From: Candidatus Hydrothermales bacterium
Lineage (GTDB): Bacteria; Hydrothermota; Hydrothermia; Hydrothermales; JAJRUZ01
NCBI GenBank assembly: GCA_039630575.1
Contig: JBCNUW010000007.1
Span: 1-64,000 of the forward strand
DNA: 64,000 bases
Reading direction: 5' to 3'
Part shown: positions 1-64,000 of the stretch, piece by piece
Position numbering within the stretch: position 1 is the first letter of the stretch
How the letters are laid out: the number at the start of each line of letters is the position of its first letter
The notes under the pieces: model-generated
Database searches by the model: none
Told to the model about the DNA's origin: nothing
Seen by the model: only the letters and a program-made list of their open reading frames with translations
Program-made: the position numbers and the translations under genes

Positions 1-299
1 TAGAAAGATTTTAAGAGAAATATAAAATTTTGTAGTTTTTAATAATTACAAAATAAAAGCTACGAATAGAAGTGTTATTTATATTTTTTAAATATTAAAG
101 GAGAGATTTTTCATATTTTCTTTTTACTAATTACAATTTCACAGGGGTAATTATAAATTTTTTATTTAATTTGAAAATTTATTCTTTTATATTACTCTTA
201 TACCTCTTTTTAAAAAACTTAACTTTTAACAGATCTTCACCAATTCTCAATCAAAAGTTGATTTTTAATGATTTTAAAATTTTACTCTACATATTGGTT

Positions 300-945
300 A
301 AAAACCCTTTTCTATGAAACTTAAAACGTCTTTTTCAAACCTACTTAAAATTATTGCTCTCATATAATCAGACCAATTATCATACATCCCTTTAAAGGGC
401 TCACCCTTTATTAAACTAAAAGCTTTCAAAAAAGAGTCCTTGCTAAATACCTCTCACCCCTTAATAAAAAGATATTCGCCTCTTCAAGAAACTCAAAAAC
501 TCATAATAATCCGTTACAAAATAAACACCATTATTCCTTAAAACGGGATAATCTTTTTTAAAATCATAACCTTCCCTTATTAAAAAAGTCATTATTACTA
601 AAATATCTGTCTCCAAATGGGGAGGCAAAGTTCCTGTAAAACTCCTCAAAAGATATTTCCTTACCAGGCACATTTAATCTTAAAGCTAGATGAATTAAAA
701 AGGCACTATCCTTAGGTGATAATTTGTTTTTTATGTACACTTTCTCCTTTTTACCACCCTTAACTTTTATTCTGTAAACCCTAAGATTACCTAAAAAATT
801 AACTTCATAAACAAAAGCCTTCCTATTGAAAACAGGTAACTTTAAAATTGATTTCGGTAAATAAACCTTCTTTCCACTTTCAATAATCCTATTCACTAAA
901 TCAGGGAAAAAATATAATATATAAAAATAAGTTAAAACACCTTCT
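300..945 (-). pseudogene. Frameshifted remnant of the C-terminal part of a large regulator-like protein (winged-helix/BTAD-like tail)
   Basis: Consecutive minus-strand fragments in different frames read ...EGVLTYFYILYFFPDLVNRIIESGKKVYLPKSILKLPVFN...FLGNLRVY... / ...NNGVYFVTDYYEF / ANIFLLRGERYLARTLF / KAFSLIKGEPFKGMYDNWSDYMR. There are at least 3 frameshifts and no intact N-terminus. Boundaries are approximate. Confidence 0.55.
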
Positions 946-1430
946 TAATATGAATTAAAAGTTAGCACTAAAATAACTGTTTCCATTAAAAAAAACACTT
1001 CTTGCTTTTCTTTTATAACTTTGATCCATTGACTCACCCATAAAATTCAGCGTTCTTCATATAGTATACTCAAGTGATTTTCATTTTTCTTTTTAAAATC
1101 AAGTTAATATTAAGGTGATTCTTTTACACTCCTTATATTTTGAAATGATGCTTAAATAAAAATTTCACATGAAAAAATTAAAAATTTAAAAAAGTCCATT
1201 TAAAATTTTTAAACTAAACTAACTATTAACAAAATAACAAAAATATAAATCAAATCCAAAATCTCCAAAATTAGTTATGAAGTAATTAAAAAAATTACAA
1301 TTAACTCACACAAATTCCTATGAATTTTTTTAGTATCATCAAAAGCTATTTATCCTGTCCGGATAAAATTAAATAGTAATTATTTAAGCAAAACTTTAAC
1401 TTACACAAAATTTCAAATTATTTTTTTAAT

Positions 1431-1979
1431 CTATATCCACTTTATAGAACAACCGATTGAAGGATACTGAATTTTTGGGGGTTCTTCACCACGAAAGAGG
1501 CTTAAACATGCTTCCTTTAATTCTTCCCTTGTTACAAGATTTTCATCTTTCCAATTATCATCAAGCCTTCCATGATAGTAAAGTTTCATTTCCCTATCAA
1601 GAAGATAGAAATCGGGTGTGCATTGAGCTTTATACATTTTAGAAATTTCCTGAGTCTCATCAACAAGATAGGGAATATTTATTTTCCATTCATTTATTTT
1701 GTTTTTCATCTCACTTACAGAATCTTCAGGATAATCACTGTTTTTTGAGTTTGGGTTTATGGCAAAAGTATTTATGCCAATCTTACTTATCTCACCAGCC
1801 AATCTCAAAAGTCTTGGCCATACAGCTTTTGCATAAGGACAATGGTTACACGTAAATACAATAAGTAAACCAATCTTACCCATATGATCTTTCGTTGAAT
1901 AAACTTTCCCGAAAGGATCCTTCAACTCAAAATCAGGCATTTTTGTGCCTATAGGAATATAAATAGACTCAACAGGCAT
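1431..1979 (-). CDS. Thioredoxin-like AhpC/TSA (redoxin) family protein
   Basis: PDFELKD...FTCNHCPY, AINPN, YKAQCTPDFYLLD, YHGRLDD and C-terminal GCSIKW are typical of this family. Confidence 0.9.
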   Translation of the reverse strand: MPVESIYIPIGTKMPDFELKDPFGKVYSTKDHMGKIGLLIVFTCNHCPYAKAVWPRLLRLAGEISKIGINTFAINPNSKNSDYPEDSVSEMKNKINEWKINIPYLVDETQEISKMYKAQCTPDFYLLDREMKLYYHGRLDDNWKDENLVTREELKEACLSLFRGEEPPKIQYPSIGCSIKWI

Positions 1980-1997
1980 TTTTTAATCTTACTCTCA

Positions 1998-2010
1998 AGG
2001 ATTTGAACCT
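1998..2010 (-). promoter_or_regulatory. T-loop-like mini-hairpin AGG-TTCAAAT-CCT upstream of the redoxin gene
   Basis: The 11-mer core (1999-2009) ends 19 nt before ATG 1979. One of five copies in 5' leaders. Confidence 0.55.
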
Positions 2011-2017
2011 ATTTTGT

Positions 2018-3481
2018 TTAAAACTTCTTAAGGTCTGTTTTTCCTGGAATATAACCCCAAAGTTCTTTTATTATTTTCCTTATTCTCTCTATACACCTTT
2101 CCTTACCAATCAACTCCATTAACTTAAAAAGAGAAGGTCCAACCTTCCTACCTGTTAAAGCAATTCTAAGTGGGTGAATTAAAAAGGCATGTTTCTCTTT
2201 TAAATTATCAGCAACCTTCCTTACAACCTCCTCTATCTTTTTCTCATCCCATGTTTCAATTTTTTCTAACTCACTTTTTATTTCTTCTAACCCCTCAAAT
2301 ACTTTAGGATCCGCAAAATATCTTTCGGTTGCCTCAACATCGTAACCAAAATCATCTATATAAAAATACTCAATTAAATAGGGAATATCTTTTAAAACTT
2401 TAGCTCTCTCCCTTGTTAGCTCAACTACCTTCTTAAGGTATTCTAAATCCTTCTCATATTCTTTCTTCCACCATTTTTCCTTCCTTAAAAACTCTAATGA
2501 AAGATCTATAATTTCATTTAAATCTTTTCTCTTTAAATACTCAGAATTCATCCATAAAAGTTTCTGTCTATCAAATATACTAGCACTTTTTCTACAATCT
2601 TTAATATCAAACTTTTCTATCATATCCTCCCTTGAAATAATCTCAACATCCCCACCTGGTGACCATCCAAGAAGTGCAAGAAAATTAAAAAGTGCCTCAG
2701 GTAAAAAACCCTCCTCTTTATACTCGATCACTGATGTTGCACCGTGTCTTTTTGATAGTTTCTTTCTATCAGGTCCTAAAATCATAGGAAGATGCGCAAA
2801 TTCCGGTATCTCCCATCCAAAAGCTTTATAAAGTAAAATTTGTTTGGGAGTATTAGATATATGGTCATCTCCTCTTATAACATGCGTTATCCCCATATCT
2901 CTATCATCAATTACACAGGCAAAGTTGTAAGTAGGTGACCCGTCACTCCTTAATATAATAAAATCTTCAATTTCTTCATTTTTAAATGTAATTTCACCAT
3001 GAATTAGATCCAAAAATTTAGTCTCCCCATCTGGAACTAAAAACCTAACTGTTTTTTCCCTATTTTCACTTAATAATCTTTTTATCTCCTCTTCACTTTT
3101 ACTATAACATTTTCTTGAATACTTAACAGGTTTTTTTTCAAGTCTTAATATTTTTCTTTCTTCCTCAAGCTCCTCTTCAGAACAGAAACAGTAATAAGCC
3201 TTTTTTTCTTCTAAAAGCTTTATAGCGTATTTCCTGTAAACATCTAATCTTTTACTCTGAAAGATAATTTCCTCATCCCAATCTATTTTTAACCATTTTA
3301 GGCCATTTAAAATTACATCTATAAATTCTTTTTGTGATCTTTCTACATCAGTATCCTCAATTCTCAAAAGAAATTTACCCTTCATTTTTCTTGCATAAAG
3401 AAAGTTATAAATTGCGGTTCTTACACCTCCAACATGAAGAACCCCTGTCGGTGCTGGTGCAAATCTAAGTCTTATTTGCAT
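2018..3481 (-). CDS. gltX: Glutamate--tRNA ligase
   Basis: RFAPAPTGVLHVGG (HIGH-like), LRIEDTD, THVIRGDDH, KLSKR. Confidence 0.98.
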   Translation of the reverse strand: MQIRLRFAPAPTGVLHVGGVRTAIYNFLYARKMKGKFLLRIEDTDVERSQKEFIDVILNGLKWLKIDWDEEIIFQSKRLDVYRKYAIKLLEEKKAYYCFCSEEELEEERKILRLEKKPVKYSRKCYSKSEEEIKRLLSENREKTVRFLVPDGETKFLDLIHGEITFKNEEIEDFIILRSDGSPTYNFACVIDDRDMGITHVIRGDDHISNTPKQILLYKAFGWEIPEFAHLPMILGPDRKKLSKRHGATSVIEYKEEGFLPEALFNFLALLGWSPGGDVEIISREDMIEKFDIKDCRKSASIFDRQKLLWMNSEYLKRKDLNEIIDLSLEFLRKEKWWKKEYEKDLEYLKKVVELTRERAKVLKDIPYLIEYFYIDDFGYDVEATERYFADPKVFEGLEEIKSELEKIETWDEKKIEEVVRKVADNLKEKHAFLIHPLRIALTGRKVGPSLFKLMELIGKERCIERIRKIIKELWGYIPGKTDLKKF

Positions 3482-3520
3482 AAATTTGATTATAAGTTAT
3501 AAAAAGCTTAAAATAAAAAG
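3482..3520. promoter_or_regulatory. Divergent leaderless-type sigma70 promoters for gltX and gcvPB
   Basis: Plus strand: TTGATT 3486-91, 17 nt, TAAAAT 3509-14, 6 nt, ATG. Minus strand: TATAAT (3494-3489) 7 nt before the gltX ATG. No SD on either side. Confidence 0.7.
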
Positions 3521-4948
3521 ATGGGAAATATTTTTAACCAATATAAAAATAGAATAACAAAAAGTAATTTAAAATTACCTGAAGATTTACCAGAAAACTT
3601 AAAAAGAAAAAGCCCTATAAAAATACCTAATCTAACAGAAGGTGAGGTGGTAAGACACTTTGATAGACTTGGAAGAAAGAACTATTCAGTGGATTACGGA
3701 TTCTATCCACTTGGCTCATGCACTATGAAGTATAATCCAAAACTAAATGAAGAAGTTGCCTCTCTTTCTAATTTTATAAATTTACATCCATTACAACCCT
3801 CATACACAGTTCAAGGTATTTTAAAATTAGCAAAGGAACTAGAAAACTTACTTTGCTTAATTTCTGGTATGGATGCAGTTACTTTACAACCTGCTGCAGG
3901 TGCTCATGGAGAGTTAGTAGGTATGCTTATAGTAAGAAAATATCATACTGATAAAGGAAACCCAAGAAAGTATGTCTTAATACCTGATTCAGCTCATGGA
4001 ACAAATCCAGCATCCGTAACTCTTGCAGGTTATACTGCAATAGAGATAAAGTCTAACTCAGAAGGTCTTGTGGATATAAAAAAACTTAAAGAACAAATTA
4101 ATGAAGAAGTAGCAGCTTTTATGATAACCAATCCCAATACACTTGGTCTATTTGAATCAAATATAAAAATTATCTCTGAGATGCTTCACGAAAAAGATAT
4201 ATTACTTTATATGGATGGTGCAAACTTAAATGCTCTTCTTGGAATAATAAAGCCAGGCGATACAGGAGTTGATATTCTTCATTTCAATTTACATAAGACA
4301 TTTTCAACTCCTCATGGTTCAGGAGGACCCGGTGCTGGTCCAGTTGGTGTTAAAAAGTTTCTTGAGAAGTACTTACCTATACCTCGAATATTAGAAGAAA
4401 ATGGTGAATTAAAACTTTCTTATGATTTTCCCCATTCAATAGGAAAAGTTCATGCTTTTTATGGTCATCCTCTCATTTGGGTAAGAGCACTCTCTTATAT
4501 TTTAAGAATAGGAAAAGAAAACCTAAGAAAAATTGCGGAATTTTCGATTTTAAATGCTAATTACTTAAGAAAAAAACTCGAAAGATTTTTTGAAAATCCC
4601 TATCCAAATAGGCCATCAATGCATGAATTCGTATTATCTGCTGAAAACATTAAGAAAAAATATAATGTAAAGGCTCTTGATATAGCAAAAAGGTTACTTG
4701 ACTATGGATTTCATGCTCCAACAATGTACTTTCCCTTAATTGTAAAAGAAGCTCTTATGATTGAACCAACAGAAACAGAATCCGTTGAAACCTTAGACGA
4801 GTTCGTACAAACAATTGAAAAAATAATGGAGGAAATAGAAAAAACTCCTGAAGTTGTTATCAAGGCACCACACAATACCCCGGTTAAAAGGCTTGACGAT
4901 GTTAAGGCAAATAAAGACCTTATTGTAAGAGAAACTCTTCTTGACTAA
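3521..4948 (+). CDS. gcvPB: Glycine dehydrogenase (decarboxylating) subunit 2
   Basis: YPLGSCTMKYNP, QPAAGAHGE, SAHGTNPAS, PLP-lysine motif NLHKTFSTPHG. Confidence 0.97.
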   Translation: MGNIFNQYKNRITKSNLKLPEDLPENLKRKSPIKIPNLTEGEVVRHFDRLGRKNYSVDYGFYPLGSCTMKYNPKLNEEVASLSNFINLHPLQPSYTVQGILKLAKELENLLCLISGMDAVTLQPAAGAHGELVGMLIVRKYHTDKGNPRKYVLIPDSAHGTNPASVTLAGYTAIEIKSNSEGLVDIKKLKEQINEEVAAFMITNPNTLGLFESNIKIISEMLHEKDILLYMDGANLNALLGIIKPGDTGVDILHFNLHKTFSTPHGSGGPGAGPVGVKKFLEKYLPIPRILEENGELKLSYDFPHSIGKVHAFYGHPLIWVRALSYILRIGKENLRKIAEFSILNANYLRKKLERFFENPYPNRPSMHEFVLSAENIKKKYNVKALDIAKRLLDYGFHAPTMYFPLIVKEALMIEPTETESVETLDEFVQTIEKIMEEIEKTPEVVIKAPHNTPVKRLDDVKANKDLIVRETLLD

Positions 4949-5216
4949 TTCCTTAAATTCCCAAAACTACGATGAGTTAATTGATAGAATTGCTCGAAGG
5001 ATATGTGATTTAAAACTTGAGACAATTTTTATAATTATTCTTGAATCAGCTAAACCTCTCTCCTTTATTGCATCAAGTATTTTAGTAGCTTTTGAACCAC
5101 TTATAAATTCCTTTTTTTCATTTAAGGATTACAAAAAATTTTACGAAATGCTTGAAAATAGAGAAAATATTGAAAAGCTGATCAGAAAAATTGAGGAATA
5201 CTCGCAAGAAAAATAG
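4941..5216 (+). CDS. Conserved hypothetical small protein (ESAKPLSFIAS motif), upstream of the GlmL-like gene
   Basis: 91-aa ORF with a TTG start overlapping the gcvPB end. Amphipathic helices; composition matches the other genes. Confidence 0.75.
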   Translation: MTNSLNSQNYDELIDRIARRICDLKLETIFIIILESAKPLSFIASSILVAFEPLINSFFSFKDYKKFYEMLENRENIEKLIRKIEEYSQEK

Positions 5217-5218
5217 AT

Positions 5219-5267
5219 TTGAATTCAGAAAAAAACTTATTTAAAATTTTTTAATGGTTCCACCCCA
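5219..5267 (+). promoter_or_regulatory. Promoter of the GlmL-like gene plus T-loop-like mini-hairpin TGG-TTCCACC-CCA
   Basis: TTGAAT 5219-24, 17 nt, TAAAAT 5242-47. Hairpin at 5255-5267; its core ends 20 nt before ATG 5287. No SD. Confidence 0.6.
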
Positions 5268-5286
5268 ATAAAAAAATTAATAAGAA

Positions 5287-7110
5287 ATGGAAAGAGAACC
5301 AACAAGAATACTTGCAACTGATTGTGGGAGTACTACAACAAAGGCAATTTTAATAGAAAAAAGAGGAGAAAACTACACACTTGTTGCAAGAGGAGAAGCT
5401 CCAACAACTGTTGAAAAACCCTTTGAAGATGTTACAAAAGGAGCTTTAAATGCCTTTAGAGAATTGGAAGAACTAACCGGTATACAAATTCTTGAAGGAG
5501 AAAAAATTATTAAGGGAGCAAAAGGCTCAAAAGGTGTAGATCTTTATGTATCAACATCTTCTGCAGGTGGCGGTCTTCAGATGATGGTTGCTGGGGTTGT
5601 AAAAAGCATGACTGCTGAATCAGCAGCAAGAGCAGCTCTTGGAGCTGGAGCGATTGTAATGGAGACAATTGCTTCAAACGACGGCAGACTACCCTATAAG
5701 AGAGTCGAACTAATTAGACAATTGCGACCTGATATGATACTTCTTGCTGGAGGTATTGACGGTGGAACTAAAAAACATGTAATTGAACTTGCTGAACTTA
5801 TAAGAGCAGCAGAGCCTAAACCAAGATTCGGAATAAGTTATAAATTACCTGTAATTTACGCTGGAAATAAGGAAGCTAGGGAAGACGTTGTTGATATCTT
5901 AAAAGACAAAACAGCCCTCTCAATTGTTGATAACATAAGACCAGTACTTGAAGTAGAAAATTTAGGACCAGCAAGAGATAAAATTCATGACTTATTTCTT
6001 GAGCATGTCATGGCTCATGCTCCAGGATATCCAAAACTGATGAGTTGGACAGATGTCCCAATTATGCCTACACCAGGAGCAGTGGGTCTTCTAATGCAAA
6101 AAGTTGCTGAAATAGAGGGAATTGAAATTTTAGGTGTTGATATAGGTGGCGCAACAACAGATGTATTTAGTGTCTTTCAATGTATCTTTAATAGAACAGT
6201 AAGTGCTAATCTGGGTATGAGTTATTCTATATCAAATGTGATGGTTGAAGCAGGTATGGAAAACATCTTAAGATGGATACCCTTTAAAATAAAAATAAGC
6301 GATTTGAGAAACAGGATAAGAAACAAAATGATAAGACCTACTACAATTCCACAAAACCTCGAAGATCTGATAGTAGAACAAGCAATCGCAAGAGAAGCTC
6401 TAAGACTTGCACTTGAACAACATAAGCAGATGGCAGTAAGCTTAAAGGGTGTTCAAAAAGAAAGAACGATTTCTGATGTTTTTGCTCAAACTATAAGTGG
6501 CGAAACTCTTGTAAATATGATGACTTTAGGCATGATTATAGGTTCAGGAGGAATCCTCTCACATGCTCCAAGAAGAAGTCAAGCAGCCTTAATGATGATA
6601 GATGCCTTTCAACCTGAAGGAATTACCTATCTAACAGTTGATTCAATCTTTATGATGCCCCACCTTGGGGTTCTTTCAACAGTTCACGAAAAAGCCGCAA
6701 TGGAGGTTTTCAATAAAGATTGCCTTATATGGCTTGGAACATGCATAGCACCTAGAGGAATAAGTAAAAAAGGTAAAAAAGTATTAAAAGTAAAAATAAT
6801 AAAAGAAAACAAAGAAGAAATAGAAGCTGAACTCAAATTTGGCGAATTAAAAAGAATCCCACTTTCAATTGGCGAAAAAGCTAAAGTATCTTTAGATCCT
6901 GAAAAAAATTTTGATGTTGGTGAAGGACCAGGTAAAAAAGTTGAAAGAGAAGTAAGAGGAGGCGTCGTTGGTATTATTTTAGACGGAAGAGGAAGACCAC
7001 TTGAAATTCCAAAAAATGAAGAAGAAAGAGTATCTAATTTTTCTGAATGGATTTTTTCTCTTGATGTATATCCTAAGAAGGATTATTTAGAACTTTTAAA
7101 GGAAAAGTAA
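5287..7110 (+). CDS. GlmL/MutL-like (glutamate mutase L family) ASKHA-fold ATPase
   Basis: Phosphate-1 ILATDCGSTTTKA, TSSAGGGL, PDMILLAGGIDGG, phosphate-2 VDIGGATTDVFS, RTVSANLGM, IIGSGGIL. Confidence 0.85.
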   Translation: MEREPTRILATDCGSTTTKAILIEKRGENYTLVARGEAPTTVEKPFEDVTKGALNAFRELEELTGIQILEGEKIIKGAKGSKGVDLYVSTSSAGGGLQMMVAGVVKSMTAESAARAALGAGAIVMETIASNDGRLPYKRVELIRQLRPDMILLAGGIDGGTKKHVIELAELIRAAEPKPRFGISYKLPVIYAGNKEAREDVVDILKDKTALSIVDNIRPVLEVENLGPARDKIHDLFLEHVMAHAPGYPKLMSWTDVPIMPTPGAVGLLMQKVAEIEGIEILGVDIGGATTDVFSVFQCIFNRTVSANLGMSYSISNVMVEAGMENILRWIPFKIKISDLRNRIRNKMIRPTTIPQNLEDLIVEQAIAREALRLALEQHKQMAVSLKGVQKERTISDVFAQTISGETLVNMMTLGMIIGSGGILSHAPRRSQAALMMIDAFQPEGITYLTVDSIFMMPHLGVLSTVHEKAAMEVFNKDCLIWLGTCIAPRGISKKGKKVLKVKIIKENKEEIEAELKFGELKRIPLSIGEKAKVSLDPEKNFDVGEGPGKKVEREVRGGVVGIILDGRGRPLEIPKNEEERVSNFSEWIFSLDVYPKKDYLELLKEK

Positions 7111-7130
7111 AAGAGAATAAAAAAAAATTA

Positions 7131-8477
7131 TTAAAAGTCAGTATAGCTCGTAAATCTAAGAGAACATAAAAGATATGGGGCATATATACCAGTCGAAAAA
7201 CGAAAACCATAGGAACTTGATTCAGAAATCAGTTTTCTCTCTTTTGAAACTTCCAGTTCATTACTTAAGACTCTTAAAAAGGAGTCAGTAAATCTAAGGT
7301 TTTTAATAGGTTTTGTAATTTTTCCTTTTTCAATTAAAAATGTCCCATCCCTTGTCATACCTGTTATAGAAAAATTTGAGGCATTAACAATGTTTGTATA
7401 ATGGAATCTGGAAATGTAAATTCCACGTTCTATTTCTGACAAAATTTCATCTTTTCCCTTTTCTCCAGGAGAAATAACTAAATTAAAAGGAAACGGGAAG
7501 GTAGAGGGTGGAAAGCCTGCTGCATTACCAGTTGATTTTTTATTCTCAACAAATGCTGTTTTTCTATCATATAATAGATTTTTTGCAACTCCTTTGGAGA
7601 CAATCTCTACCTTTTCTTTTGGAACACCTTCAAAATCAAATGGGAAAGGAAAACCATCTTCAAAGAAGGGATCTTCATAAATTGTTAATTTATCGGAAAA
7701 AACTTTCTCACCCAATCTACCAACTAGGAAGTTTCTTTTTTCTTGATAGGTCTTAGCCGAAAAACCTATAAAAGAAGCAAATACAAAAATATCAGCAACA
7801 GCCTCTGGTTCGAGAAAGACAACATATTCTCCCGGTTCAATCTGAATCTTATCAAAGGAATTAGCTGCTTTAAATTTTGCTTCCTCAGCAATTTTTTCAA
7901 AATCTATTTGCGAAAATCTTCTTGAATGTTCCTCAGCCCAACCAGTGGCAGTACCCTTCATTGCTGTAATAGTAACATGAGCATCCGAAACTTTTGAATA
8001 GGCAGATAGACCTCTTGAAGAAAAGAGTGCAATTTCACTTCCACCTGTATTAATAACTCCATAACCTTCAAAATTTCCTAAAATTTTTGAAATTCTATAA
8101 ACAGCTAAAGCCCTTTCTTCCTCACTTACATTAAAGGTCATCTCATCAAAAGTAAAAATTTCTCTATAATTACTACCCTCAGGATATCCAGGATAATCAG
8201 AAGGATAAGTGTCCTTAAGCATTTCATAAGTTTTATTCACAAGATTTTTAGCATCATCCAACTCAGGATTACTGAAAAATCTTGTTACTATACGATCTTT
8301 TTCCTTTATGCTCACAGCAACTTCAGTATTTTCATAAGAGGTATTCTGATGAATTTTACTCTTCGAATACCTTGTTATTTCGTTTTTTTCATAAAGAAAT
8401 ATAACAAAAATCTCTTCACCTTTTTTATGACTAAGAATTTTTTTAAAAAAATCAAAATAAAAATCTTTTCCTTTCAT
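7131..8477 (-). CDS. TldD/PmbA family protein (probably the PmbA/TldE-like subunit)
   Basis: EPGEYVVFLEPEAV, PFDFEGVP, STGNA, TGMTRDGTFLIEKGKI. The HExxxH motif is absent. Confidence 0.88.
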   Translation of the reverse strand: MKGKDFYFDFFKKILSHKKGEEIFVIFLYEKNEITRYSKSKIHQNTSYENTEVAVSIKEKDRIVTRFFSNPELDDAKNLVNKTYEMLKDTYPSDYPGYPEGSNYREIFTFDEMTFNVSEEERALAVYRISKILGNFEGYGVINTGGSEIALFSSRGLSAYSKVSDAHVTITAMKGTATGWAEEHSRRFSQIDFEKIAEEAKFKAANSFDKIQIEPGEYVVFLEPEAVADIFVFASFIGFSAKTYQEKRNFLVGRLGEKVFSDKLTIYEDPFFEDGFPFPFDFEGVPKEKVEIVSKGVAKNLLYDRKTAFVENKKSTGNAAGFPPSTFPFPFNLVISPGEKGKDEILSEIERGIYISRFHYTNIVNASNFSITGMTRDGTFLIEKGKITKPIKNLRFTDSFLRVLSNELEVSKERKLISESSSYGFRFSTGIYAPYLLCSLRFTSYTDF

Positions 8478-9762
8478 AATTATCCTCCCTATAAGTTATT
8501 TTCCCCTTTTTTATTGTATAAAGAACCTTTCCTTTTAGTTTATAACCTTTAAAAGGAGTATTTTTGCCCTTAGTAAAAAATTTATCTGGTTCACATATCC
8601 ACTCTTTATCTAAATCCAAAATTGTTATATTAGCTAAAAAATTTTCCTTAATCCTTCCATAACCTTCAAGACCAAATATCTTAGCGGGATTATACGACAT
8701 AAACTTAACAATCTCCTTTAATTCTAAAATTTTAGTATGGTAAAAAAAGGTTAAAATAAGCGAAAGAGCAATCTCAATCCCAGATACACCTGGTGAGGAA
8801 ATTTCAAACTCCCTTTCTTTATCAAAAATTTTGTGAGGAGCATGGTCTGTGGCAATAATATCTATTACTCCTTCCTTTAAACCCTCTATAAGTCTTATTC
8901 TATCTTCCTCCTCTCTCAATGGGGGGTTTACTTTAAAATTTGAATCAAAATCAAAAAGAGCTTTTTCCGTTAAAATAAGATGATGAGGTGTTACTTCACA
9001 AGTTAAATTTAAACCCCTTTCTTTTGCATCCTTTACTATTTCTATACTCTCTTTTGCTGTTAAATGAGCTATATGAAGTTTACCTTTTGTTTTCTTTAAA
9101 AGTGTTATATCTCTTAGTATAGCGATAATTTCTCCTTCTCTTGGTCTTCCTTTAAGTCCTAATGAAAGTGTAAAAGGAGACTCGTTTGCAACTCCTCCTT
9201 CACATAAAAATTTTTCCTCAGCATGTTGTATAATAGGTTTGTCAAAATCTCTTGTATAATATAGCGCATTCTCCATAAGTTTGGTGTTTTGAAGATAATC
9301 ACCATCATCAGAAAAAGCTATAGCACCTTCCTCTATCATCTCATAAAAATTTGCTAATTCTTCTCCTTTTCTACCTTTTGTTATTGCTCCAACTGGGAAA
9401 ACTTCACAGAAGTCATAAGATTTTGCCTTCTCCTTAACATATTTAATAACTGCTCCTTTATCCATACATGGGTCAGTGTTAGGCATGGCAAAAACAGCAA
9501 CATAACCTCCTTTACTGGCTGCCCTTGTTCCTGTTTCTATTGTCTCACTATCTTCATAACCTGGCTCTCTCAAATGAGTATGCACATCAACAAGACCAGG
9601 TATTGCATATAAATTATTAGCTTCTATAATTTCTACATTTTCCCTTTTTATATTCCTTTCTATACACTTTATCCTTTCATTTTCAATGAGAATATCATAA
9701 TTTTCTTTTAATCCTTCCTCAGGATCTACTATATTAACATTTTTAATTAAAATCTCACTCAA
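8452..9762 (-). CDS. pyrC: Dihydroorotase
   Basis: PGLVDVHTHLREPG, MPNT, CEVTPHH, KVNPPLR, ATDHAPH. Confidence 0.96.
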   Translation of the reverse strand: MSEILIKNVNIVDPEEGLKENYDILIENERIKCIERNIKRENVEIIEANNLYAIPGLVDVHTHLREPGYEDSETIETGTRAASKGGYVAVFAMPNTDPCMDKGAVIKYVKEKAKSYDFCEVFPVGAITKGRKGEELANFYEMIEEGAIAFSDDGDYLQNTKLMENALYYTRDFDKPIIQHAEEKFLCEGGVANESPFTLSLGLKGRPREGEIIAILRDITLLKKTKGKLHIAHLTAKESIEIVKDAKERGLNLTCEVTPHHLILTEKALFDFDSNFKVNPPLREEEDRIRLIEGLKEGVIDIIATDHAPHKIFDKEREFEISSPGVSGIEIALSLILTFFYHTKILELKEIVKFMSYNPAKIFGLEGYGRIKENFLANITILDLDKEWICEPDKFFTKGKNTPFKGYKLKGKVLYTIKKGKITYREDNYERKRFLF

Positions 9763-9763
9763 C

Positions 9764-10243
9764 TTATAACTCTTTTATTTTATCCTTAAGCCGCAAAAGC
9801 TCAAGCATTGTAGCAGCAGCATTTTCACCTCTATTTCCCAGTTTTCCACCAGACCTTTCAATCCCTTGAAGAGTATCAGAAAGTGTTATTATTGCCATTC
9901 CAAGAGGTATTTCCTTCTCCTTTGCTATTTCTATTACATTTTTAATACTTTCTCTTGCTACATGGGTATGATGCTCTGTCTCTCCTTCCACAATAGCTCC
10001 AATAACCAAAAAAGCGTTATATCTTTCTGGAAATTTATTCTTTAAGAAAGAAAAGGCACTAACTATTTCTAAAGAACCAGGAACAATAAAAACATCAATT
10101 TGATCTTCTTCAGCACCACATCTTTTGAGAAACTCCCTCGCTCCTCTTAACATTTCAAATGTAATATGAGAATGAAACCTTGAAACAATTATACAGAATT
10201 TATCATTTTTATTAACCTTTAAATTTCCGTAAATTTCAGCCAT
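9764..10243 (-). CDS. ribH: 6,7-dimethyl-8-ribityllumazine synthase (divergent)
   Basis: IIVSRFH, VPGSLEI, GETEH, ERSGGKLGNRG; directly follows ribBA. Confidence 0.9.
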   Translation of the reverse strand: MAEIYGNLKVNKNDKFCIIVSRFHSHITFEMLRGAREFLKRCGAEEDQIDVFIVPGSLEIVSAFSFLKNKFPERYNAFLVIGAIVEGETEHHTHVARESIKNVIEIAKEKEIPLGMAIITLSDTLQGIERSGGKLGNRGENAAATMLELLRLKDKIKEL

Positions 10244-11475
10244 TAAAGTTTTCTCCCTTCTTTTTGAATTTTTTCAAGAAAATGTCCCATTTTCTCTTTC
10301 TTAATTTTTAAATACTCCTTATTGTTCTCATTAGGTTCAACCTCTATTGGAATTCTCTCTAATATCTCTATACCATAACCTTGTAAACCAACGATCTTCG
10401 AAGGATTATTGGTCAAAAGTCTTATTTTTTTAAGATTAAGATCAAGTAAAATTTGAGCACCAATACCATAATCTCTCAGATCAGGGGGAAAACCAATCGC
10501 TTCATTTGCTTCAACTGTATTTAAACCTTTTTCCTGAAGCTCATAAGTTTTCAATTTATTTAAAAGTCCTATTCCTCTCCCCTCCTGCCTCATATAAACG
10601 AGAACTCCCTCCCCTTCCTCTTTTATCATTTCTAAAGCTCTTTCTAACTGTTCACCACAATCACATCTGAGTGAGTGCAAAATATCACCAGTAATACATT
10701 GTGAATGAACCCTAACTAAAACATTATCTTTACCCTCAGGCTCTCCCATAAGTAACACGAGATGAACATCCTCTTCAACTATATCCTCATAGGCATATAA
10801 TCTAAAATTTCCAAACTTAGTGGGTAAAAATATATTTGATACTCTCTTTACTAGCCTTTCTCTTTTTAATCTGTATCTTATCAAATCTTCTATTGTGATA
10901 ATCTTTAGGTTAAATCTTTCAGCCAATTCAAAAAGCTTAGGTAATCTAGCCATTGTACCGTCATCATCCATTATTTCACAGAGCACTCCTGCCGGATATA
11001 AACCAGCTAGTCTTGCAAGGTCCACAGCTGCTTCAGTGTGTCCAGCTCTTCTTAAAACACCCGCATCCTGAGATCTTAAAACATGAACATGCCCAGGTAT
11101 AGCAAGATCTTCATGAACGGAATTGGGATCTATCGCTACTTTTATAGTTCTTGCCCTATCAAAAGCAGATGAACCTGTTGTTATACCCTTTCTTGCATCA
11201 ATTGGAGCAACAAAAGGAGTCCCCATCTTTGAGGTATTTATATGAGCAAAATCAGGTATCCTTAACTCCTCTATTCTTTTCTTTGTAAGAGAAAGACATA
11301 TCAAACCCCTGGCATAGGTTGCCATAAAGTTTATATGCTCGGGTGTTACTTTTTCAGCAGCAATAACCATATCACCTTCATTTTCCCTGTCCATATCATC
11401 GACAACTATCACTATTTTTCCTTCTCTTATATCCTCAAGTGCCTCTTCAATACTTGAGAATTTGTATTCCTTCAT
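10243..11475 (-). CDS. ribBA: Bifunctional DHBP synthase / GTP cyclohydrolase II
   Basis: DDMDRENEGD, RAGHTEAAVDL, RVHSQCITGD, RCDCG, QEGRGIGL. Strong SD AAGGAGG upstream. Confidence 0.97.
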   Translation of the reverse strand: MKEYKFSSIEEALEDIREGKIVIVVDDMDRENEGDMVIAAEKVTPEHINFMATYARGLICLSLTKKRIEELRIPDFAHINTSKMGTPFVAPIDARKGITTGSSAFDRARTIKVAIDPNSVHEDLAIPGHVHVLRSQDAGVLRRAGHTEAAVDLARLAGLYPAGVLCEIMDDDGTMARLPKLFELAERFNLKIITIEDLIRYRLKRERLVKRVSNIFLPTKFGNFRLYAYEDIVEEDVHLVLLMGEPEGKDNVLVRVHSQCITGDILHSLRCDCGEQLERALEMIKEEGEGVLVYMRQEGRGIGLLNKLKTYELQEKGLNTVEANEAIGFPPDLRDYGIGAQILLDLNLKKIRLLTNNPSKIVGLQGYGIEILERIPIEVEPNENNKEYLKIKKEKMGHFLEKIQKEGRKL

Positions 11476-11521
11476 TAATTCTTCCTCCTTTGGTCATTTT
11501 ATAAAATATATTATAAAAATT

Positions 11522-11556
11522 TTGTAAACCTCTTATCAATATCTTATAATCTTTAT
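11522..11556 (+). promoter_or_regulatory. Leaderless-type promoter
   Basis: TTGTAA 11522-27, 17 nt, TATAAT 11545-50, 6 nt, ATG 11557. Confidence 0.7.
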
Positions 11557-12687
11557 ATGGCACATGCTTATACGCCTGGATTAAAAGTATCTGAAAAAAC
11601 TTTAATTTTAAAAGAAAGGAGACTTCCCCTTAAAGGTCAAGTTATTGTTAAAAAGGGTGAATATGTTAAAGCTGAAGATGTTGTAGCAAGAACACTTTTA
11701 CCCGGTAACGTTCATCCACTCAATGTAGCTGGACTACTTGGAGTCTCGCCTACTGACCTCCCAAATTTGATGCTAAAAAAAGAAGGACAAGAAGTTAAAA
11801 AAGATGAAATCATTGCATTAAGTAAAGGCTTCTTTGGACTTTTTAAAACTGAAGTAAAATCTCCTGTTGATGGAAAAATAGAACAAATATCACTTGTTAC
11901 AGGTCAAGTTATAATAAGAGAACCTCCTATACCAGTTGAGGTAAAAGCTTACTTTGACGGTATTGTAGAAGAAATTATTCCTGAAGAAGGAGTAATCATG
12001 AAATCAACCGCCACATTCATTCAAGGTATCTTTGGAGTAGGTGGTGAAAAAATTGGAAAATTAAAAGTGCTTGTTGACTCACCTGATGAAGAACTAAAAC
12101 TTGATAAACTTGAAAAAATAAAGGAAAACTCCGAAAGTTTAATTGTCGTAGGTGGAAGTTTTGTAACCGCAGAAGTTCTAAAAAAGCTTGAAGAATTTAA
12201 TGTAGTAGGGTGCGTTGTCGGTGGAATGGATGATGAAAACTTAAGGAAATTTCTTGGATATGACATAGGAGTTGCAATTACCGGATCAGAACCACTTAAG
12301 ATAACCCTAATTCTAACTGAAGGATTTGGTAAACTTGAAATGGCAAGAAGAACTTTCGAGCTTCTTAAAAAAAGAGAAGGAGAAAAATGCTCGATAAATG
12401 GAGCTACACAAATAAGGGCAGGTGTTATAAGACCAGAAATAATTATACCCTATAAGGAAATTCAAGAAGTAAAGGAAGAAGATTCCCTAAAGGAGGGTCT
12501 TATAGAAGGAACAATAGTTAGAATAATTAGGGATCCATATTTTGGTGAAATTGGAAAAGTGGTAGCTCTTCCTCCGGAACTTAGAGTTATCAATACAGAG
12601 TCTAAAGTTAGAATTTTAGAAATAGAACTTAAAGATGGTAAACGAGTAATTGTTCCAAGAGCAAATGTAGAGATAATTGAAGCATAA
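11557..12687 (+). CDS. Conserved hypothetical protein with barrel-sandwich-hybrid (biotinyl/lipoyl-like) segments and a C-terminal KOW/SH3-like domain
   Basis: VKKGEYVKAEDVVA and KKEGQEVKKDEIIA...VKSPVDGKI hybrid-motif patterns. C-terminal GTIVRIIRDPYFGEIGKV is KOW-like. Confidence 0.8.
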   Translation: MAHAYTPGLKVSEKTLILKERRLPLKGQVIVKKGEYVKAEDVVARTLLPGNVHPLNVAGLLGVSPTDLPNLMLKKEGQEVKKDEIIALSKGFFGLFKTEVKSPVDGKIEQISLVTGQVIIREPPIPVEVKAYFDGIVEEIIPEEGVIMKSTATFIQGIFGVGGEKIGKLKVLVDSPDEELKLDKLEKIKENSESLIVVGGSFVTAEVLKKLEEFNVVGCVVGGMDDENLRKFLGYDIGVAITGSEPLKITLILTEGFGKLEMARRTFELLKKREGEKCSINGATQIRAGVIRPEIIIPYKEIQEVKEEDSLKEGLIEGTIVRIIRDPYFGEIGKVVALPPELRVINTESKVRILEIELKDGKRVIVPRANVEIIEA

Positions 12688-12689
12688 AA

Positions 12690-13316
12690 ATGCTTGAAAA
12701 TAGCTATGAAAAGGAATTTTTAGAAGGAGAGGTAATTTTTAGTGAGGGTGAAAAAGGAGATGAAATATATCTAATAAAAAAAGGTAAAGTAAGAATTTTT
12801 AAAAGATTTGAAGAAAGTGAAAAAACTTTGGCAATATTGAAAGAAGGTGACATCTTCGGTGAGATTGCTCCATTGGATGGTAAACCGAGAAGTGCTACAG
12901 CTGTGGCCTTAGAAAATACAGTAGTAGAAGTTTTAGATAAGGAAAGTATTTTAAACATAATAAACTCACATCCCATCGTTAAGTATCTTATAAATACACT
13001 GGCGGAAAGATTAAGAAAAGCAGATGAGCAAATAAAACTTTTAACCATAAAGCATGAAGAACAAAGATTTTTAACATATCTATTAATCAGATATAGAGAA
13101 GGGCAAAAAAAGGAAATTGATTTAAATGAAATAGAGTATTTTACAGGTATTGAAAATGATCAATTGCAAAGTTACATAAAGGATCTAGAAAGCAGAGGAC
13201 TTATTTCTTTTAAAGATAATAAACTTTATATCTTAAAAGAGGAAGAAATTGAAGAGTACAGAAAATATATCTTTTTAAAAGAAAAATTTGAAAGAAACAG
13301 GAAAGAAAGAACGTGA
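12690..13316 (+). CDS. Crp/Fnr family cNMP-binding regulator
   Basis: [27 protein letters not shown]...PRSATAVA, and a C-terminal winged-helix-like region. Confidence 0.9.
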
Positions 13317-14365
13317 AGGAGAATCTATTAGAAATTATAAAGAAAAAAGAAGAAATTGAAAGAGAACTTTCAAAACTTGAAAATATTAAAGATAAAAGGA
13401 AACTTACTGAGTTAAAAAAAGAGTATAAAAAGATAAAGGAAAAAGCTGAAATTGCTGAAAAAATTTTCATTTTAGAGAAAGAAATCGAAGAAATTGAAAG
13501 TATGATAAAAAATGAAAAGGATGATGAAATGAAAAAATACTTAGAAGAAGAGAAAGAAAAAAAATTAGGTGAAAAAAAAGAGCTTCTATTTTTATTTTTA
13601 AATACAGAAAGTAACGGTAAAGGAAATAACTGTATACTTGAAATAAGAGCAGGAGCAGGAGGAGAGGAAGCAGCACTTTTTGCTAGAGATCTTCTTAGAA
13701 TGTATATAAAATTTTGCGAAAGAAAGGGTTTTAAATGCTCTATCACAGACATAAGAGAAAGTGATTTAGGAGGCGTGAAGGAGGCAGTGTTGTTAATAGA
13801 AGGAAAAGGAGCTTATAAGATGCTTAAATATGAAAGTGGTGTCCATAGAGTCCAAAGAATTCCTGTTACAGAAGCAAGTGGTAGAATACATACTTCAACA
13901 GCATCAATTGCTGTTTTACCTGAAGTTGAGGATGTTGAAATAGAAATAAAACCTGAAGATATTGAAATAGAAACAAAGAGAGCAAGTGGTCCTGGAGGCC
14001 AACATTTACAAAAAACGGACTCAGCAGTAAGGATAAAACATATACCAACGGGAATTGTTGTACAATGTCAAGATGAGCGGTCCCAACATAGAAATAAAGA
14101 AAAGGCATTAAGAATTCTCAAATTAAAACTCTATGAATATGAAAGACAAAAAAAGGAAAAGGAAATAAGAGAATTAAGAAGAGAACAAATCGGAACCCAA
14201 GATAGAAGTGAAAAGATAAGAACGTACAACTTTTTGCAGAATAGAGTTACTGATCACAGGATACCACTTACTATATATAACCTTGAAGATGTTTTAGATG
14301 GAAACATAGATACTTTTATTGAGGAGCTTAGTAAAAAGGAAATAAAAGAATCATTGGAGTATTGA
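13313..14365 (+). CDS. prfA: Peptide chain release factor 1
   Basis: [26 protein letters not shown] (PxT motif of RF1), [13 protein letters not shown]. Confidence 0.97.
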
Positions 14366-14398
14366 ATCTGTTTAAAAAATAAATTAAAATATAAAAAG

Positions 14399-14470
14399 GG
14401 CGGCGTGGCCGAGTGGCATAGGCAGCGGTTTGCAAAACCGCTTACCTCGGTTCAATTCCGGGCGCCGCCT
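14399..14470 (+). tRNA. tRNA-Cys(GCA), CCA not encoded
   Basis: Acceptor stem GGCGGCG/CGCCGCC with discriminator T, anticodon arm GCGGT-TTGCAAA-ACCGC, T arm CTCGG-TTCAATT-CCGGG. Confidence 0.97.
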
Positions 14471-14483
14471 TTTTACATTCCCC

Positions 14484-15785
14484 TTGAAAGATCTCGATAT
14501 CCTCCTTAAAAATCCTCTTATTATACAAAATAAAGAAAAATTCATTGATAAAGGATTTCTTGGAATAAAAAATGGCCTTATAACTTTAGTCTCTGAAAAA
14601 GAACCAAACTTAAATGCTAAAGAAATTGTAGATTTAAGTAATAAAATTGTATCTCCCGGATTTTTCAATACCCACACCCATATCCCGATGACCCTTTTAA
14701 GAGGTTTTGCCGATGATTTACCACTAATGGAATGGCTCACAAAATACATATGGCCCCTTGAATCAAAACTACTCTCACCAGAATATGTAAAAGCAGGAAC
14801 TTATATTGGGCTAATCGAAATGATTAAATCAGGAACAATTGGCTTTGCTGACATGTACTTTTTTGAAGAAGAAGTAGCAGAAATTGTAGAGGAAACACAA
14901 ATTTATGCTCTCTTATCTGTAGGAATACTTGACTTTGAAACACCTTACTATAAAAATTCAAAGGAAGCAATTAAAAAAACAGAGAAATTAATAGAAAAAT
15001 ATATCAAAAATGAAAGAATAAAAGTAATTCCTGGACCCCATGCAATTTACTCATGCTCTAAGGAAACAATAATTGAGTGTGTAAATCTTGCAAAAAAATA
15101 CAACCTACCAATACATACCCATATTTCAGAAACAAAGGGAGAATTAGAGGAAGCCATCAAAAAATTTGGGAAAACACCAGTTTTTTACCTCAAGGATTTA
15201 GGTCTATTCGATTTAAAAGTAATCGCAGCCCACTGTGTATATCTAACAGAAGATGAAATGAACCTCCTGAAAGATAAAGAATTTTATGTATCTCACAACA
15301 TATCAAGTAATCTTAAACTTGCCTCTGGGATTGCACCTATAAAAAAATACATTGAAAAAGGATTAAAAATAACTATTGGGACAGACAGTGCATCCTCAAA
15401 TAACAATTTAGATATTTTAAGAGAAATGAAACTTGTATCTTTAATACATAAGGGAATAAATCTTGATCCCTTAATACTAAGCGCAAGAGAAGTTTTTAAT
15501 ATGGCAACAAAAATGGGAGCTTTAGCTTTGGGTTTTGAATCAGGTGAACTTCTTGAGGGAAAACCAGCTGATCTTGTTATATTCAACCCCCAAAAGGAAG
15601 GAACAATTCCCTTTTATGACCCCTATTCTTATATTGTCTATGCTGCTGGTAAAGAAAGTATTGAAAGTGTTATGGTAAATGGAAAATGGATAATGAAAAA
15701 CGGTGAATTTAAAACGATTGATACAGAAAAAATATTTGAAGAAACTTTTTACTGGAAAAATAAAATAAAAAATTTATTTACCTAA
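14484..15785 (+). CDS. mtaD: Amidohydrolase, 5-methylthioadenosine/S-adenosylhomocysteine deaminase-like
   Basis: PGFFNTHTH, RGFADDLPLMEWL, GPHAIY, HISET, AHCV, SNLKLASG, GTDSASSNN. The ORF-track start (14430) lies inside the tRNA; the first in-frame start after the tRNA is TTG 14484. Confidence 0.85.
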   Translation: MKDLDILLKNPLIIQNKEKFIDKGFLGIKNGLITLVSEKEPNLNAKEIVDLSNKIVSPGFFNTHTHIPMTLLRGFADDLPLMEWLTKYIWPLESKLLSPEYVKAGTYIGLIEMIKSGTIGFADMYFFEEEVAEIVEETQIYALLSVGILDFETPYYKNSKEAIKKTEKLIEKYIKNERIKVIPGPHAIYSCSKETIIECVNLAKKYNLPIHTHISETKGELEEAIKKFGKTPVFYLKDLGLFDLKVIAAHCVYLTEDEMNLLKDKEFYVSHNISSNLKLASGIAPIKKYIEKGLKITIGTDSASSNNNLDILREMKLVSLIHKGINLDPLILSAREVFNMATKMGALALGFESGELLEGKPADLVIFNPQKEGTIPFYDPYSYIVYAAGKESIESVMVNGKWIMKNGEFKTIDTEKIFEETFYWKNKIKNLFT

Positions 15786-16728
15786 AAAATCTTTGAATTT
15801 TTAGTTTATTTAAATACTTAATTATTTTATCCTTTCTATACCATCGACTCCTGTTAAGGAAAAACTCAGCTTCCTTTAGTAACTCTTTTGCCTTTTCTCT
15901 ATTTTTGTTTAAAACATAATAACACTCAGATAAATAGAGACGTACAATACCCTTGTTGTAATCTGAATTTTGATTGTCTACTATTGGTAAAAGTTTTAGA
16001 TAAATTTCCTCTGCCTTTTGAAAATATCCGCTTCTTCTATAAGCATTCCCTAATGCAAAAAGGGTTCGGCGAGTCTCCCCGAACTCCTTATAAAACTTTT
16101 CAGCCCACTTTATTGCACTATCTCTCATCTTTTCCCTTAAAAGAATCTCTATCAAGGCGTCGTAGGAATTAGCCTTCATAAAAATACCTTTTGATATTGA
16201 ATACTTTATCTCTCCTATACCTTGTTCCCTCCTATCACCCTTTATAAAAGTTTTCCCAACATACTTCTGTAAAATACTCGCTCCATAATTGTAAATACCT
16301 AAAGCAAGATAAGCATCAGGATATCTCTTAAACTTTTTAATTATGTTATAAGCTTTAAAACCATTTGTTAAAGCTTCAAGATAATTCTCTTTTATCCCCT
16401 CAAACATTGCGGAATAAGCAATCAAAACTCCTTTTAAAAACTCTATATCTTTAGAATTATCTTTAACTCTATCGCAAAGATAAATTCCCTTCTCTATGCT
16501 TTCAAGAAACTTTTCCTCAGAGTCTGGTTCATAAAAATCAAGAAAATAATCAAAATACCTTACAGTTTTTATAGTATACAAAAGAGGATGGTCCTTATAT
16601 TTAGAAAAATAATTCCTTTCAAGCTCTATGACCTCCTTATAGTTTTCTTTCCATAAAGAGTTTAAATAAAATTCTATCTTTTGCCTTTCTTTCTCTAAAA
16701 TTACTAAGAATAAAAAAATTGTTGCCAT
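15778..16728 (-). CDS. TPR-containing exported protein
   Basis: DAYLALGIYNY and LFALGNAYRRSGYFQKAEEIY TPR-like helices; short hydrophobic N-terminus. Confidence 0.75.
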   Translation of the reverse strand: MATIFLFLVILEKERQKIEFYLNSLWKENYKEVIELERNYFSKYKDHPLLYTIKTVRYFDYFLDFYEPDSEEKFLESIEKGIYLCDRVKDNSKDIEFLKGVLIAYSAMFEGIKENYLEALTNGFKAYNIIKKFKRYPDAYLALGIYNYGASILQKYVGKTFIKGDRREQGIGEIKYSISKGIFMKANSYDALIEILLREKMRDSAIKWAEKFYKEFGETRRTLFALGNAYRRSGYFQKAEEIYLKLLPIVDNQNSDYNKGIVRLYLSECYYVLNKNREKAKELLKEAEFFLNRSRWYRKDKIIKYLNKLKIQRFFR

Positions 16729-17282
16729 TAAATCCTTGGAAGAACTATACCTTTCTGTTCTTGATACTTTCCTTTTCTATCTTTATATGAAACCATACAA
16801 ACTTCATCTCCCTCAATAAATATAACCTGTGCTATACCCTCATTTGCGTATATCTTAGCAGGAAGTGGTGTAGTATTAGAAATTTCGATTGTTATATAAC
16901 CTTCCCACTCAGGTTCAAGAGGCGTTATATTTATAACTATTCCACATCTTGCATAGGTAGATTTACCGAGACATATACCAAGCACATTCCTTGGAATTCT
17001 AAAATACTCAACACTTTTTCCAAGAGCAAAAGAATTCGGTGGAATAATACACTCCTCACCCTTAAATTCCACAAAAGATCTTAGATCAAAATTTTTCGGA
17101 TCAACTAAAGTAGAAAAAACATTCGTAAAAATCTTAAATTCATCAGCAATCCTCACATCATAACCATAAGAAGAAACTCCGTATGATATAACATTCTCTG
17201 TAACAAGACTCTCAGCAAAAGGTTCAATCATCTTAAACTCTTTTGCCATCTTTTTTATCCACTTGTCGTTTTTGATACCCAT
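16728..17282 (-). CDS. dcd: dCTP deaminase
   Basis: [39 protein letters not shown]. Confidence 0.97.
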
Positions 17283-17295
17283 ATTTTTTTATTTT

Positions 17296-17340
17296 TAATA
17301 AAAATGGGGAAGAAGGATCTACTCTTAACCCCTCTTCCCC
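17296..17340 (-). terminator. Rho-independent terminator after the outer-membrane protein gene
   Basis: Minus strand GGGGAAGAGGG...CCTTCTTCCCC followed by ATTTTTATT. Confidence 0.75.
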
Positions 17341-17362
17341 AACTTTAAATAAAAGCTTTAGT

Positions 17363-18487
17363 TTAAAAAGAATATAAAATACTTATTATGGTAAAGAAAT
17401 CACTCTGATTTCCTGTTACAAAATAAGGACCATTATAGAAAATTTCAGGTGAAACTTCTGCATCAATTCTTAAATTCCCTCTTTTATAAGCTAAACCAAG
17501 TGAAACTGGAAGCAATCCTTGAGATGTCTCTGTAGTTTTACTTCTTTGATCCAAATATTCCTCCTTAGTAGTTAAAATAATGGCTTTTCTTGTTGATAGT
17601 CTTAATATGAACCATTTGCCGAGATCTGCTTCGAGACCTAAAACTGAATTTATTGAAAATTCACCCTCTTTTCCAAAATCTCCAAAATTATCTAAAAGAT
17701 TTAAGACTTGAATACCTAAAATTAAACTTAAAACATCTACAGGTTGAATGTTAAAACCAGAGTTTAAAGTAAAACTCGAAAACTTAAGAGTAGTATCTAC
17801 AGTGTTACCACCAACTCTTCTTTGAATTGATCTATCCGATGCTTGAAAATGAAATCCAATAACAAAACTTGTATACTCTGAAAGGGATCTTAAGTATCTC
17901 ACATCAAAGGATATATCTTGTGTTCCCTTTGCCTTTACTGTGTCCACAGGTTGCTGAAATTTGCGATCAAATGTTCTATTTCTAAAATTAAAAGCAACAT
18001 CAACAAAATGAGATTCTGAAAAACTAAAAGTAAACCCTGGATTAAATAAAAAAATTCTCGCATCTTCTTTATTTTTATAATCAGCAACCGTATCCTCTTC
18101 ACTCATACTATAATTAGAAAAACCAACATTAAATCCAAGCGAAAACTTCTCTCCAAAATACTTTCCATAAGAAAACATTAAACCTCTTATTGTCTTATTA
18201 ATATAACTGTAAACTGGGATATTTAAATAAGCTCCAAAAACTCCGAGAGAATGATTTTCTCCAATACCAAAATAACCTTTTAAATAAGAATTGTCTGTTC
18301 CTAAAGTTCCAATATCAAAGGCTTCAAGAACAAACAGGCTCGGAAAAGATAAAATCTGGGAAGGATAAGTTAAAGCTAAAAGATCATCTTTTATAAAATC
18401 AACAACTCCTCCCATAGTTCTAACTCTTGTCTCTGTTGCAATCAGAGGGCTCAATAGAAAGAATAGATTGATCACTATTTTCCTCAT
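17363..18487 (-). CDS. Outer-membrane beta-barrel protein (putative major porin)
   Basis: Normal signal peptide, alternating amphipathic strands and C-terminal Y-x-F. Strong SD and its own terminator. Confidence 0.75.
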   Translation of the reverse strand: MRKIVINLFFLLSPLIATETRVRTMGGVVDFIKDDLLALTYPSQILSFPSLFVLEAFDIGTLGTDNSYLKGYFGIGENHSLGVFGAYLNIPVYSYINKTIRGLMFSYGKYFGEKFSLGFNVGFSNYSMSEEDTVADYKNKEDARIFLFNPGFTFSFSESHFVDVAFNFRNRTFDRKFQQPVDTVKAKGTQDISFDVRYLRSLSEYTSFVIGFHFQASDRSIQRRVGGNTVDTTLKFSSFTLNSGFNIQPVDVLSLILGIQVLNLLDNFGDFGKEGEFSINSVLGLEADLGKWFILRLSTRKAIILTTKEEYLDQRSKTTETSQGLLPVSLGLAYKRGNLRIDAEVSPEIFYNGPYFVTGNQSDFFTIISILYSF

Positions 18488-18513
18488 ATTATTCCTCCTT
18501 TTAAATAATATTG

Positions 18514-18587
18514 TGGCCCCGGGTGGACTTGAACCACCGACCTTACGCTTATCAGGCGTATGCTCTAACCACCTGAGCTACGGGGCC
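18514..18587 (-). tRNA. tRNA-Ile(GAT), CCA not encoded
   Basis: GGCCCCGTAGCTCAGGTGGTTAGAGCATACGCCTGATAAGCGTAAGGTCGGTGGTTCAAGTCCACCCGGGGCCA forms a complete cloverleaf with loop CTGATAA. Confidence 0.97.
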
Positions 18588-20803
18588 TAAAATTTTATAA
18601 ATCTATACATTTTTTTATCAAGATTTATATAATAAACTCCAGCTTTCAAATTATTCAAATTTATTTTATTTTCGTCTCTACCATTAAGAAAACCCTCCCT
18701 TAGTCTACTTCCCATAACACTATAAATTGTATACTTTATAGGATTTTTTATGCTCTTTACCTCAAGAAAATTATGAATTAAGGATGGAACGAATAAAAAA
18801 CTAACTTCATCTCTCAGTTTTTCAGAAACTGCTGTCACTCCCATGAGATAAGCCCCTCTACCAAGTTCGTATATAACTACGTAACCATTATTTAGTGCAT
18901 GTATACCAACAGGATTATCTAGTGGAACAGAAACTGACTTTAAATTTCCATTTGGCATTACTTTGTAGTAAAGGATATATTCATTTAAAGCTGCATCAAA
19001 ATATAAGGCATATATAACTCCATCATAAGACGGCGAAAGACTTCTAAAATAAGAATTAGAATTAGGCCTTTTAATAGCTGTATCAATACGAGAATGCAAA
19101 ATATTGTAATACAAAACATGGTGTCCTGCCATATCATCAAAAAAAACATATGGTAAACCTTTTATGTAAAATAAATCACCTCCATTTGGAATATAAGCTA
19201 AATTTATAAAGGGACCGCCTCCAAAACTACCTAAAAGTGTATCACCATTTTTAAGAACAAACACAGTATCAAACTCACCAGTAGCAGATTTTATCGGCAC
19301 ATTATAACTTACAAACGAAGAACCACCATCTGTAGATTTTAAAATACCCCCATCATTCCATAAATAAAGCGTATTTACGTTAGAACCCATAAACATACCA
19401 GAATAATCAGCAAGATTTGATGAGGTATTCCTTAAAGTAAAAGTAGAACCAGCATTGTTAGAGAAAAATAAAAGCCTCTCGTTAGGAGAAACAATTACAC
19501 GTAAATTTCTGGTAAGAAGATATAAACTCCTTGCAGAAGAAATAAAATTTTCAACCAAGTTGTTACCAAAAAATATCAAATTACCCTTAAAAGGAAGCTC
19601 TGTTAATCCCTGATTAATAATATCAAAACTCCTATACACAACACCGCCCTCTGTAATTAAAAATAACGTATCTCTTCTTGAACTTACCTGCTCAGGACCA
19701 AAAAACATTATAGCTTTCAAACGATTCTTATATTTTGTCCAGTTTCTACCCCTATTTATGGTATAATAAATCCCATCATTTGAACCAACATAGAAAGTAT
19801 CGTGTAAATTTGAAGCCCTGTAGATTGGTTCAAAAAAAGTTGGAATAAAAGTTGTATCTAAAATAGAGTAACTATAATTATTCCCAATAACTCTCCTTGC
19901 TTTGAAGATACCTCTATCAACTACAGAGGAAATTAAAAAAGAATCTTGATTAAAGGGAATAACATCAGGTATAAAAGCAGGATAATACTGAAAACTCGGA
20001 ATTATTTGAACTTGTGACCAAGTAGAACCTGAATTTGTCGTGTAAAAAACTCCTGATTCTGATGTAAAAAACAGTACGTTAGGACTAACAGGTGAAAACC
20101 TTAAAGATAAACAATTCCCAGATACGTTAGATATAATACTCATAATTGAAAAACCTGCCCCCGCATTAGTTGAATAAAGGAAATAATAATTACTACCACC
20201 ATGATAGGCTAAAATAGCAATTACATTTGAATTGAAAGGATAAACATCGATAAGATATCTATATGTATCAGAAGGAATATGCAACTCAAGGTCATTGACA
20301 AAAACAAAGTTAGAACCTCCATCATATGATCTAAACAAAGAGTCACCAACTATCATATAACAAGTTTGTCCTACTGCATCTAAACCTCCTATCATTGCAT
20401 TTAGATAGATAGTATCTAAAGTAGCAAAATTATCAGAAGTTATATAATAAGATAAAGAATCCCTCAAGAGAAGAAATTTATTGTTACCTGTCATAACCCC
20501 CATTCTGCCAGGTGTAAAATAAAAACTTGAATAAGGAAGAGCAATCTCAAAGGTATCTCCAGTAAACAAATTCTCACATTTGTGGTATTCTACAAAAGAA
20601 CGAACAACAACTTTTTTAGGATTTATTTCAGAAGATATAAGATGAACGATAGTGCCACCTTGAGGTCCAATATAAGTAAGAGGATAGTTTGAATTTTTCT
20701 TTTGTCCTGTAAAAGTTTTTTCATAATTAAACTTTAGTTTTTTTTCAAAACCCTTAAAATTGAACAAATTTATATTGAAAAAGATTAAAAATAAAAATAT
20801 CAC
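18587..20803 (-). CDS. Secreted BNR/Asp-box beta-propeller protein with T9SS-type C-terminal domain
   Basis: Repeated S/T-x-D/N-x-G-x-T/S/N-W/F boxes (RSYDGGSNF, TTNSGSTW, TINRGRNW, STDGGSSF). C-terminus IYSVMGS...NLKAGVYYI...RFIKF. Start re-assigned to GTG 20803 (MIFLFLIFF), because the ORF-track start overlaps cysS. Confidence 0.8.
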   Translation of the reverse strand: MIFLFLIFFNINLFNFKGFEKKLKFNYEKTFTGQKKNSNYPLTYIGPQGGTIVHLISSEINPKKVVVRSFVEYHKCENLFTGDTFEIALPYSSFYFTPGRMGVMTGNNKFLLLRDSLSYYITSDNFATLDTIYLNAMIGGLDAVGQTCYMIVGDSLFRSYDGGSNFVFVNDLELHIPSDTYRYLIDVYPFNSNVIAILAYHGGSNYYFLYSTNAGAGFSIMSIISNVSGNCLSLRFSPVSPNVLFFTSESGVFYTTNSGSTWSQVQIIPSFQYYPAFIPDVIPFNQDSFLISSVVDRGIFKARRVIGNNYSYSILDTTFIPTFFEPIYRASNLHDTFYVGSNDGIYYTINRGRNWTKYKNRLKAIMFFGPEQVSSRRDTLFLITEGGVVYRSFDIINQGLTELPFKGNLIFFGNNLVENFISSARSLYLLTRNLRVIVSPNERLLFFSNNAGSTFTLRNTSSNLADYSGMFMGSNVNTLYLWNDGGILKSTDGGSSFVSYNVPIKSATGEFDTVFVLKNGDTLLGSFGGGPFINLAYIPNGGDLFYIKGLPYVFFDDMAGHHVLYYNILHSRIDTAIKRPNSNSYFRSLSPSYDGVIYALYFDAALNEYILYYKVMPNGNLKSVSVPLDNPVGIHALNNGYVVIYELGRGAYLMGVTAVSEKLRDEVSFLFVPSLIHNFLEVKSIKNPIKYTIYSVMGSRLREGFLNGRDENKINLNNLKAGVYYINLDKKMYRFIKF

Positions 20804-20827
20804 TTTTTTAAAATTTAGGTTAAATGT

Positions 20828-20881
20828 GGAATTGAACCTTTTTGTAATCTTTATTATAATAAAAGGGATGAAAATTTTCAA
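20828..20881. promoter_or_regulatory. Bidirectional promoter (ATTATAAT) and minus-strand T-loop-like element GG-TTCAATT-CC
   Basis: Plus strand: TTGAAC 20832-37, 17 nt, TATAAT 20855-60, 7 nt, cysS ATG. Minus strand: TTGAAA 20881-76, 17 nt, TATAAT 20858-53, then the element at 20838-28, 24 nt before GTG 20803. Confidence 0.7.
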
Positions 20882-22235
20882 CACGTTGACAAGAAAAATT
20901 GAAGAGCTAATTCCTTCTAAAGAGGGAGAAATATCTTTTTATTTCTGTGGAATGACAGTTCAAGATTCTCCACATTTAGGACACTTAAGAGCATTTCTTG
21001 CTGCTGATATTTTATTAAGATTCCTTGAATATAAGGGCTATGAAGTGAAATTTGTTTTAAACATAACAGATATTGACGACAAAATTATTCAAAAGGCTAA
21101 TAAAGAAGGAAAAGACTACAGAGAAATTGCCGAAAGATATGAGAGAGAATTCTTTGAAATGAGTGAAAAGATGAATTTAAAAAGAGCTCGTATATACCCG
21201 AGAGCAACTCAGCATATATCTGAAATTTCAGAAATAATAAAAAAATTAATGGAGAATAAACTTGCCTATAACTCTAATGGAAATATATGGTATGATGTTT
21301 CAGAATTTGAAGATTATGGAAAACTCTCAGGTAAAACAATCGAAGAACTTGAAAGTGGAGCTAGAATAGAACCTGATGTTACAAAAAAGGATCCCCTTGA
21401 TTTTTCTCTATGGAAAAAGAAAAAAGAAAATGAACCTTACTTTTATTCTCCTTTTGGAGAGGGAAGACCTGGATGGCACATTGAATGTTCTGCAATGAGC
21501 ATGAAACATCTCGGAGAAACAATAGATATACATGGGGGAGGAGAAGACCTAATATTTCCTCACCATGAAAACGAAATTGCTCAAAGCGAAGGTGCAACAG
21601 GTAAACAGTTCGTTAGATACTGGTTTCATACAGGACTTTTAAGAATGAAAGGAGAAAAGATGAGTAAATCAACTGGCATATACTTCAGAGTTCTTGATGC
21701 CTTGGAAAAATATGAACCTGATGTAATAAGATACTTTTTATTAAAAGCACACTATAAATCTCCACTTGAGTATGACGAAAACTCTTTAAATGAAGCACAG
21801 AGTGCATGGAATAGAATAAAAAATGTAATATCACGTGGAGAAATGAGAGATATTCCAAAATTTTCACCAGATATAAGGAATTACATCAAGATGTTTGAAT
21901 CCTATATGGAAGAAGATTTAAACACCCCTAAAGTTTTTTCACTTCTTCATGAACTATCAACTCTTGCTAACAAATATTTTGAGGAAAAAAATGAAAGATT
22001 CCTTGAAATAAAAAACCTGTTAATATTTCTAACAAAAATACTTGGATTTAAATTAGATATAAAAAAGATTGAATCAAAAATTTTTGAAGATCTTATACAA
22101 CTTATCATTGAAGTAAGATCAACTCTAAGAAAAGAAAATAGATTTGATCTCTCTGACAAAATAAGAGAAAGACTAAAAAGTTTAGGAATTGAACTGTTTG
22201 ATAAAAAAGAGGGAACCGATTATAGAATCATCTGA
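20868..22235 (+). CDS. cysS: Cysteine--tRNA ligase
   Basis: [46 protein letters not shown]. Start re-assigned to ATG 20868 (MKIFNTLT). Confidence 0.98.
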
Positions 22236-23145
22236 AGTTTTCTATTTTCTCTATGGTGGACTTGGAAATTCTATTTTAGCCTATCCTGCTATCTTCGCTC
22301 TATCCGAAATTTACAAAACAAAAGTTTTTCTTCTCAGTAAATCTCAGGAAGATTTTATATTATCATCAGGTTTAAATGTAAAAACAGAGTTATCTTCTTC
22401 CTTCATTGAGGTTTTCAAAAAGCTCCATAACAAAAGAGTTTACGCATCAACCCACAGTCTTTATGCTCCCTACAAAAAACACCCCTTAATTTATCTTTTT
22501 TTAAAATCAAAAATCAGAGTAGGTTTAAAGGGGAAAAATTTTTTAAGGTTTTACAACATCACAGTTCCATTTTTAAAAAAAGAAAAGCAAGGGAACATCG
22601 AACTTATAAAACCACTTATTACGAAGATAAAAGAATTTACCCCAAAAACACATCCAAAAGAAGAAGGCTTTTTTCTTCTTTTTCCTGGTAGCTCAAAAAA
22701 ATTCGAAAATTTTAAAAGGTGGAAATTCTTTACAGAAATAGGTGAAAAATTAAAAGATAAATTTAATATACTTGCTGTTCTTGGGCCAGATGAAATTGAA
22801 CTAAAAAAAATATTCGATGAAAAGAAAATAAAAGTTTTTATTTCGCACAATTTTAAAGATCTATTTAAGGTTTTTGAAAATTCCTTTTTTTACATAGGTA
22901 ACGATACAGCCCTTACTCACCTTGCAAGTTGGTTTGGACTTAAAGGAGTAGTAATATACACCTCAACTGACCCAGAAAAAAACGAGACAATTTACCACTC
23001 TATAAAACTTACTCCCTCCCTTTTTTGTTTTCCTTGTTACAAATTTCTTAAAACTAAATGCATCAATAAAAAAAAGTATAAATGCACCTATTCAGTTGAA
23101 CCTGAAATAGTTTTAAAAACTTTAAAAGAAACTCTAAATTTTTGA
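22189..23145 (+). CDS. Glycosyltransferase family 9 (LPS heptosyltransferase-like)
   Basis: GGLGNSIL, FPGS...KRW, IGNDTALTHLA, C-terminal CFPC..C..C. Exact start uncertain. Confidence 0.85.
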   Translation: MNCLIKKREPIIESSEVFYFLYGGLGNSILAYPAIFALSEIYKTKVFLLSKSQEDFILSSGLNVKTELSSSFIEVFKKLHNKRVYASTHSLYAPYKKHPLIYLFLKSKIRVGLKGKNFLRFYNITVPFLKKEKQGNIELIKPLITKIKEFTPKTHPKEEGFFLLFPGSSKKFENFKRWKFFTEIGEKLKDKFNILAVLGPDEIELKKIFDEKKIKVFISHNFKDLFKVFENSFFYIGNDTALTHLASWFGLKGVVIYTSTDPEKNETIYHSIKLTPSLFCFPCYKFLKTKCINKKKYKCTYSVEPEIVLKTLKETLNF

Positions 23146-23175
23146 CTTAAAAAGATTACTCAATTATAATAAACT
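23142..23175 (+). promoter_or_regulatory. Near-consensus leaderless-type promoter of the PorV/C25 operon
   Basis: TTGACT 23142-47, 17 nt, TATAAT 23165-70, 5 nt, ATG 23176. Confidence 0.75.
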
Positions 23176-24012
23176 ATGTTGGTTTTACTTTTAATCTCTA
23201 TCTATGCTACAGAGTTCCTAAAAGAAATACCTGATGCAAGAGGAATTTCACTTGCTTTTTCCGATATATCAGAAAATAATCTAAACTTTTCATCCATAAA
23301 CCCTTCATCTTTACCTGATTTTGTATCTGTAAATTTTGGAACAAAAGATTTTGCCCTATTAGCAAAATATTACCTCTTTGGTTTTTCGTTGCCAATCAAA
23401 AAATTAAAAACAGGGATTTTATGGATAAGAGCTCAAGTTGATGAAGTACCTCTATATCCGGAACTTCCCGAGGGAGACACAATACCTAAAAATAAACAAG
23501 GTGAATTTTCAAATGTTGAAGAAGCTCTTCTTTTACCTTTCAAGATAAGTAATTTTCCCTTTGCCTTTCAGTTCAAATTAATAAGCAAAAGATTTAAAGA
23601 TTTAAAGGGGAAAGGTATAGGTTTTGATTTGGGTTTTAAAAGGGATTTTAATTTTAAATATTTTAAGACTTATATAGGACTCTCACTACTTGACATTTCG
23701 GAAACTAAAATTTCTTATAACAAAAATGGCATAGATAAGGAAAGAGTAAAAATTATCTCTTTTACAACATTTAAGAAAAAATTTAAACCTTTAACTCTTT
23801 CTACATCCTTTAAATTCAGATACGACGTGGAGCTTACATATTCAGCAGGATTAGAAATTAAGATAAAAGAAATTTTCTCAATACTATCAGGCTTTGAGCA
23901 GGAACCAAGATTTGGAGCAGGATTGAATTTTGAAAATTTCAGCTTATTTTATTCCCTCAGATTGCATGAACTTGGAATTATTCAAGCAGTAAGTCTTTCA
24001 ATAAAGAAATGA
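23176..24012 (+). CDS. PorV/UPF0164-like outer-membrane beta-barrel
   Basis: N-terminal FLKEIPDARGISLA...INPSSL resembles the PorV/FadL-type FL...ARALAMG...NPA pattern; GIGFDLG; C-terminal ELGIIQAVSLS. Confidence 0.65.
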   Translation: MLVLLLISIYATEFLKEIPDARGISLAFSDISENNLNFSSINPSSLPDFVSVNFGTKDFALLAKYYLFGFSLPIKKLKTGILWIRAQVDEVPLYPELPEGDTIPKNKQGEFSNVEEALLLPFKISNFPFAFQFKLISKRFKDLKGKGIGFDLGFKRDFNFKYFKTYIGLSLLDISETKISYNKNGIDKERVKIISFTTFKKKFKPLTLSTSFKFRYDVELTYSAGLEIKIKEIFSILSGFEQEPRFGAGLNFENFSLFYSLRLHELGIIQAVSLSIKK

Positions 24013-25313
24013 TATTTTTTATCTTCTTAACATTTTCACAAGATTCACTTTTATATTCACCAAATGTAAGAGGCTTCTTTTACCTTACAGAAAGTAAGAG
24101 AATTAGTATAGCTGAGAAAAAAAATTGGACTTTCATCGTTTTAACGTGCTATCCTCACTATCTTAACTCAGACATTTATTACATTTTTAGATCACCAACA
24201 ACTTCATTTACAGATACACCAATTAAAATTCTTGAAGATCCACCTGCAAGTAGACCACCTTACGATGGTTCACCTTCCCTTGTTATCGACTCTTCAAGTA
24301 ATTTTAAAATTCATATTTTTTGGAATTCAGAAAGAAGTATGAGCGGTTATCCTTTCTGGTGGCAAACTGAAATCTTTTACACCTACTCAGTTGGAACCTA
24401 TATAAATTTTCCAGCAATTGAAAATGTCTCGAAGGATACAAATTCTTTTGATTTATTCCCAAGTGCAACCTGTGACCTTTCAAACAAAATATACGTTGTT
24501 TATTGGAAAATATTCATGGATAAAGAAAGTATATATTTGGCAGAAAGAGATAACTTTGGAAACTGGCATAACAGAAAAATCACAGAAGATGAGGAAATTG
24601 CTGAAAATCCACTTATAACAACTCTTGATAACAATGATAAATTAATTTTTTACTATGAAGTTTTAAGTCAAAAACTATACGCAAGAAAATTAAAAGATAA
24701 CTATATATCTGAACCTTTTGAAATTTCTAAAGGCCATGATTATGCTGTAACTTTCAAAAATAATGAAATATACTTTTTATACATAAACAAAGACTCCTTA
24801 TATCTGAAAATTTTAGACTATAACCTCATATCGAAAAGGAAAGTACATCTTGATTTTGGACAAGGACTTTTTATTAAAAATCCATCTTTAATCTTTCTAA
24901 AAGATACTCTTTATATATTCTACGTAAAAGGCAATAACACTCACTCTGACATATTCTCAATAACCTTTAAGGGAAACATATTAAAAAAAGAAATCTTTGT
25001 AAGTTCAGTAGGTAAAAACGAAAATCCAATTCCACTTATAACCTCTGAAGGTGAATTCTTTGTGTTCTTTCAAAGTGATAGAAGAAAATATCTCGAGGAA
25101 AATATAAGGGAGTTTAATCATATATATTTCAAAAAAAGATACTTTCAAAATGTTACAAAAAAGAAAAATTACATAACTTTTCTCTTACCAAAAGATTTAG
25201 AAAAAAAAGTAATCTTTGATCTAAGTGGAAGAAAAACAAAATCAACATCAAAAAAAGGAATTTTTTTTATTAAAGATAAAAACGGAGAAACTCTAAAATG
25301 TATCTCATTTTAA
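24009..25313 (+). CDS. Exported beta-rich protein with a shortened T9SS-like C-terminal motif
   Basis: Short hydrophobic N-terminus, repeated PSL/PLI...IHIFW/IYVVY propeller-like blades, C-terminal IFDLSGRK...KGIFFIK. Confidence 0.65.
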   Translation: MIFFIFLTFSQDSLLYSPNVRGFFYLTESKRISIAEKKNWTFIVLTCYPHYLNSDIYYIFRSPTTSFTDTPIKILEDPPASRPPYDGSPSLVIDSSSNFKIHIFWNSERSMSGYPFWWQTEIFYTYSVGTYINFPAIENVSKDTNSFDLFPSATCDLSNKIYVVYWKIFMDKESIYLAERDNFGNWHNRKITEDEEIAENPLITTLDNNDKLIFYYEVLSQKLYARKLKDNYISEPFEISKGHDYAVTFKNNEIYFLYINKDSLYLKILDYNLISKRKVHLDFGQGLFIKNPSLIFLKDTLYIFYVKGNNTHSDIFSITFKGNILKKEIFVSSVGKNENPIPLITSEGEFFVFFQSDRRKYLEENIREFNHIYFKKRYFQNVTKKKNYITFLLPKDLEKKVIFDLSGRKTKSTSKKGIFFIKDKNGETLKCISF

Positions 25314-28300
25314 CTCTTTTTTTTCACATAGGTATTTTTCTGATAGATGATGAAATAAAAAATAACATAAAAATATTAAAAGAAGGCTATTTTGGACCCT
25401 ATAAAATAGCACTTGGAGAATTAAAGGGAAAATTAAACTCAAACAGAAAAGAAAGTAAAGTACTTGATTTTCATGGAAACATACTTAAAAAAATTGCTTT
25501 AAATTTTTCTCAGATAGAAAAAGCAAAAACAACAAATCTTTTAAATTTCTTAGAAAATGATACACCAATAAGTATTCCAAAAGAAGTTATACTAATTTAC
25601 ACAAAAAAGGAAGGACTTTATTCAATTAAAGGTTATATGCTTTCCTCAAGGGGTATAAGAATTGACACGATAAATGTAGATTATATTACTCTTCTTGGAA
25701 GAGAAGGAAAAATCCCTATTATTACAAAGGGATTAAAAGATGGAAAATTTGATCCTTTAGATGAAATAATTTTTTACGCAAGAAAATTAAAGGGTAATAA
25801 TTCTTATTTCGATCTTTACTCATTTGAAAATACTTATATTCTTTATTTTAACAGAAATTTAAAAATAGAACTTCCTGAAGAAAATTCTAAACCAGATGAA
25901 AGTTTAAGTGTATTTAAAAAGGGATATTTTAATTTCCATTTTGAGGAGGATATATACTTTCCAGACCTTGATCCTGCACATTCTGATACTGAAAACATTT
26001 GGTTTTGGAAATACCTAAAAGAAAACGAATTAGAAACATTAAAGGTAAGTATACCACTTGCTATTGACTCAAACAATTATAAGTTAAGATTAAACTTTGA
26101 TACAGAAGAAATAACTGGACGAGAACCTTTTCATAAAATAGAACTTAAAATAGGTGAACAATTTATCGACTCTTTCTTTTATACACAAAGAGAACCTTAT
26201 ACAATTGAAAAGGATATAAGAGGACACATTTTAAACTCTGATTCCCTGATCTTTATAAGAGAAAAATCTAAAATACCAAACTATTTAAATTACATAGAAA
26301 TAGAAGGTGAATTTTTATTAAATGCAAAAAAATTAAAAAGTTTAAAATTTACTTTAGAAGAAATTGACGGTAACATTGAAATAAGTGGATTCACTGAAAA
26401 ACCTCTATATTTTATAAACATAAATCAAAAAAATTATACAAACTTCGAAATAAAAAACTACTTAGAAGCTGGTAAAACTTATTACTCAATAAAAGCAAGA
26501 CTGAAGGAAAGCTTCTTAAGTGAGTATTACGTAACAACAGAAATCTTTAGTCCTGAATCAATTGTTCTTTACCGAATGGAGAAAGACATAAAAAGAGAAA
26601 GGGGAGCCAATTTAGTTATAATATACCATCCTGACTTTAAAGAATTTGCAGAATCCCTTGCAATATACCGTTCCTCTCCTAAAGGAGGTTCCTTTAATGT
26701 TAAAACTTTCTCAATCAAAGACATTTATGTTCAGTTTAATTATGGGACAAAAAGTCCACATTCCATAAGAAAATTTTTAAAATACTTTTTCATTAAAAAG
26801 GAACCAAAATTAAACTATCTAATTTTGGTAGGTGATGCAAGCAAAGATCCAAGAAACATATTTAAAAACAGTATAGAGGATAAAATTCCCACATTTTTAT
26901 TTCCCTCAACCTTCAGACAATTTGAAACACAGGCAATATTTACAGGATTCTTTTCCTCAGACTTTTACTATTCAAACATAATTGGAAATGATCCCTTTCC
27001 TGACATTGTAGTCTCGAGAATACCACTTCAAAGTAAAAATGAAGCAAGAATTTATTTCAGAAAGATAAAGGAATATTCAGAGGAAACTTTCGGAGTATGG
27101 AGGAGACATTTTATTTTGGGAACAGAAAGAAAAACCGGACATCTTTCCGATGTATACACTCAAATAAATAACTTACTAAAATCTATGATGAAAAAAGGGA
27201 TGACTTACGTTGAACCAGATGAGAATGAAACACCCGAAAACCTTATATCTTATCTATCAGATGGATGTGCTATCTTTAACTTCATTGGTCACGGTGGACT
27301 TCACTCAATATGGGGAAAAGCAGCTTTTAGACAGGAAGATCTTTGGGAAACCAGAAACTATAAAAAGTACTACTTTTTTACAGCCCTTTCATGTTGGACC
27401 GGTGAATTTGGAATGGTTGATTCAAGAGGATTTGGAGAGGAAGTGCTTTTAATTCCTGACAGAGGAGCAATAGCCTCAATCTCCCTCTCAGGAAGTGGAA
27501 AAGTTCCAGGAAATGTAAATTTTGATATAAGTAGTGACTATACAAAATCTATTTTTATAGGATACTTAAGAGATAGTATAAACAGAATTGGTGACCTTGT
27601 ACTTTATTCAAGGATGTATATCCTTTCAAGATATACCACTTTAGATGAATTCACAGAAACAACTCTAAAAACATCAAATCTTTTAGGTGATCCCCTAATT
27701 CTATTACCTGAACTGCATGAAGTCAAACTGAAATCAAATAAAAATTATTATAGTCCATCTGAAAGTGCGACAGTTTACGTACAAAATCCAGAGGTAATAT
27801 CCGGAATTTCAACTTGGGAAGTTATATACCAAAATCTAAATGACGATATTATTCATAAGGATCTATACACAAATTTTTTTGAAAATTCAAATGTTAAGAT
27901 AAAGTTCAAAATACCTGATAATATAACAAGAGCAAAAGTCACTGTTAATCTTTATGCCTATGATATTAATTTAAAAAAGGAAATTATATCAAATCATAAA
28001 TTCAGTATTAATTTGCTTAATATTGATGAAATAAACTTTAAACCTGATATCTATTCCGATGATACCTTTAGAGTCTATTCTGTTTTAAGCGCACCCTATT
28101 CGCTTAAAAACTGCGAGTTATGGTACACCTTTAACGATACAACTGTTCCTTATAACTTAACAAGAGTGAATATGGTTAAGATAGGACCTAACAGCTTTAA
28201 AACCGATATTACTTTACCTCCATTTAATTACGAACCAGGTAAAAGATACTTTCATTATGCTCTTATAGCCGTAGATACATTTTTTAATAGCCATTTTTCC

Positions 28301-29629
28301 GATACTTTTTATATAGAAAATAAAATTTATGCTGACTTATTTTTTAGAAATACCTTAACCTGTATAACACCCGGTGAAAAATTTCCAGAAATAAATCTTT
28401 CTTATACAAACGCTGGAGCGAGAGACGCAGATAGTTTCTATGTGTTTTGCGAAATTAAAACAAAAGGAGGCAAAATTTTAAAAAGTGACACCTTCTTTGT
28501 AGATTGTTTAAAATCTCAAGAAACAAAAATTTTGAAAATTCCTGTTCCCTGCACAAGCTACTATTACTTATATTTAAACTTAGATATCAAAAATAATATA
28601 AAAGAACAAAACGAATTAAACAACGAAGATTCTGGTATAATACTAAATCCTTACATGTATGTTGATACACTTGGATATAAGGCTCAATACAATTTTAATA
28701 ACATGACATTTATTAGCGAATTTTATCCCTCCAAAAGTTTATCCATATACGAATTAAAGAGAACACAAGACAAAAGTATAAATGATTCAACTTTAAAAAT
28801 ACTCGTAATAAATGAAAAAAGAACAACTGACACAGTTGGCAAATTTTACTTTGAAAATGTTACAGAAAAAAAGGACGTTATGTTAAAAACTGATAGAGAC
28901 TCTCTTTGGCATAGGATAGAAAGTATGTACGATTCAACAAATAAAAAAATTGAATTTCACTTACAAGAAATCGGAGAGATAGCACTTTTTAATTTAATAG
29001 ACAAAAAGGGACCTGAAATTGAAGTATATATTAGAGACAGAAAAATTGATGATGATAGGTTTACAATATCAAAGTATTTAAACTTAAAGATCATATTAAA
29101 GGATACTTCAGGTATTGATTTGATTTTTAAAAAACCTGAAATTATCCTTAATGGAAAGCCCCTTAACTATGAAAATTCAATAATTAAGGGAGAAAAAAAG
29201 ACTATAATAAATCTAAAAGAAGGACCGTTTAAAGAAGGAACATATCAACTCAAAATTGTGGCTTTTAATAATATGGGTATAAAGAGTGAAAAGAATTTAA
29301 AAGTTGAAGTATCTCTTCCTTTTGATTTAATATATTATGGAAACTATCCTAATCCTGCAAGAAATGGAAAAACAGTAATTTTTTATGAACTGACGAAAGA
29401 TTCGGATGTAATGGAAATAAGCATTTTTACCATATCAGGAAAAATAATAAAGAAATTTATTACTGATGACGATGGAAACCCCTTAAACCTAAAGGGTAAA
29501 CATAAAGTAACTTGGAATTTAAGGGATGGATATGGAAACAGAGTTTCTAAAGGAGTTTACTTTATACTCCTTAGAGGGAAAAAAGACAGAAACCAAAAGA
29601 AAGTTGTAGGAAAGATAGCGGTTGAGTGA
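25298..29629 (+). CDS. Peptidase C25 (gingipain/PorU-like) with CARDB-like and FlgD/CTD-like C-terminal domains
   Basis: IYVQFNYG, YLILVGDAS, SDFYY, catalytic dyad motifs FIGHGG and LSCWTGEF, NLLGDP, EQNELNN, NYPNP...IFTISGKIIK...WNLRDGYGNRVSKGVY. Confidence 0.88.
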   Translation: MYLILTLFFHIGIFLIDDEIKNNIKILKEGYFGPYKIALGELKGKLNSNRKESKVLDFHGNILKKIALNFSQIEKAKTTNLLNFLENDTPISIPKEVILIYTKKEGLYSIKGYMLSSRGIRIDTINVDYITLLGREGKIPIITKGLKDGKFDPLDEIIFYARKLKGNNSYFDLYSFENTYILYFNRNLKIELPEENSKPDESLSVFKKGYFNFHFEEDIYFPDLDPAHSDTENIWFWKYLKENELETLKVSIPLAIDSNNYKLRLNFDTEEITGREPFHKIELKIGEQFIDSFFYTQREPYTIEKDIRGHILNSDSLIFIREKSKIPNYLNYIEIEGEFLLNAKKLKSLKFTLEEIDGNIEISGFTEKPLYFININQKNYTNFEIKNYLEAGKTYYSIKARLKESFLSEYYVTTEIFSPESIVLYRMEKDIKRERGANLVIIYHPDFKEFAESLAIYRSSPKGGSFNVKTFSIKDIYVQFNYGTKSPHSIRKFLKYFFIKKEPKLNYLILVGDASKDPRNIFKNSIEDKIPTFLFPSTFRQFETQAIFTGFFSSDFYYSNIIGNDPFPDIVVSRIPLQSKNEARIYFRKIKEYSEETFGVWRRHFILGTERKTGHLSDVYTQINNLLKSMMKKGMTYVEPDENETPENLISYLSDGCAIFNFIGHGGLHSIWGKAAFRQEDLWETRNYKKYYFFTALSCWTGEFGMVDSRGFGEEVLLIPDRGAIASISLSGSGKVPGNVNFDISSDYTKSIFIGYLRDSINRIGDLVLYSRMYILSRYTTLDEFTETTLKTSNLLGDPLILLPELHEVKLKSNKNYYSPSESATVYVQNPEVISGISTWEVIYQNLNDDIIHKDLYTNFFENSNVKIKFKIPDNITRAKVTVNLYAYDINLKKEIISNHKFSINLLNIDEINFKPDIYSDDTFRVYSVLSAPYSLKNCELWYTFNDTTVPYNLTRVNMVKIGPNSFKTDITLPPFNYEPGKRYFHYALIAVDTFFNSHFSDTFYIENKIYADLFFRNTLTCITPGEKFPEINLSYTNAGARDADSFYVFCEIKTKGGKILKSDTFFVDCLKSQETKILKIPVPCTSYYYLYLNLDIKNNIKEQNELNNEDSGIILNPYMYVDTLGYKAQYNFNNMTFISEFYPSKSLSIYELKRTQDKSINDSTLKILVINEKRTTDTVGKFYFENVTEKKDVMLKTDRDSLWHRIESMYDSTNKKIEFHLQEIGEIALFNLIDKKGPEIEVYIRDRKIDDDRFTISKYLNLKIILKDTSGIDLIFKKPEIILNGKPLNYENSIIKGEKKTIINLKEGPFKEGTYQLKIVAFNNMGIKSEKNLKVEVSLPFDLIYYGNYPNPARNGKTVIFYELTKDSDVMEISIFTISGKIIKKFITDDDGNPLNLKGKHKVTWNLRDGYGNRVSKGVYFILLRGKKDRNQKKVVGKIAVE

Positions 29630-30429
29630 TGAAGAAAAATTTTAGAGAAATAATTCTAAAAGAAAAAAATCCTTACAAGAAACTATCTAAACTTGTGGAA
29701 ATTTTAAGAGAAAACTGTCCGTGGGATAAAAGGCAAACACTTTTTAGTTACAAAAGGGAACTTTTAGAGGAGTGTTATGAACTTATAAGTGCGATAAACT
29801 TTGATGATAAGGATAAAATAAAAGAAGAAATGGGCGATCTAATTTTAACAATTTTTATGATGCTTGATGCTCTTGAGAGAGAGAAAATTGAAAAAAAAGA
29901 AAAAGTTATACAAAACGTTATAGATAAGATGATTAAAAAACATCCTCATGTTTTTGGAGATGAAAAACTTACTGAAAAAGAGTTTCTAAAGAAATGGGAA
30001 CTAGATAAAAATGAAAAGGGACTTAAGATTGAGGATAAGGTCTTTCCTTCTTTACTTTTAGCAGAAAAATTATCCAAAAGGGCAGGAAGGATGGGCTTTG
30101 ACTGGGAAAATGTTATAGATGTTATAGAAAAACTAAAAGAAGAAATAGATGAATTTAAAAAAGCAATTAAAAAAAATAAAAGGGAGGAAATTGAGGAAGA
30201 ATTGGGAGACATTCTCTTTGTAATAACAAATATTGGAAGGCATCTTGGAATTTCTGCAGAAATTGCCTTATATAAAGTAAATGAAAAGTTTATAAGAAGG
30301 TTTAATGAAATGATCTTAATATCGGAGAAAAAAGGGAAAAAATTCCATAAACTAAATATAAAAGAGATGGATAAGTTATGGGAAAAAGCAAAAAATATAA
30401 TTAAAAAGAAAGGAGAATTATATGAATAA
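29626..30429 (+). CDS. mazG: Nucleoside triphosphate pyrophosphohydrolase MazG
   Basis: LRENCPWDKRQT, EECYE, EEMGDL, HPHVFG, GFDW, EELGDILF. Confidence 0.95.
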   Translation: MMKKNFREIILKEKNPYKKLSKLVEILRENCPWDKRQTLFSYKRELLEECYELISAINFDDKDKIKEEMGDLILTIFMMLDALEREKIEKKEKVIQNVIDKMIKKHPHVFGDEKLTEKEFLKKWELDKNEKGLKIEDKVFPSLLLAEKLSKRAGRMGFDWENVIDVIEKLKEEIDEFKKAIKKNKREEIEEELGDILFVITNIGRHLGISAEIALYKVNEKFIRRFNEMILISEKKGKKFHKLNIKEMDKLWEKAKNIIKKKGELYE

Positions 30430-30964
30430 AAAATTTGGTATCTATATTGATGTTCAAAACTTACAAGCAACATTTGAGAAGTTTAACCAAAATGTAAGGT
30501 ATGATAAATTACTTGAATTTATAAAAAATAAATACGGAGAACCCTTTAAGGCTGTCTGCTTTGTTCCATATAATCCAGAAGATCAACATAGAAAAAGACT
30601 AATAGATGCCCTAGCACTTATGGGCTATAGGGTTGTAACGAAATTAATAAAATACTTACCTGACGGATCTTTAAAAGCAAACATGGATCTTGAAATATGT
30701 CTTGAGATTATTAAAGCATCAAAGTACTTAGACACTATTATACTTGTAACTGGTGATGGAGACTTTGTTCCACTTGTAGAAGAACTAAATAGAGTTGGCT
30801 GTAGAGTAATAACAATTGGACCTATGAAAGGAGCTACTTCCCTTGAACTAATAAGAGTCTCCGATGAATACTACAACTTAAACGAAATAGATGAAACAGT
30901 AATACCAAGAAGTTTTACTCAGGATGATTCTTATGAATCAATAAAAAAAGAAGAAATCTATTGA
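30422..30964 (+). CDS. NYN domain (LabA/DUF88) protein
   Basis: IYIDVQN, KANMDLEI, LVTGDGDFVPLV, TSLELIRVSDEY. Confidence 0.92.
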   Translation: MNKKFGIYIDVQNLQATFEKFNQNVRYDKLLEFIKNKYGEPFKAVCFVPYNPEDQHRKRLIDALALMGYRVVTKLIKYLPDGSLKANMDLEICLEIIKASKYLDTIILVTGDGDFVPLVEELNRVGCRVITIGPMKGATSLELIRVSDEYYNLNEIDETVIPRSFTQDDSYESIKKEEIY

Positions 30965-31905
30965 AAAAAATTTTACTCTCTTTTATTTTACTTTTAAATT
31001 GTATTTATGAAAATTCCATATATTTTAAAGGTGAATATAACACCATAATACTTTCCTCAGGAAATTTAACAAGGGCAAAAGATCTAATCAAAAAAAATCT
31101 TGAAATTATACAATTTACTCCAAGAGAAGAAAAAATTTTAAATGTTTTTGATATAGACTCACTTGAAAAAAAAGATAAATTTTTATACAAACATTACATA
31201 ATAGTTTCAACTCCATCCTCCGATAATTTTAAATTATTCAAAGAGATTTTTAAAGATATAAAAGAAAGTGGAATATATTTTAGGAATGATCCATTTTTAA
31301 GAGGATCATTTATAGTTGGAATATATGGCGAAAAAGAAGAGGAAATTTTAAATATTATTTCAAAAAAGGGGGATTTAATTTTTAATACGTTTTACGATAA
31401 GATTATAGCTGATCTTAGAAAAATTGCATATTTTCCTGGAGAAAGAAAGGAATTTTCCGAAAGGGTATTTAAAAAAATTGGACTTAAAATTAAGGTACCA
31501 AAAGGCTACAGATTGTTTAAGGAAGGGGAAGATTATATAATTTTTAATACAAACTATCCAGATAGATTTGTTATGTTTTGGAAAATAAATTCAAAGGTTC
31601 ATTTAGTTCCAGAAAAGGTAGTCGAATTGAGGAACAAAATAGCAAAAACAGTATATGCTGGTGACTCAGTTTTAACAAATTTTGTAAATTATAAATACTT
31701 AAATTTAGACAATAAAAAGGCTTTATACGTCACAGGAGCTTGGGGAAACTTCAGTTTAAAAATTGGTGGTGGATTTGAATCTTTAGTTTTTGAAAAAAAC
31801 GGAAAAACTTATTTCATTGATATTGGAATTTATGAACCAAAAAAATGGAAACTGAAATTTTTAAAAATTATGGAATCTTGGGCTTTTTACATAGAAAATG
31901 AATAG
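30961..31905 (+). CDS. Putative lipoprotein (DUF4837-like)
   Basis: MKKILLSFILLLNC signal ending in Cys, IKVPKGY, GAW...GGGF. Confidence 0.6.
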   Translation: MKKILLSFILLLNCIYENSIYFKGEYNTIILSSGNLTRAKDLIKKNLEIIQFTPREEKILNVFDIDSLEKKDKFLYKHYIIVSTPSSDNFKLFKEIFKDIKESGIYFRNDPFLRGSFIVGIYGEKEEEILNIISKKGDLIFNTFYDKIIADLRKIAYFPGERKEFSERVFKKIGLKIKVPKGYRLFKEGEDYIIFNTNYPDRFVMFWKINSKVHLVPEKVVELRNKIAKTVYAGDSVLTNFVNYKYLNLDNKKALYVTGAWGNFSLKIGGGFESLVFEKNGKTYFIDIGIYEPKKWKLKFLKIMESWAFYIENE

Positions 31906-32908
31906 AATTATAGAATTTCTTGAAAATCCAAAAAGCTATGAGGAAAAGACAGATTATGTAAAAAGAATAGAAACTCACATATCAATAGTTTTTCTAACAT
32001 CTAAATTTGCCTATAAAATGAAAAAACCAGTAAACTTTGGATTTCTTGATTATACAACCCTTTCAAAAAGAAAATATTTCTGCGAAAAAGAAATAGAGCT
32101 AAACAGAAGAATGGCTGAGGGAATATACCTTGGAACTGTATATATCGGAGAAGAAAATGATAAACTTTTTTTCAATAGAGGAAAAGAAATAGAATACCTT
32201 GTAAAGATGAAAAAAATTCCCGATGATACTCTTTTATCTTATAAAGTTGAAAAGAATTTAATTAAAAAGGAAGAAATATTCAAAGTAGGAGAATTTCTTG
32301 GTGAATTTCATCTTAAAGCTCAAAGTGATGAAAGGATAAGTGAATTTGGGACACCAGAAAATTTTAAAGTAAATACAGATGAAAACTTTGAACAAACAAA
32401 AGATTTTGAAGAATATATACTTACAAAAAAAGATTTTCAGTTTATGAAGGAAAAAACAGAAAAATTCTATGAAAAATATTATGATTTAATGCTAAAGAGG
32501 GTAAAAGAGGGGAAAATTAAAGACTGTCACGGAGATATAAGACTTGAGCATGTTACTTTTTTTGAAAACAAAATAAGAATAATAGATTGTATAGAGTTTA
32601 ATGAGAGATTTAGATTTGGAGATATTCTTCTTGACGCAGTATTTTTAAAAATGGAATTAGACAGTGTGGGGAAAAGTGAGCTCGGAGATGAGTTTATGAA
32701 AGGATGGATTATTAAAACTGGTGAGAATTTTGACGAAATAAGACCCCTTTATTACTTTTATTTATCCTACAGAGCTTTTGTAAGAGCAAAGGTTACAGGA
32801 TTTCTCTTAAAAGATCCTAATATTAAAGATAAGGATAAAATAATAGAAAAAAGTAAGAAACTTTTTTTGCTATCAAAAAGTTATATTGAAAATTCCTTTA
32901 TAATTTGA
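31898..32908 (+). CDS. Aminoglycoside-phosphotransferase-like kinase (COG2187 type), no C-terminal P-loop domain
   Basis: ETHISIVFL, AYKMKKPVNFGFLDY, CHGDIRLEH, DCIEFNERFR, YRAFVRAKV. Confidence 0.85.
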   Translation: MNRIIEFLENPKSYEEKTDYVKRIETHISIVFLTSKFAYKMKKPVNFGFLDYTTLSKRKYFCEKEIELNRRMAEGIYLGTVYIGEENDKLFFNRGKEIEYLVKMKKIPDDTLLSYKVEKNLIKKEEIFKVGEFLGEFHLKAQSDERISEFGTPENFKVNTDENFEQTKDFEEYILTKKDFQFMKEKTEKFYEKYYDLMLKRVKEGKIKDCHGDIRLEHVTFFENKIRIIDCIEFNERFRFGDILLDAVFLKMELDSVGKSELGDEFMKGWIIKTGENFDEIRPLYYFYLSYRAFVRAKVTGFLLKDPNIKDKDKIIEKSKKLFLLSKSYIENSFII

Positions 32909-33561
32909 ATTATAAAGTAATTTTGCCTTTTTTCTATACCTATAGTTGTTTTAGGTCCATGCCCAGGATAAATTTCAAAATCATCTGTAAAATTATCTAT
33001 AACATATAAAATAGACCTTTTCATATCTTCAAAATTACTTTCTGGAAAATCAGTTCTTCCAATACTTCCAGAAAATATAAGGTCACCAGTAAAAATTTTA
33101 TTATCAACTACATAAACCATATGTCCTGGTGTGTGACCCGGTACACTATGAAAACTAACCTTCAATCTACCAAAACTTACTTTTTCTCCACCTTTGACCC
33201 AAAAATCGGGTTCTTTAAACTCACCTGGATCAAAACCCAAATAATTTTTTGTGAATTCTCTTGCTGAATAATAAAGATTCTTATCACCGTAAGGGACATA
33301 TAAAGGGATTGAGTCTATATCTTCTATATAAGGTATTCCAAGAACATGATCAAAGTGAGAATGAGTTACCAAAATTGCTTTTAATTTTATATTATTTTTC
33401 TTTAAAATTGCTTTAACAGGCTCAAAATCACCACCTGGATCAACAATTATGGAATTTCCTTCTTTATCAAAGATAACATAGGTATTAACGTAAAGAGGAG
33501 GATAAACAACCTTTTCTAATTTAATGTCTAAAATACCTTTCTTTAATAAAATAAAGTGCAA
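32881..33561 (-). CDS. MBL-fold metallo-hydrolase (glyoxalase II-like); true start probably nearer 33525
   Basis: VDPG, THSHFDH, PGHTPGH, FTGDLIFSGSIGRTD, PGHG. Confidence 0.92.
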   Translation of the reverse strand: MHFILLKKGILDIKLEKVVYPPLYVNTYVIFDKEGNSIIVDPGGDFEPVKAILKKNNIKLKAILVTHSHFDHVLGIPYIEDIDSIPLYVPYGDKNLYYSAREFTKNYLGFDPGEFKEPDFWVKGGEKVSFGRLKVSFHSVPGHTPGHMVYVVDNKIFTGDLIFSGSIGRTDFPESNFEDMKRSILYVIDNFTDDFEIYPGHGPKTTIGIEKRQNYFIIQIIKEFSI

Positions 33562-34984
33562 TATCGTTTTCCTCAGCAGCTTTAATTATCTCTTCGTCTC
33601 TTATAGAACCTGAAGGAGAAACGATTGCAACAATACCCTCCTCGTAAGCCTTATCAATTGAGTCTCTAAATGGAAAAAAACCATCGGATGCTAATACTGC
33701 CCCAACTGTAGAAAGTCCAAAGGACTTTGCCTTTGAAATGGCAATCTCTAATGCTCTTACCCTTGAAGGCTGTCCAGAACCAATACCTAAAGTTCTTTTT
33801 GCTTTAGCTACACATATAGCATTTGATTTAACATATTTAACAACCTTTAGTGCAAAAAATAAATCCTCCAATTCAGATTCAGAAGCTTTTTTTATCGTTT
33901 TTAATTCCCATTTATCAGGTGGAATTGTACCTTTCATCCTATTCTGATAAAGAATAAAAGAAAAAACACTTTTTATTTCATAATCAGGAACATAAAGTTT
34001 ACTTGAATCTATGACTCTTAAATTTTTTTTATCCTTAAACATATCCAAAACACCTTCCTCAAAAGAGGGTGCAACAACCATCTCAAAGAAACTTGATAAA
34101 ATTCTCTCACAGGTAATTTTATCAACAGGAGTGTTAAATGCTAAAACACCACCAAAAGAAGACTCAGGATCAGAAAGATAAGCCCTTTCAAAGGCTTCAT
34201 CAGGAGATTCACCACAGGCAACAGCACAAGGTGAGGAATGTTTTACAATAACACAGGTGGGTTCTTCAAATTCTGAAACACATAAAAAGGCAGTTTCCAA
34301 ATCAAGTAAATTGTTGTAGGAAAGTCTTTTACCCTGAAGTGGTTCAATGGATTCTTTACCAAAAACAACTCCAATTTGCTGTGGATTCTCACCATAACGC
34401 AATTCGTAAATTTTCTTTCCAGCTAAAGATAAATATTCAGGAATCACACCTACTTTACTTCTAAAGAATTCAGAGATGGTAGCATCATAAAAAGTTATGT
34501 ATTCAAAGGCTTTAGAGGCAAAGAAAAACCTATCATTTAATGTGATACCTTTCTCATATTTTTCAATAAATAACTCATAATCAGAAGGATCAACTATAGG
34601 GATTACTCTTTGTATATTTTTACATGCAGCCCTTACCAAATTCACACCTCCAATGTCAATAAACTCATAAATTTCATCCTCTGATTTTAACTCTTTTAAC
34701 TTTTCATAAAAGGGATAAAAATTAACTATAACAACTTCAAAAACCTCTTCCTTTTTATCAAGTATTTTTTGTAAAATTAAAGGATGAAGTGTTTTAATTC
34801 TTCCTTGAGCAATACCCTCTGTATCAATACCAAGATCATCAAGACCTTTAACAATTATACCCTTTTCTTCAAGATACTTTTTTGTTCCAGATGTGGCATA
34901 AACTTCAAATTTCCTTTCTATAAGAAACTTTGAAATTAATTCTATTTTCGATTTATCGTAAACTGAAATTAGTGCTTTTTTCAT
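33521..34984 (-). CDS. purH: Bifunctional AICAR transformylase / IMP cyclohydrolase
   Basis: ALISVYDK, GRIKTLHP, IDIGG, LRYGENP, LSYNN, VKSNAI, ASDGFFPF, RYFRH. Confidence 0.96.
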   Translation of the reverse strand: MKKALISVYDKSKIELISKFLIERKFEVYATSGTKKYLEEKGIIVKGLDDLGIDTEGIAQGRIKTLHPLILQKILDKKEEVFEVVIVNFYPFYEKLKELKSEDEIYEFIDIGGVNLVRAACKNIQRVIPIVDPSDYELFIEKYEKGITLNDRFFFASKAFEYITFYDATISEFFRSKVGVIPEYLSLAGKKIYELRYGENPQQIGVVFGKESIEPLQGKRLSYNNLLDLETAFLCVSEFEEPTCVIVKHSSPCAVACGESPDEAFERAYLSDPESSFGGVLAFNTPVDKITCERILSSFFEMVVAPSFEEGVLDMFKDKKNLRVIDSSKLYVPDYEIKSVFSFILYQNRMKGTIPPDKWELKTIKKASESELEDLFFALKVVKYVKSNAICVAKAKRTLGIGSGQPSRVRALEIAISKAKSFGLSTVGAVLASDGFFPFRDSIDKAYEEGIVAIVSPSGSIRDEEIIKAAEENDIALYFIKERYFRH

Positions 34985-35006
34985 ATTTTAAATTATAAAA
35001 TAAGTA
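34985..35006. promoter_or_regulatory. 22-nt bidirectional leaderless promoter core between purH and rnr
   Basis: Minus TATAAT 34997-92 (7 nt to ATG) overlaps plus TAAAAT 34996-35001 (5 nt to ATG). Confidence 0.65.
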
Positions 35007-36896
35007 ATGAAAAAAATTCTCGAAGGCAAACTTGAAGTTAAAAAAAAGGGTTATGGATTTCTCATTGTTAAAGAAGGAAAGGATATATTTATACCAAAAA
35101 ATAACTTAGGCGGAGCTAAAGATGGAGATATCGTAAAGGTAGTAATTACAAAATCTTTAAAAGAAAGACCCGAGGGAAAAGTTTTAGAAGTAGTAAAGAG
35201 GGCTGAAAAAAGATACTCTGGGACACTTTGGAAAAAGTATAAAGATACTTTTATTGAACCAGACGATGAGACAATTCCTACGAAAATTATTCCTATCGAA
35301 AATGTAAAAGAAATACCATCAGGAAATAAAGTAACATTTGTTCTCACCGAAAAAGGAACAGCTAAAAAAATAAAAGATATTGGTAAACCTGAAGAGAGTG
35401 AGACAGCATTCAATTTAGTAAAAAATCTGTATAACTTACCTGAAGAATACGAAAAAAATTTCCTTGATGAAAATAAAATTAAAAAACTTATAAGGGAAGA
35501 AATAAAAAAACGAAAAGACTTAAGAAATTTGCAAACTTTTACTATTGATCCATACAATGCTAAAGATTTTGATGACGCAATAAGTGCTGTAAAATACAGG
35601 GACGGATACGAACTATTTGTTCATATAGCAGACGTATCTTTTTTCGTTCCACTTGAATCAAAACTTTTTAATGAAGCTTTTGAAAGAGGCACAAGTTATT
35701 ATCTTTTAAACAGGGTTATACATATGCTACCGAGAGAACTTTCTGAGAAATTCTGTTCTCTTCAACCTGGGAAAATTAGGCTTTGTAAAACTGTTCATAT
35801 TTTACTTGATAAGAAAGGAAGGGTGAAAAAATTTAATTTTTACGATTCAATAATAAAATCTAAAAAAAGATTTAATTACGAAGAAGCTCAAGATATACTG
35901 GAAGGAAAAATAAAAATTTTAGATAAGGAAATTTTAAATTCTTTGAAAACAGCTGAAGAAATATCAAAATTACTAAAAGAAAAAAGAAGAAAAAGACTAT
36001 CTCTTGATTTTGATGTTCCTGAACCAGAAATACTTTTTGATGAAGATGGAAAAGTCAAACTCGTACGTCTTGAAAGGGCGGTGTTTACACATTCATTAAT
36101 TGAAGAATGCATGATAATGGCAAATCTAGCCGTTGCAAAATTTTTCCACCAAAAAAAATTACCACTCATCTATAGAATTCACGAAAGCCCTGATAGAAAA
36201 AAACTTTTAGATTTGAAAAAAAGCTTAAGCACCATATTAAAAGATGAAAAATATAAAAAAATATTTGAAAAAGAAGAATTTGACATAAGAAGTATCCTTG
36301 ATATAATAGATGCTGTAAAAGGAAATAAGGAAGAAATAATAGTAATTAAAAAGATCTTAAAGGCAATGAAACAGGCAAGGTATTCTCTAAAAAACATAGG
36401 ACACTTTGGCCTTAAACTACCCTTTTATACTCATTTTACATCTCCAATAAGAAGATTAGCTGATCTGACAAATCATAACCTTTTGAACATAATTAATAAA
36501 AATATGATAGATAAATACCCACATGAAGAAAAACTCTGGGAAATAGCAGAAAGAGCATCAGAAACAGAGAGAGTTGCACAAAAAGCAGAGTGGGATATTG
36601 TTGATATGAAAATACTTGAACATTTAAAAAATAATATTGGAAAGAGTACAAAGGGAATTATAACAGAAATAAAAAGCAACGGTTTTTTTGTGTATATCCC
36701 TGAATTTTATTTTGAGGGCTTTGTTGAAAAAAACCTTTTACCTTTCAAAGCAAGATTTGATCTTGAAAACAAGAAAATTCATCTTAAAAAAGGGAAAAAA
36801 ATATCTTTAGGAGATTACGCGAAGGTTTTAATAAATAAAGTTGATATATTCAAAAAAAAATTGTTCTTAATTTTTCTTAATCTTGAAAAACCCTAA
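35007..36896 (+). CDS. rnr: Ribonuclease R / RNase II family exoribonuclease
   Basis: GYGF cold-shock domain, TIDPYNAKDFDDA, VHIADVS, IEECMIMAN, YTHFTSPIRR, S1 domain. Confidence 0.93.
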   Translation: MKKILEGKLEVKKKGYGFLIVKEGKDIFIPKNNLGGAKDGDIVKVVITKSLKERPEGKVLEVVKRAEKRYSGTLWKKYKDTFIEPDDETIPTKIIPIENVKEIPSGNKVTFVLTEKGTAKKIKDIGKPEESETAFNLVKNLYNLPEEYEKNFLDENKIKKLIREEIKKRKDLRNLQTFTIDPYNAKDFDDAISAVKYRDGYELFVHIADVSFFVPLESKLFNEAFERGTSYYLLNRVIHMLPRELSEKFCSLQPGKIRLCKTVHILLDKKGRVKKFNFYDSIIKSKKRFNYEEAQDILEGKIKILDKEILNSLKTAEEISKLLKEKRRKRLSLDFDVPEPEILFDEDGKVKLVRLERAVFTHSLIEECMIMANLAVAKFFHQKKLPLIYRIHESPDRKKLLDLKKSLSTILKDEKYKKIFEKEEFDIRSILDIIDAVKGNKEEIIVIKKILKAMKQARYSLKNIGHFGLKLPFYTHFTSPIRRLADLTNHNLLNIINKNMIDKYPHEEKLWEIAERASETERVAQKAEWDIVDMKILEHLKNNIGKSTKGIITEIKSNGFFVYIPEFYFEGFVEKNLLPFKARFDLENKKIHLKKGKKISLGDYAKVLINKVDIFKKKLFLIFLNLEKP

Positions 36897-36953
36897 AAAA
36901 AAATGTATTATTATAACACACTTTCTGACAAAAAATTAATGGGTTCTATTCCC
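36883..36953 (+). promoter_or_regulatory. hsp20 promoter and T-loop-like mini-hairpin GGG-TTCTATT-CCC
   Basis: TTGAAA 36883-88, 17 nt, TATTAT 36906-11. Hairpin at 36941-53, 15 or 21 nt before the two candidate ATGs. No SD. Confidence 0.55.
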
Positions 36954-36967
36954 TATTTTCAATTAGT

Positions 36968-37423
36968 ATGAAAATGAAAGAAATAATCAAATGGGATCCT
37001 TTTAAAGAGATATCATCATTAAGGGATGAAATTGATAAACTTTTTGATTCATTTTTTGGAAGAAGGGGATATTTACTTGGCGAGACTGAAACTTTTGTTC
37101 CAGCTTGTGATCTTGAAGAAACTGAAGATTCCTTTATAATTTCTGCTGAAATTCCCGGTATGAAAAAGGACGAAATTAAAATCACTATAGATGAAGATGG
37201 AATCACGATTTCTGGAGAAAGAAAAAAAGAGAGAGAAGAAAAGGGGAAAACCTATCATAGAATCGAAAGAAGTTATGGAAAATTCCAAAGATACATTCCT
37301 TTTCCCAAAGAGGTTCAACCTGAAAAAGCAAAAGCCACTTACAAGGATGGTGTTTTAAAAATTGAAGTTCCTAAAAGTGAGAAAGTAAAACCAAAAGAAA
37401 TTAAAATTGAAATAGAAGAATAA
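36968..37423 (+). CDS. Hsp20/alpha-crystallin small heat-shock protein
   Basis: WDPF, AEIPGMKKDEI, ERSYGKFQR, ATYKDGVLKI. Confidence 0.96.
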   Translation: MKMKEIIKWDPFKEISSLRDEIDKLFDSFFGRRGYLLGETETFVPACDLEETEDSFIISAEIPGMKKDEIKITIDEDGITISGERKKEREEKGKTYHRIERSYGKFQRYIPFPKEVQPEKAKATYKDGVLKIEVPKSEKVKPKEIKIEIEE

Positions 37424-37451
37424 AATAAACAAGTAGCCAAAAATAAAAAAA

Positions 37452-38144
37452 ATTAGACAAACACCAATAATCGGAATTACCCCTTCATTCTCATATAAAT
37501 CAAATAATTACAAAATAAATATGAAATATATTGAAGCAATCAAAAGAGTAGGAGGTATTCCATTAGTTATTCCCTATATAGACCTAGAGATTAGGAAAGA
37601 TGAATTTTTTGATTTATTTGATGGGTTTTTATTATCAGGTGGAGGAGATGTTCATCCAATGTTTTACGGTGAAGAACCAAGGAAAACTGAAAAAGTAATT
37701 CCTGAGAGAGACAAGTTCGAAATAGAGATAGTTAAAAAATGTTTTGAAAATAAAAAACCAATCCTTGGAATATGCAGGGGTTTACAAGTTATGAACGTGT
37801 CGATGGGTGGAACCTTAATTCAAGATATAGAATCTTACATCGAACATAAACAATCAGCTCCATACAATAAACTTACTCATTCAATAATTATAGATAAAAA
37901 AAGTCAACTTTACGAAATATTCGGTAAAGAAGAGTTAATGGTAAACAGTTTTCATCATCAGGCAATAAGGAAATTAGGTGAAGAGTTAAAGATCTCAGCA
38001 AAGGCAAAAGATGAGATAGTAGAAGCAATTGAAAGCGAAAAACACCCGTTTTTTATCGGGGTTCAGTTTCATCCTGAACATTTATTTGAGGAAAATGAAA
38101 TATTTTTTAACCTGTTTAAAAGTTTTGTAGAGTGTTGTAAGTAA
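37452..38144 (+). CDS. Peptidase C26 / gamma-glutamyl-gamma-aminobutyrate hydrolase family; start uncertain (ATT 37452 vs ATG 37521)
   Basis: LLSGGGDVHP, PILGICRGLQ, VNSFHHQA, GVQFHPE. The conserved first strand PIIGIT is in frame upstream of ATG 37521. Confidence 0.88.
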   Translation: MRQTPIIGITPSFSYKSNNYKINMKYIEAIKRVGGIPLVIPYIDLEIRKDEFFDLFDGFLLSGGGDVHPMFYGEEPRKTEKVIPERDKFEIEIVKKCFENKKPILGICRGLQVMNVSMGGTLIQDIESYIEHKQSAPYNKLTHSIIIDKKSQLYEIFGKEELMVNSFHHQAIRKLGEELKISAKAKDEIVEAIESEKHPFFIGVQFHPEHLFEENEIFFNLFKSFVECCK

Positions 38145-38510
38145 TTAATCTGAAGGAAATTTAAAATATTTTTTTATAATATCAAGTTTTTTCTCCCCTA
38201 TACCCTTTATCTCAAGTAATTCCTCTGGAGTTTTTATCTCACCCTTTTGACTTCTAAACTCAATTATTCTGGCTGCTAATCTTGGACCGATAGATGGCAC
38301 ATTCACTAAATCTTCAAAATCTGCTAAGTTAAAATCAATTTTTTCGATTTTTGTTTTTTCAGAATCAAACTTACTTTTAAGTAAAAACTTTTTCCCAAAA
38401 TCACCCAAAATTATAATGAAAATTAAAAGGTATAAAACCTTTTTCTCTGATTCAGAAGGATAAAGATAAAAATAAAATATATGTTTAAGGTACCCTAAAA
38501 TCTTAAACAT
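38145..38510 (-). CDS. ComEA-like helix-hairpin-helix DNA-binding membrane protein
   Basis: One TM segment, then IDFNLA...VPSIGPRLAARIIEFR...IKGIGEK. Confidence 0.88.
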   Translation of the reverse strand: MFKILGYLKHIFYFYLYPSESEKKVLYLLIFIIILGDFGKKFLLKSKFDSEKTKIEKIDFNLADFEDLVNVPSIGPRLAARIIEFRSQKGEIKTPEELLEIKGIGEKKLDIIKKYFKFPSD

Positions 38511-38548
38511 CTTGTAATTATACAGTTAAAGAAGTTAAAATACAAAAA

Positions 38549-40702
38549 ATGAAAATTTTTATAAACAACAGTGAATATGAAGTTGATCCAAACAAAACAC
38601 TATTAGAAATTTTAAGAGAAAATGGATATGAAGTACCCTTTTACTGCTTTCACCCAAACATAAGAATAACAGCTTCCTGTAGAGTCTGTATTGTAGAAGT
38701 AGAACTTAAAGGCAAGAGGTTTCTTGTAACGGCTTGCTCAAATTATCCTCAAGAAGGAATTAAAATATTACCTGATTCTGAAAAATCAAAAGAGGCAAGA
38801 GCTAACATACTTGAATTAATGCTTATACATCATCCAATAGACTGTCCACTATGCGAAAAAGGAGGAAGATGCGATTTACAAGATTTCACCTATAAGTTTG
38901 GAAGAGCTTTAAAAGAGACTGATTTAAATAAAATCTTACCAAAAAAGCAAAAGTTTAGTGGACTTTTAAGGTTTTATCAAACAAGATGTATTCTATGTTA
39001 TAGGTGCTCTAATTTCTGTAGGGAGGAGCTTTATTCTGATAAGTGGCTATCTTTTAAAAGAGGAAAAGAAAGTTTTGTAGGCCCCTTTGATTTAGAACTT
39101 ACAGATGATGTACCCTTTTTAGGTTATTTAACTCATTTATGCCCTGTAGGAGCAATTCTAGATGATAAAGATTATAGATACGGACCAAGACCATGGGATC
39201 TTAAAGAAATTGAAAGCTCCTGTTTTCTTTGTTCAACAGGTTGTGAGCTCAAATTTTGGGTTAAAAAGGAGCGCAGAGAAAAAGTTTTAAAATCTGGATT
39301 TAAAAAGAAACCAGACAAAATTTACAAGGTAATTGCAAAAGATGATTTTGAAAATCCAACTGTTTTTTGTGACAGAATATTTTATGGAAAGGATTTCATA
39401 TCAAACAGTAAAAGGATTTTTAAAGGATATACATCAGAGGAAGCTAAAGAGAAACTTAAAAAAGTTCTTGATGAATATGATAGCGATGAAATTGCCTTTT
39501 TAATTTCTCCTCGTGAAGTAGACGAAATTTTGAAAAAGATTAAAAATTTTATAATTAAAGAGAATATCAAGAATGTAGCTGCTTTGCCAGGTAAAATATA
39601 CGGTGGATCAGAGAATATAATTTCAGAGTTAAACTATAATGATTTTGAAAATTCCTTTTCTCTTTTATATTTTACACTAATAGACTACTCACACCCTGTA
39701 ATCGGATTTGAACTTTTTAGAATAATGAAAGAAGGTAAAAGGTTAAAAAGGTTTAAAGGGGCTTTTCTTGAAAATGTAGCTAAAAAAGAGAATTTCTTTA
39801 CTGTCATAACTGGTTTTGAGGACAGGTTCTTTAAAAATTCAGACTTTTATTTAAAATTGACATTAAAAATATCTTATGAACTTATCCTTGATCTTATATT
39901 TCTCTTCTTAAAGGAAAAAGGTAAATTACCCGAAATTAAAGATTTTAAACTTATTAATGAATATTTTTTTGAAGAACATTTAAGAGAGAGAAAAATTGTT
40001 TTAAAAGAATCGGAGATAATTTTTGAAAAGATAAAAAATTACAAAAATTTTATAGTTATTTTTAATGATATGTTAGAACCAAAAATACAGCTACTTTTAT
40101 ATTTCTTATCAAAGTATCATGAGAACGGTAAAATTTTAAACTTAAGAAGTGCTTATAATACAGAAGGATTCTTAAGAATTTTTAAAGGCTTCCACTTTAA
40201 AAGTTTAAAAGAAATTAAAAATAAATTAAAAAACAAAGAAATAAAGTGTTTAATACTTTATAGAGTTGAGCCCTATTTTGACATTCTTGACAAAGAGTTT
40301 TTGTATCTTATGGAAAACACAAAAGTCTTTTACATAAATTCATTAAAACCAAAAAGTGAAATAAAAATGGATTATATTTTTATTTCAACACCCTTTGAAT
40401 ATGGGGGAGAATTTATTAACAATTTAGGTGAAAAGAGGAAAATTAACAAACTTTTTGATCCACTTTTTGAAAGTCAAAATCCTCACAGCTTGTTTTATGA
40501 GGAAAATTACGAATTAACCGGAGAGGAAAAAATTTTGTTAGATTTTAATATATTTATGGAGGATGTTGATGAAGAAGAATTTTTAATAGAAAAACCTAAT
40601 TTATGGGATATTAATCTTTTATTCACTGAAAATATAAAAAAGGAATTTGAATTCAGCGGTCTTAAGCCAATTGTTAAATTAAAAAGACTTTTTCATGAGT
40701 GA
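38549..40702 (+). CDS. NuoG-like Fe-S protein with a degenerate molybdopterin-oxidoreductase-fold C-terminus
   Basis: 2Fe-2S FYCFH...SCRVC...TAC; HPIDCPLCEKGGRCDLQ; RCILCYRC...CPVGAI; CFLCSTGC...FCDR. Confidence 0.85.
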   Translation: MKIFINNSEYEVDPNKTLLEILRENGYEVPFYCFHPNIRITASCRVCIVEVELKGKRFLVTACSNYPQEGIKILPDSEKSKEARANILELMLIHHPIDCPLCEKGGRCDLQDFTYKFGRALKETDLNKILPKKQKFSGLLRFYQTRCILCYRCSNFCREELYSDKWLSFKRGKESFVGPFDLELTDDVPFLGYLTHLCPVGAILDDKDYRYGPRPWDLKEIESSCFLCSTGCELKFWVKKERREKVLKSGFKKKPDKIYKVIAKDDFENPTVFCDRIFYGKDFISNSKRIFKGYTSEEAKEKLKKVLDEYDSDEIAFLISPREVDEILKKIKNFIIKENIKNVAALPGKIYGGSENIISELNYNDFENSFSLLYFTLIDYSHPVIGFELFRIMKEGKRLKRFKGAFLENVAKKENFFTVITGFEDRFFKNSDFYLKLTLKISYELILDLIFLFLKEKGKLPEIKDFKLINEYFFEEHLRERKIVLKESEIIFEKIKNYKNFIVIFNDMLEPKIQLLLYFLSKYHENGKILNLRSAYNTEGFLRIFKGFHFKSLKEIKNKLKNKEIKCLILYRVEPYFDILDKEFLYLMENTKVFYINSLKPKSEIKMDYIFISTPFEYGGEFINNLGEKRKINKLFDPLFESQNPHSLFYEENYELTGEEKILLDFNIFMEDVDEEEFLIEKPNLWDINLLFTENIKKEFEFSGLKPIVKLKRLFHE

Positions 40703-41286
40703 TATTTGGAGGAATTGATTTATCAATAAGGGATAAAAATAAAGCAATCTGTTTTATAGAAAATAAGAGAAAACCAAAGATAATTTTATTAAAAAGAAAA
40801 GTTTCGGATAAGGAAATTATTGATTTAGTTAAAAAGTATAAACCAGTCTTTCTTTCTATAGATGCGCCTTTAAAATGGAAAGAATTTGTCGATAGAAAAG
40901 AAGATAAAATTTTAAGAAAATACTTAAAAAAAAGAAAAATTAAAAATGTAGGTGTACTTCCCTTCTATGTAAAAAGTATGATGGGACTTTCTAAAAAGGG
41001 AAGGTATTTATACAGTAAATTGAAGAATATAACAAAAGTTCTTGAAACACACCCAACAGCATCAATCAGAGCAAATGGGTTTGAAGGTAACTATAAAAAA
41101 AATAAAGAAGAATTTAAAAAAATTTTAAAAAGATTGAAATATAAATTTATGAACATAGAAATGATTAAAAACCATAATGAACTCGATGCTTTATTTTGTG
41201 CACTTTTTTCTTTGTACTACTTTGAAGGAAAAAATATAGTTATCTTAAGAAAAAAAATACCCTATGGAATTATAGTGAAAATTTAA
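40699..41286 (+). CDS. DUF429 family (RNase H-like predicted nuclease)
   Basis: GIDLS, SIDAPL, ETHP, HNELDALFCA. Confidence 0.85.
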   Translation: MIFGGIDLSIRDKNKAICFIENKRKPKIILLKRKVSDKEIIDLVKKYKPVFLSIDAPLKWKEFVDRKEDKILRKYLKKRKIKNVGVLPFYVKSMMGLSKKGRYLYSKLKNITKVLETHPTASIRANGFEGNYKKNKEEFKKILKRLKYKFMNIEMIKNHNELDALFCALFSLYYFEGKNIVILRKKIPYGIIVKI

Positions 41287-41289
41287 ATG

Positions 41290-41994
41290 TTACTCAATCT
41301 CCTCACCTGGCTTTAAAATTATAACTTCTATATTTAATGATGGATCAAGTTGATTTTTAAATTCATCAGGAGTTCCTGTTAGTATTGGAAAGGTTCCATA
41401 ATGCATTGGAATCACAAACTTTGGTTTTAAAAGCTTACATGCATAACTTGCTTCAAGAGGACCCATGGTATAATGAGATCCTATGGGTAAAAGCGCAAGA
41501 TCTGGTTTATATAGCTTTCCAATTATTTCCATTCCTGAAAAAACTCCAGTATCTCCAGCATGGTATACAGTAAAGTTATTTTCAAATTTAATAACAAACC
41601 CTGTAGGATCTCCACCTGGTATTATTTTGTCTCCTTCCTGAATTGATGAGGAATGAGTTGCCTCAGTTTGAATTATCTCTATATCTCCATCCTTAACATG
41701 TCCACCTATATTCATTCCTATTGAATTTTTAATTCCCTTTGATTGGAGATATACATAAATCTCGTGTATAGAATAAACTTTTGCATTAGTTTTTTTGGCA
41801 ATTTCTATAGTATCTCCAATATGATCACCATGAGCATGTGTTAAGAGTATTATATCAGCTTTATCGTAATCTTTTGTAGTTGAAACAGGATTATTTAGCC
41901 ATGGATCAACAAATATTACTTTCCCAAAAGGAGATATAAATCTAAAGGCCGCATGGCCATAATATTTTACTTTTATTCCATTAAATTTTTTCAT
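41290..41994 (-). CDS. UPF0173 metal-dependent hydrolase (MBL fold)
   Basis: GHAAF, VDPWL, THAHGDH, ATHSS, YHAGDT, LPIG, PMHYGTFP. Strong SD. Confidence 0.93.
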   Translation of the reverse strand: MKKFNGIKVKYYGHAAFRFISPFGKVIFVDPWLNNPVSTTKDYDKADIILLTHAHGDHIGDTIEIAKKTNAKVYSIHEIYVYLQSKGIKNSIGMNIGGHVKDGDIEIIQTEATHSSSIQEGDKIIPGGDPTGFVIKFENNFTVYHAGDTGVFSGMEIIGKLYKPDLALLPIGSHYTMGPLEASYACKLLKPKFVIPMHYGTFPILTGTPDEFKNQLDPSLNIEVIILKPGEEIE

Positions 41995-42022
41995 TTTCCC
42001 TCCTTTTTAAAAATTATGAGAA

Positions 42023-43246
42023 TTATACTAAGATTTTTTCAAGTAACTTTTTAGTCACCCTTGATATCTCATAGTTTTCTTTCACAAAGTTAAAAGCATT
42101 AATTACTAACACTCTACTGAGTTTTTTATCTTCCAAAAGTCTAATAATTTTCCTTGCAAAATCTTTTTCATCTTTTGCAATTAACAAATGCTTTCCATCC
42201 TCAACACCTATTCCCTCAGCTCCCTTAGGAGTTGTAACAATAGGAGCCCCAAACTGCATAGCTTCAAGTAATTTTACCTTTATTCCTGTTCCAAATCTCA
42301 AAGGTGAGACAAAAATAATTGCTCTTTTATAAAAAGTCTCAAGATCATCAACTGCTCCCCAAACTTTCACATTTTTTTCTTTACCTAGAATGCCTTTTAG
42401 ATCTTCCCTAACATTTGAACCCACAATCCAAAATTCAATTTCAGGAAATTTTTCTCTTACGTAGGGAAAAATTTTTTTAACAAAATAAAAAACAGCATCT
42501 GGATTTGGAGCATAATCCATCTTGCCAACAAAAAGCAGGTAATTTTCCTTTTTATCTATTTTTAATTCCTCTTCAATTTTAACGGTAGGTGGGAAAAGAA
42601 TCACATTTTTTATACCGTTTTTTTCAAGATATTTTTTATCTTTTTCTGAGTTTGTTAAAACAAAATCAAAAAATTTTGACCAATACTTTTCATATTTTCT
42701 CATCATTTTTATCTCGTAGGACAACAGAAAACTTTTAATGAAATGAATTTTTAAAATTCCTCTAATTATGGAAGGTATACTATAAATAGCTTCACCAAAA
42801 GGATTTTCTATATCTTTTATAAATTTTTTCATATTCATATACTTTAAGGACTGAGGATCATCCATATTTAAGATAGTTTTATTTCTTTTTACATAAGGAA
42901 AAACGTGAGCGATTCTTAAATAATCAATAAAAATCAAATCAGGCTTTATTCTTTCAACAAAAACTTTTAGATTTATAAAAGCTTTCTTATTTATGTAAAA
43001 CACTATTTCAAAAGGATTTTTAAAAAAAGAAAATATAAGATTTTTTAAAAAAGATAATTTAGATAAAAAAGGAGCAAATTGAGCCTCCTCAAAGATTTGG
43101 TTATCTTTAATATCAAAATTAACAAAAGAGTAAAGGTAAAGTTTATATCCACACTTTTTTAATTCATTTGTAAAAAGAAAAATTTTCTTTCTGAGACCAG
43201 AAAAGGGTGGAAATAAAACTTGAGAAGTTATAAAAAGAATTTTCAT
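42023..43246 (-). CDS. Glycosyltransferase family 4
   Basis: FVGKMDYAPNPDA, PLRFGTGIKVKLLEAM, GAEGI. Confidence 0.92.
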   Translation of the reverse strand: MKILFITSQVLFPPFSGLRKKIFLFTNELKKCGYKLYLYSFVNFDIKDNQIFEEAQFAPFLSKLSFLKNLIFSFFKNPFEIVFYINKKAFINLKVFVERIKPDLIFIDYLRIAHVFPYVKRNKTILNMDDPQSLKYMNMKKFIKDIENPFGEAIYSIPSIIRGILKIHFIKSFLLSYEIKMMRKYEKYWSKFFDFVLTNSEKDKKYLEKNGIKNVILFPPTVKIEEELKIDKKENYLLFVGKMDYAPNPDAVFYFVKKIFPYVREKFPEIEFWIVGSNVREDLKGILGKEKNVKVWGAVDDLETFYKRAIIFVSPLRFGTGIKVKLLEAMQFGAPIVTTPKGAEGIGVEDGKHLLIAKDEKDFARKIIRLLEDKKLSRVLVINAFNFVKENYEISRVTKKLLEKILV

Positions 43247-43302
43247 TAATAAAATTTTAGGAATTTTATGAAAAGTTTTACAAAGTATTTTATAATTAAA
43301 AA

Positions 43303-44763
43303 ATGTTAGAAGCCCTAAAGGTAAAAGTAAATAAAATCTTTATTTTTTATTTCACAACCTTTGTTCTATTTTTTCTTCTTTTTGGTTACCTTCTCTTAGA
43401 AACGAATATTTCTTTAATTTTAGTTGGAAAAGTATTTATTTTTTTATCTTTTCTTTTAATACTTCCTATAGGAAATTTTTTTAGAAATGTTATAATTTTT
43501 CTACCACTATCCTTAATTTTAAAGTTATCTATAAATTTTAATTACATTGTTTCGCCTTTACACTTAAAACCGGCTCTTTCAAATATAGTCTTACCCTTCA
43601 AAATGTTTAATCTTTTTGTATTAATATTTATATTTTTTCTTTTTCTTTATTTCTTAAGTGGTAACAAATTGAAAGAAAAAGTGCCTTTTTTTAATTTTCT
43701 GATCATTTTATCTTCTTTAAACTTTCTATCAATTCTTTGGTCATTAAAGAAAGATTATGCTTTTTTAAACTCCTTTATGTTTTTAATAAACTCTTTCTAT
43801 TACTTTATTGGTTTTCTTTACTTTAAAGAAAAAAAAGATTTAAACCTTCTCCTTTTATCACTTTTAATTTTTTTGGTTTTTAATTTTTTAATATCCTTTT
43901 TCCAATATTTCCTTCCTGATTCAATAATCGCAAGATTCTGGAAAGTAGAAATAGGTGAATATTATTGGAGCTTAAGAGTAAAAGGTGTTTTTTATCACAG
44001 TAACAGTTATTCAGCATTTATAAATCTTGCTCTTATAATGATATTAAGCTTTATTTTATACAGTGAAAGTAGACTTTTAAAATATTCTCTAATTTTTATA
44101 CTTTTTTCTGCTGTTTTCACAATTTTCTTAACCTTTTCTAGAGCCGGTTATCTTTCATTATTTCTATCAATTTATTTTTTCTGTTTCTTTTATCTTTTAA
44201 AAAAGGGAAAAGCAAAAATTCTAATATTTTATACAATTTTAACAATAATACTTTTTGCAATATTTTTATTTATAATCAAATTAATTTCACCTTCTATTTA
44301 TTTAAGATTTGAATCTATACTTTGGGGTAGGAGGGAAATAAGTATATTAATCAGAACAATATTTTGGAAAGAGGCTATCAAAATTTTTATTAATAACCCT
44401 ATAAAAGGTTTGGGAAGTGGACAGTTTGCCTTTACGGATTTCTCTCAAATTCACCTGCATGCACATAATGCGTTTCTAAACTTTCTTGTTGAACTTGGAA
44501 TACTCGGTTTTATCGTATTTATAGTCTTTCTTTATAAAATATTTAGATTTCTCTTAGATATTTTTAGAAAAACTAATGAAAGAGAAATATTCCTAATAAT
44601 AGGGCTTATTACAGGTTGGATTTCAATAATTTTTCAACTTTTTTTTGATTATTACTGGTTAAATGCTATTTACGATATGGAAATCAAATTTTTCTTTTTA
44701 TATATCCTTATAACTATTCTGTTAACAAAATTTTATTTTAAAGAAAAATTACAAATCCCTTAA
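43303..44763 (+). CDS. O-antigen ligase / Wzy_C family membrane protein
   Basis: Many TM helices, RVKGVFYHSN, TFSRAG, R..FW..A...F..NPIKGLGSG, HAHNAFL. Confidence 0.9.
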   Translation: MLEALKVKVNKIFIFYFTTFVLFFLLFGYLLLETNISLILVGKVFIFLSFLLILPIGNFFRNVIIFLPLSLILKLSINFNYIVSPLHLKPALSNIVLPFKMFNLFVLIFIFFLFLYFLSGNKLKEKVPFFNFLIILSSLNFLSILWSLKKDYAFLNSFMFLINSFYYFIGFLYFKEKKDLNLLLLSLLIFLVFNFLISFFQYFLPDSIIARFWKVEIGEYYWSLRVKGVFYHSNSYSAFINLALIMILSFILYSESRLLKYSLIFILFSAVFTIFLTFSRAGYLSLFLSIYFFCFFYLLKKGKAKILIFYTILTIILFAIFLFIIKLISPSIYLRFESILWGRREISILIRTIFWKEAIKIFINNPIKGLGSGQFAFTDFSQIHLHAHNAFLNFLVELGILGFIVFIVFLYKIFRFLLDIFRKTNEREIFLIIGLITGWISIIFQLFFDYYWLNAIYDMEIKFFFLYILITILLTKFYFKEKLQIP

Positions 44764-45161
44764 TCTCTTTGACAAAACTTTAGCAATCTCAAGTAAAAGT
44801 TTACAGGCTGCCTTTGGTTTTGATTCAATAAGATCAAAAAAAGCGCGATGTGAAAAGAGTAACACCTCTGAATCCTCAACCGCTCTACAGGTAGCACTTC
44901 TTACACTTTCCTCTATGAGAGCCATTTCACCTATAAAATCTCCCGGACCAAACAAGGCAATTTGTACTTCCTCTCCTTTGTTATTTTTCTTTAAAATCTC
45001 TAATTTACCCCTTTTAATTAAAAACAAAAACCTTCCCGTATCCCCTTCAAAGAATATAATCCTACCTTTTTTAAACTCTCTAACACTTATATAAGGTGCT
45101 ATATCTTTTATGGTCTCTTCTGATAACCCCTTAAATAACTTATTCTTTTTTAAAGTATTTA

Positions 45162-45180
<19 letters not shown>
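44749..45180 (-). CDS. Stand-alone cyclic-nucleotide-binding domain protein
   Basis: IFFEGD, GDFIGEMAL...RSATCRA. Confidence 0.92.
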
Positions 45181-47601
<2,421 letters not shown>

Positions 47602-47607
47602 TTAAGT

Positions 47608-48615
47608 TTAAGTTCCAATAAATTTTGAAATCAAATTTTTTATCTTTTTTTCATCAATTAAATCCTTCGAGCTTATAAAAAGCTTACCTTCTTTAAAAAG
47701 TTTTATTTCTTCTTCCTTTACCTTTAATTTTATGAAAAATCTATTCTCTTCAAATCCTTCATAATTTCTCCAATTCTGTTTTATTTTTTCATAATCAAAA
47801 AAGTCAAGTTTTATATATACTGTTTTTTCTGAACAAAAAGTCATAATTTTTTGATCCTCTTTGTCTATAAACTCAAATTTTCCAAAAGTACAAAGTGAAC
47901 AATCTCTTCTTTTTTTTAATTTAAATTCTCTTAATGAATAATTATCAGAAAAATCAATATAAATCATTCTGTTAATATAATTCCTTTTTAAGGTAAAGTA
48001 CTTAATGGCAAAATCTAGTTGTATTCCTGCTACTATTTTTGCCACTACAGGGTTAATTCCGTGAGTTTCGCAAGTATCAATTCTTCCTTTTTTTGGAATT
48101 TCCTTAAAGAGACACCTATAACATGCTCCAACCCATGGGATAAAAAAAGCAATTTCACCCCTTTCACCAACACATGCACCATGAACCCAAGGTATCTTTC
48201 TTTTAAAAGAGAATTCATTTATTAAAAACCTTGTTTCCAGGTTATCAACTGCATCAAATATAAGAGAAATATCATCTTTAATATCATTTAAAAAGGATGG
48301 AGAAAAATCCTCAAAAAAAATTTTTACGTTTACACTTTCATCGATTAATCTAATTTTTTCCTGAGAAGCAACTACCTTAGGTTTTCCCATCTCTGCATCT
48401 TCTTTAGTGTAAAGTGGTGAGTTTAAAAGATCATGAAATTCTACATAATCTCTATCAATTAAAACTAAATTTTTAAAACCAGCTCTAACAAGAAGATCTA
48501 AAATATTTGAGCCAAGAGCACCCAAGCCAACAATCAAAACATTTTTATATCTTAAATCACCAAGATTTTTACCCCATTTAAGTGGATAAAGTCTTTTTAA
48601 CCTCTCATCTATCAT
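47608..48615 (-). CDS. ThiF/MoeB family adenylyltransferase
   Basis: VGLGALG, IDRDYVE, DAVDNLETR, CYRC, TCETHG, CSLC. Start probably ATG 48615 (ATGA overlap with the upstream stop). Confidence 0.9.
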   Translation of the reverse strand: MIDERLKRLYPLKWGKNLGDLRYKNVLIVGLGALGSNILDLLVRAGFKNLVLIDRDYVEFHDLLNSPLYTKEDAEMGKPKVVASQEKIRLIDESVNVKIFFEDFSPSFLNDIKDDISLIFDAVDNLETRFLINEFSFKRKIPWVHGACVGERGEIAFFIPWVGACYRCLFKEIPKKGRIDTCETHGINPVVAKIVAGIQLDFAIKYFTLKRNYINRMIYIDFSDNYSLREFKLKKRRDCSLCTFGKFEFIDKEDQKIMTFCSEKTVYIKLDFFDYEKIKQNWRNYEGFEENRFFIKLKVKEEEIKLFKEGKLFISSKDLIDEKKIKNLISKFIGT

Positions 48616-49430
48616 CTGAAAAGAACAACTGGTATTTTTGCCCAAACCTCCTCTCCACTTTTGATAACTATAAGATAAACACCTGCCTTTTGATTTTTTC
48701 CAAAATCATCCCTTCCATCCCAAATTATTTTTACTCTCCTATTGGATCTTATAATATCTAAATCTTTGACCTTCTTCCCTGTTAAACTATAGACCGATGC
48801 TAAAATAGTACGTACTTCTTCTCCACATTCTAGAATTACTTCAAGGTTTTCTACTTCAGGACTAAAGAATTTTTTATATTCTTTAACTTGAAGCTCTTCT
48901 TCCTTTTCTTTATAAACAATTCTAAGCACAGCTTTTAAATCAATACCTTTATCCCATACTCCGTCACAATCTTGATCTAATGGTACTAAAAATAATGGAT
49001 AAATATCTCCCTTTTGTTCAGGTATAGAGTAAAAAATTCCGTTAGATTCAATACAAACCCAAAAGTAAATTTGTTTCGAATTTTCAATTAGATTTTTTGG
49101 GAGTTTAATATTTAAAAGATTTTCTCTGCCAAGAGTATCCATATGGAAAATTATACCTTTATCAGAATAAGAAACTTTATCTTCCTTTAAATCAGATACA
49201 AAAAAATATTTAAGTTTGACTGGAAACTTGAAAGAGCCCCTTAGTTCAGGGAAAAAATACATTCCTTCGTCACCAGTACCTGCTGCAAAGTAAATCCTAT
49301 CAAATTTTGCTACTTTCAAATTAACATGAAAATAAAAACTATCCCAACTCGCGTAAAGCTCTGAAGTTGAGGAGATATAAATGGGTTCCTCCTTTAAAAC
49401 TAGGATTAAAAATATATAAAGGATTTTCAT
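48612..49430 (-). CDS. Exported protein with FlgD-like/T9SS-type C-terminal domain
   Basis: Short hydrophobic N-terminus; VYSLTGKKVK...WDGRDDFG...AGVYLI. Confidence 0.75.
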   Translation of the reverse strand: MKILYIFLILVLKEEPIYISSTSELYASWDSFYFHVNLKVAKFDRIYFAAGTGDEGMYFFPELRGSFKFPVKLKYFFVSDLKEDKVSYSDKGIIFHMDTLGRENLLNIKLPKNLIENSKQIYFWVCIESNGIFYSIPEQKGDIYPLFLVPLDQDCDGVWDKGIDLKAVLRIVYKEKEEELQVKEYKKFFSPEVENLEVILECGEEVRTILASVYSLTGKKVKDLDIIRSNRRVKIIWDGRDDFGKNQKAGVYLIVIKSGEEVWAKIPVVLFR

Positions 49431-49461
49431 TGGATTTATTATAGAGTATATAATATTTAAA

Positions 49462-50190
49462 GTGCAATATTATATTTTTTCTGATTTTCATCTTGGTTTC
49501 TCTGAGGAAAGAGATAAAAAGATTTTTGAAAAATTTTTTGGTATTCTTGAAAAACTAGAAAAAGGCAGTAAAATTGTTTTGCTGGGTGATATTTTTGATT
49601 TTTGGTTTGAATATAAAACTGTTCTACCTAAGGAAAATTTTTTATTTGTATCTGAGCTTTACAAATTTAAAGATAAGTTTGAATTCTTTTACTTTACAGG
49701 TAATCATGATTTTTTTGTTAAAAATTTCATTCAAGGTTTTAATTTGAGGATTTTCCAAAAGGAAAGAATTTTTCAAATAGGAAAAAAGAAAGTCCTGCTT
49801 GCTCACGGTGATTTCTATTATGAAAGCGATTTAATAGGAACGTATTTTAATTATCTTTTAAGAAGTTCTTTTGTTAAATTTTTATTCTACATTCTCCACC
49901 CAGATATAGGAATAAAGTTGGCAAAGGGTATTTCAAAAATTTCGAGAAATAACTCTGAAAAAAAAGAACCAAAGGAAGAAATTCCTGAAAGAGCAAAAAA
50001 ATTTTTTAAAAAAGGAGGTGATATCTGTATTTTAGGACATTTTCACAAACCGATGTTTATTGAAAGAGACCAAAAAATTTATGTAAATACAGGAGAATTC
50101 CCTATAGATGAAAGCTTTGTTTACCTCGATGAAAACAGGATCGCACTCTATAAAGAAAATAAAATAATAAGGGAAAAAATTTTAAAATAA
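49462..50190 (+). CDS. lpxH: UDP-2,3-diacylglucosamine diphosphatase (LpxH-like metallophosphoesterase)
   Basis: SDFHLG, LLGDIFDFWFE, GNHD, AHGD, GHFH, NTG. Confidence 0.85.
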   Translation: MQYYIFSDFHLGFSEERDKKIFEKFFGILEKLEKGSKIVLLGDIFDFWFEYKTVLPKENFLFVSELYKFKDKFEFFYFTGNHDFFVKNFIQGFNLRIFQKERIFQIGKKKVLLAHGDFYYESDLIGTYFNYLLRSSFVKFLFYILHPDIGIKLAKGISKISRNNSEKKEPKEEIPERAKKFFKKGGDICILGHFHKPMFIERDQKIYVNTGEFPIDESFVYLDENRIALYKENKIIREKILK

Positions 50191-50608
50191 AAAAGAAATT
50201 TTGATATAATTGATCAGTGAAGAACTAGATAACCTCAAAGTCTTTGAACCACTTATTAATCTCAATCCTAAAAATAATTTATTACATACCCTGTTTTAAA
50301 CTAAAAGCAAAAAATTTATAAAACATCTCACTCAAAAATTAGAAAATCCTCGTAGCACTGAATTAAAAAATGAGAATTTCTGAAATAAAAGTACAAATTT
50401 TAAGAATGATACATTAACTAAAGTTGTAAGTTAAAAAAACTAATTGTTAGTAGGATTTATTCAATCAGCATTTATTACAGATTCCGTAAAAAGATTATTG
50501 AGTCAAAATCAAAACTTTCAGAAGTTAATCCTCTTCAGTACATTAATTAAATATTGATTTTTTAGAAATCACGGTATAAAATTAAAAGATGAGCCAAAAG
50601 GAGGTAAA

Positions 50609-53149
50609 ATGATGAATCTATTTTTGTTACTTTTATTTTTAATGCCACCACATCCTCAATTAAAGGAAAGGATGAGCAAAACGGATTATGAAAAAATGCT
50701 TGAAATTCTGAAGAATGCTAAAGAAAGAGGTGTAGATCAACCTGATTTTGAAAATCTTGAGAAATTTAGATTGAGATTACAAAAAAAACAAACTGATACT
50801 GCCAAAATACCCGTAATTCTTGCAGAATTTACTGATAACTTGGCTGATTCCTCTGTTACCCATTTTCAACAGTTGCTGTTTTCTGTTGGAACCTATCCAA
50901 CAGGCTCTTTAGCAGACTATTATCTTGAAAACTCATATGGAAAGTTCATCATAACAGGATGGGTTTCAAACTGGCTTATGATGCCACAACCTTATTCTTA
51001 CTACACTAACAATAACTACGGATTGGGATCCTATCCACGAAATGCTCAAGGTCTTGCAAGAGATGCGGTTCTTGCTGCTGATCCCTATGTGGATTTTTCT
51101 CAATTTGATAGAAACAATGACGGTTATGTCGATGTAGTCTTTATAGTTCATGCAGGTCCAGGTGCTGAAGAAACAGGAAATCCAAACGATATATGGTCTC
51201 ACGCTTGGGTTATACCAGGTGGAGTTAATGTTGACGGTAAAATAGCTTATAGATACTCAATGATGCCTGAAAATGGTAGAGTAGGTGTATTCGGTCATGA
51301 GTATGGCCATAATCTTGGTTTACCTGACCTGTATGATACTGACTATTCCTCTGAAGGACTTGGAAACTGGTCAATGATGTCAGGCGGTTCCTGGGGCAAC
51401 AATGGAAGAACTCCTGTTCATTTTGACATTTGGTGCAAATATAAACTCGGTTTTCTAACTCCAGTCAATGTAACCTCTATTATTAATAACGCATCTTTTG
51501 ATCCAGTTGAAAACTTACCAATAGGATATAGGTTATGGACAAGTGGTAACAGTTCACCCCAGTACTTTCTCGCTGAATTTAGAAAAAAAATTAAATTTGA
51601 TTCCTACATACCTGGAGAGGGTCTTCTAATATATCATGTAGATGAATACATGACAAATAACAACTATGAATGGTATCCAGGTTTGCCAGGTGGTTTACAT
51701 TATAAAGTTGCTCTCGAACAGGCAGATGGAAAGTGGGATCTTGAAAAAAAGCAAAATTCAGGTGACCTTGGAGATCCTTATCCAGGCACTACCCTTAACA
51801 CCTCCTTTGACAACTACTCAACACCTAATTCAAAAAACTATAACAATAATACCACTTATGTCTCAATAACTGGTATATCCCCTAAAGCTTCAAAAATTTA
51901 TGCTGACCTTGCTGTTATACCTGTATATAATATGTCCATTGATTCCTCAAATATTCCCAACATAGGAAAAAAAGATAGTTTAATATACCCTAAAATTTTT
52001 GTTTCTAACAGAGGTTTTTATAATCAAAGCTTTGACTTGACACTTAGAATTGACTCCTTTTCTTATACAGTTTATCAACATCAATTAAATGGACTTTCAC
52101 TTTCACAGGGATCAGCAAGTTCTTACTCTTTTCCAGCCTTTAGTCCAAAATTTTCAAATGGTATTTATACTTTTTACGGATTTATAACTTCCCCTAACGA
52201 ACAGATGTTCCGAAATGACACTATAAAGGTTCGATTTTTCTCATACCAATTAATTAATTTCATCAATTCTCCCTACAATGAAAATCCCCCTACGATTGAC
52301 GGTTATATAGATCCGAATGAATGGGCTTTTAGTTATGTACTTGATATATCAGATTATCTAAAAAGAGCCGGAAGAAGAAATATCCAAGAGTCCTATATTT
52401 ATCTTTTCAATACTCAAGATGCTCTATATATGGGAATAAAACTTAGTGATACAACAGATGGAACAGATTACATAAGAATAATTTTTGATGATAACGCAAA
52501 CGGTAGTTTCCCTCAATCCCCAAATACAAAAGAAGGTGAAATTAAATTTCAACAATCAGGGTCAAGTTTCAGCGCAACCTTTACACCTTATTTCACTGGA
52601 GGTGGACAAGGTTCAACACGCCCTCTTAATTTACCTTATGCTATCTCTGAAACAGGGGGAGAACGACACATAGAAATAAAAATAAATATAACCCCTCAAA
52701 ATCTTGGTCTTGATGAGGAACTTCAAGTTAACTCAAACTTAGATACCTTCGCCTTTTTTATTATGACTAGAAACTCAGCTGAAAACGATCTAAACTCATA
52801 CTGGCTACAAAACATACCATTAACACAGATTAAAAATCCCTCCCTTTATGGAAAGGTAGAAATAGGTGGACTAAATGTAAATGTAAAAGAAAATAGAACT
52901 TCATCAGCAAAATTAAACTTTGATTTAATATACAAAAAGGATGGCATTAGGATAATATTTAACCAACCTGATTATTCTCCATTTGATTTAAAAATTGTCA
53001 ACATAACTGGGAGGGTTGTTTTAAAAATTTCCTCTAATGCTAAGGAATTCTCAAGAGATGTTTCATATAAGGAATTAAATAAAGGAACATATTTTGCAAT
53101 AATTAAAGGAGGCAAAAGAGAATTAAGAAAAAAATTCATAATATACTAA
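50609..53149 (+). CDS. M6 (immune inhibitor A) metalloprotease with CBM9/DOMON-like and T9SS-type C-terminal domains
   Basis: DYYLENSYG, VHAGPGAE, IWSH, HEYGHNLGLPDLYD, WSMMSGGSW, GLLIYHVD, PTIDG...EW, IVNITGR...GTYF...KKFII. SD AAGGAGG. Confidence 0.92.
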   Translation: MMNLFLLLLFLMPPHPQLKERMSKTDYEKMLEILKNAKERGVDQPDFENLEKFRLRLQKKQTDTAKIPVILAEFTDNLADSSVTHFQQLLFSVGTYPTGSLADYYLENSYGKFIITGWVSNWLMMPQPYSYYTNNNYGLGSYPRNAQGLARDAVLAADPYVDFSQFDRNNDGYVDVVFIVHAGPGAEETGNPNDIWSHAWVIPGGVNVDGKIAYRYSMMPENGRVGVFGHEYGHNLGLPDLYDTDYSSEGLGNWSMMSGGSWGNNGRTPVHFDIWCKYKLGFLTPVNVTSIINNASFDPVENLPIGYRLWTSGNSSPQYFLAEFRKKIKFDSYIPGEGLLIYHVDEYMTNNNYEWYPGLPGGLHYKVALEQADGKWDLEKKQNSGDLGDPYPGTTLNTSFDNYSTPNSKNYNNNTTYVSITGISPKASKIYADLAVIPVYNMSIDSSNIPNIGKKDSLIYPKIFVSNRGFYNQSFDLTLRIDSFSYTVYQHQLNGLSLSQGSASSYSFPAFSPKFSNGIYTFYGFITSPNEQMFRNDTIKVRFFSYQLINFINSPYNENPPTIDGYIDPNEWAFSYVLDISDYLKRAGRRNIQESYIYLFNTQDALYMGIKLSDTTDGTDYIRIIFDDNANGSFPQSPNTKEGEIKFQQSGSSFSATFTPYFTGGGQGSTRPLNLPYAISETGGERHIEIKINITPQNLGLDEELQVNSNLDTFAFFIMTRNSAENDLNSYWLQNIPLTQIKNPSLYGKVEIGGLNVNVKENRTSSAKLNFDLIYKKDGIRIIFNQPDYSPFDLKIVNITGRVVLKISSNAKEFSRDVSYKELNKGTYFAIIKGGKRELRKKFIIY

Positions 53150-53169
53150 AAATTTCTTAAAAAGAAAAA

Positions 53170-54867
53170 CTATTTAAGCCTAAAAAAGGTGTAGAATAAA
53201 AAAATAAAAAGAAAGAAAATTCCTATAATTGGGTTTGAAATATTAAAAGAAATGATAGAAAGTCCTGTAATTATTATTAATGCAAGTAATATTCCACTGA
53301 TTGCATCTCCTGCTACATAACCGGAAGCAAGTAAAATTCCCTTTTCTTTTTTCTTTATAATTTCAGATAAAATTCCACCAAGTGCTATAGTAGTAGATAA
53401 AGAAAAAGGAAGATAAAGTCCAACTGCAACTGGAAGTGATGAAATACCTAAGATCTCGAGAAAAATTGAAACCGTTATACCAGAAATAAAAAGATGAATA
53501 GGAAATTGAGCTTCAAAGATTCCTTTAACAATTAATGACATTAAAGTAGCCTGTGGAGCAGAAAGTCTTTCGCTACCTATAACATAAGCTTTATGTAATA
53601 TAAATAAAGTAAAACCAATAAAAATCGATGAAGTAATCACACCTATTATCTCTCCAATTTGCTGTAGTTTAGGTGTCGCACCTACAAGAAATCCAGTTTT
53701 TAAATCCTGAGAAATATCCCCAGCAATTGCAGCACTGATACAGATAAAGGCTCCAATCGTTAGCGAAGTGAACATAGCATAGATTCCCTTTCCACCAAGA
53801 ATGTAAATTAAAAGACTAACTAAAAAAAGTGTTGCTATTGTCATACCTGATACAGGATTTGATGAAGATCCTACAAGACCAACTATTCTTGAAGAAACAA
53901 CTACAAAGATAAATGAAAAGATAATAATAAGAAAAGATGTAAAGAAATTTTGATTAAAAATATCTAAAAGTGAAATTAAAAAATAAATTATTAAAACAGA
54001 AAAAACTATAAAAGATAGGGGAAGATCCTTTTTACCAGGTTTAAAGGAAAAAAATTTTCTTTCTTTAATAAGATTTAATAAAATTTTTAAAAATGATATA
54101 AGACCACCAGAGAAAACTGCTCCAGCACCAATATATCTAATGTATTTACTCCAAATAGAATAAGTATCAAGAACTTTTGCATCAGGAACATAATTGCCAA
54201 TTAAAGGAATAAAAACTAACCAACCTAAAAGTCCACCCGCCAAAAGTAAGAAAGAAATTCTTTTTCCTAAAATGATTCCAACACCTAAAAGAGCTGGTGA
54301 GTTCTCAAAAGAAAGGGTTAGTTTATTTTTAAGGTTTATTAAAAAATAATCAGGAAAAAGTTTAAAACCTATCGCTAAAAACCTGAAAGTAAAACCTGAA
54401 ATAAGTCCCTCAAAAACAGTTTTAGCTTTATGTCCACCTTCATCTCCTGCCTTAAGTACTTCAGCACAGGCTCTTCCCTCTGGAAAAGGAAGCTCCCTAT
54501 CTTCCTCCTCTATGAATCTTTTTCTGACTGTTACCATAAATAAAACTCCTAAAAGTCCTCCTAAAAGAGAAGTTAAAAATATATAAAAAATTGTTGGATT
54601 TAATCCTATAAGAATCAGGGCAGGAATAGTGAATATGATACCAGCTGCCAGTGATTCACCAGCTGAAGCAATTGTTTGCACCATATTATTTTCAAGAATA
54701 GTACCTCTTTTTAAAATTCCTCTCAAAATAGCCATAGAAACACAAGCAGCAGGTATTGAAGCAGAAACTGTCATTCCTGCCTTAAGACCAAGATATGCAT
54801 TAGCAGCACCAAAAATTATAGAAAGGAAGATTCCCAGAATAATAGCTCTTATTGTAAATTCTTTCAT
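53170..54867 (-). CDS. OPT family oligopeptide transporter
   Basis: YLGLKAGMTVSASIPAA, ENNMVQT, FPEG, SSNPVSGMTI, QDLKTG, APQA. Confidence 0.95.
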   Translation of the reverse strand: MKEFTIRAIILGIFLSIIFGAANAYLGLKAGMTVSASIPAACVSMAILRGILKRGTILENNMVQTIASAGESLAAGIIFTIPALILIGLNPTIFYIFLTSLLGGLLGVLFMVTVRKRFIEEEDRELPFPEGRACAEVLKAGDEGGHKAKTVFEGLISGFTFRFLAIGFKLFPDYFLINLKNKLTLSFENSPALLGVGIILGKRISFLLLAGGLLGWLVFIPLIGNYVPDAKVLDTYSIWSKYIRYIGAGAVFSGGLISFLKILLNLIKERKFFSFKPGKKDLPLSFIVFSVLIIYFLISLLDIFNQNFFTSFLIIIFSFIFVVVSSRIVGLVGSSSNPVSGMTIATLFLVSLLIYILGGKGIYAMFTSLTIGAFICISAAIAGDISQDLKTGFLVGATPKLQQIGEIIGVITSSIFIGFTLFILHKAYVIGSERLSAPQATLMSLIVKGIFEAQFPIHLFISGITVSIFLEILGISSLPVAVGLYLPFSLSTTIALGGILSEIIKKKEKGILLASGYVAGDAISGILLALIIITGLSIISFNISNPIIGIFFLFIFLFYTFFRLK

Positions 54868-54893
54868 GGATTAATTATATCTTATAATAATTT
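54868..54893. promoter_or_regulatory. 26-nt divergent leaderless promoter pair (OPT / accD)
   Basis: Minus TATAAT 54879-74 (6 nt to ATG) and plus TATAAT 54883-88 (5 nt to ATG). Confidence 0.65.
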
Positions 54894-55712
54894 ATGTTTT
54901 ACAGAAAACCCTTTAAACCTGATAAAAAGGAAATTAAGGCTGATGTATGGAAAAAATGTGAGAATTGTGGAGAAACACTCCATGTAGCTCAACTAGAGAA
55001 AAATTTATGGGTATGCTCTAAGTGTTCCTTTCATTTTAGAATACCAGCAAAAAAATATATTGAAATTGTCTTCGAAGAAAATACCTTTGAAGAACTCTTT
55101 CTCCATATTGAATCTGACGACCCTTTAAACTTTCCAGATTATAAAAAGAAATACAAAAAAGCAAAAGAAGAAACAGGACTAAAAGAGGCTTGTATAACAG
55201 GAAAAGGTAAAATTGATAAATTTTTTGTATCTGCCTTTATATCAGACTTTTCCTTTATGGGAGGCAGTATGGGTTCTGCTTACGGTGAAAAATTCTACTT
55301 AATATGTGAATACGCAACTAAAGAAAAACTTCCTCTAATTGCAATAACTTCATCAGGAGGAGGAGCACGAATGCAAGAGGGTATAATCTCTTTAATGCAA
55401 CTTGTAAAGACAAATATAGGTGTAAAATTACTTAAAGAAAATAGAATCCCCTATATCACAGTACTCTGTGATCCAACAATGGGAGGAGTAATGGCTTCAT
55501 TTGCAGCACTTGGAGATATTTCTTTAGCTGAAAAAGGTGCTCTTTTAGGATTTGCGGGCCCAAGAGTAATTGAACAGACAATAAAACAAAAATTACCCCC
55601 TGGATTCCAAAGAGCTGAATTTCAGTTTGAACATGGTATGATAGACGAAGTTATCGACAGAAGAGAGTTAAAAAAAATGTTAATAAAAATTTTAAGTATA
55701 ATTTGGGATTAA
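54894..55712 (+). CDS. accD: Acetyl-CoA carboxylase carboxyltransferase beta subunit
   Basis: WKKCENC...VCSKC zinc finger, FMGGSMGS, GGARMQEG, GFAGPRVIEQT, LPPGFQRAE. Confidence 0.96.
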   Translation: MFYRKPFKPDKKEIKADVWKKCENCGETLHVAQLEKNLWVCSKCSFHFRIPAKKYIEIVFEENTFEELFLHIESDDPLNFPDYKKKYKKAKEETGLKEACITGKGKIDKFFVSAFISDFSFMGGSMGSAYGEKFYLICEYATKEKLPLIAITSSGGGARMQEGIISLMQLVKTNIGVKLLKENRIPYITVLCDPTMGGVMASFAALGDISLAEKGALLGFAGPRVIEQTIKQKLPPGFQRAEFQFEHGMIDEVIDRRELKKMLIKILSIIWD

Positions 55713-57709
55713 TCATCTTTTTTTTATTTTTAAAACCAATAAAATTTCAGGCAGACTCTCTACTTTACGATGTAAGGAAAAAGGTTTTATATCTTTTAAA
55801 AAATGTCAAAATTGAATATGAAAATGTAGAGCTTTTTTCAGATACAGTCCTTTTTTTTGAGGAAAGAAAATTTATTTATGCTTACGGAAAAGCAAAATTA
55901 AGATCTGGTAAAGATTCACTTAAAGGAGAAAAAATAATCTATAACACAGAATCCCAAAAAGGGAAAGTCTTAAAGGGTAAAACAAAAATCGAAAAGGGAA
56001 TATTATGGGCAGATAAAATTTACAAAGTTGATAAGGATAACATTAAAGCTTTTGACGGACACTATACAACCTGTGAATTAGAGGATCCCCATTATTTTTT
56101 TTCATCTAAAAAAGTTAAAGTTATTCTTAAAAAAGATATAGTTGCGGAACCTGTAATAATGTTCATAAAGGATTTCCCAATAATTTTTCTACCTTTCTGG
56201 ATATTTCCAGCTACAAAAGAAAGAAAATCAGGTTTTCTAACACCAAGACCAGGAAGAAATTCTCTGCTTGGTTTATACTTGAAAAATCTTACCTATTACT
56301 GGGCTATTAATCCTTACATGGGTTATACAATTGGATTTGACTTATATGAAAAAAAGGGAGCTTCAATTGTAACTGAATATGAATATATTTTATTTAAATT
56401 TCTTGAAGGAAACATAAGTGGAACTTTTACAAGAGAGATAGATCCTAAAAGAGAAAGATGGAGCATAAATGGTATTCATAACCAGAATTTTTTATATAAA
56501 TCAAAAATACAAGCAAAGGCTGATTTTATATCTGATAATACCTATGCAACAGACTACTCGGAATATAAACCTGAAAGACTAAAGAGTGAAGCCTATTCTT
56601 ATCTAACTTTCTCAAAAAATTTTAAAATTTCATATATGAACTTAACACTTGACAGAAGAGAAGATTTTTTAAATAAGAAAAAAGAAACAAAACTACCAAT
56701 CTTTTCCTTCTCATTCTTCGGCAGAGAAATTGGACCATTTAGAATCTCTGGAGGATTAAATCTTTTGAGAATAATTACAAAAGATAGTTTAAAAAAAATA
56801 GAAAATAAACATTTAGCAATTAACAAATCAATTTTAACTCAACAGAATTTTCTGGGAATTTTTAACACCTCCATATCTCTTAATCTTTCAGAAAAGATAT
56901 ACCCTGAGGACACTCTCAGAAAAAAATTTCCAATTTCTTATAACATAAGCTTTTCATCAAATTCTTCATTAACACTATACGGAAGATCTTTAATAAAACC
57001 ACCATATTTTGAAAACTTTTATCATTTTTTAACTATTTCAACTGGATATAGCCTAAGACCAGGTTTTAAAGCAATTGCTGTCAGAGGTGAGGGTCCAAAA
57101 AATCCTTCATCTTCTTTAAACTTCAGCTTAAAAAATGACTTTTTTGCAAAAAAAGAAAAAACAAGGTACCCCCTAATAAATATTAATATCTCTGGAAATT
57201 ATGATTTTTTAAAAAAAGAAAAAAAACTTTCAAATATAAATTTTGTAGGGACAATACCACTTCCATATAATCTTTCAGGCTCAGGAGATTTTAATTACAA
57301 TCCCTATTCAAAAAAAATTGAAACATCAAACTTTAGAATATCCTACAATTTTAATTTAATTTTAACTGAAAAAATGCTTCCATCCAATAAAAATTTAATA
57401 ACTTCTGGAACATATAGCTACAGTAAAAACAAAGGTAAGGAAAATCATACATTAAGTGGATCTTTTTCCGGTCAATTAACAGAAAAATGGAGTTTTAACT
57501 ATTACTTTGTTTATACAAGTGAGGAAAAAAAAATAAATTCTCAGAGCCTAAATTTAACAAGAGATTTGCATTGTTTCTCTTTGGAAATAAGATGGTCAAA
57601 AATAGGAAATTTCTACGATTATCAATTTAGAGTATCAATTAAAGGAATCCCTGATTTGAAAATAGAAAGAAACTTTTTCGAAACTATCTTACCATCTTTG
57701 CAAGAGTAA
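55703..57709 (+). CDS. lptD: LPS-assembly protein LptD
   Basis: N-terminal OstA-like strands, YTTC...PHY, RKSGFLTP, YYWAIN, RDLHCF beta-barrel end. Confidence 0.88.
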   Translation: MGLIIFFLFLKPIKFQADSLLYDVRKKVLYLLKNVKIEYENVELFSDTVLFFEERKFIYAYGKAKLRSGKDSLKGEKIIYNTESQKGKVLKGKTKIEKGILWADKIYKVDKDNIKAFDGHYTTCELEDPHYFFSSKKVKVILKKDIVAEPVIMFIKDFPIIFLPFWIFPATKERKSGFLTPRPGRNSLLGLYLKNLTYYWAINPYMGYTIGFDLYEKKGASIVTEYEYILFKFLEGNISGTFTREIDPKRERWSINGIHNQNFLYKSKIQAKADFISDNTYATDYSEYKPERLKSEAYSYLTFSKNFKISYMNLTLDRREDFLNKKKETKLPIFSFSFFGREIGPFRISGGLNLLRIITKDSLKKIENKHLAINKSILTQQNFLGIFNTSISLNLSEKIYPEDTLRKKFPISYNISFSSNSSLTLYGRSLIKPPYFENFYHFLTISTGYSLRPGFKAIAVRGEGPKNPSSSLNFSLKNDFFAKKEKTRYPLININISGNYDFLKKEKKLSNINFVGTIPLPYNLSGSGDFNYNPYSKKIETSNFRISYNFNLILTEKMLPSNKNLITSGTYSYSKNKGKENHTLSGSFSGQLTEKWSFNYYFVYTSEEKKINSQSLNLTRDLHCFSLEIRWSKIGNFYDYQFRVSIKGIPDLKIERNFFETILPSLQE

Positions 57710-57717
57710 ATTATATA

Positions 57718-59406
57718 TTATTCCTTTTCTTCCTCTTCTTCTATATTAGATAATTTTTCAAGTTCAGCCCTTAAAAGCTCACCAAGATTTATTCTTGCTG
57801 GACCACCTTCAGTATACTTTGCAATCTCCTTCTTCTGTAAGATTCTTTCATATTCCTTTTCTGATAATAAAATTCTCTTTCTCTGGGGTTCAACTTTTAA
57901 AACTTTTAAGTTTATTTCTTCACCTTGCTTATAATTCTCCAAAACATTCCCCTTTTTTGAAAGATGAGAAAGAGGTACAAAACCTTCGAGTCCCTTATCA
58001 ACTTCAACAATTAATCCCTTATCTGTTACTTTCAAAACTGGAGCTTTTAAAGTTGTTTCAGAAGTTAATCTCTTAGAAATTTCTTTCCATGGATCTGGTC
58101 TTAAATGCTTAAGTGATAGTGTAATAGTCCTTGCCTTTTTATCAATATTCATTACTTTCAATCTCAACTTTTGATTTATTCTTAAAGCCTCTTCAGGCTT
58201 AGAGAATTTTCTTGTCCAGGAAATATCAGAGGAGTGAAGATAGCCCTCTAAACCATCGTCAAGTTCTATTATTGCACCAAAACTATCAAATCCAATAACT
58301 TTACCTTTAACTACAGACCCTCTTGGAATTTTCTCCTCAATATAAGTCCAAGGATCTGGTTGAGTCTGCTTAATTCCAAGAGCTATTCTCATCTTTTCCT
58401 TATCTATATCTAAAACTAAAGCTTCAATCCAATCACCCTCCCTAACAACTTCAGATGGTTCTTTTATTTTTTTCCAAGATAACTCACTTATATGACAAAA
58501 ACCAAGAATATCCTTTTCAAGCTCTATTAAAACTCCATAAGGCAATACCTTTCTTACTATACCTTTTACCTTTGTTCCTATAGGATATTTCTTTTCTATT
58601 TCTTCCCATTTTTCCGGAACTATATCTTTTACTGATAATATAAATCTCAATTTTTCAACATCCTTATCAATAATCTTTACTTTTATCTTTTCACCTATTT
58701 TTACAACTTCCTTTGCGTTTTTGACTCTTCTTGGCGACAACTCACTTAAAGGAATGAATCCCTCTATATTATCAATTTCAACGGTTACACCAACATTAGA
58801 GACAGCTTTAACTTCTCCTTCCACAATCTGACCAATCTCAAATTTTTCCCTAATTATCTTTTTCTTATTTTCTATTTCCTCCTCAATATAAGCCTTTCTT
58901 GAAGCTACTATATTTTTTCTTTCTTTGTTAACCTTAATAATCTTGAAATGAATATTCTTACCAACAAGCAAATTTACATTTTTTACTGGCTTTACATCTA
59001 TTTGAGAACCTGGCATAAAAGCATCAACACCAAAAACATCAACTATCAAACCTCCCTTTACCCTCCTCAAAACTTTTCCTAAAACAGTTTTATTGTTTTC
59101 ATGAACATCACTAATTTTATCCCAAGCAAGTTCAAAATCAGATTTATGCTTAGAAAGAATTACAAAACCATCCGGACCATCTGGATCTTCAACATAAAGA
59201 GTAACCTCATCACCGGGTTTTAGTTCATCGGGATTTTTAAACTCCTCTTTAGGACAAATTCCCTCAGCCTTTACACCAAGATCAAAAAATATTTCTCTTT
59301 CACCAACTTTTAAAACTTTCCCTTTTACAATATCTCCTTCTTTTAAAGTTTTAAAACTTTGATTTATAAGTGACTCTATCTTTTCATTTAAATCTTCTAC
59401 TACCAT
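57718..59406 (-). CDS. rpsA: 30S ribosomal protein S1
   Basis: Six S1 repeats (GDIVKGKV, VKGGL..AFMPGSQ, GFCHISELSW, GYLHSSDISW, GFVPLSHL). Start re-assigned to ATG 59406, which follows AAGGAGG. Confidence 0.96.
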   Translation of the reverse strand: MVVEDLNEKIESLINQSFKTLKEGDIVKGKVLKVGEREIFFDLGVKAEGICPKEEFKNPDELKPGDEVTLYVEDPDGPDGFVILSKHKSDFELAWDKISDVHENNKTVLGKVLRRVKGGLIVDVFGVDAFMPGSQIDVKPVKNVNLLVGKNIHFKIIKVNKERKNIVASRKAYIEEEIENKKKIIREKFEIGQIVEGEVKAVSNVGVTVEIDNIEGFIPLSELSPRRVKNAKEVVKIGEKIKVKIIDKDVEKLRFILSVKDIVPEKWEEIEKKYPIGTKVKGIVRKVLPYGVLIELEKDILGFCHISELSWKKIKEPSEVVREGDWIEALVLDIDKEKMRIALGIKQTQPDPWTYIEEKIPRGSVVKGKVIGFDSFGAIIELDDGLEGYLHSSDISWTRKFSKPEEALRINQKLRLKVMNIDKKARTITLSLKHLRPDPWKEISKRLTSETTLKAPVLKVTDKGLIVEVDKGLEGFVPLSHLSKKGNVLENYKQGEEINLKVLKVEPQRKRILLSEKEYERILQKKEIAKYTEGGPARINLGELLRAELEKLSNIEEEEEKE

Positions 59407-59428
59407 TAATTTAATTCCTCCTTCATTC

Positions 59429-59468
59429 AACTCTCCAACTTTTATGGATTTGAACCAAAGGGAGAGTT
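59429..59468 (-). promoter_or_regulatory. Structured rpsA leader: long hairpin capped by T-loop-like TGG-TTCAAAT-CCA
   Basis: AACTCTCC/GGAGAGTT outer stem, CTT/AAG and TGG/CCA inner pairs, loop TTCAAAT. Lies between a GATAAT box (59486-81) and the SD. Confidence 0.7.
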
Positions 59469-59506
59469 TTTTTGGTAATAATTATCAAGAATTTAAAATT
59501 AAAATT

Positions 59507-60766
59507 TCAAACTTGAGAGAGATTTTTTACTTTACTTTCTAATTTTCTTGTAAACTCTTCTACATATTCCTTAGTGCTATCAAAGGGAAAAAGAGGCTCA
59601 CCAAATATTATTTTTAAATTTCTTTTTAAAATCCAACTGAAAGGATTTTCTCTTACATTCCTTATGTAAGCAGGGATAACAGGAACTCTTAACTCGCAGG
59701 CAAGTTGAGAAGCACCCTTTTTAAAAGGTAAAATATCTCCACTTTTACTCCTAGTTCCCTCAGGGAAAATAACAACAATTTCACCCATTTTAAGCAATTC
59801 TTTTGCTTTTTCATAGGCACCTATAGCACCTGCTCCTTTTCTTATAGGAATAGCATTAAATGTCTCTATGAGCCACTTAAATAATCTGTTTGCTACAAAA
59901 AGATCAATTTTGGCCAAAAAGAAACTCTCCCTTTTAATTGCAAAACCAATAAAGGGAGGATCCCAAAAAGTAACATGATTGGGTGTTACAATGAAGGGAC
60001 CATTTTTAAACAAGTTTTTTCTACCAACTATTTTCATTCCAAAAAGCCACTTTAAAATCGGATAAGAAAAATAATAGGCAAACTTCCACCTAAATTTTTC
60101 TCTTTTCTTATAAATTTTTTCATAGGAAAGTGCTAAACATAAAGATAAAACTTCTTCAACTTGCTTATTTGTTGTATCAATAAAGTAAGCATCATCAGGT
60201 AACCTAAGTGGTGAATTTATTCTACTTTTATCTCTCATATCCCTTTTTTCTAGATCTACGAAAACTTCCTCAAAGCTTATATTTTTTCCACTCTTTTTAA
60301 AATCTCTGAATCTTCTCTCAGCTCTTTTTGTAATATCAGCATCCATGTAAATTTTTAAATCTGCATCAGGAGCAATAACAGTCCCTATGTCTCTTCCTTC
60401 CATAACAACACCTTTTTTCTCTACAAAACTTCTTTGGACATAATAAAGATAATCTCTTACTTCCCTATACTCTGCAATCTCTGAAGCTATACGCTCCACT
60501 TCAGGATCTTCTATTTCATCAGTTAAATTTACACCATTTATATAAATTTTCGGTGTATTTTCAAATTTGTAATCTATTTTCAGATCTTTTATTCTCTTTT
60601 TTATTTCTTCTTTTTTTAAATTATTTATTTTTATATAAGCACCGATACCTCTATAAAGTTTTCCTGTTAAAACAGGAATGTAATTGAGAAGATAAGCGAG
60701 CTTCAAACAGATAGTAGTTTTTCCACTTCCGGCAGTTCCATCTATTGTTATAACTATCTTTCTCAT
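59507..60766 (-). CDS. cmk: Fused cytidylate kinase / 1-acyl-sn-glycerol-3-phosphate acyltransferase (Cmk-PlsC)
   Basis: ITIDGTAGSGKTT, MEGRDIGTV, RDMRD, then NHVTFWD (HxxxxD) and IFPEGTRS in one frame. Confidence 0.93.
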   Translation of the reverse strand: MRKIVITIDGTAGSGKTTICLKLAYLLNYIPVLTGKLYRGIGAYIKINNLKKEEIKKRIKDLKIDYKFENTPKIYINGVNLTDEIEDPEVERIASEIAEYREVRDYLYYVQRSFVEKKGVVMEGRDIGTVIAPDADLKIYMDADITKRAERRFRDFKKSGKNISFEEVFVDLEKRDMRDKSRINSPLRLPDDAYFIDTTNKQVEEVLSLCLALSYEKIYKKREKFRWKFAYYFSYPILKWLFGMKIVGRKNLFKNGPFIVTPNHVTFWDPPFIGFAIKRESFFLAKIDLFVANRLFKWLIETFNAIPIRKGAGAIGAYEKAKELLKMGEIVVIFPEGTRSKSGDILPFKKGASQLACELRVPVIPAYIRNVRENPFSWILKRNLKIIFGEPLFPFDSTKEYVEEFTRKLESKVKNLSQV

Positions 60767-61941
60767 AAACTATTTTCTAAATATTTCACAATCTCTAAAA
60801 AACCAATCTCTGATATTTTCTTTGCTCTTTCAAAAGCCCTTTTAGAATTTTTACTGAGATTTGTTAATTTTTCCTTATCATGAATTATATCTTTAAAAAT
60901 CTCAAAAAATTCCTCAAAATCCTTACATTTTACTCCTCCCTTTTCTTTTATCAAGACTTCCTCCATACCTTTAACATTTGAAGTATAGGGCCCGAAAAAA
61001 ACAGGAACACCAAATTGAGTAGGCTCAAGAAGATTATGTCCTCCATAAGGTGCAAAAGTTCCACATACAACTACAACATCACTTAAAGGAAAAACTTTTA
61101 TAAGATCACCCAATGTATCAAGTATTAAAACCCTTGTTTTCCCTCTAAAGTCTTTTCTTTCCTCTGAAAATTTAACATATCTTATGTTTTTTAACCTTAA
61201 AAAATTTTCTAACAAGATTATGGATTCTAAGTGTCTAACAGCAATTATAAATCCTATATTTTCATTTATCTTCATAATCTTATCAATAAAGTTAACTACA
61301 CCTTTGAATTCCCTTGTTCTTACGCTTGCAAAAGTAACAGTGAAGTCAAAAGGTTTTTCAAATAGTGGGGTAATATTTTTATTTTCACTTAAAATTTTTA
61401 GATTTCCCGAAATAAAAACTTTATTCTCCTCTACATTGAAGTACTTAAGAATTTTTTTTTCTTTAAGACTTATAACGAAAAATTTATCAAAATTACTTAA
61501 AATTTTAGCAAAATAATTTTTTAAAAGTTTCCATCTTAAAAAGGATTTTTCAGAAATTCTGCCATTTACAAGAATTAAACCTTTTTTATTCTTTTTTATT
61601 TCAAATATAATGTTTGGCCAAAACTCACTTTCTGCCAGTACCAAAAGTTTTGACTTTTTCTCAATTTTTTTTATTAAAAGGGGATTATCATAGGGAAAAA
61701 GAAAAACCCTTCCCATAAAATACTCTTCTGCTCTCTTTTTTCCTGACTCTGTCATAGTTGTTATAAAAAAAGGAACATTTCTTTTTATAAAATAATCTAA
61801 CAGAGGCTTTATTGAGACAACTTCTCCTAATGAAGCTGCATGAAACCATATGGAATCTTTTTCTATATCAAAATCCTTTATTCTTCTATATGCAAATGGG
61901 TAAGTAAAAGAAGAAAGAGTTTTATATAAAATATTAATCAT
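60763..61941 (-). CDS. waaA: 3-deoxy-D-manno-octulosonic acid (Kdo) transferase
   Basis: IWFHAASLGEV, ESEFWPN, VNGRIS, GNLK, DTLGDL, GGHNLLEP. Start ATG 61941 (ATGA overlap with guaA). Confidence 0.93.
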   Translation of the reverse strand: MINILYKTLSSFTYPFAYRRIKDFDIEKDSIWFHAASLGEVVSIKPLLDYFIKRNVPFFITTMTESGKKRAEEYFMGRVFLFPYDNPLLIKKIEKKSKLLVLAESEFWPNIIFEIKKNKKGLILVNGRISEKSFLRWKLLKNYFAKILSNFDKFFVISLKEKKILKYFNVEENKVFISGNLKILSENKNITPLFEKPFDFTVTFASVRTREFKGVVNFIDKIMKINENIGFIIAVRHLESIILLENFLRLKNIRYVKFSEERKDFRGKTRVLILDTLGDLIKVFPLSDVVVVCGTFAPYGGHNLLEPTQFGVPVFFGPYTSNVKGMEEVLIKEKGGVKCKDFEEFFEIFKDIIHDKEKLTNLSKNSKRAFERAKKISEIGFLEIVKYLENSL

Positions 61942-63485
61942 TCCCACTCTATAGTAGAAGGAGGTTTAGAAGTTATATCGTAAACAACTCTATTTACACC
62001 CCTTATCTCTCCTATAATTCTTCTTGCAATCCTATCTAAAAGAAAAAATGGAAGCTTTGCCCAATCAGCAGTCATTCCATCCACACTTTTAACAGCCCTT
62101 ATAGCAACAACTTTTTCATAAGTTCTTTGGTCTCCCATAACTCCCACCGATTTAACAGGTAAAAGCACAGGAAAAACTTGCCACAATTTTCTATAAAGTG
62201 AAAAACGCTTTATTTCCTCCTCAACTATTAAATCAGCCTTCTTAATAATTTCAAGCTTTTCTTCATCTACTTCTCCGATAATTCTTATTGCCATTCCAGG
62301 CCCTGGAAAGGGGTGCCTTTCTAAAATTTCCTCTGGAACATTTAGCTTCTTTCCTATCTTTCTTACCTCATCCTTAAAAAGCTCCTTAAATGGCTCAAGT
62401 AAAACAAAAGGGTGATCATCTGGTACACCTCCCACATTGTGATGAGTTTTTATCTTACTTGAGGGTCCTTTATAACTCTTTGACTCTATTAAGTCTGGAT
62501 ATAAAGTTCCCTGTGCTAAAAAGCCAATTTTTTCTCCTTTCTTTTTGCTTAATTCTCTTGCCTTTCTTTCAAAAACCTCAAAAAAAAGTTTTCCTATTAT
62601 CTTTCTTTTTTCCTCAGGATCAGTTACACCCCTTAAAGCACTGAGAAACTCTTCTTTTGCATCTACTATATTTAAGTTTTTAAAATTACTGAAAAGCCTT
62701 TTTACTCTTTCCTCTTCTTTCTCTTTTAGTAAACCAGTATCAACAAATATTGGATAAAATCTCTCACCAAGTGCTTTTTTTAATAAGAAGGCAAGTATAG
62801 AGGAATCTACTCCTCCTGATAAGGCAAGAAAACAAAATTCATCTTTAACAGTTTCTTTTATTTCTTCAATTTTCTCTTCAATAAAATTACTTATTTTCCA
62901 ATTCCTTTTTATTTTCAAAATTTTAAAAAGAAAATTTTTTATAATTTTTTTTCCGTTTTTTGTGTGATAAACTTCTGGATGAAATTGAACACCATAAATT
63001 TTTGAACTTGTATTCTCAATAGATGCATAGGGTGAAAACTCAGTTTCACCTGTTACTTTAAAACCAAAAGGCAAAATTTTTACATAATCTCCATGACTCA
63101 TCCAAACTCTAAACTCTTTTTCAATTCCATCAAAAAGCTCTGAGTCTTTTATTACCTTAAAAAGTGCAAAACCGTATTCCCTGTTTTTAGAACTTGTAAC
63201 CTTACCTCCAAATAAATGAGCAATTAGCTGCAAACCGTAACAGATTCCTAAAACAGGTTTTCCTATTCTAAGAATTTCTTTCTCTACCAGAGGAGCATTT
63301 TTATCGTAAACACTTTTTGGACCCCCTGATAGAATAATTCCTTTTGTATCAGGTGAAGATAAAATTTCTTTTAAATTTTCTTCAAAAGGAGAAACTATTA
63401 TTGAAAATACATTTAGCTCTCTTATTCTCCTTGCTATAAGCATTGTATATTGTGAACCGAAGTCTATTATAACTACTTTCTCCAT
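61938..63485 (-). CDS. guaA: GMP synthase (glutamine-hydrolysing)
   Basis: DFGSQY, GICYGLQ, QFHPEV, LSGGVDS, IKTHHNVGG, HPFPGPG, KPPSTIEWE. Confidence 0.98.
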   Translation of the reverse strand: MEKVVIIDFGSQYTMLIARRIRELNVFSIIVSPFEENLKEILSSPDTKGIILSGGPKSVYDKNAPLVEKEILRIGKPVLGICYGLQLIAHLFGGKVTSSKNREYGFALFKVIKDSELFDGIEKEFRVWMSHGDYVKILPFGFKVTGETEFSPYASIENTSSKIYGVQFHPEVYHTKNGKKIIKNFLFKILKIKRNWKISNFIEEKIEEIKETVKDEFCFLALSGGVDSSILAFLLKKALGERFYPIFVDTGLLKEKEEERVKRLFSNFKNLNIVDAKEEFLSALRGVTDPEEKRKIIGKLFFEVFERKARELSKKKGEKIGFLAQGTLYPDLIESKSYKGPSSKIKTHHNVGGVPDDHPFVLLEPFKELFKDEVRKIGKKLNVPEEILERHPFPGPGMAIRIIGEVDEEKLEIIKKADLIVEEEIKRFSLYRKLWQVFPVLLPVKSVGVMGDQRTYEKVVAIRAVKSVDGMTADWAKLPFFLLDRIARRIIGEIRGVNRVVYDITSKPPSTIEWE

Positions 63486-63502
63486 TTCAAAAAATATTAA
63501 CT

Positions 63503-64000
63503 TTATCTTTTTTCATAAATTACTCCTCCACCTAAAAGTATTTCATCTTCGTAAAAGGCAGCAATCTGACCTGGTGTTGGAGCAAATTGCTCCACTTCAA
63601 AACTCACCTCAGCATAATCTTCATAAAATTTAACTTTTGCTGCACTTTCTTTATGCAAATTTCTTATTTTAACCATAAGTTTTTTTTCACCTTTTATTTT
63701 ATCAAAAAGATTCAATTTGGATACAAAGATATTTTTCTTCATTAATTCATTTCTAAAATTTACCTTTACGATATTATTTTGCGGATCTATTTCTGAAACA
63801 TAGAGCCTTTCTCCAATAGAAACATTTAAACCTTTTCTCTGACCTATAGTGTAATTATAAAAACCATTATGAATACCAATTTTTCTACCTCCAAAATGAA
63901 TTTCTCCCTCTTTTTCCCCGAGTTTTTCTTTTAAAAATTCACCTATACTTCCATTAATAAAGCAAAGATCTTGGGATTCTTCATAATAAAAAGATAAATT
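63503..64000 (-). CDS. mnmA: tRNA 2-thiouridylase MnmA, 5'-truncated by the window edge
   Basis: The frame is open from the window edge: ESQDLCF...HNGFYNYTIGQRKGL...APTPGQIAAFY...LGGGVI. Confidence 0.93.
   Translation of the reverse strand, partial: NLSFYYEESQDLCFINGSIGEFLKEKLGEKEGEIHFGGRKIGIHNGFYNYTIGQRKGLNVSIGERLYVSEIDPQNNIVKVNFRNELMKKNIFVSKLNLFDKIKGEKKLMVKIRNLHKESAAKVKFYEDYAEVSFEVEQFAPTPGQIAAFYEDEILLGGGVIYEKR

What the first reader, a model, noticed from the sequence alone, without database searches (positions are those of the whole stretch)
1998..59457. Recurrent tRNA T-loop-mimic mini-hairpin (GG-TTCNANY-CC) in 5' leaders: candidate undescribed translation/RNA control element
Seen: five non-tRNA copies, all on the coding strand just upstream of a start codon. 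They are redoxin AGG-TTCAAAT-CCT (2010-1998), GlmL-like TGG-TTCCACC-CCA (5255-67), BNR protein GG-TTCAATT-CC (20838-28), hsp20 GGG-TTCTATT-CCC (36941-53) and rpsA TGG-TTCAAAT-CCA (59457-45). The invariant loop bases match tRNA T54, psi55, C56 and A58. The third base pair covaries (A-T, T-A, G-C, T-A), which argues for RNA structure. In the four genes without a good SD, an AT-rich spacer of 19, 20, 24 and 15/21 nt separates the core from the start codon. Leaderless genes and leadered strong-SD genes (ribBA, UPF0173, M6) lack the motif; rpsA has both. A rough composition estimate (GC about 29% by eye) gives about 0.2 chance hits per window, and my manual scan found none in CDSs, though the motif was defined post hoc. 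Known: T-loops are read by the ribosomal L1 stalk, RNase P and TruB/TrmA-type enzymes, and GUUCNANNC hairpins are the TruB-family substrate. Inference: a third initiation mode (tRNA-elbow mimic recruiting ribosomes without an SD), or a processing/modification/stability signal.
Basis: partly seen in the sequence, partly recalled or inferred. Interest (0 to 1): 0.85.

Follow-up and report, generated by a model that had tools for sequence, protein, structure and literature searches.

The report
tRNA T-arm mimic before start codons
One family of uncultured hot-spring bacteria (phylum WOR-3) places a tiny copy of the tRNA T-arm about 20 bases before the start codons of roughly 120 mostly highly expressed genes, which looks like an undescribed start or expression signal whose reader is unknown.

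Summary
All five window copies are where stated (7 pattern hits, 2 in tRNAs; shuffles give 0.58). In the whole genome, 140 hits lie outside tRNAs. About 120-127 sit on the coding strand, with the motif end 17-25 nt (mode 19-21) before a start codon.

Eight of the 11 positions tolerate no change. A third base pair covaries; further pairs do not. The excess is confined to one family: 6 of 6 genomes, against 245 other WOR-3 genomes sampled. It is kept in orthologous leaders, and elsewhere is replaced by Shine-Dalgarno (SD) or leaderless-type starts.

Copies occur both just downstream of promoters and directly after upstream stop codons. They mark EF-Tu, EF-G, IF3, ten ribosomal proteins, DnaK, RpoA, RpoD, Rho and GAPDH.

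My best reading is an RNA-level, SD-independent start or expression signal that mimics an upstream tRNA. Across the class, some genes already start about 11 nt after real tRNAs. The mechanism is untested.

The claimed anti-correlation with SD is weak. I found no complementary 16S site, no extra TruB and no published description. This scan had already noted the motif on other pieces of this genome.

The parts
1998..2010 (-). T-arm-like mini-hairpin (A-GGTTCAAATCC-T), 19 nt before the ATG of the AhpC/redoxin gene (1431-1979, minus strand).
5255..5267 (+). Mini-hairpin (T-GGTTCCACCCC-A), 20 nt before the ATG of the MutL/GlmL-type gene (5287-7110). A -35/-10-like pair lies just upstream, so the hairpin probably sits at the 5' end of the transcript.
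   Evidence: The closest named relative, L002, keeps the motif; more distant relatives have a promoter plus SD instead.
20828..20838 (-). Core motif GGTTCAATTCC, in which the third pair is A/A and unpaired. It lies 24 nt before the GTG start of the BNR/sortilin-like gene (18587-20803, minus strand).
   Evidence: The G005 ortholog also carries the motif (q16).
36941..36953 (+). Mini-hairpin (G-GGTTCTATTCC-C), 15 nt before the ATG at 36968 and 21 nt before the ATG at 36974 of hsp20 (to 37423).
59430..59467 (-). The rpsA leader. The core motif (59446-59456) caps a longer stem whose strands are 59461-59467 and 59430-59436. An SD (59417-59423) and the ATG at 59406 follow.
   Evidence: All 6 family genomes have the motif on a stem that changes by compensatory substitutions. 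The 13 non-family leaders examined have an SD only.
14398..14471 (+). tRNA-Cys. This is a genuine T-arm carrying the same 11-mer and is not a copy of the element.
18513..18587 (-). tRNA-Ile, a genuine T-arm. It is followed 25 nt later by an SD-led ORF (17363-18487).

Best explanation
The element is a cis-acting RNA signal in mRNA leaders. It is an 11-nt copy of tRNA positions 52-62 (GG-TTCNANY-CC), usually closed by one further covarying pair. A 17-25 nt stretch of A/U-rich, AUG-poor, unstructured spacer separates it from the start codon. I read it as a Shine-Dalgarno-independent start-site or expression signal for highly expressed genes. Some component that normally recognises the T-arm of every tRNA (a ribosomal site or a T-arm-binding protein) would bind the hairpin and favour initiation at the AUG about 20 nt downstream. 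It would work both at the 5' end of primary transcripts and at junctions inside operons. It probably arose as a portable stand-in for a real upstream tRNA, because throughout this class some genes start about 11 nt after a tRNA without an SD. Shown here: the anatomy, the spacing, strand specificity, covariation, restriction to one family, conservation in orthologous leaders, interchange with SD or leaderless starts, and the gene set. Inferred: that it acts on translation, and what reads it.
For: Tight link to the start codon, not to the promoter. In motif genes without an SD the distance from motif end to start has a median of 21 nt, with most between 17 and 25. The distance from the -10 box to the motif varies from 2 to 30 nt. 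The element occurs in two contexts. In 58 of 120 copies a -35/-10-like pair lies just upstream, against 5 of 120 at control positions. In 34 of 120 copies the stop codon of an upstream same-strand ORF abuts or overlaps the motif. Only a start-linked role explains both contexts. The spacer looks like a translation-initiation region. It is 86% A+U. ATG occurs 7 times against an expected 18.4. A at -3 reaches 70%. These are the same features reported for SD-less initiation in Bacteroidetes (PMC6847099, abstract and passages read). Motif genes lack the leaderless signature. A -10 box at -12 occurs in 88 non-motif genes but in only 4 motif genes. In orthologs the motif is kept or exchanged for other start signals. 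Of 20 G005 genes with a G000 homolog, 14 keep it, and the other 6 have an SD or a leaderless-type promoter. The rpsA and GlmL-type leaders of other families have an SD in its place. The gene set is rich in highly expressed genes (window genes): EF-Tu, EF-G, EF-P, IF-3, RRF, HPF, S1, S6, S12, S15, S20, S21, L7/L12, L31, L32, L35, RpoA, RpoD, Rho, DnaK, Hsp20, a CspE-like protein, FtsZ, ACP, GAPDH, PPDK, MDH and others. Sequence specificity is extreme. Substitutions at positions 1-4, 7, 10 or 11 give 0-1 start-proximal copies, against 105 for the core. The third pair covaries. Real tRNAs are followed by non-SD ATG starts at a gap of 5-17 nt (mode 11) in 13 of 46, 5 of 32, 5 of 32 and 5 of 35 tRNAs in G000, G005, G006 and G012. 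This places the genuine T-arm about 22-23 nt from those starts.
Against: There are no expression, ribosome-profiling or 5'-end data. No reader was identified. The 16S 3' end is canonical, and no family-specific 16S site is complementary to the motif. TruB is single-copy in 31 of 31 genomes and bS21 is present in 30 of 31, with no family-specific difference. Twenty-eight of 120 copies coexist with a strong SD, at longer and more variable distances (median 27 nt), so the motif is not simply a replacement for SD. The hairpin is marginal by nearest-neighbour energies. The median is -1.6 kcal/mol at 37 C and +1.9 at 70 C, so function must depend on T-loop tertiary structure, modification or a partner. 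The enrichment for highly expressed genes would fit an mRNA-stability role equally well.
Confidence: 0.5

Rival explanations
1. The hairpin is a docking or modification site for the tRNA T-arm enzymes (TruB for psi55, an m5U54 methyltransferase, TrmI for m1A58) or for another T-arm-binding protein. Binding or modification would stabilise these mRNAs or tie their expression to the tRNA pool, making a growth-related regulon, without directly recruiting ribosomes.
For: The invariant positions coincide with the T-arm consensus. From my own recall, those nucleotides are identity elements for TruB and TrmA. GUUCNANNC stem-loops with at least 2 bp are the TRUB1 code in mammalian mRNA (PMC5340967 in a search listing; cited within PMC13492117, section 8 read). 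GU-psi-CG sites are pseudouridylated in bacterial mRNA at a mean fraction of 19% (PMC13236023, passages read). G000 encodes TruB, an m5U methyltransferase-family protein and TrmI. The gene set consists of growth-related and translation genes.
Against: This reading does not explain the tight spacing to the start codon. The enzymes are single-copy and equally present in families without the element, so something else must differ in this family. E. coli TruB binds short stem-loops weakly, with KD above 1 uM (PMC13492117, section 8).
Confidence: 0.2
2. The hairpin is a processing ('punctuation') signal. It would be cut as a tRNA 3' end is cut (RNase Z-like or RNase P-like), releasing a downstream mRNA with a short leader of roughly 8-10 nt that is then translated in this lineage, which makes heavy use of leaderless starts.
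For: The tRNAs do not encode CCA, and many are followed by non-SD starts about 11 nt after the discriminator base. One third of the hairpins sit at operon junctions. The genome has a strong leaderless signature.
Against: There is no equivalent of an acceptor stem, since pairs 4-7 show no covariation. About half the copies lie a few nucleotides from a predicted transcription start, where cutting off a short 5' stub serves no obvious purpose when about 180-220 genes simply use leaderless promoters. The implied cut site would not produce a 5'-terminal AUG.
Confidence: 0.12
3. The motif is a DNA-level signal, either a promoter element or an operator for a DNA-binding protein. It would be analogous to the B box inside eukaryotic tRNA genes.
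For: The core is sequence-invariant and its GG/CC pairs have no compensatory variants. From recall, its letters equal the Pol III B-box consensus. Many copies lie near promoters.
Against: The flanking pair covaries, which a double-stranded DNA site does not require. No -10-like signal lies at a fixed distance downstream of the motif, and the -10 boxes lie upstream at variable distance. Thirty-four of 120 copies directly follow or overlap an upstream ORF end. Orientation is strict, and spacing is to the start codon.
Confidence: 0.05
4. The copies are neutral debris: remnants of tRNA genes or integrase attachment sites, or a small dispersed repeat.
For: One such remnant does exist in the sister family. 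It is a tRNA 3'-end copy next to a gene whose product I read, from recall, as an integrase. That gene was not run against any family library.
Against: Only 11-13 nt are shared and the flanks are unrelated. Position, strand and spacing are stereotyped. The copies are conserved in orthologous leaders across two genera.
Confidence: 0.02

Closest known systems
tRNA T-arm / T-loop structural motif (part of Rfam RF00005)
   Same: The letters match tRNA positions 52-62. Forty-four of the genome's 47 tRNA/tmRNA genes carry the same 11-mer. The loop is 7 nt, closed by G-C pairs.
   Different: There is no cloverleaf, acceptor stem or D-loop partner. The stem is 2-3 bp instead of 5. The element lies in mRNA leaders at a fixed distance from start codons. 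Neither ARAGORN nor Rfam's gathering threshold detects it.
TRUB1/Pus4 target hairpins in eukaryotic mRNA (GUUCNANNC stem-loop) and TruB-type GU-psi-CG sites in bacterial mRNA
   Same: Both are T-arm-like sequence in a short stem-loop within mRNA (PMC13492117 section 8; PMC13236023 passages).
   Different: Those sites are scattered, mostly in coding regions, with no positional rule. Here about 120 copies per genome sit about 20 nt before start codons in one bacterial family. Modification was not tested here.
SD-independent initiation determinants of the FCB group (Bacteroidetes 'Kozak-like' A-3, AUG depletion; PMC6847099)
   Same: The spacer has A at -3 (70%), is A/U-rich and is depleted in ATG. 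The phylum makes little use of SD overall.
   Different: Bacteroidetes have no structured upstream module. This family keeps a canonical anti-SD and some SD-led genes, and adds a sequence-specific hairpin.
tRNA mimicry in mRNAs: the thrS operator, viral 3' tRNA-like structures, MALAT1 mascRNA (from recall, except bioRxiv 10.1101/2025.10.12.681957, seen as a search listing)
   Same: An mRNA borrows a tRNA feature that is read by tRNA-handling machinery.
   Different: Those are single-gene or viral elements that mimic whole tRNAs or anticodon arms. This one is a minimal T-arm alone, used genome-wide.
5'-terminal stabiliser hairpins (ompA-type; from recall)
   Same: Both are small hairpins near the 5' end of abundant mRNAs.
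   Different: Stabiliser hairpins need no specific loop sequence and no fixed distance to the AUG. One third of the copies here are internal to operons.

Membership tests
tRNA gene (RF00005) | Cloverleaf with acceptor, D, anticodon and T arms | tested here: not met
   ARAGORN and the Rfam gathering scan find only the two real tRNAs in the window. The flanks of the 120 copies show no pairing beyond the third pair.
T-arm / T-loop motif | Consensus G53-T54-T55-C56-R57-A58-N-Y60-C61 in a 7-nt loop closed by G53:C61 | tested here: met
   Positions 1-4, 7, 10 and 11 are invariant, and position 5 is C in nearly all copies. Position 57 is not restricted to purine: A 77, T 16, G 7, C 5.
T-arm / T-loop motif | 5-bp T stem | tested here: not met
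   Only GG/CC plus one covarying pair are present. Pairs 4-7 are at shuffle level.
T-arm / T-loop motif | T-loop three-dimensional fold (U54-A58 reverse Hoogsteen pair, intercalation gap) | not testable with these tools
   Requires structure probing or a solved structure.
TruB/TRUB1-type substrate | GUUCNANNC in a stem-loop with at least 2 bp | tested here: met
   The sequence and a 2-3 bp stem are present. The criterion is taken from PMC13492117, section 8.
TruB/TRUB1-type substrate | Pseudouridine actually present at the U55 equivalent | not testable with these tools
   No RNA data. G000 does encode TruB.
Shine-Dalgarno element | Complementarity to the 16S 3' tail, 5-9 nt from the start codon | tested here: not met
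   The 16S 3' end is canonical. The motif is not complementary to it and lies about 20 nt from the start. The only 8-nt complementarities are to universally conserved 16S regions shared with families that lack the motif.
Sigma-70-type promoter element | Fixed spacing to a -10 hexamer and a transcription start downstream | tested here: not met
   No position-specific -10 signal lies downstream of the motif. The -10-like hexamers lie upstream at 2-30 nt.
RNase Z / RNase P minihelix substrate | Acceptor-stem helix stacked on the T-arm | tested here: not met
   Pairs 4-7 show no excess pairing.
Intrinsic terminator | G+C-rich stem of at least 5 bp followed by a U tract | tested here: not met
   The stem is 2-3 bp and the spacer is A-rich. 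One copy on G000 contig C23 (locatable only's strand coordinates) does resemble a terminator.
Dispersed repeat / MITE | Shared sequence beyond the core, terminal repeats | tested here: not met
   The frequency matrix shows no conservation outside -1 to +12.

The most novel reading that the evidence does not exclude
This family would use a third, structured kind of bacterial start signal: an mRNA-borne T-arm that docks where tRNA T-arms or elbows dock, either on the ribosome (for example the E-site/L1-stalk side or protein S1 on the platform) or on a bridging T-arm-binding protein. Docking would place the AUG about 20 nt downstream in the P site without an SD. In effect it would be a minimal bacterial 'IRES', derived from genes that were originally translated directly behind a co-transcribed tRNA.
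Probability: 0.3. Interest if true: 0.92.

Novelty: categorically new. Interest (0 to 1): 0.82.

Why it matters
Bacterial start-site selection is currently explained by SD pairing, leaderless 5' AUGs, or unstructured A-rich regions. A sequence-specific, tRNA-derived hairpin that marks about a fifth of the independently started genes of a lineage would be a new class of start or expression signal. That set includes EF-Tu, ribosomal proteins, chaperones and RNA polymerase subunits.

It would also be a clean natural case for studying how such signals arise. It is present in 6 of 6 genomes of one family and absent from the sister family, and real tRNA-linked starts offer a plausible precursor.

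On the practical side, it affects gene-start prediction in these genomes. It also predicts abundant T-arm-type modification sites in mRNA.

Tried and rejected
- **RNA evidence.** The look-up of sequencing runs listed three DNA runs labelled hot springs metagenome and no RNA holder.
- **Complementary 16S site.** I compared 16S from 3 family genomes with 12 others. Nineteen family-specific columns are scattered and appear to include several compensatory pairs; there is no insertion. The 8-nt complementarities to the motif lie in universally conserved regions present in all families. The 3' tails are canonical.
- **Family-specific reader.** TruB is single-copy in 31 of 31 genomes and bS21 occurs in 30 of 31, with similar lengths. 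G000 has single TruB, m5U-methyltransferase-family and TrmI genes. I did not run a whole-proteome phyletic profile.
- **Wider distribution.** Among 251 WOR-3 genomes (42 families), only the 6 family genomes show an excess with a low control. The apparent excess in G204 is a composition effect: its GC is 57%, and 8 of 28 hits had a downstream ORF, at scattered distances. In sister-family genome G006, 2 of 12 non-tRNA hits had a downstream ORF. One is a tRNA 3'-end remnant next to a gene I read from recall as an integrase, and the other is probably chance.
- **tRNA-adjacent starts.** I first thought these were enriched in the family. Under a uniform criterion they are class-wide: 13 of 46, 5 of 32, 5 of 32 and 5 of 35.
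- **SD anti-correlation.** It is weak.
- **Literature.** Six full-text searches found no description of the element. Supplements were not consulted.
- **Rfam.** The gathering scan returned only the two tRNAs.
- **Not attempted.** No covariance model was built, and no codon-bias or expression proxy was computed.
Full report
**1. The observation**

GGTTCNANYCC occurs 7 times in the window. Dinucleotide shuffles gave a mean of 0.58, and 0 of 100 reached 7. Two hits are the T-arms of tRNA-Cys and tRNA-Ile.

Each lies on the strand of the next gene. Those genes are AhpC/redoxin, a MutL/GlmL-type protein, a BNR/sortilin-like protein, Hsp20 and ribosomal protein S1. Spacers to the start codon are 19, 20, 24, 15 or 21, and 39 nt. 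The last is rpsA, which also has a strong SD.

**2. Organism**

The closest named relatives are candidate division WOR-3 / Hydrothermia metagenome-assembled genomes (MAGs). The three DNA runs that hold the window are labelled hot springs metagenome. The assembly G000 has 1.886 Mb in 95 contigs, 30% G+C and 47 ARAGORN genes.

**3. Genome-wide test**

The pattern occurs 184 times, and 140 hits lie outside tRNA and tmRNA genes. Against those calls, the 140 hits fall as follows:
- 101 lie within 60 nt upstream of the first start of a same-strand ORF.
- 13 lie upstream of a later in-frame start; by eye, most of these are the real starts.
- 4 are in CDS sense and 11 in CDS antisense.
- 11 are in other intergenic DNA.

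Several of the last group turn out to precede small ORFs that my caller missed, or to be the ends of tmRNA or tRNA genes. Allowing G at position 9 gives 120 'mini-hairpin' genes plus 25 genes whose upstream T-arm belongs to a real tRNA.

The distance from motif end to start codon is sharply peaked. The median is 21 nt in genes without an SD, with most between 17 and 25. In genes with a strong SD the median is 27 and the range 21-37.

**4. Anatomy**

The core is almost invariant. Changing position 1, 2, 3, 4, 7, 10 or 11 to any other base gives 0-1 start-proximal copies, against 105 for the core. Compensatory variants of the GG/CC pairs are essentially unused.

The next pair outward covaries: A-T 36, G-C 26, T-A 11, G-T 6. 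That is 81 of 120 paired, against a shuffle mean of 57.1 (sd 4.1), and 0 of 5000 shuffles reached 81. Pairs 4-7 are at shuffle level.

So the element is a 2-3 bp stem with a 7-nt loop whose letters match tRNA positions 52-62. Forty-four of the genome's 47 tRNA/tmRNA genes carry the same 11-mer. Nearest-neighbour energies make the hairpin marginal. The median is -1.6 kcal/mol at 37 C and +1.9 at 70 C. Function therefore probably needs T-loop tertiary structure, modification or a bound partner.

The spacer is 86% A+U. It is depleted in ATG (7 against an expected 18.4; part of this follows from how I picked starts). It has A at -3 in 70% of copies.

**5. Context**

Fifty-eight of 120 copies have a -35/-10-like pair whose -10 ends 2-30 nt upstream of the motif. 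The same test at control positions 300 nt downstream gave 5 of 120. In these copies the hairpin lies at or near the 5' end of the transcript.

Thirty-four of 120 have the stop codon of an upstream same-strand ORF within 6 nt of the motif or overlapping it. These are operon junctions, and they include rpoA and rplL.

No position-specific -10 signal lies downstream of the motif.

The genome as a whole has a strong leaderless signature. A -10-like hexamer starts at -12 in 88 non-motif genes, and at -14 to -11 in about 220. Only 4 motif genes have a -10-like hexamer starting at -12 (7 at -14 to -11).

Among non-motif genes with room for a leader (n = 493), 180 look leaderless, 97 have a strong SD, 37 have a weak SD and 179 have neither. 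The T-arm class (120 genes) is therefore about a fifth of independently started genes. Strong SD occurs in 28 of 120 motif genes, against 97 of the 313 leadered non-motif genes.

**6. Distribution and conservation**

Among 31 relatives, the six genomes of family f1 (two genera) have 184-285 hits. The 25 genomes of nine other families have 46-121, of which about 45 are tRNAs.

Among 251 genomes of the phylum (42 families, 104 genera), only those six stand out with a low reversed-pattern control. The largest other count, in G204, is a composition effect. Its sampled loci have 57% G+C, and only 8 of 28 non-tRNA hits had a downstream ORF, at scattered distances. In sister-family genome G006, 2 of 12 non-tRNA hits had a downstream ORF. 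One is a tRNA 3'-end remnant beside a gene I read, from recall, as an integrase.

In G005, the other genus of the family, 22 of 27 non-tRNA hits are followed by an ORF of at least 60 aa at 19-31 nt. These came from the first 30 loci in listing order.

Of 20 G005 motif-led genes with a G000 homolog, 14 have the motif in G000 too (11 of 17 if tRNA-linked genes are left out). By eye, at least three of these orthologous pairs change the third pair on both sides. The six without the motif have an SD or a leaderless-type promoter instead.

For rpsA I examined 19 of the 30 loci returned. All 6 family genomes carry the motif at the tip of a longer stem that changes by compensatory substitutions. The 13 leaders from other families have an SD only.

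For the GlmL-type gene I examined 31 of 80 loci. The 85%-identical relative keeps the motif. More distant relatives have a promoter plus SD.

**7. Gene set**

I ran NCBIfam on 131 proteins: 115 mini-hairpin genes outside the window and 16 tRNA-linked genes. By my count, 79 of the 115 matched a family at E <= 1e-15. The matches include:
- Translation factors: EF-Tu, an EF-G-family protein, EF-P, IF-3, RRF and HPF.
- Ribosomal proteins: S6, S12, S15, S20, S21, L7/L12, L31, L32 and L35, plus S1 in the window.
- Transcription and nucleoid: RpoA, RpoD, Rho and an IHF/HU-like protein.
- Chaperones and stress: DnaK, an HtrA-type protease and a CspE-like protein.
- Cell cycle and envelope: FtsZ, DnaN, ACP and SecD.
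- Central metabolism: GAPDH, PPDK, FBP aldolase/phosphatase, MDH, an isocitrate-dehydrogenase-family protein, succinyl-CoA ligase beta, pyruvate:ferredoxin oxidoreductase gamma and several beta-oxidation enzymes.

Two small ORFs behind further copies look to me like L34 and GroES. That reading is from recall, not from a tool. Overall this is largely the set of most abundant proteins of a bacterial cell.

**8. Real tRNAs as a precursor**

The tRNAs do not encode CCA. I applied one uniform criterion: an ATG, an ORF of at least 60 aa, a gap of 5-17 nt after the discriminator base, and no SD. It is met by 13 of 46 tRNAs in G000 (my count from the table), 5 of 32 in G005, 5 of 32 in G006 (sister family) and 5 of 35 in G012 (another family). 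The gaps cluster at 11 nt.

This places the genuine T-arm about 22-23 nt from those starts, the same range as the mini-hairpins. By matching tRNA identity and ORF length, some of these tRNA-gene pairs look shared between families: genes I read from their sequences as CutA after tRNA-Lys, thioredoxin after tRNA-Met, and a gene after tRNA-Thr. These pairings were not confirmed by a protein comparison.

The arrangement is class-wide and not specific to the family. I read it as the likely ancestral state from which a stripped-down T-arm spread in one family.

**9. Mechanism**

A start-linked RNA signal explains the following:
- The spacing is to the AUG and not to the promoter.
- The element is used both at 5' ends and at operon junctions.
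- The spacer looks like a translation-initiation region.
- The motif is interchangeable with SD or leaderless starts in orthologs.
- The motif is concentrated on abundant proteins.

What reads it is unknown. I found no family-specific 16S feature and no complementary rRNA site. TruB and bS21 show no family-specific difference.

The rivals remain open. They are T-arm enzymes acting on these mRNAs, a processing signal, and a DNA-level site. The processing and DNA readings each fail one test here: there is no acceptor-stem equivalent, and there is no downstream -10 signal while the flanking pair covaries. The enzyme reading does not explain the spacing. It is still quite likely to be true in addition, because GU-psi-CG sites in bacterial mRNA are known to be modified (PMC13236023). 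E. coli TruB, however, binds short stems weakly (PMC13492117).

**10. Known or new**

Rfam has no family for the element. Six full-text searches found no description.

Two earlier notes of this scan, e1-7028513 and e1-1172608, reported the same motif on other pieces of this genome. My counts agree with theirs.

- the single-substitution scan;
- the limit of the stem at three pairs;
- the two context classes;
- the leaderless signature;
- the 251-genome distribution;
- the class-wide tRNA-linked starts;
- the extended rpsA leader;
- the annotated gene set;
- the negative 16S, TruB and bS21 results.

Noticed in passing
G000 genome-wide (non-motif genes); There is a strong leaderless signature. 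A TATAAT-like hexamer starts at -12 relative to the start codon in 88 genes, and at -14 to -11 in about 220. Much of this WOR-3 genome therefore appears to use leaderless mRNAs.
   Followed up: partly
G000; G005, G006 and G012 loci L117-L146 and L228-L287: About 15-28% of tRNA genes are followed by an SD-less ATG start only about 11 nt after the discriminator base (CCA is not encoded). This holds in four genomes of three families. Examples I read from the sequences are CutA after tRNA-Lys and thioredoxin after tRNA-Met.
   Followed up: partly
window 59404-59467 (minus strand); L148-L152: In all six family genomes the rpsA leader places the T-loop on a longer covarying stem. Its strands resemble anti-SD (5' side) and SD (3' side), and the real SD follows. 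This may be an S1 autoregulatory structure. In G000 only, a 6-codon upstream ORF starts 19 nt after the motif and ends in a TAATG overlap with the rpsA ATG.
   Followed up: partly
L429 (G006:C1, around 271243): A T-arm plus acceptor 3'-strand copy forms a long hairpin just upstream of an SD-led gene of at least 490 aa, which I read from recall as an integrase. It lies beside a tRNA gene and looks like an attachment-site remnant of an integrated element.
   Followed up: no
G000 contig C23, minus strand; the copy is locatable only's strand coordinates: This motif copy has a 5-bp stem followed by a T run, and no gene lies downstream. It may be a terminator or a tRNA remnant.
   Followed up: no
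L185, L186 and L179 (G204): Short tandem-like repeats of a GGGTTCAAG-type unit lie in intergenic DNA of a 57% G+C WOR-3 genome. They are unrelated to the start-linked element.
   Followed up: no
G000 C28, upstream of the homolog of G005 gene q11: The G000 ortholog carries a degenerate copy of the motif, with changes in the loop, together with a strong SD. It may be a decaying copy that an SD has replaced.
   Followed up: no
window 17363-18487 (minus strand): The 374-aa ORF that follows tRNA-Ile, with an SD at a 25-nt gap, has no Pfam family at E <= 1e-5. Homologs follow tRNA-Ile in G005 (q17) and G006 as well.
   Followed up: no
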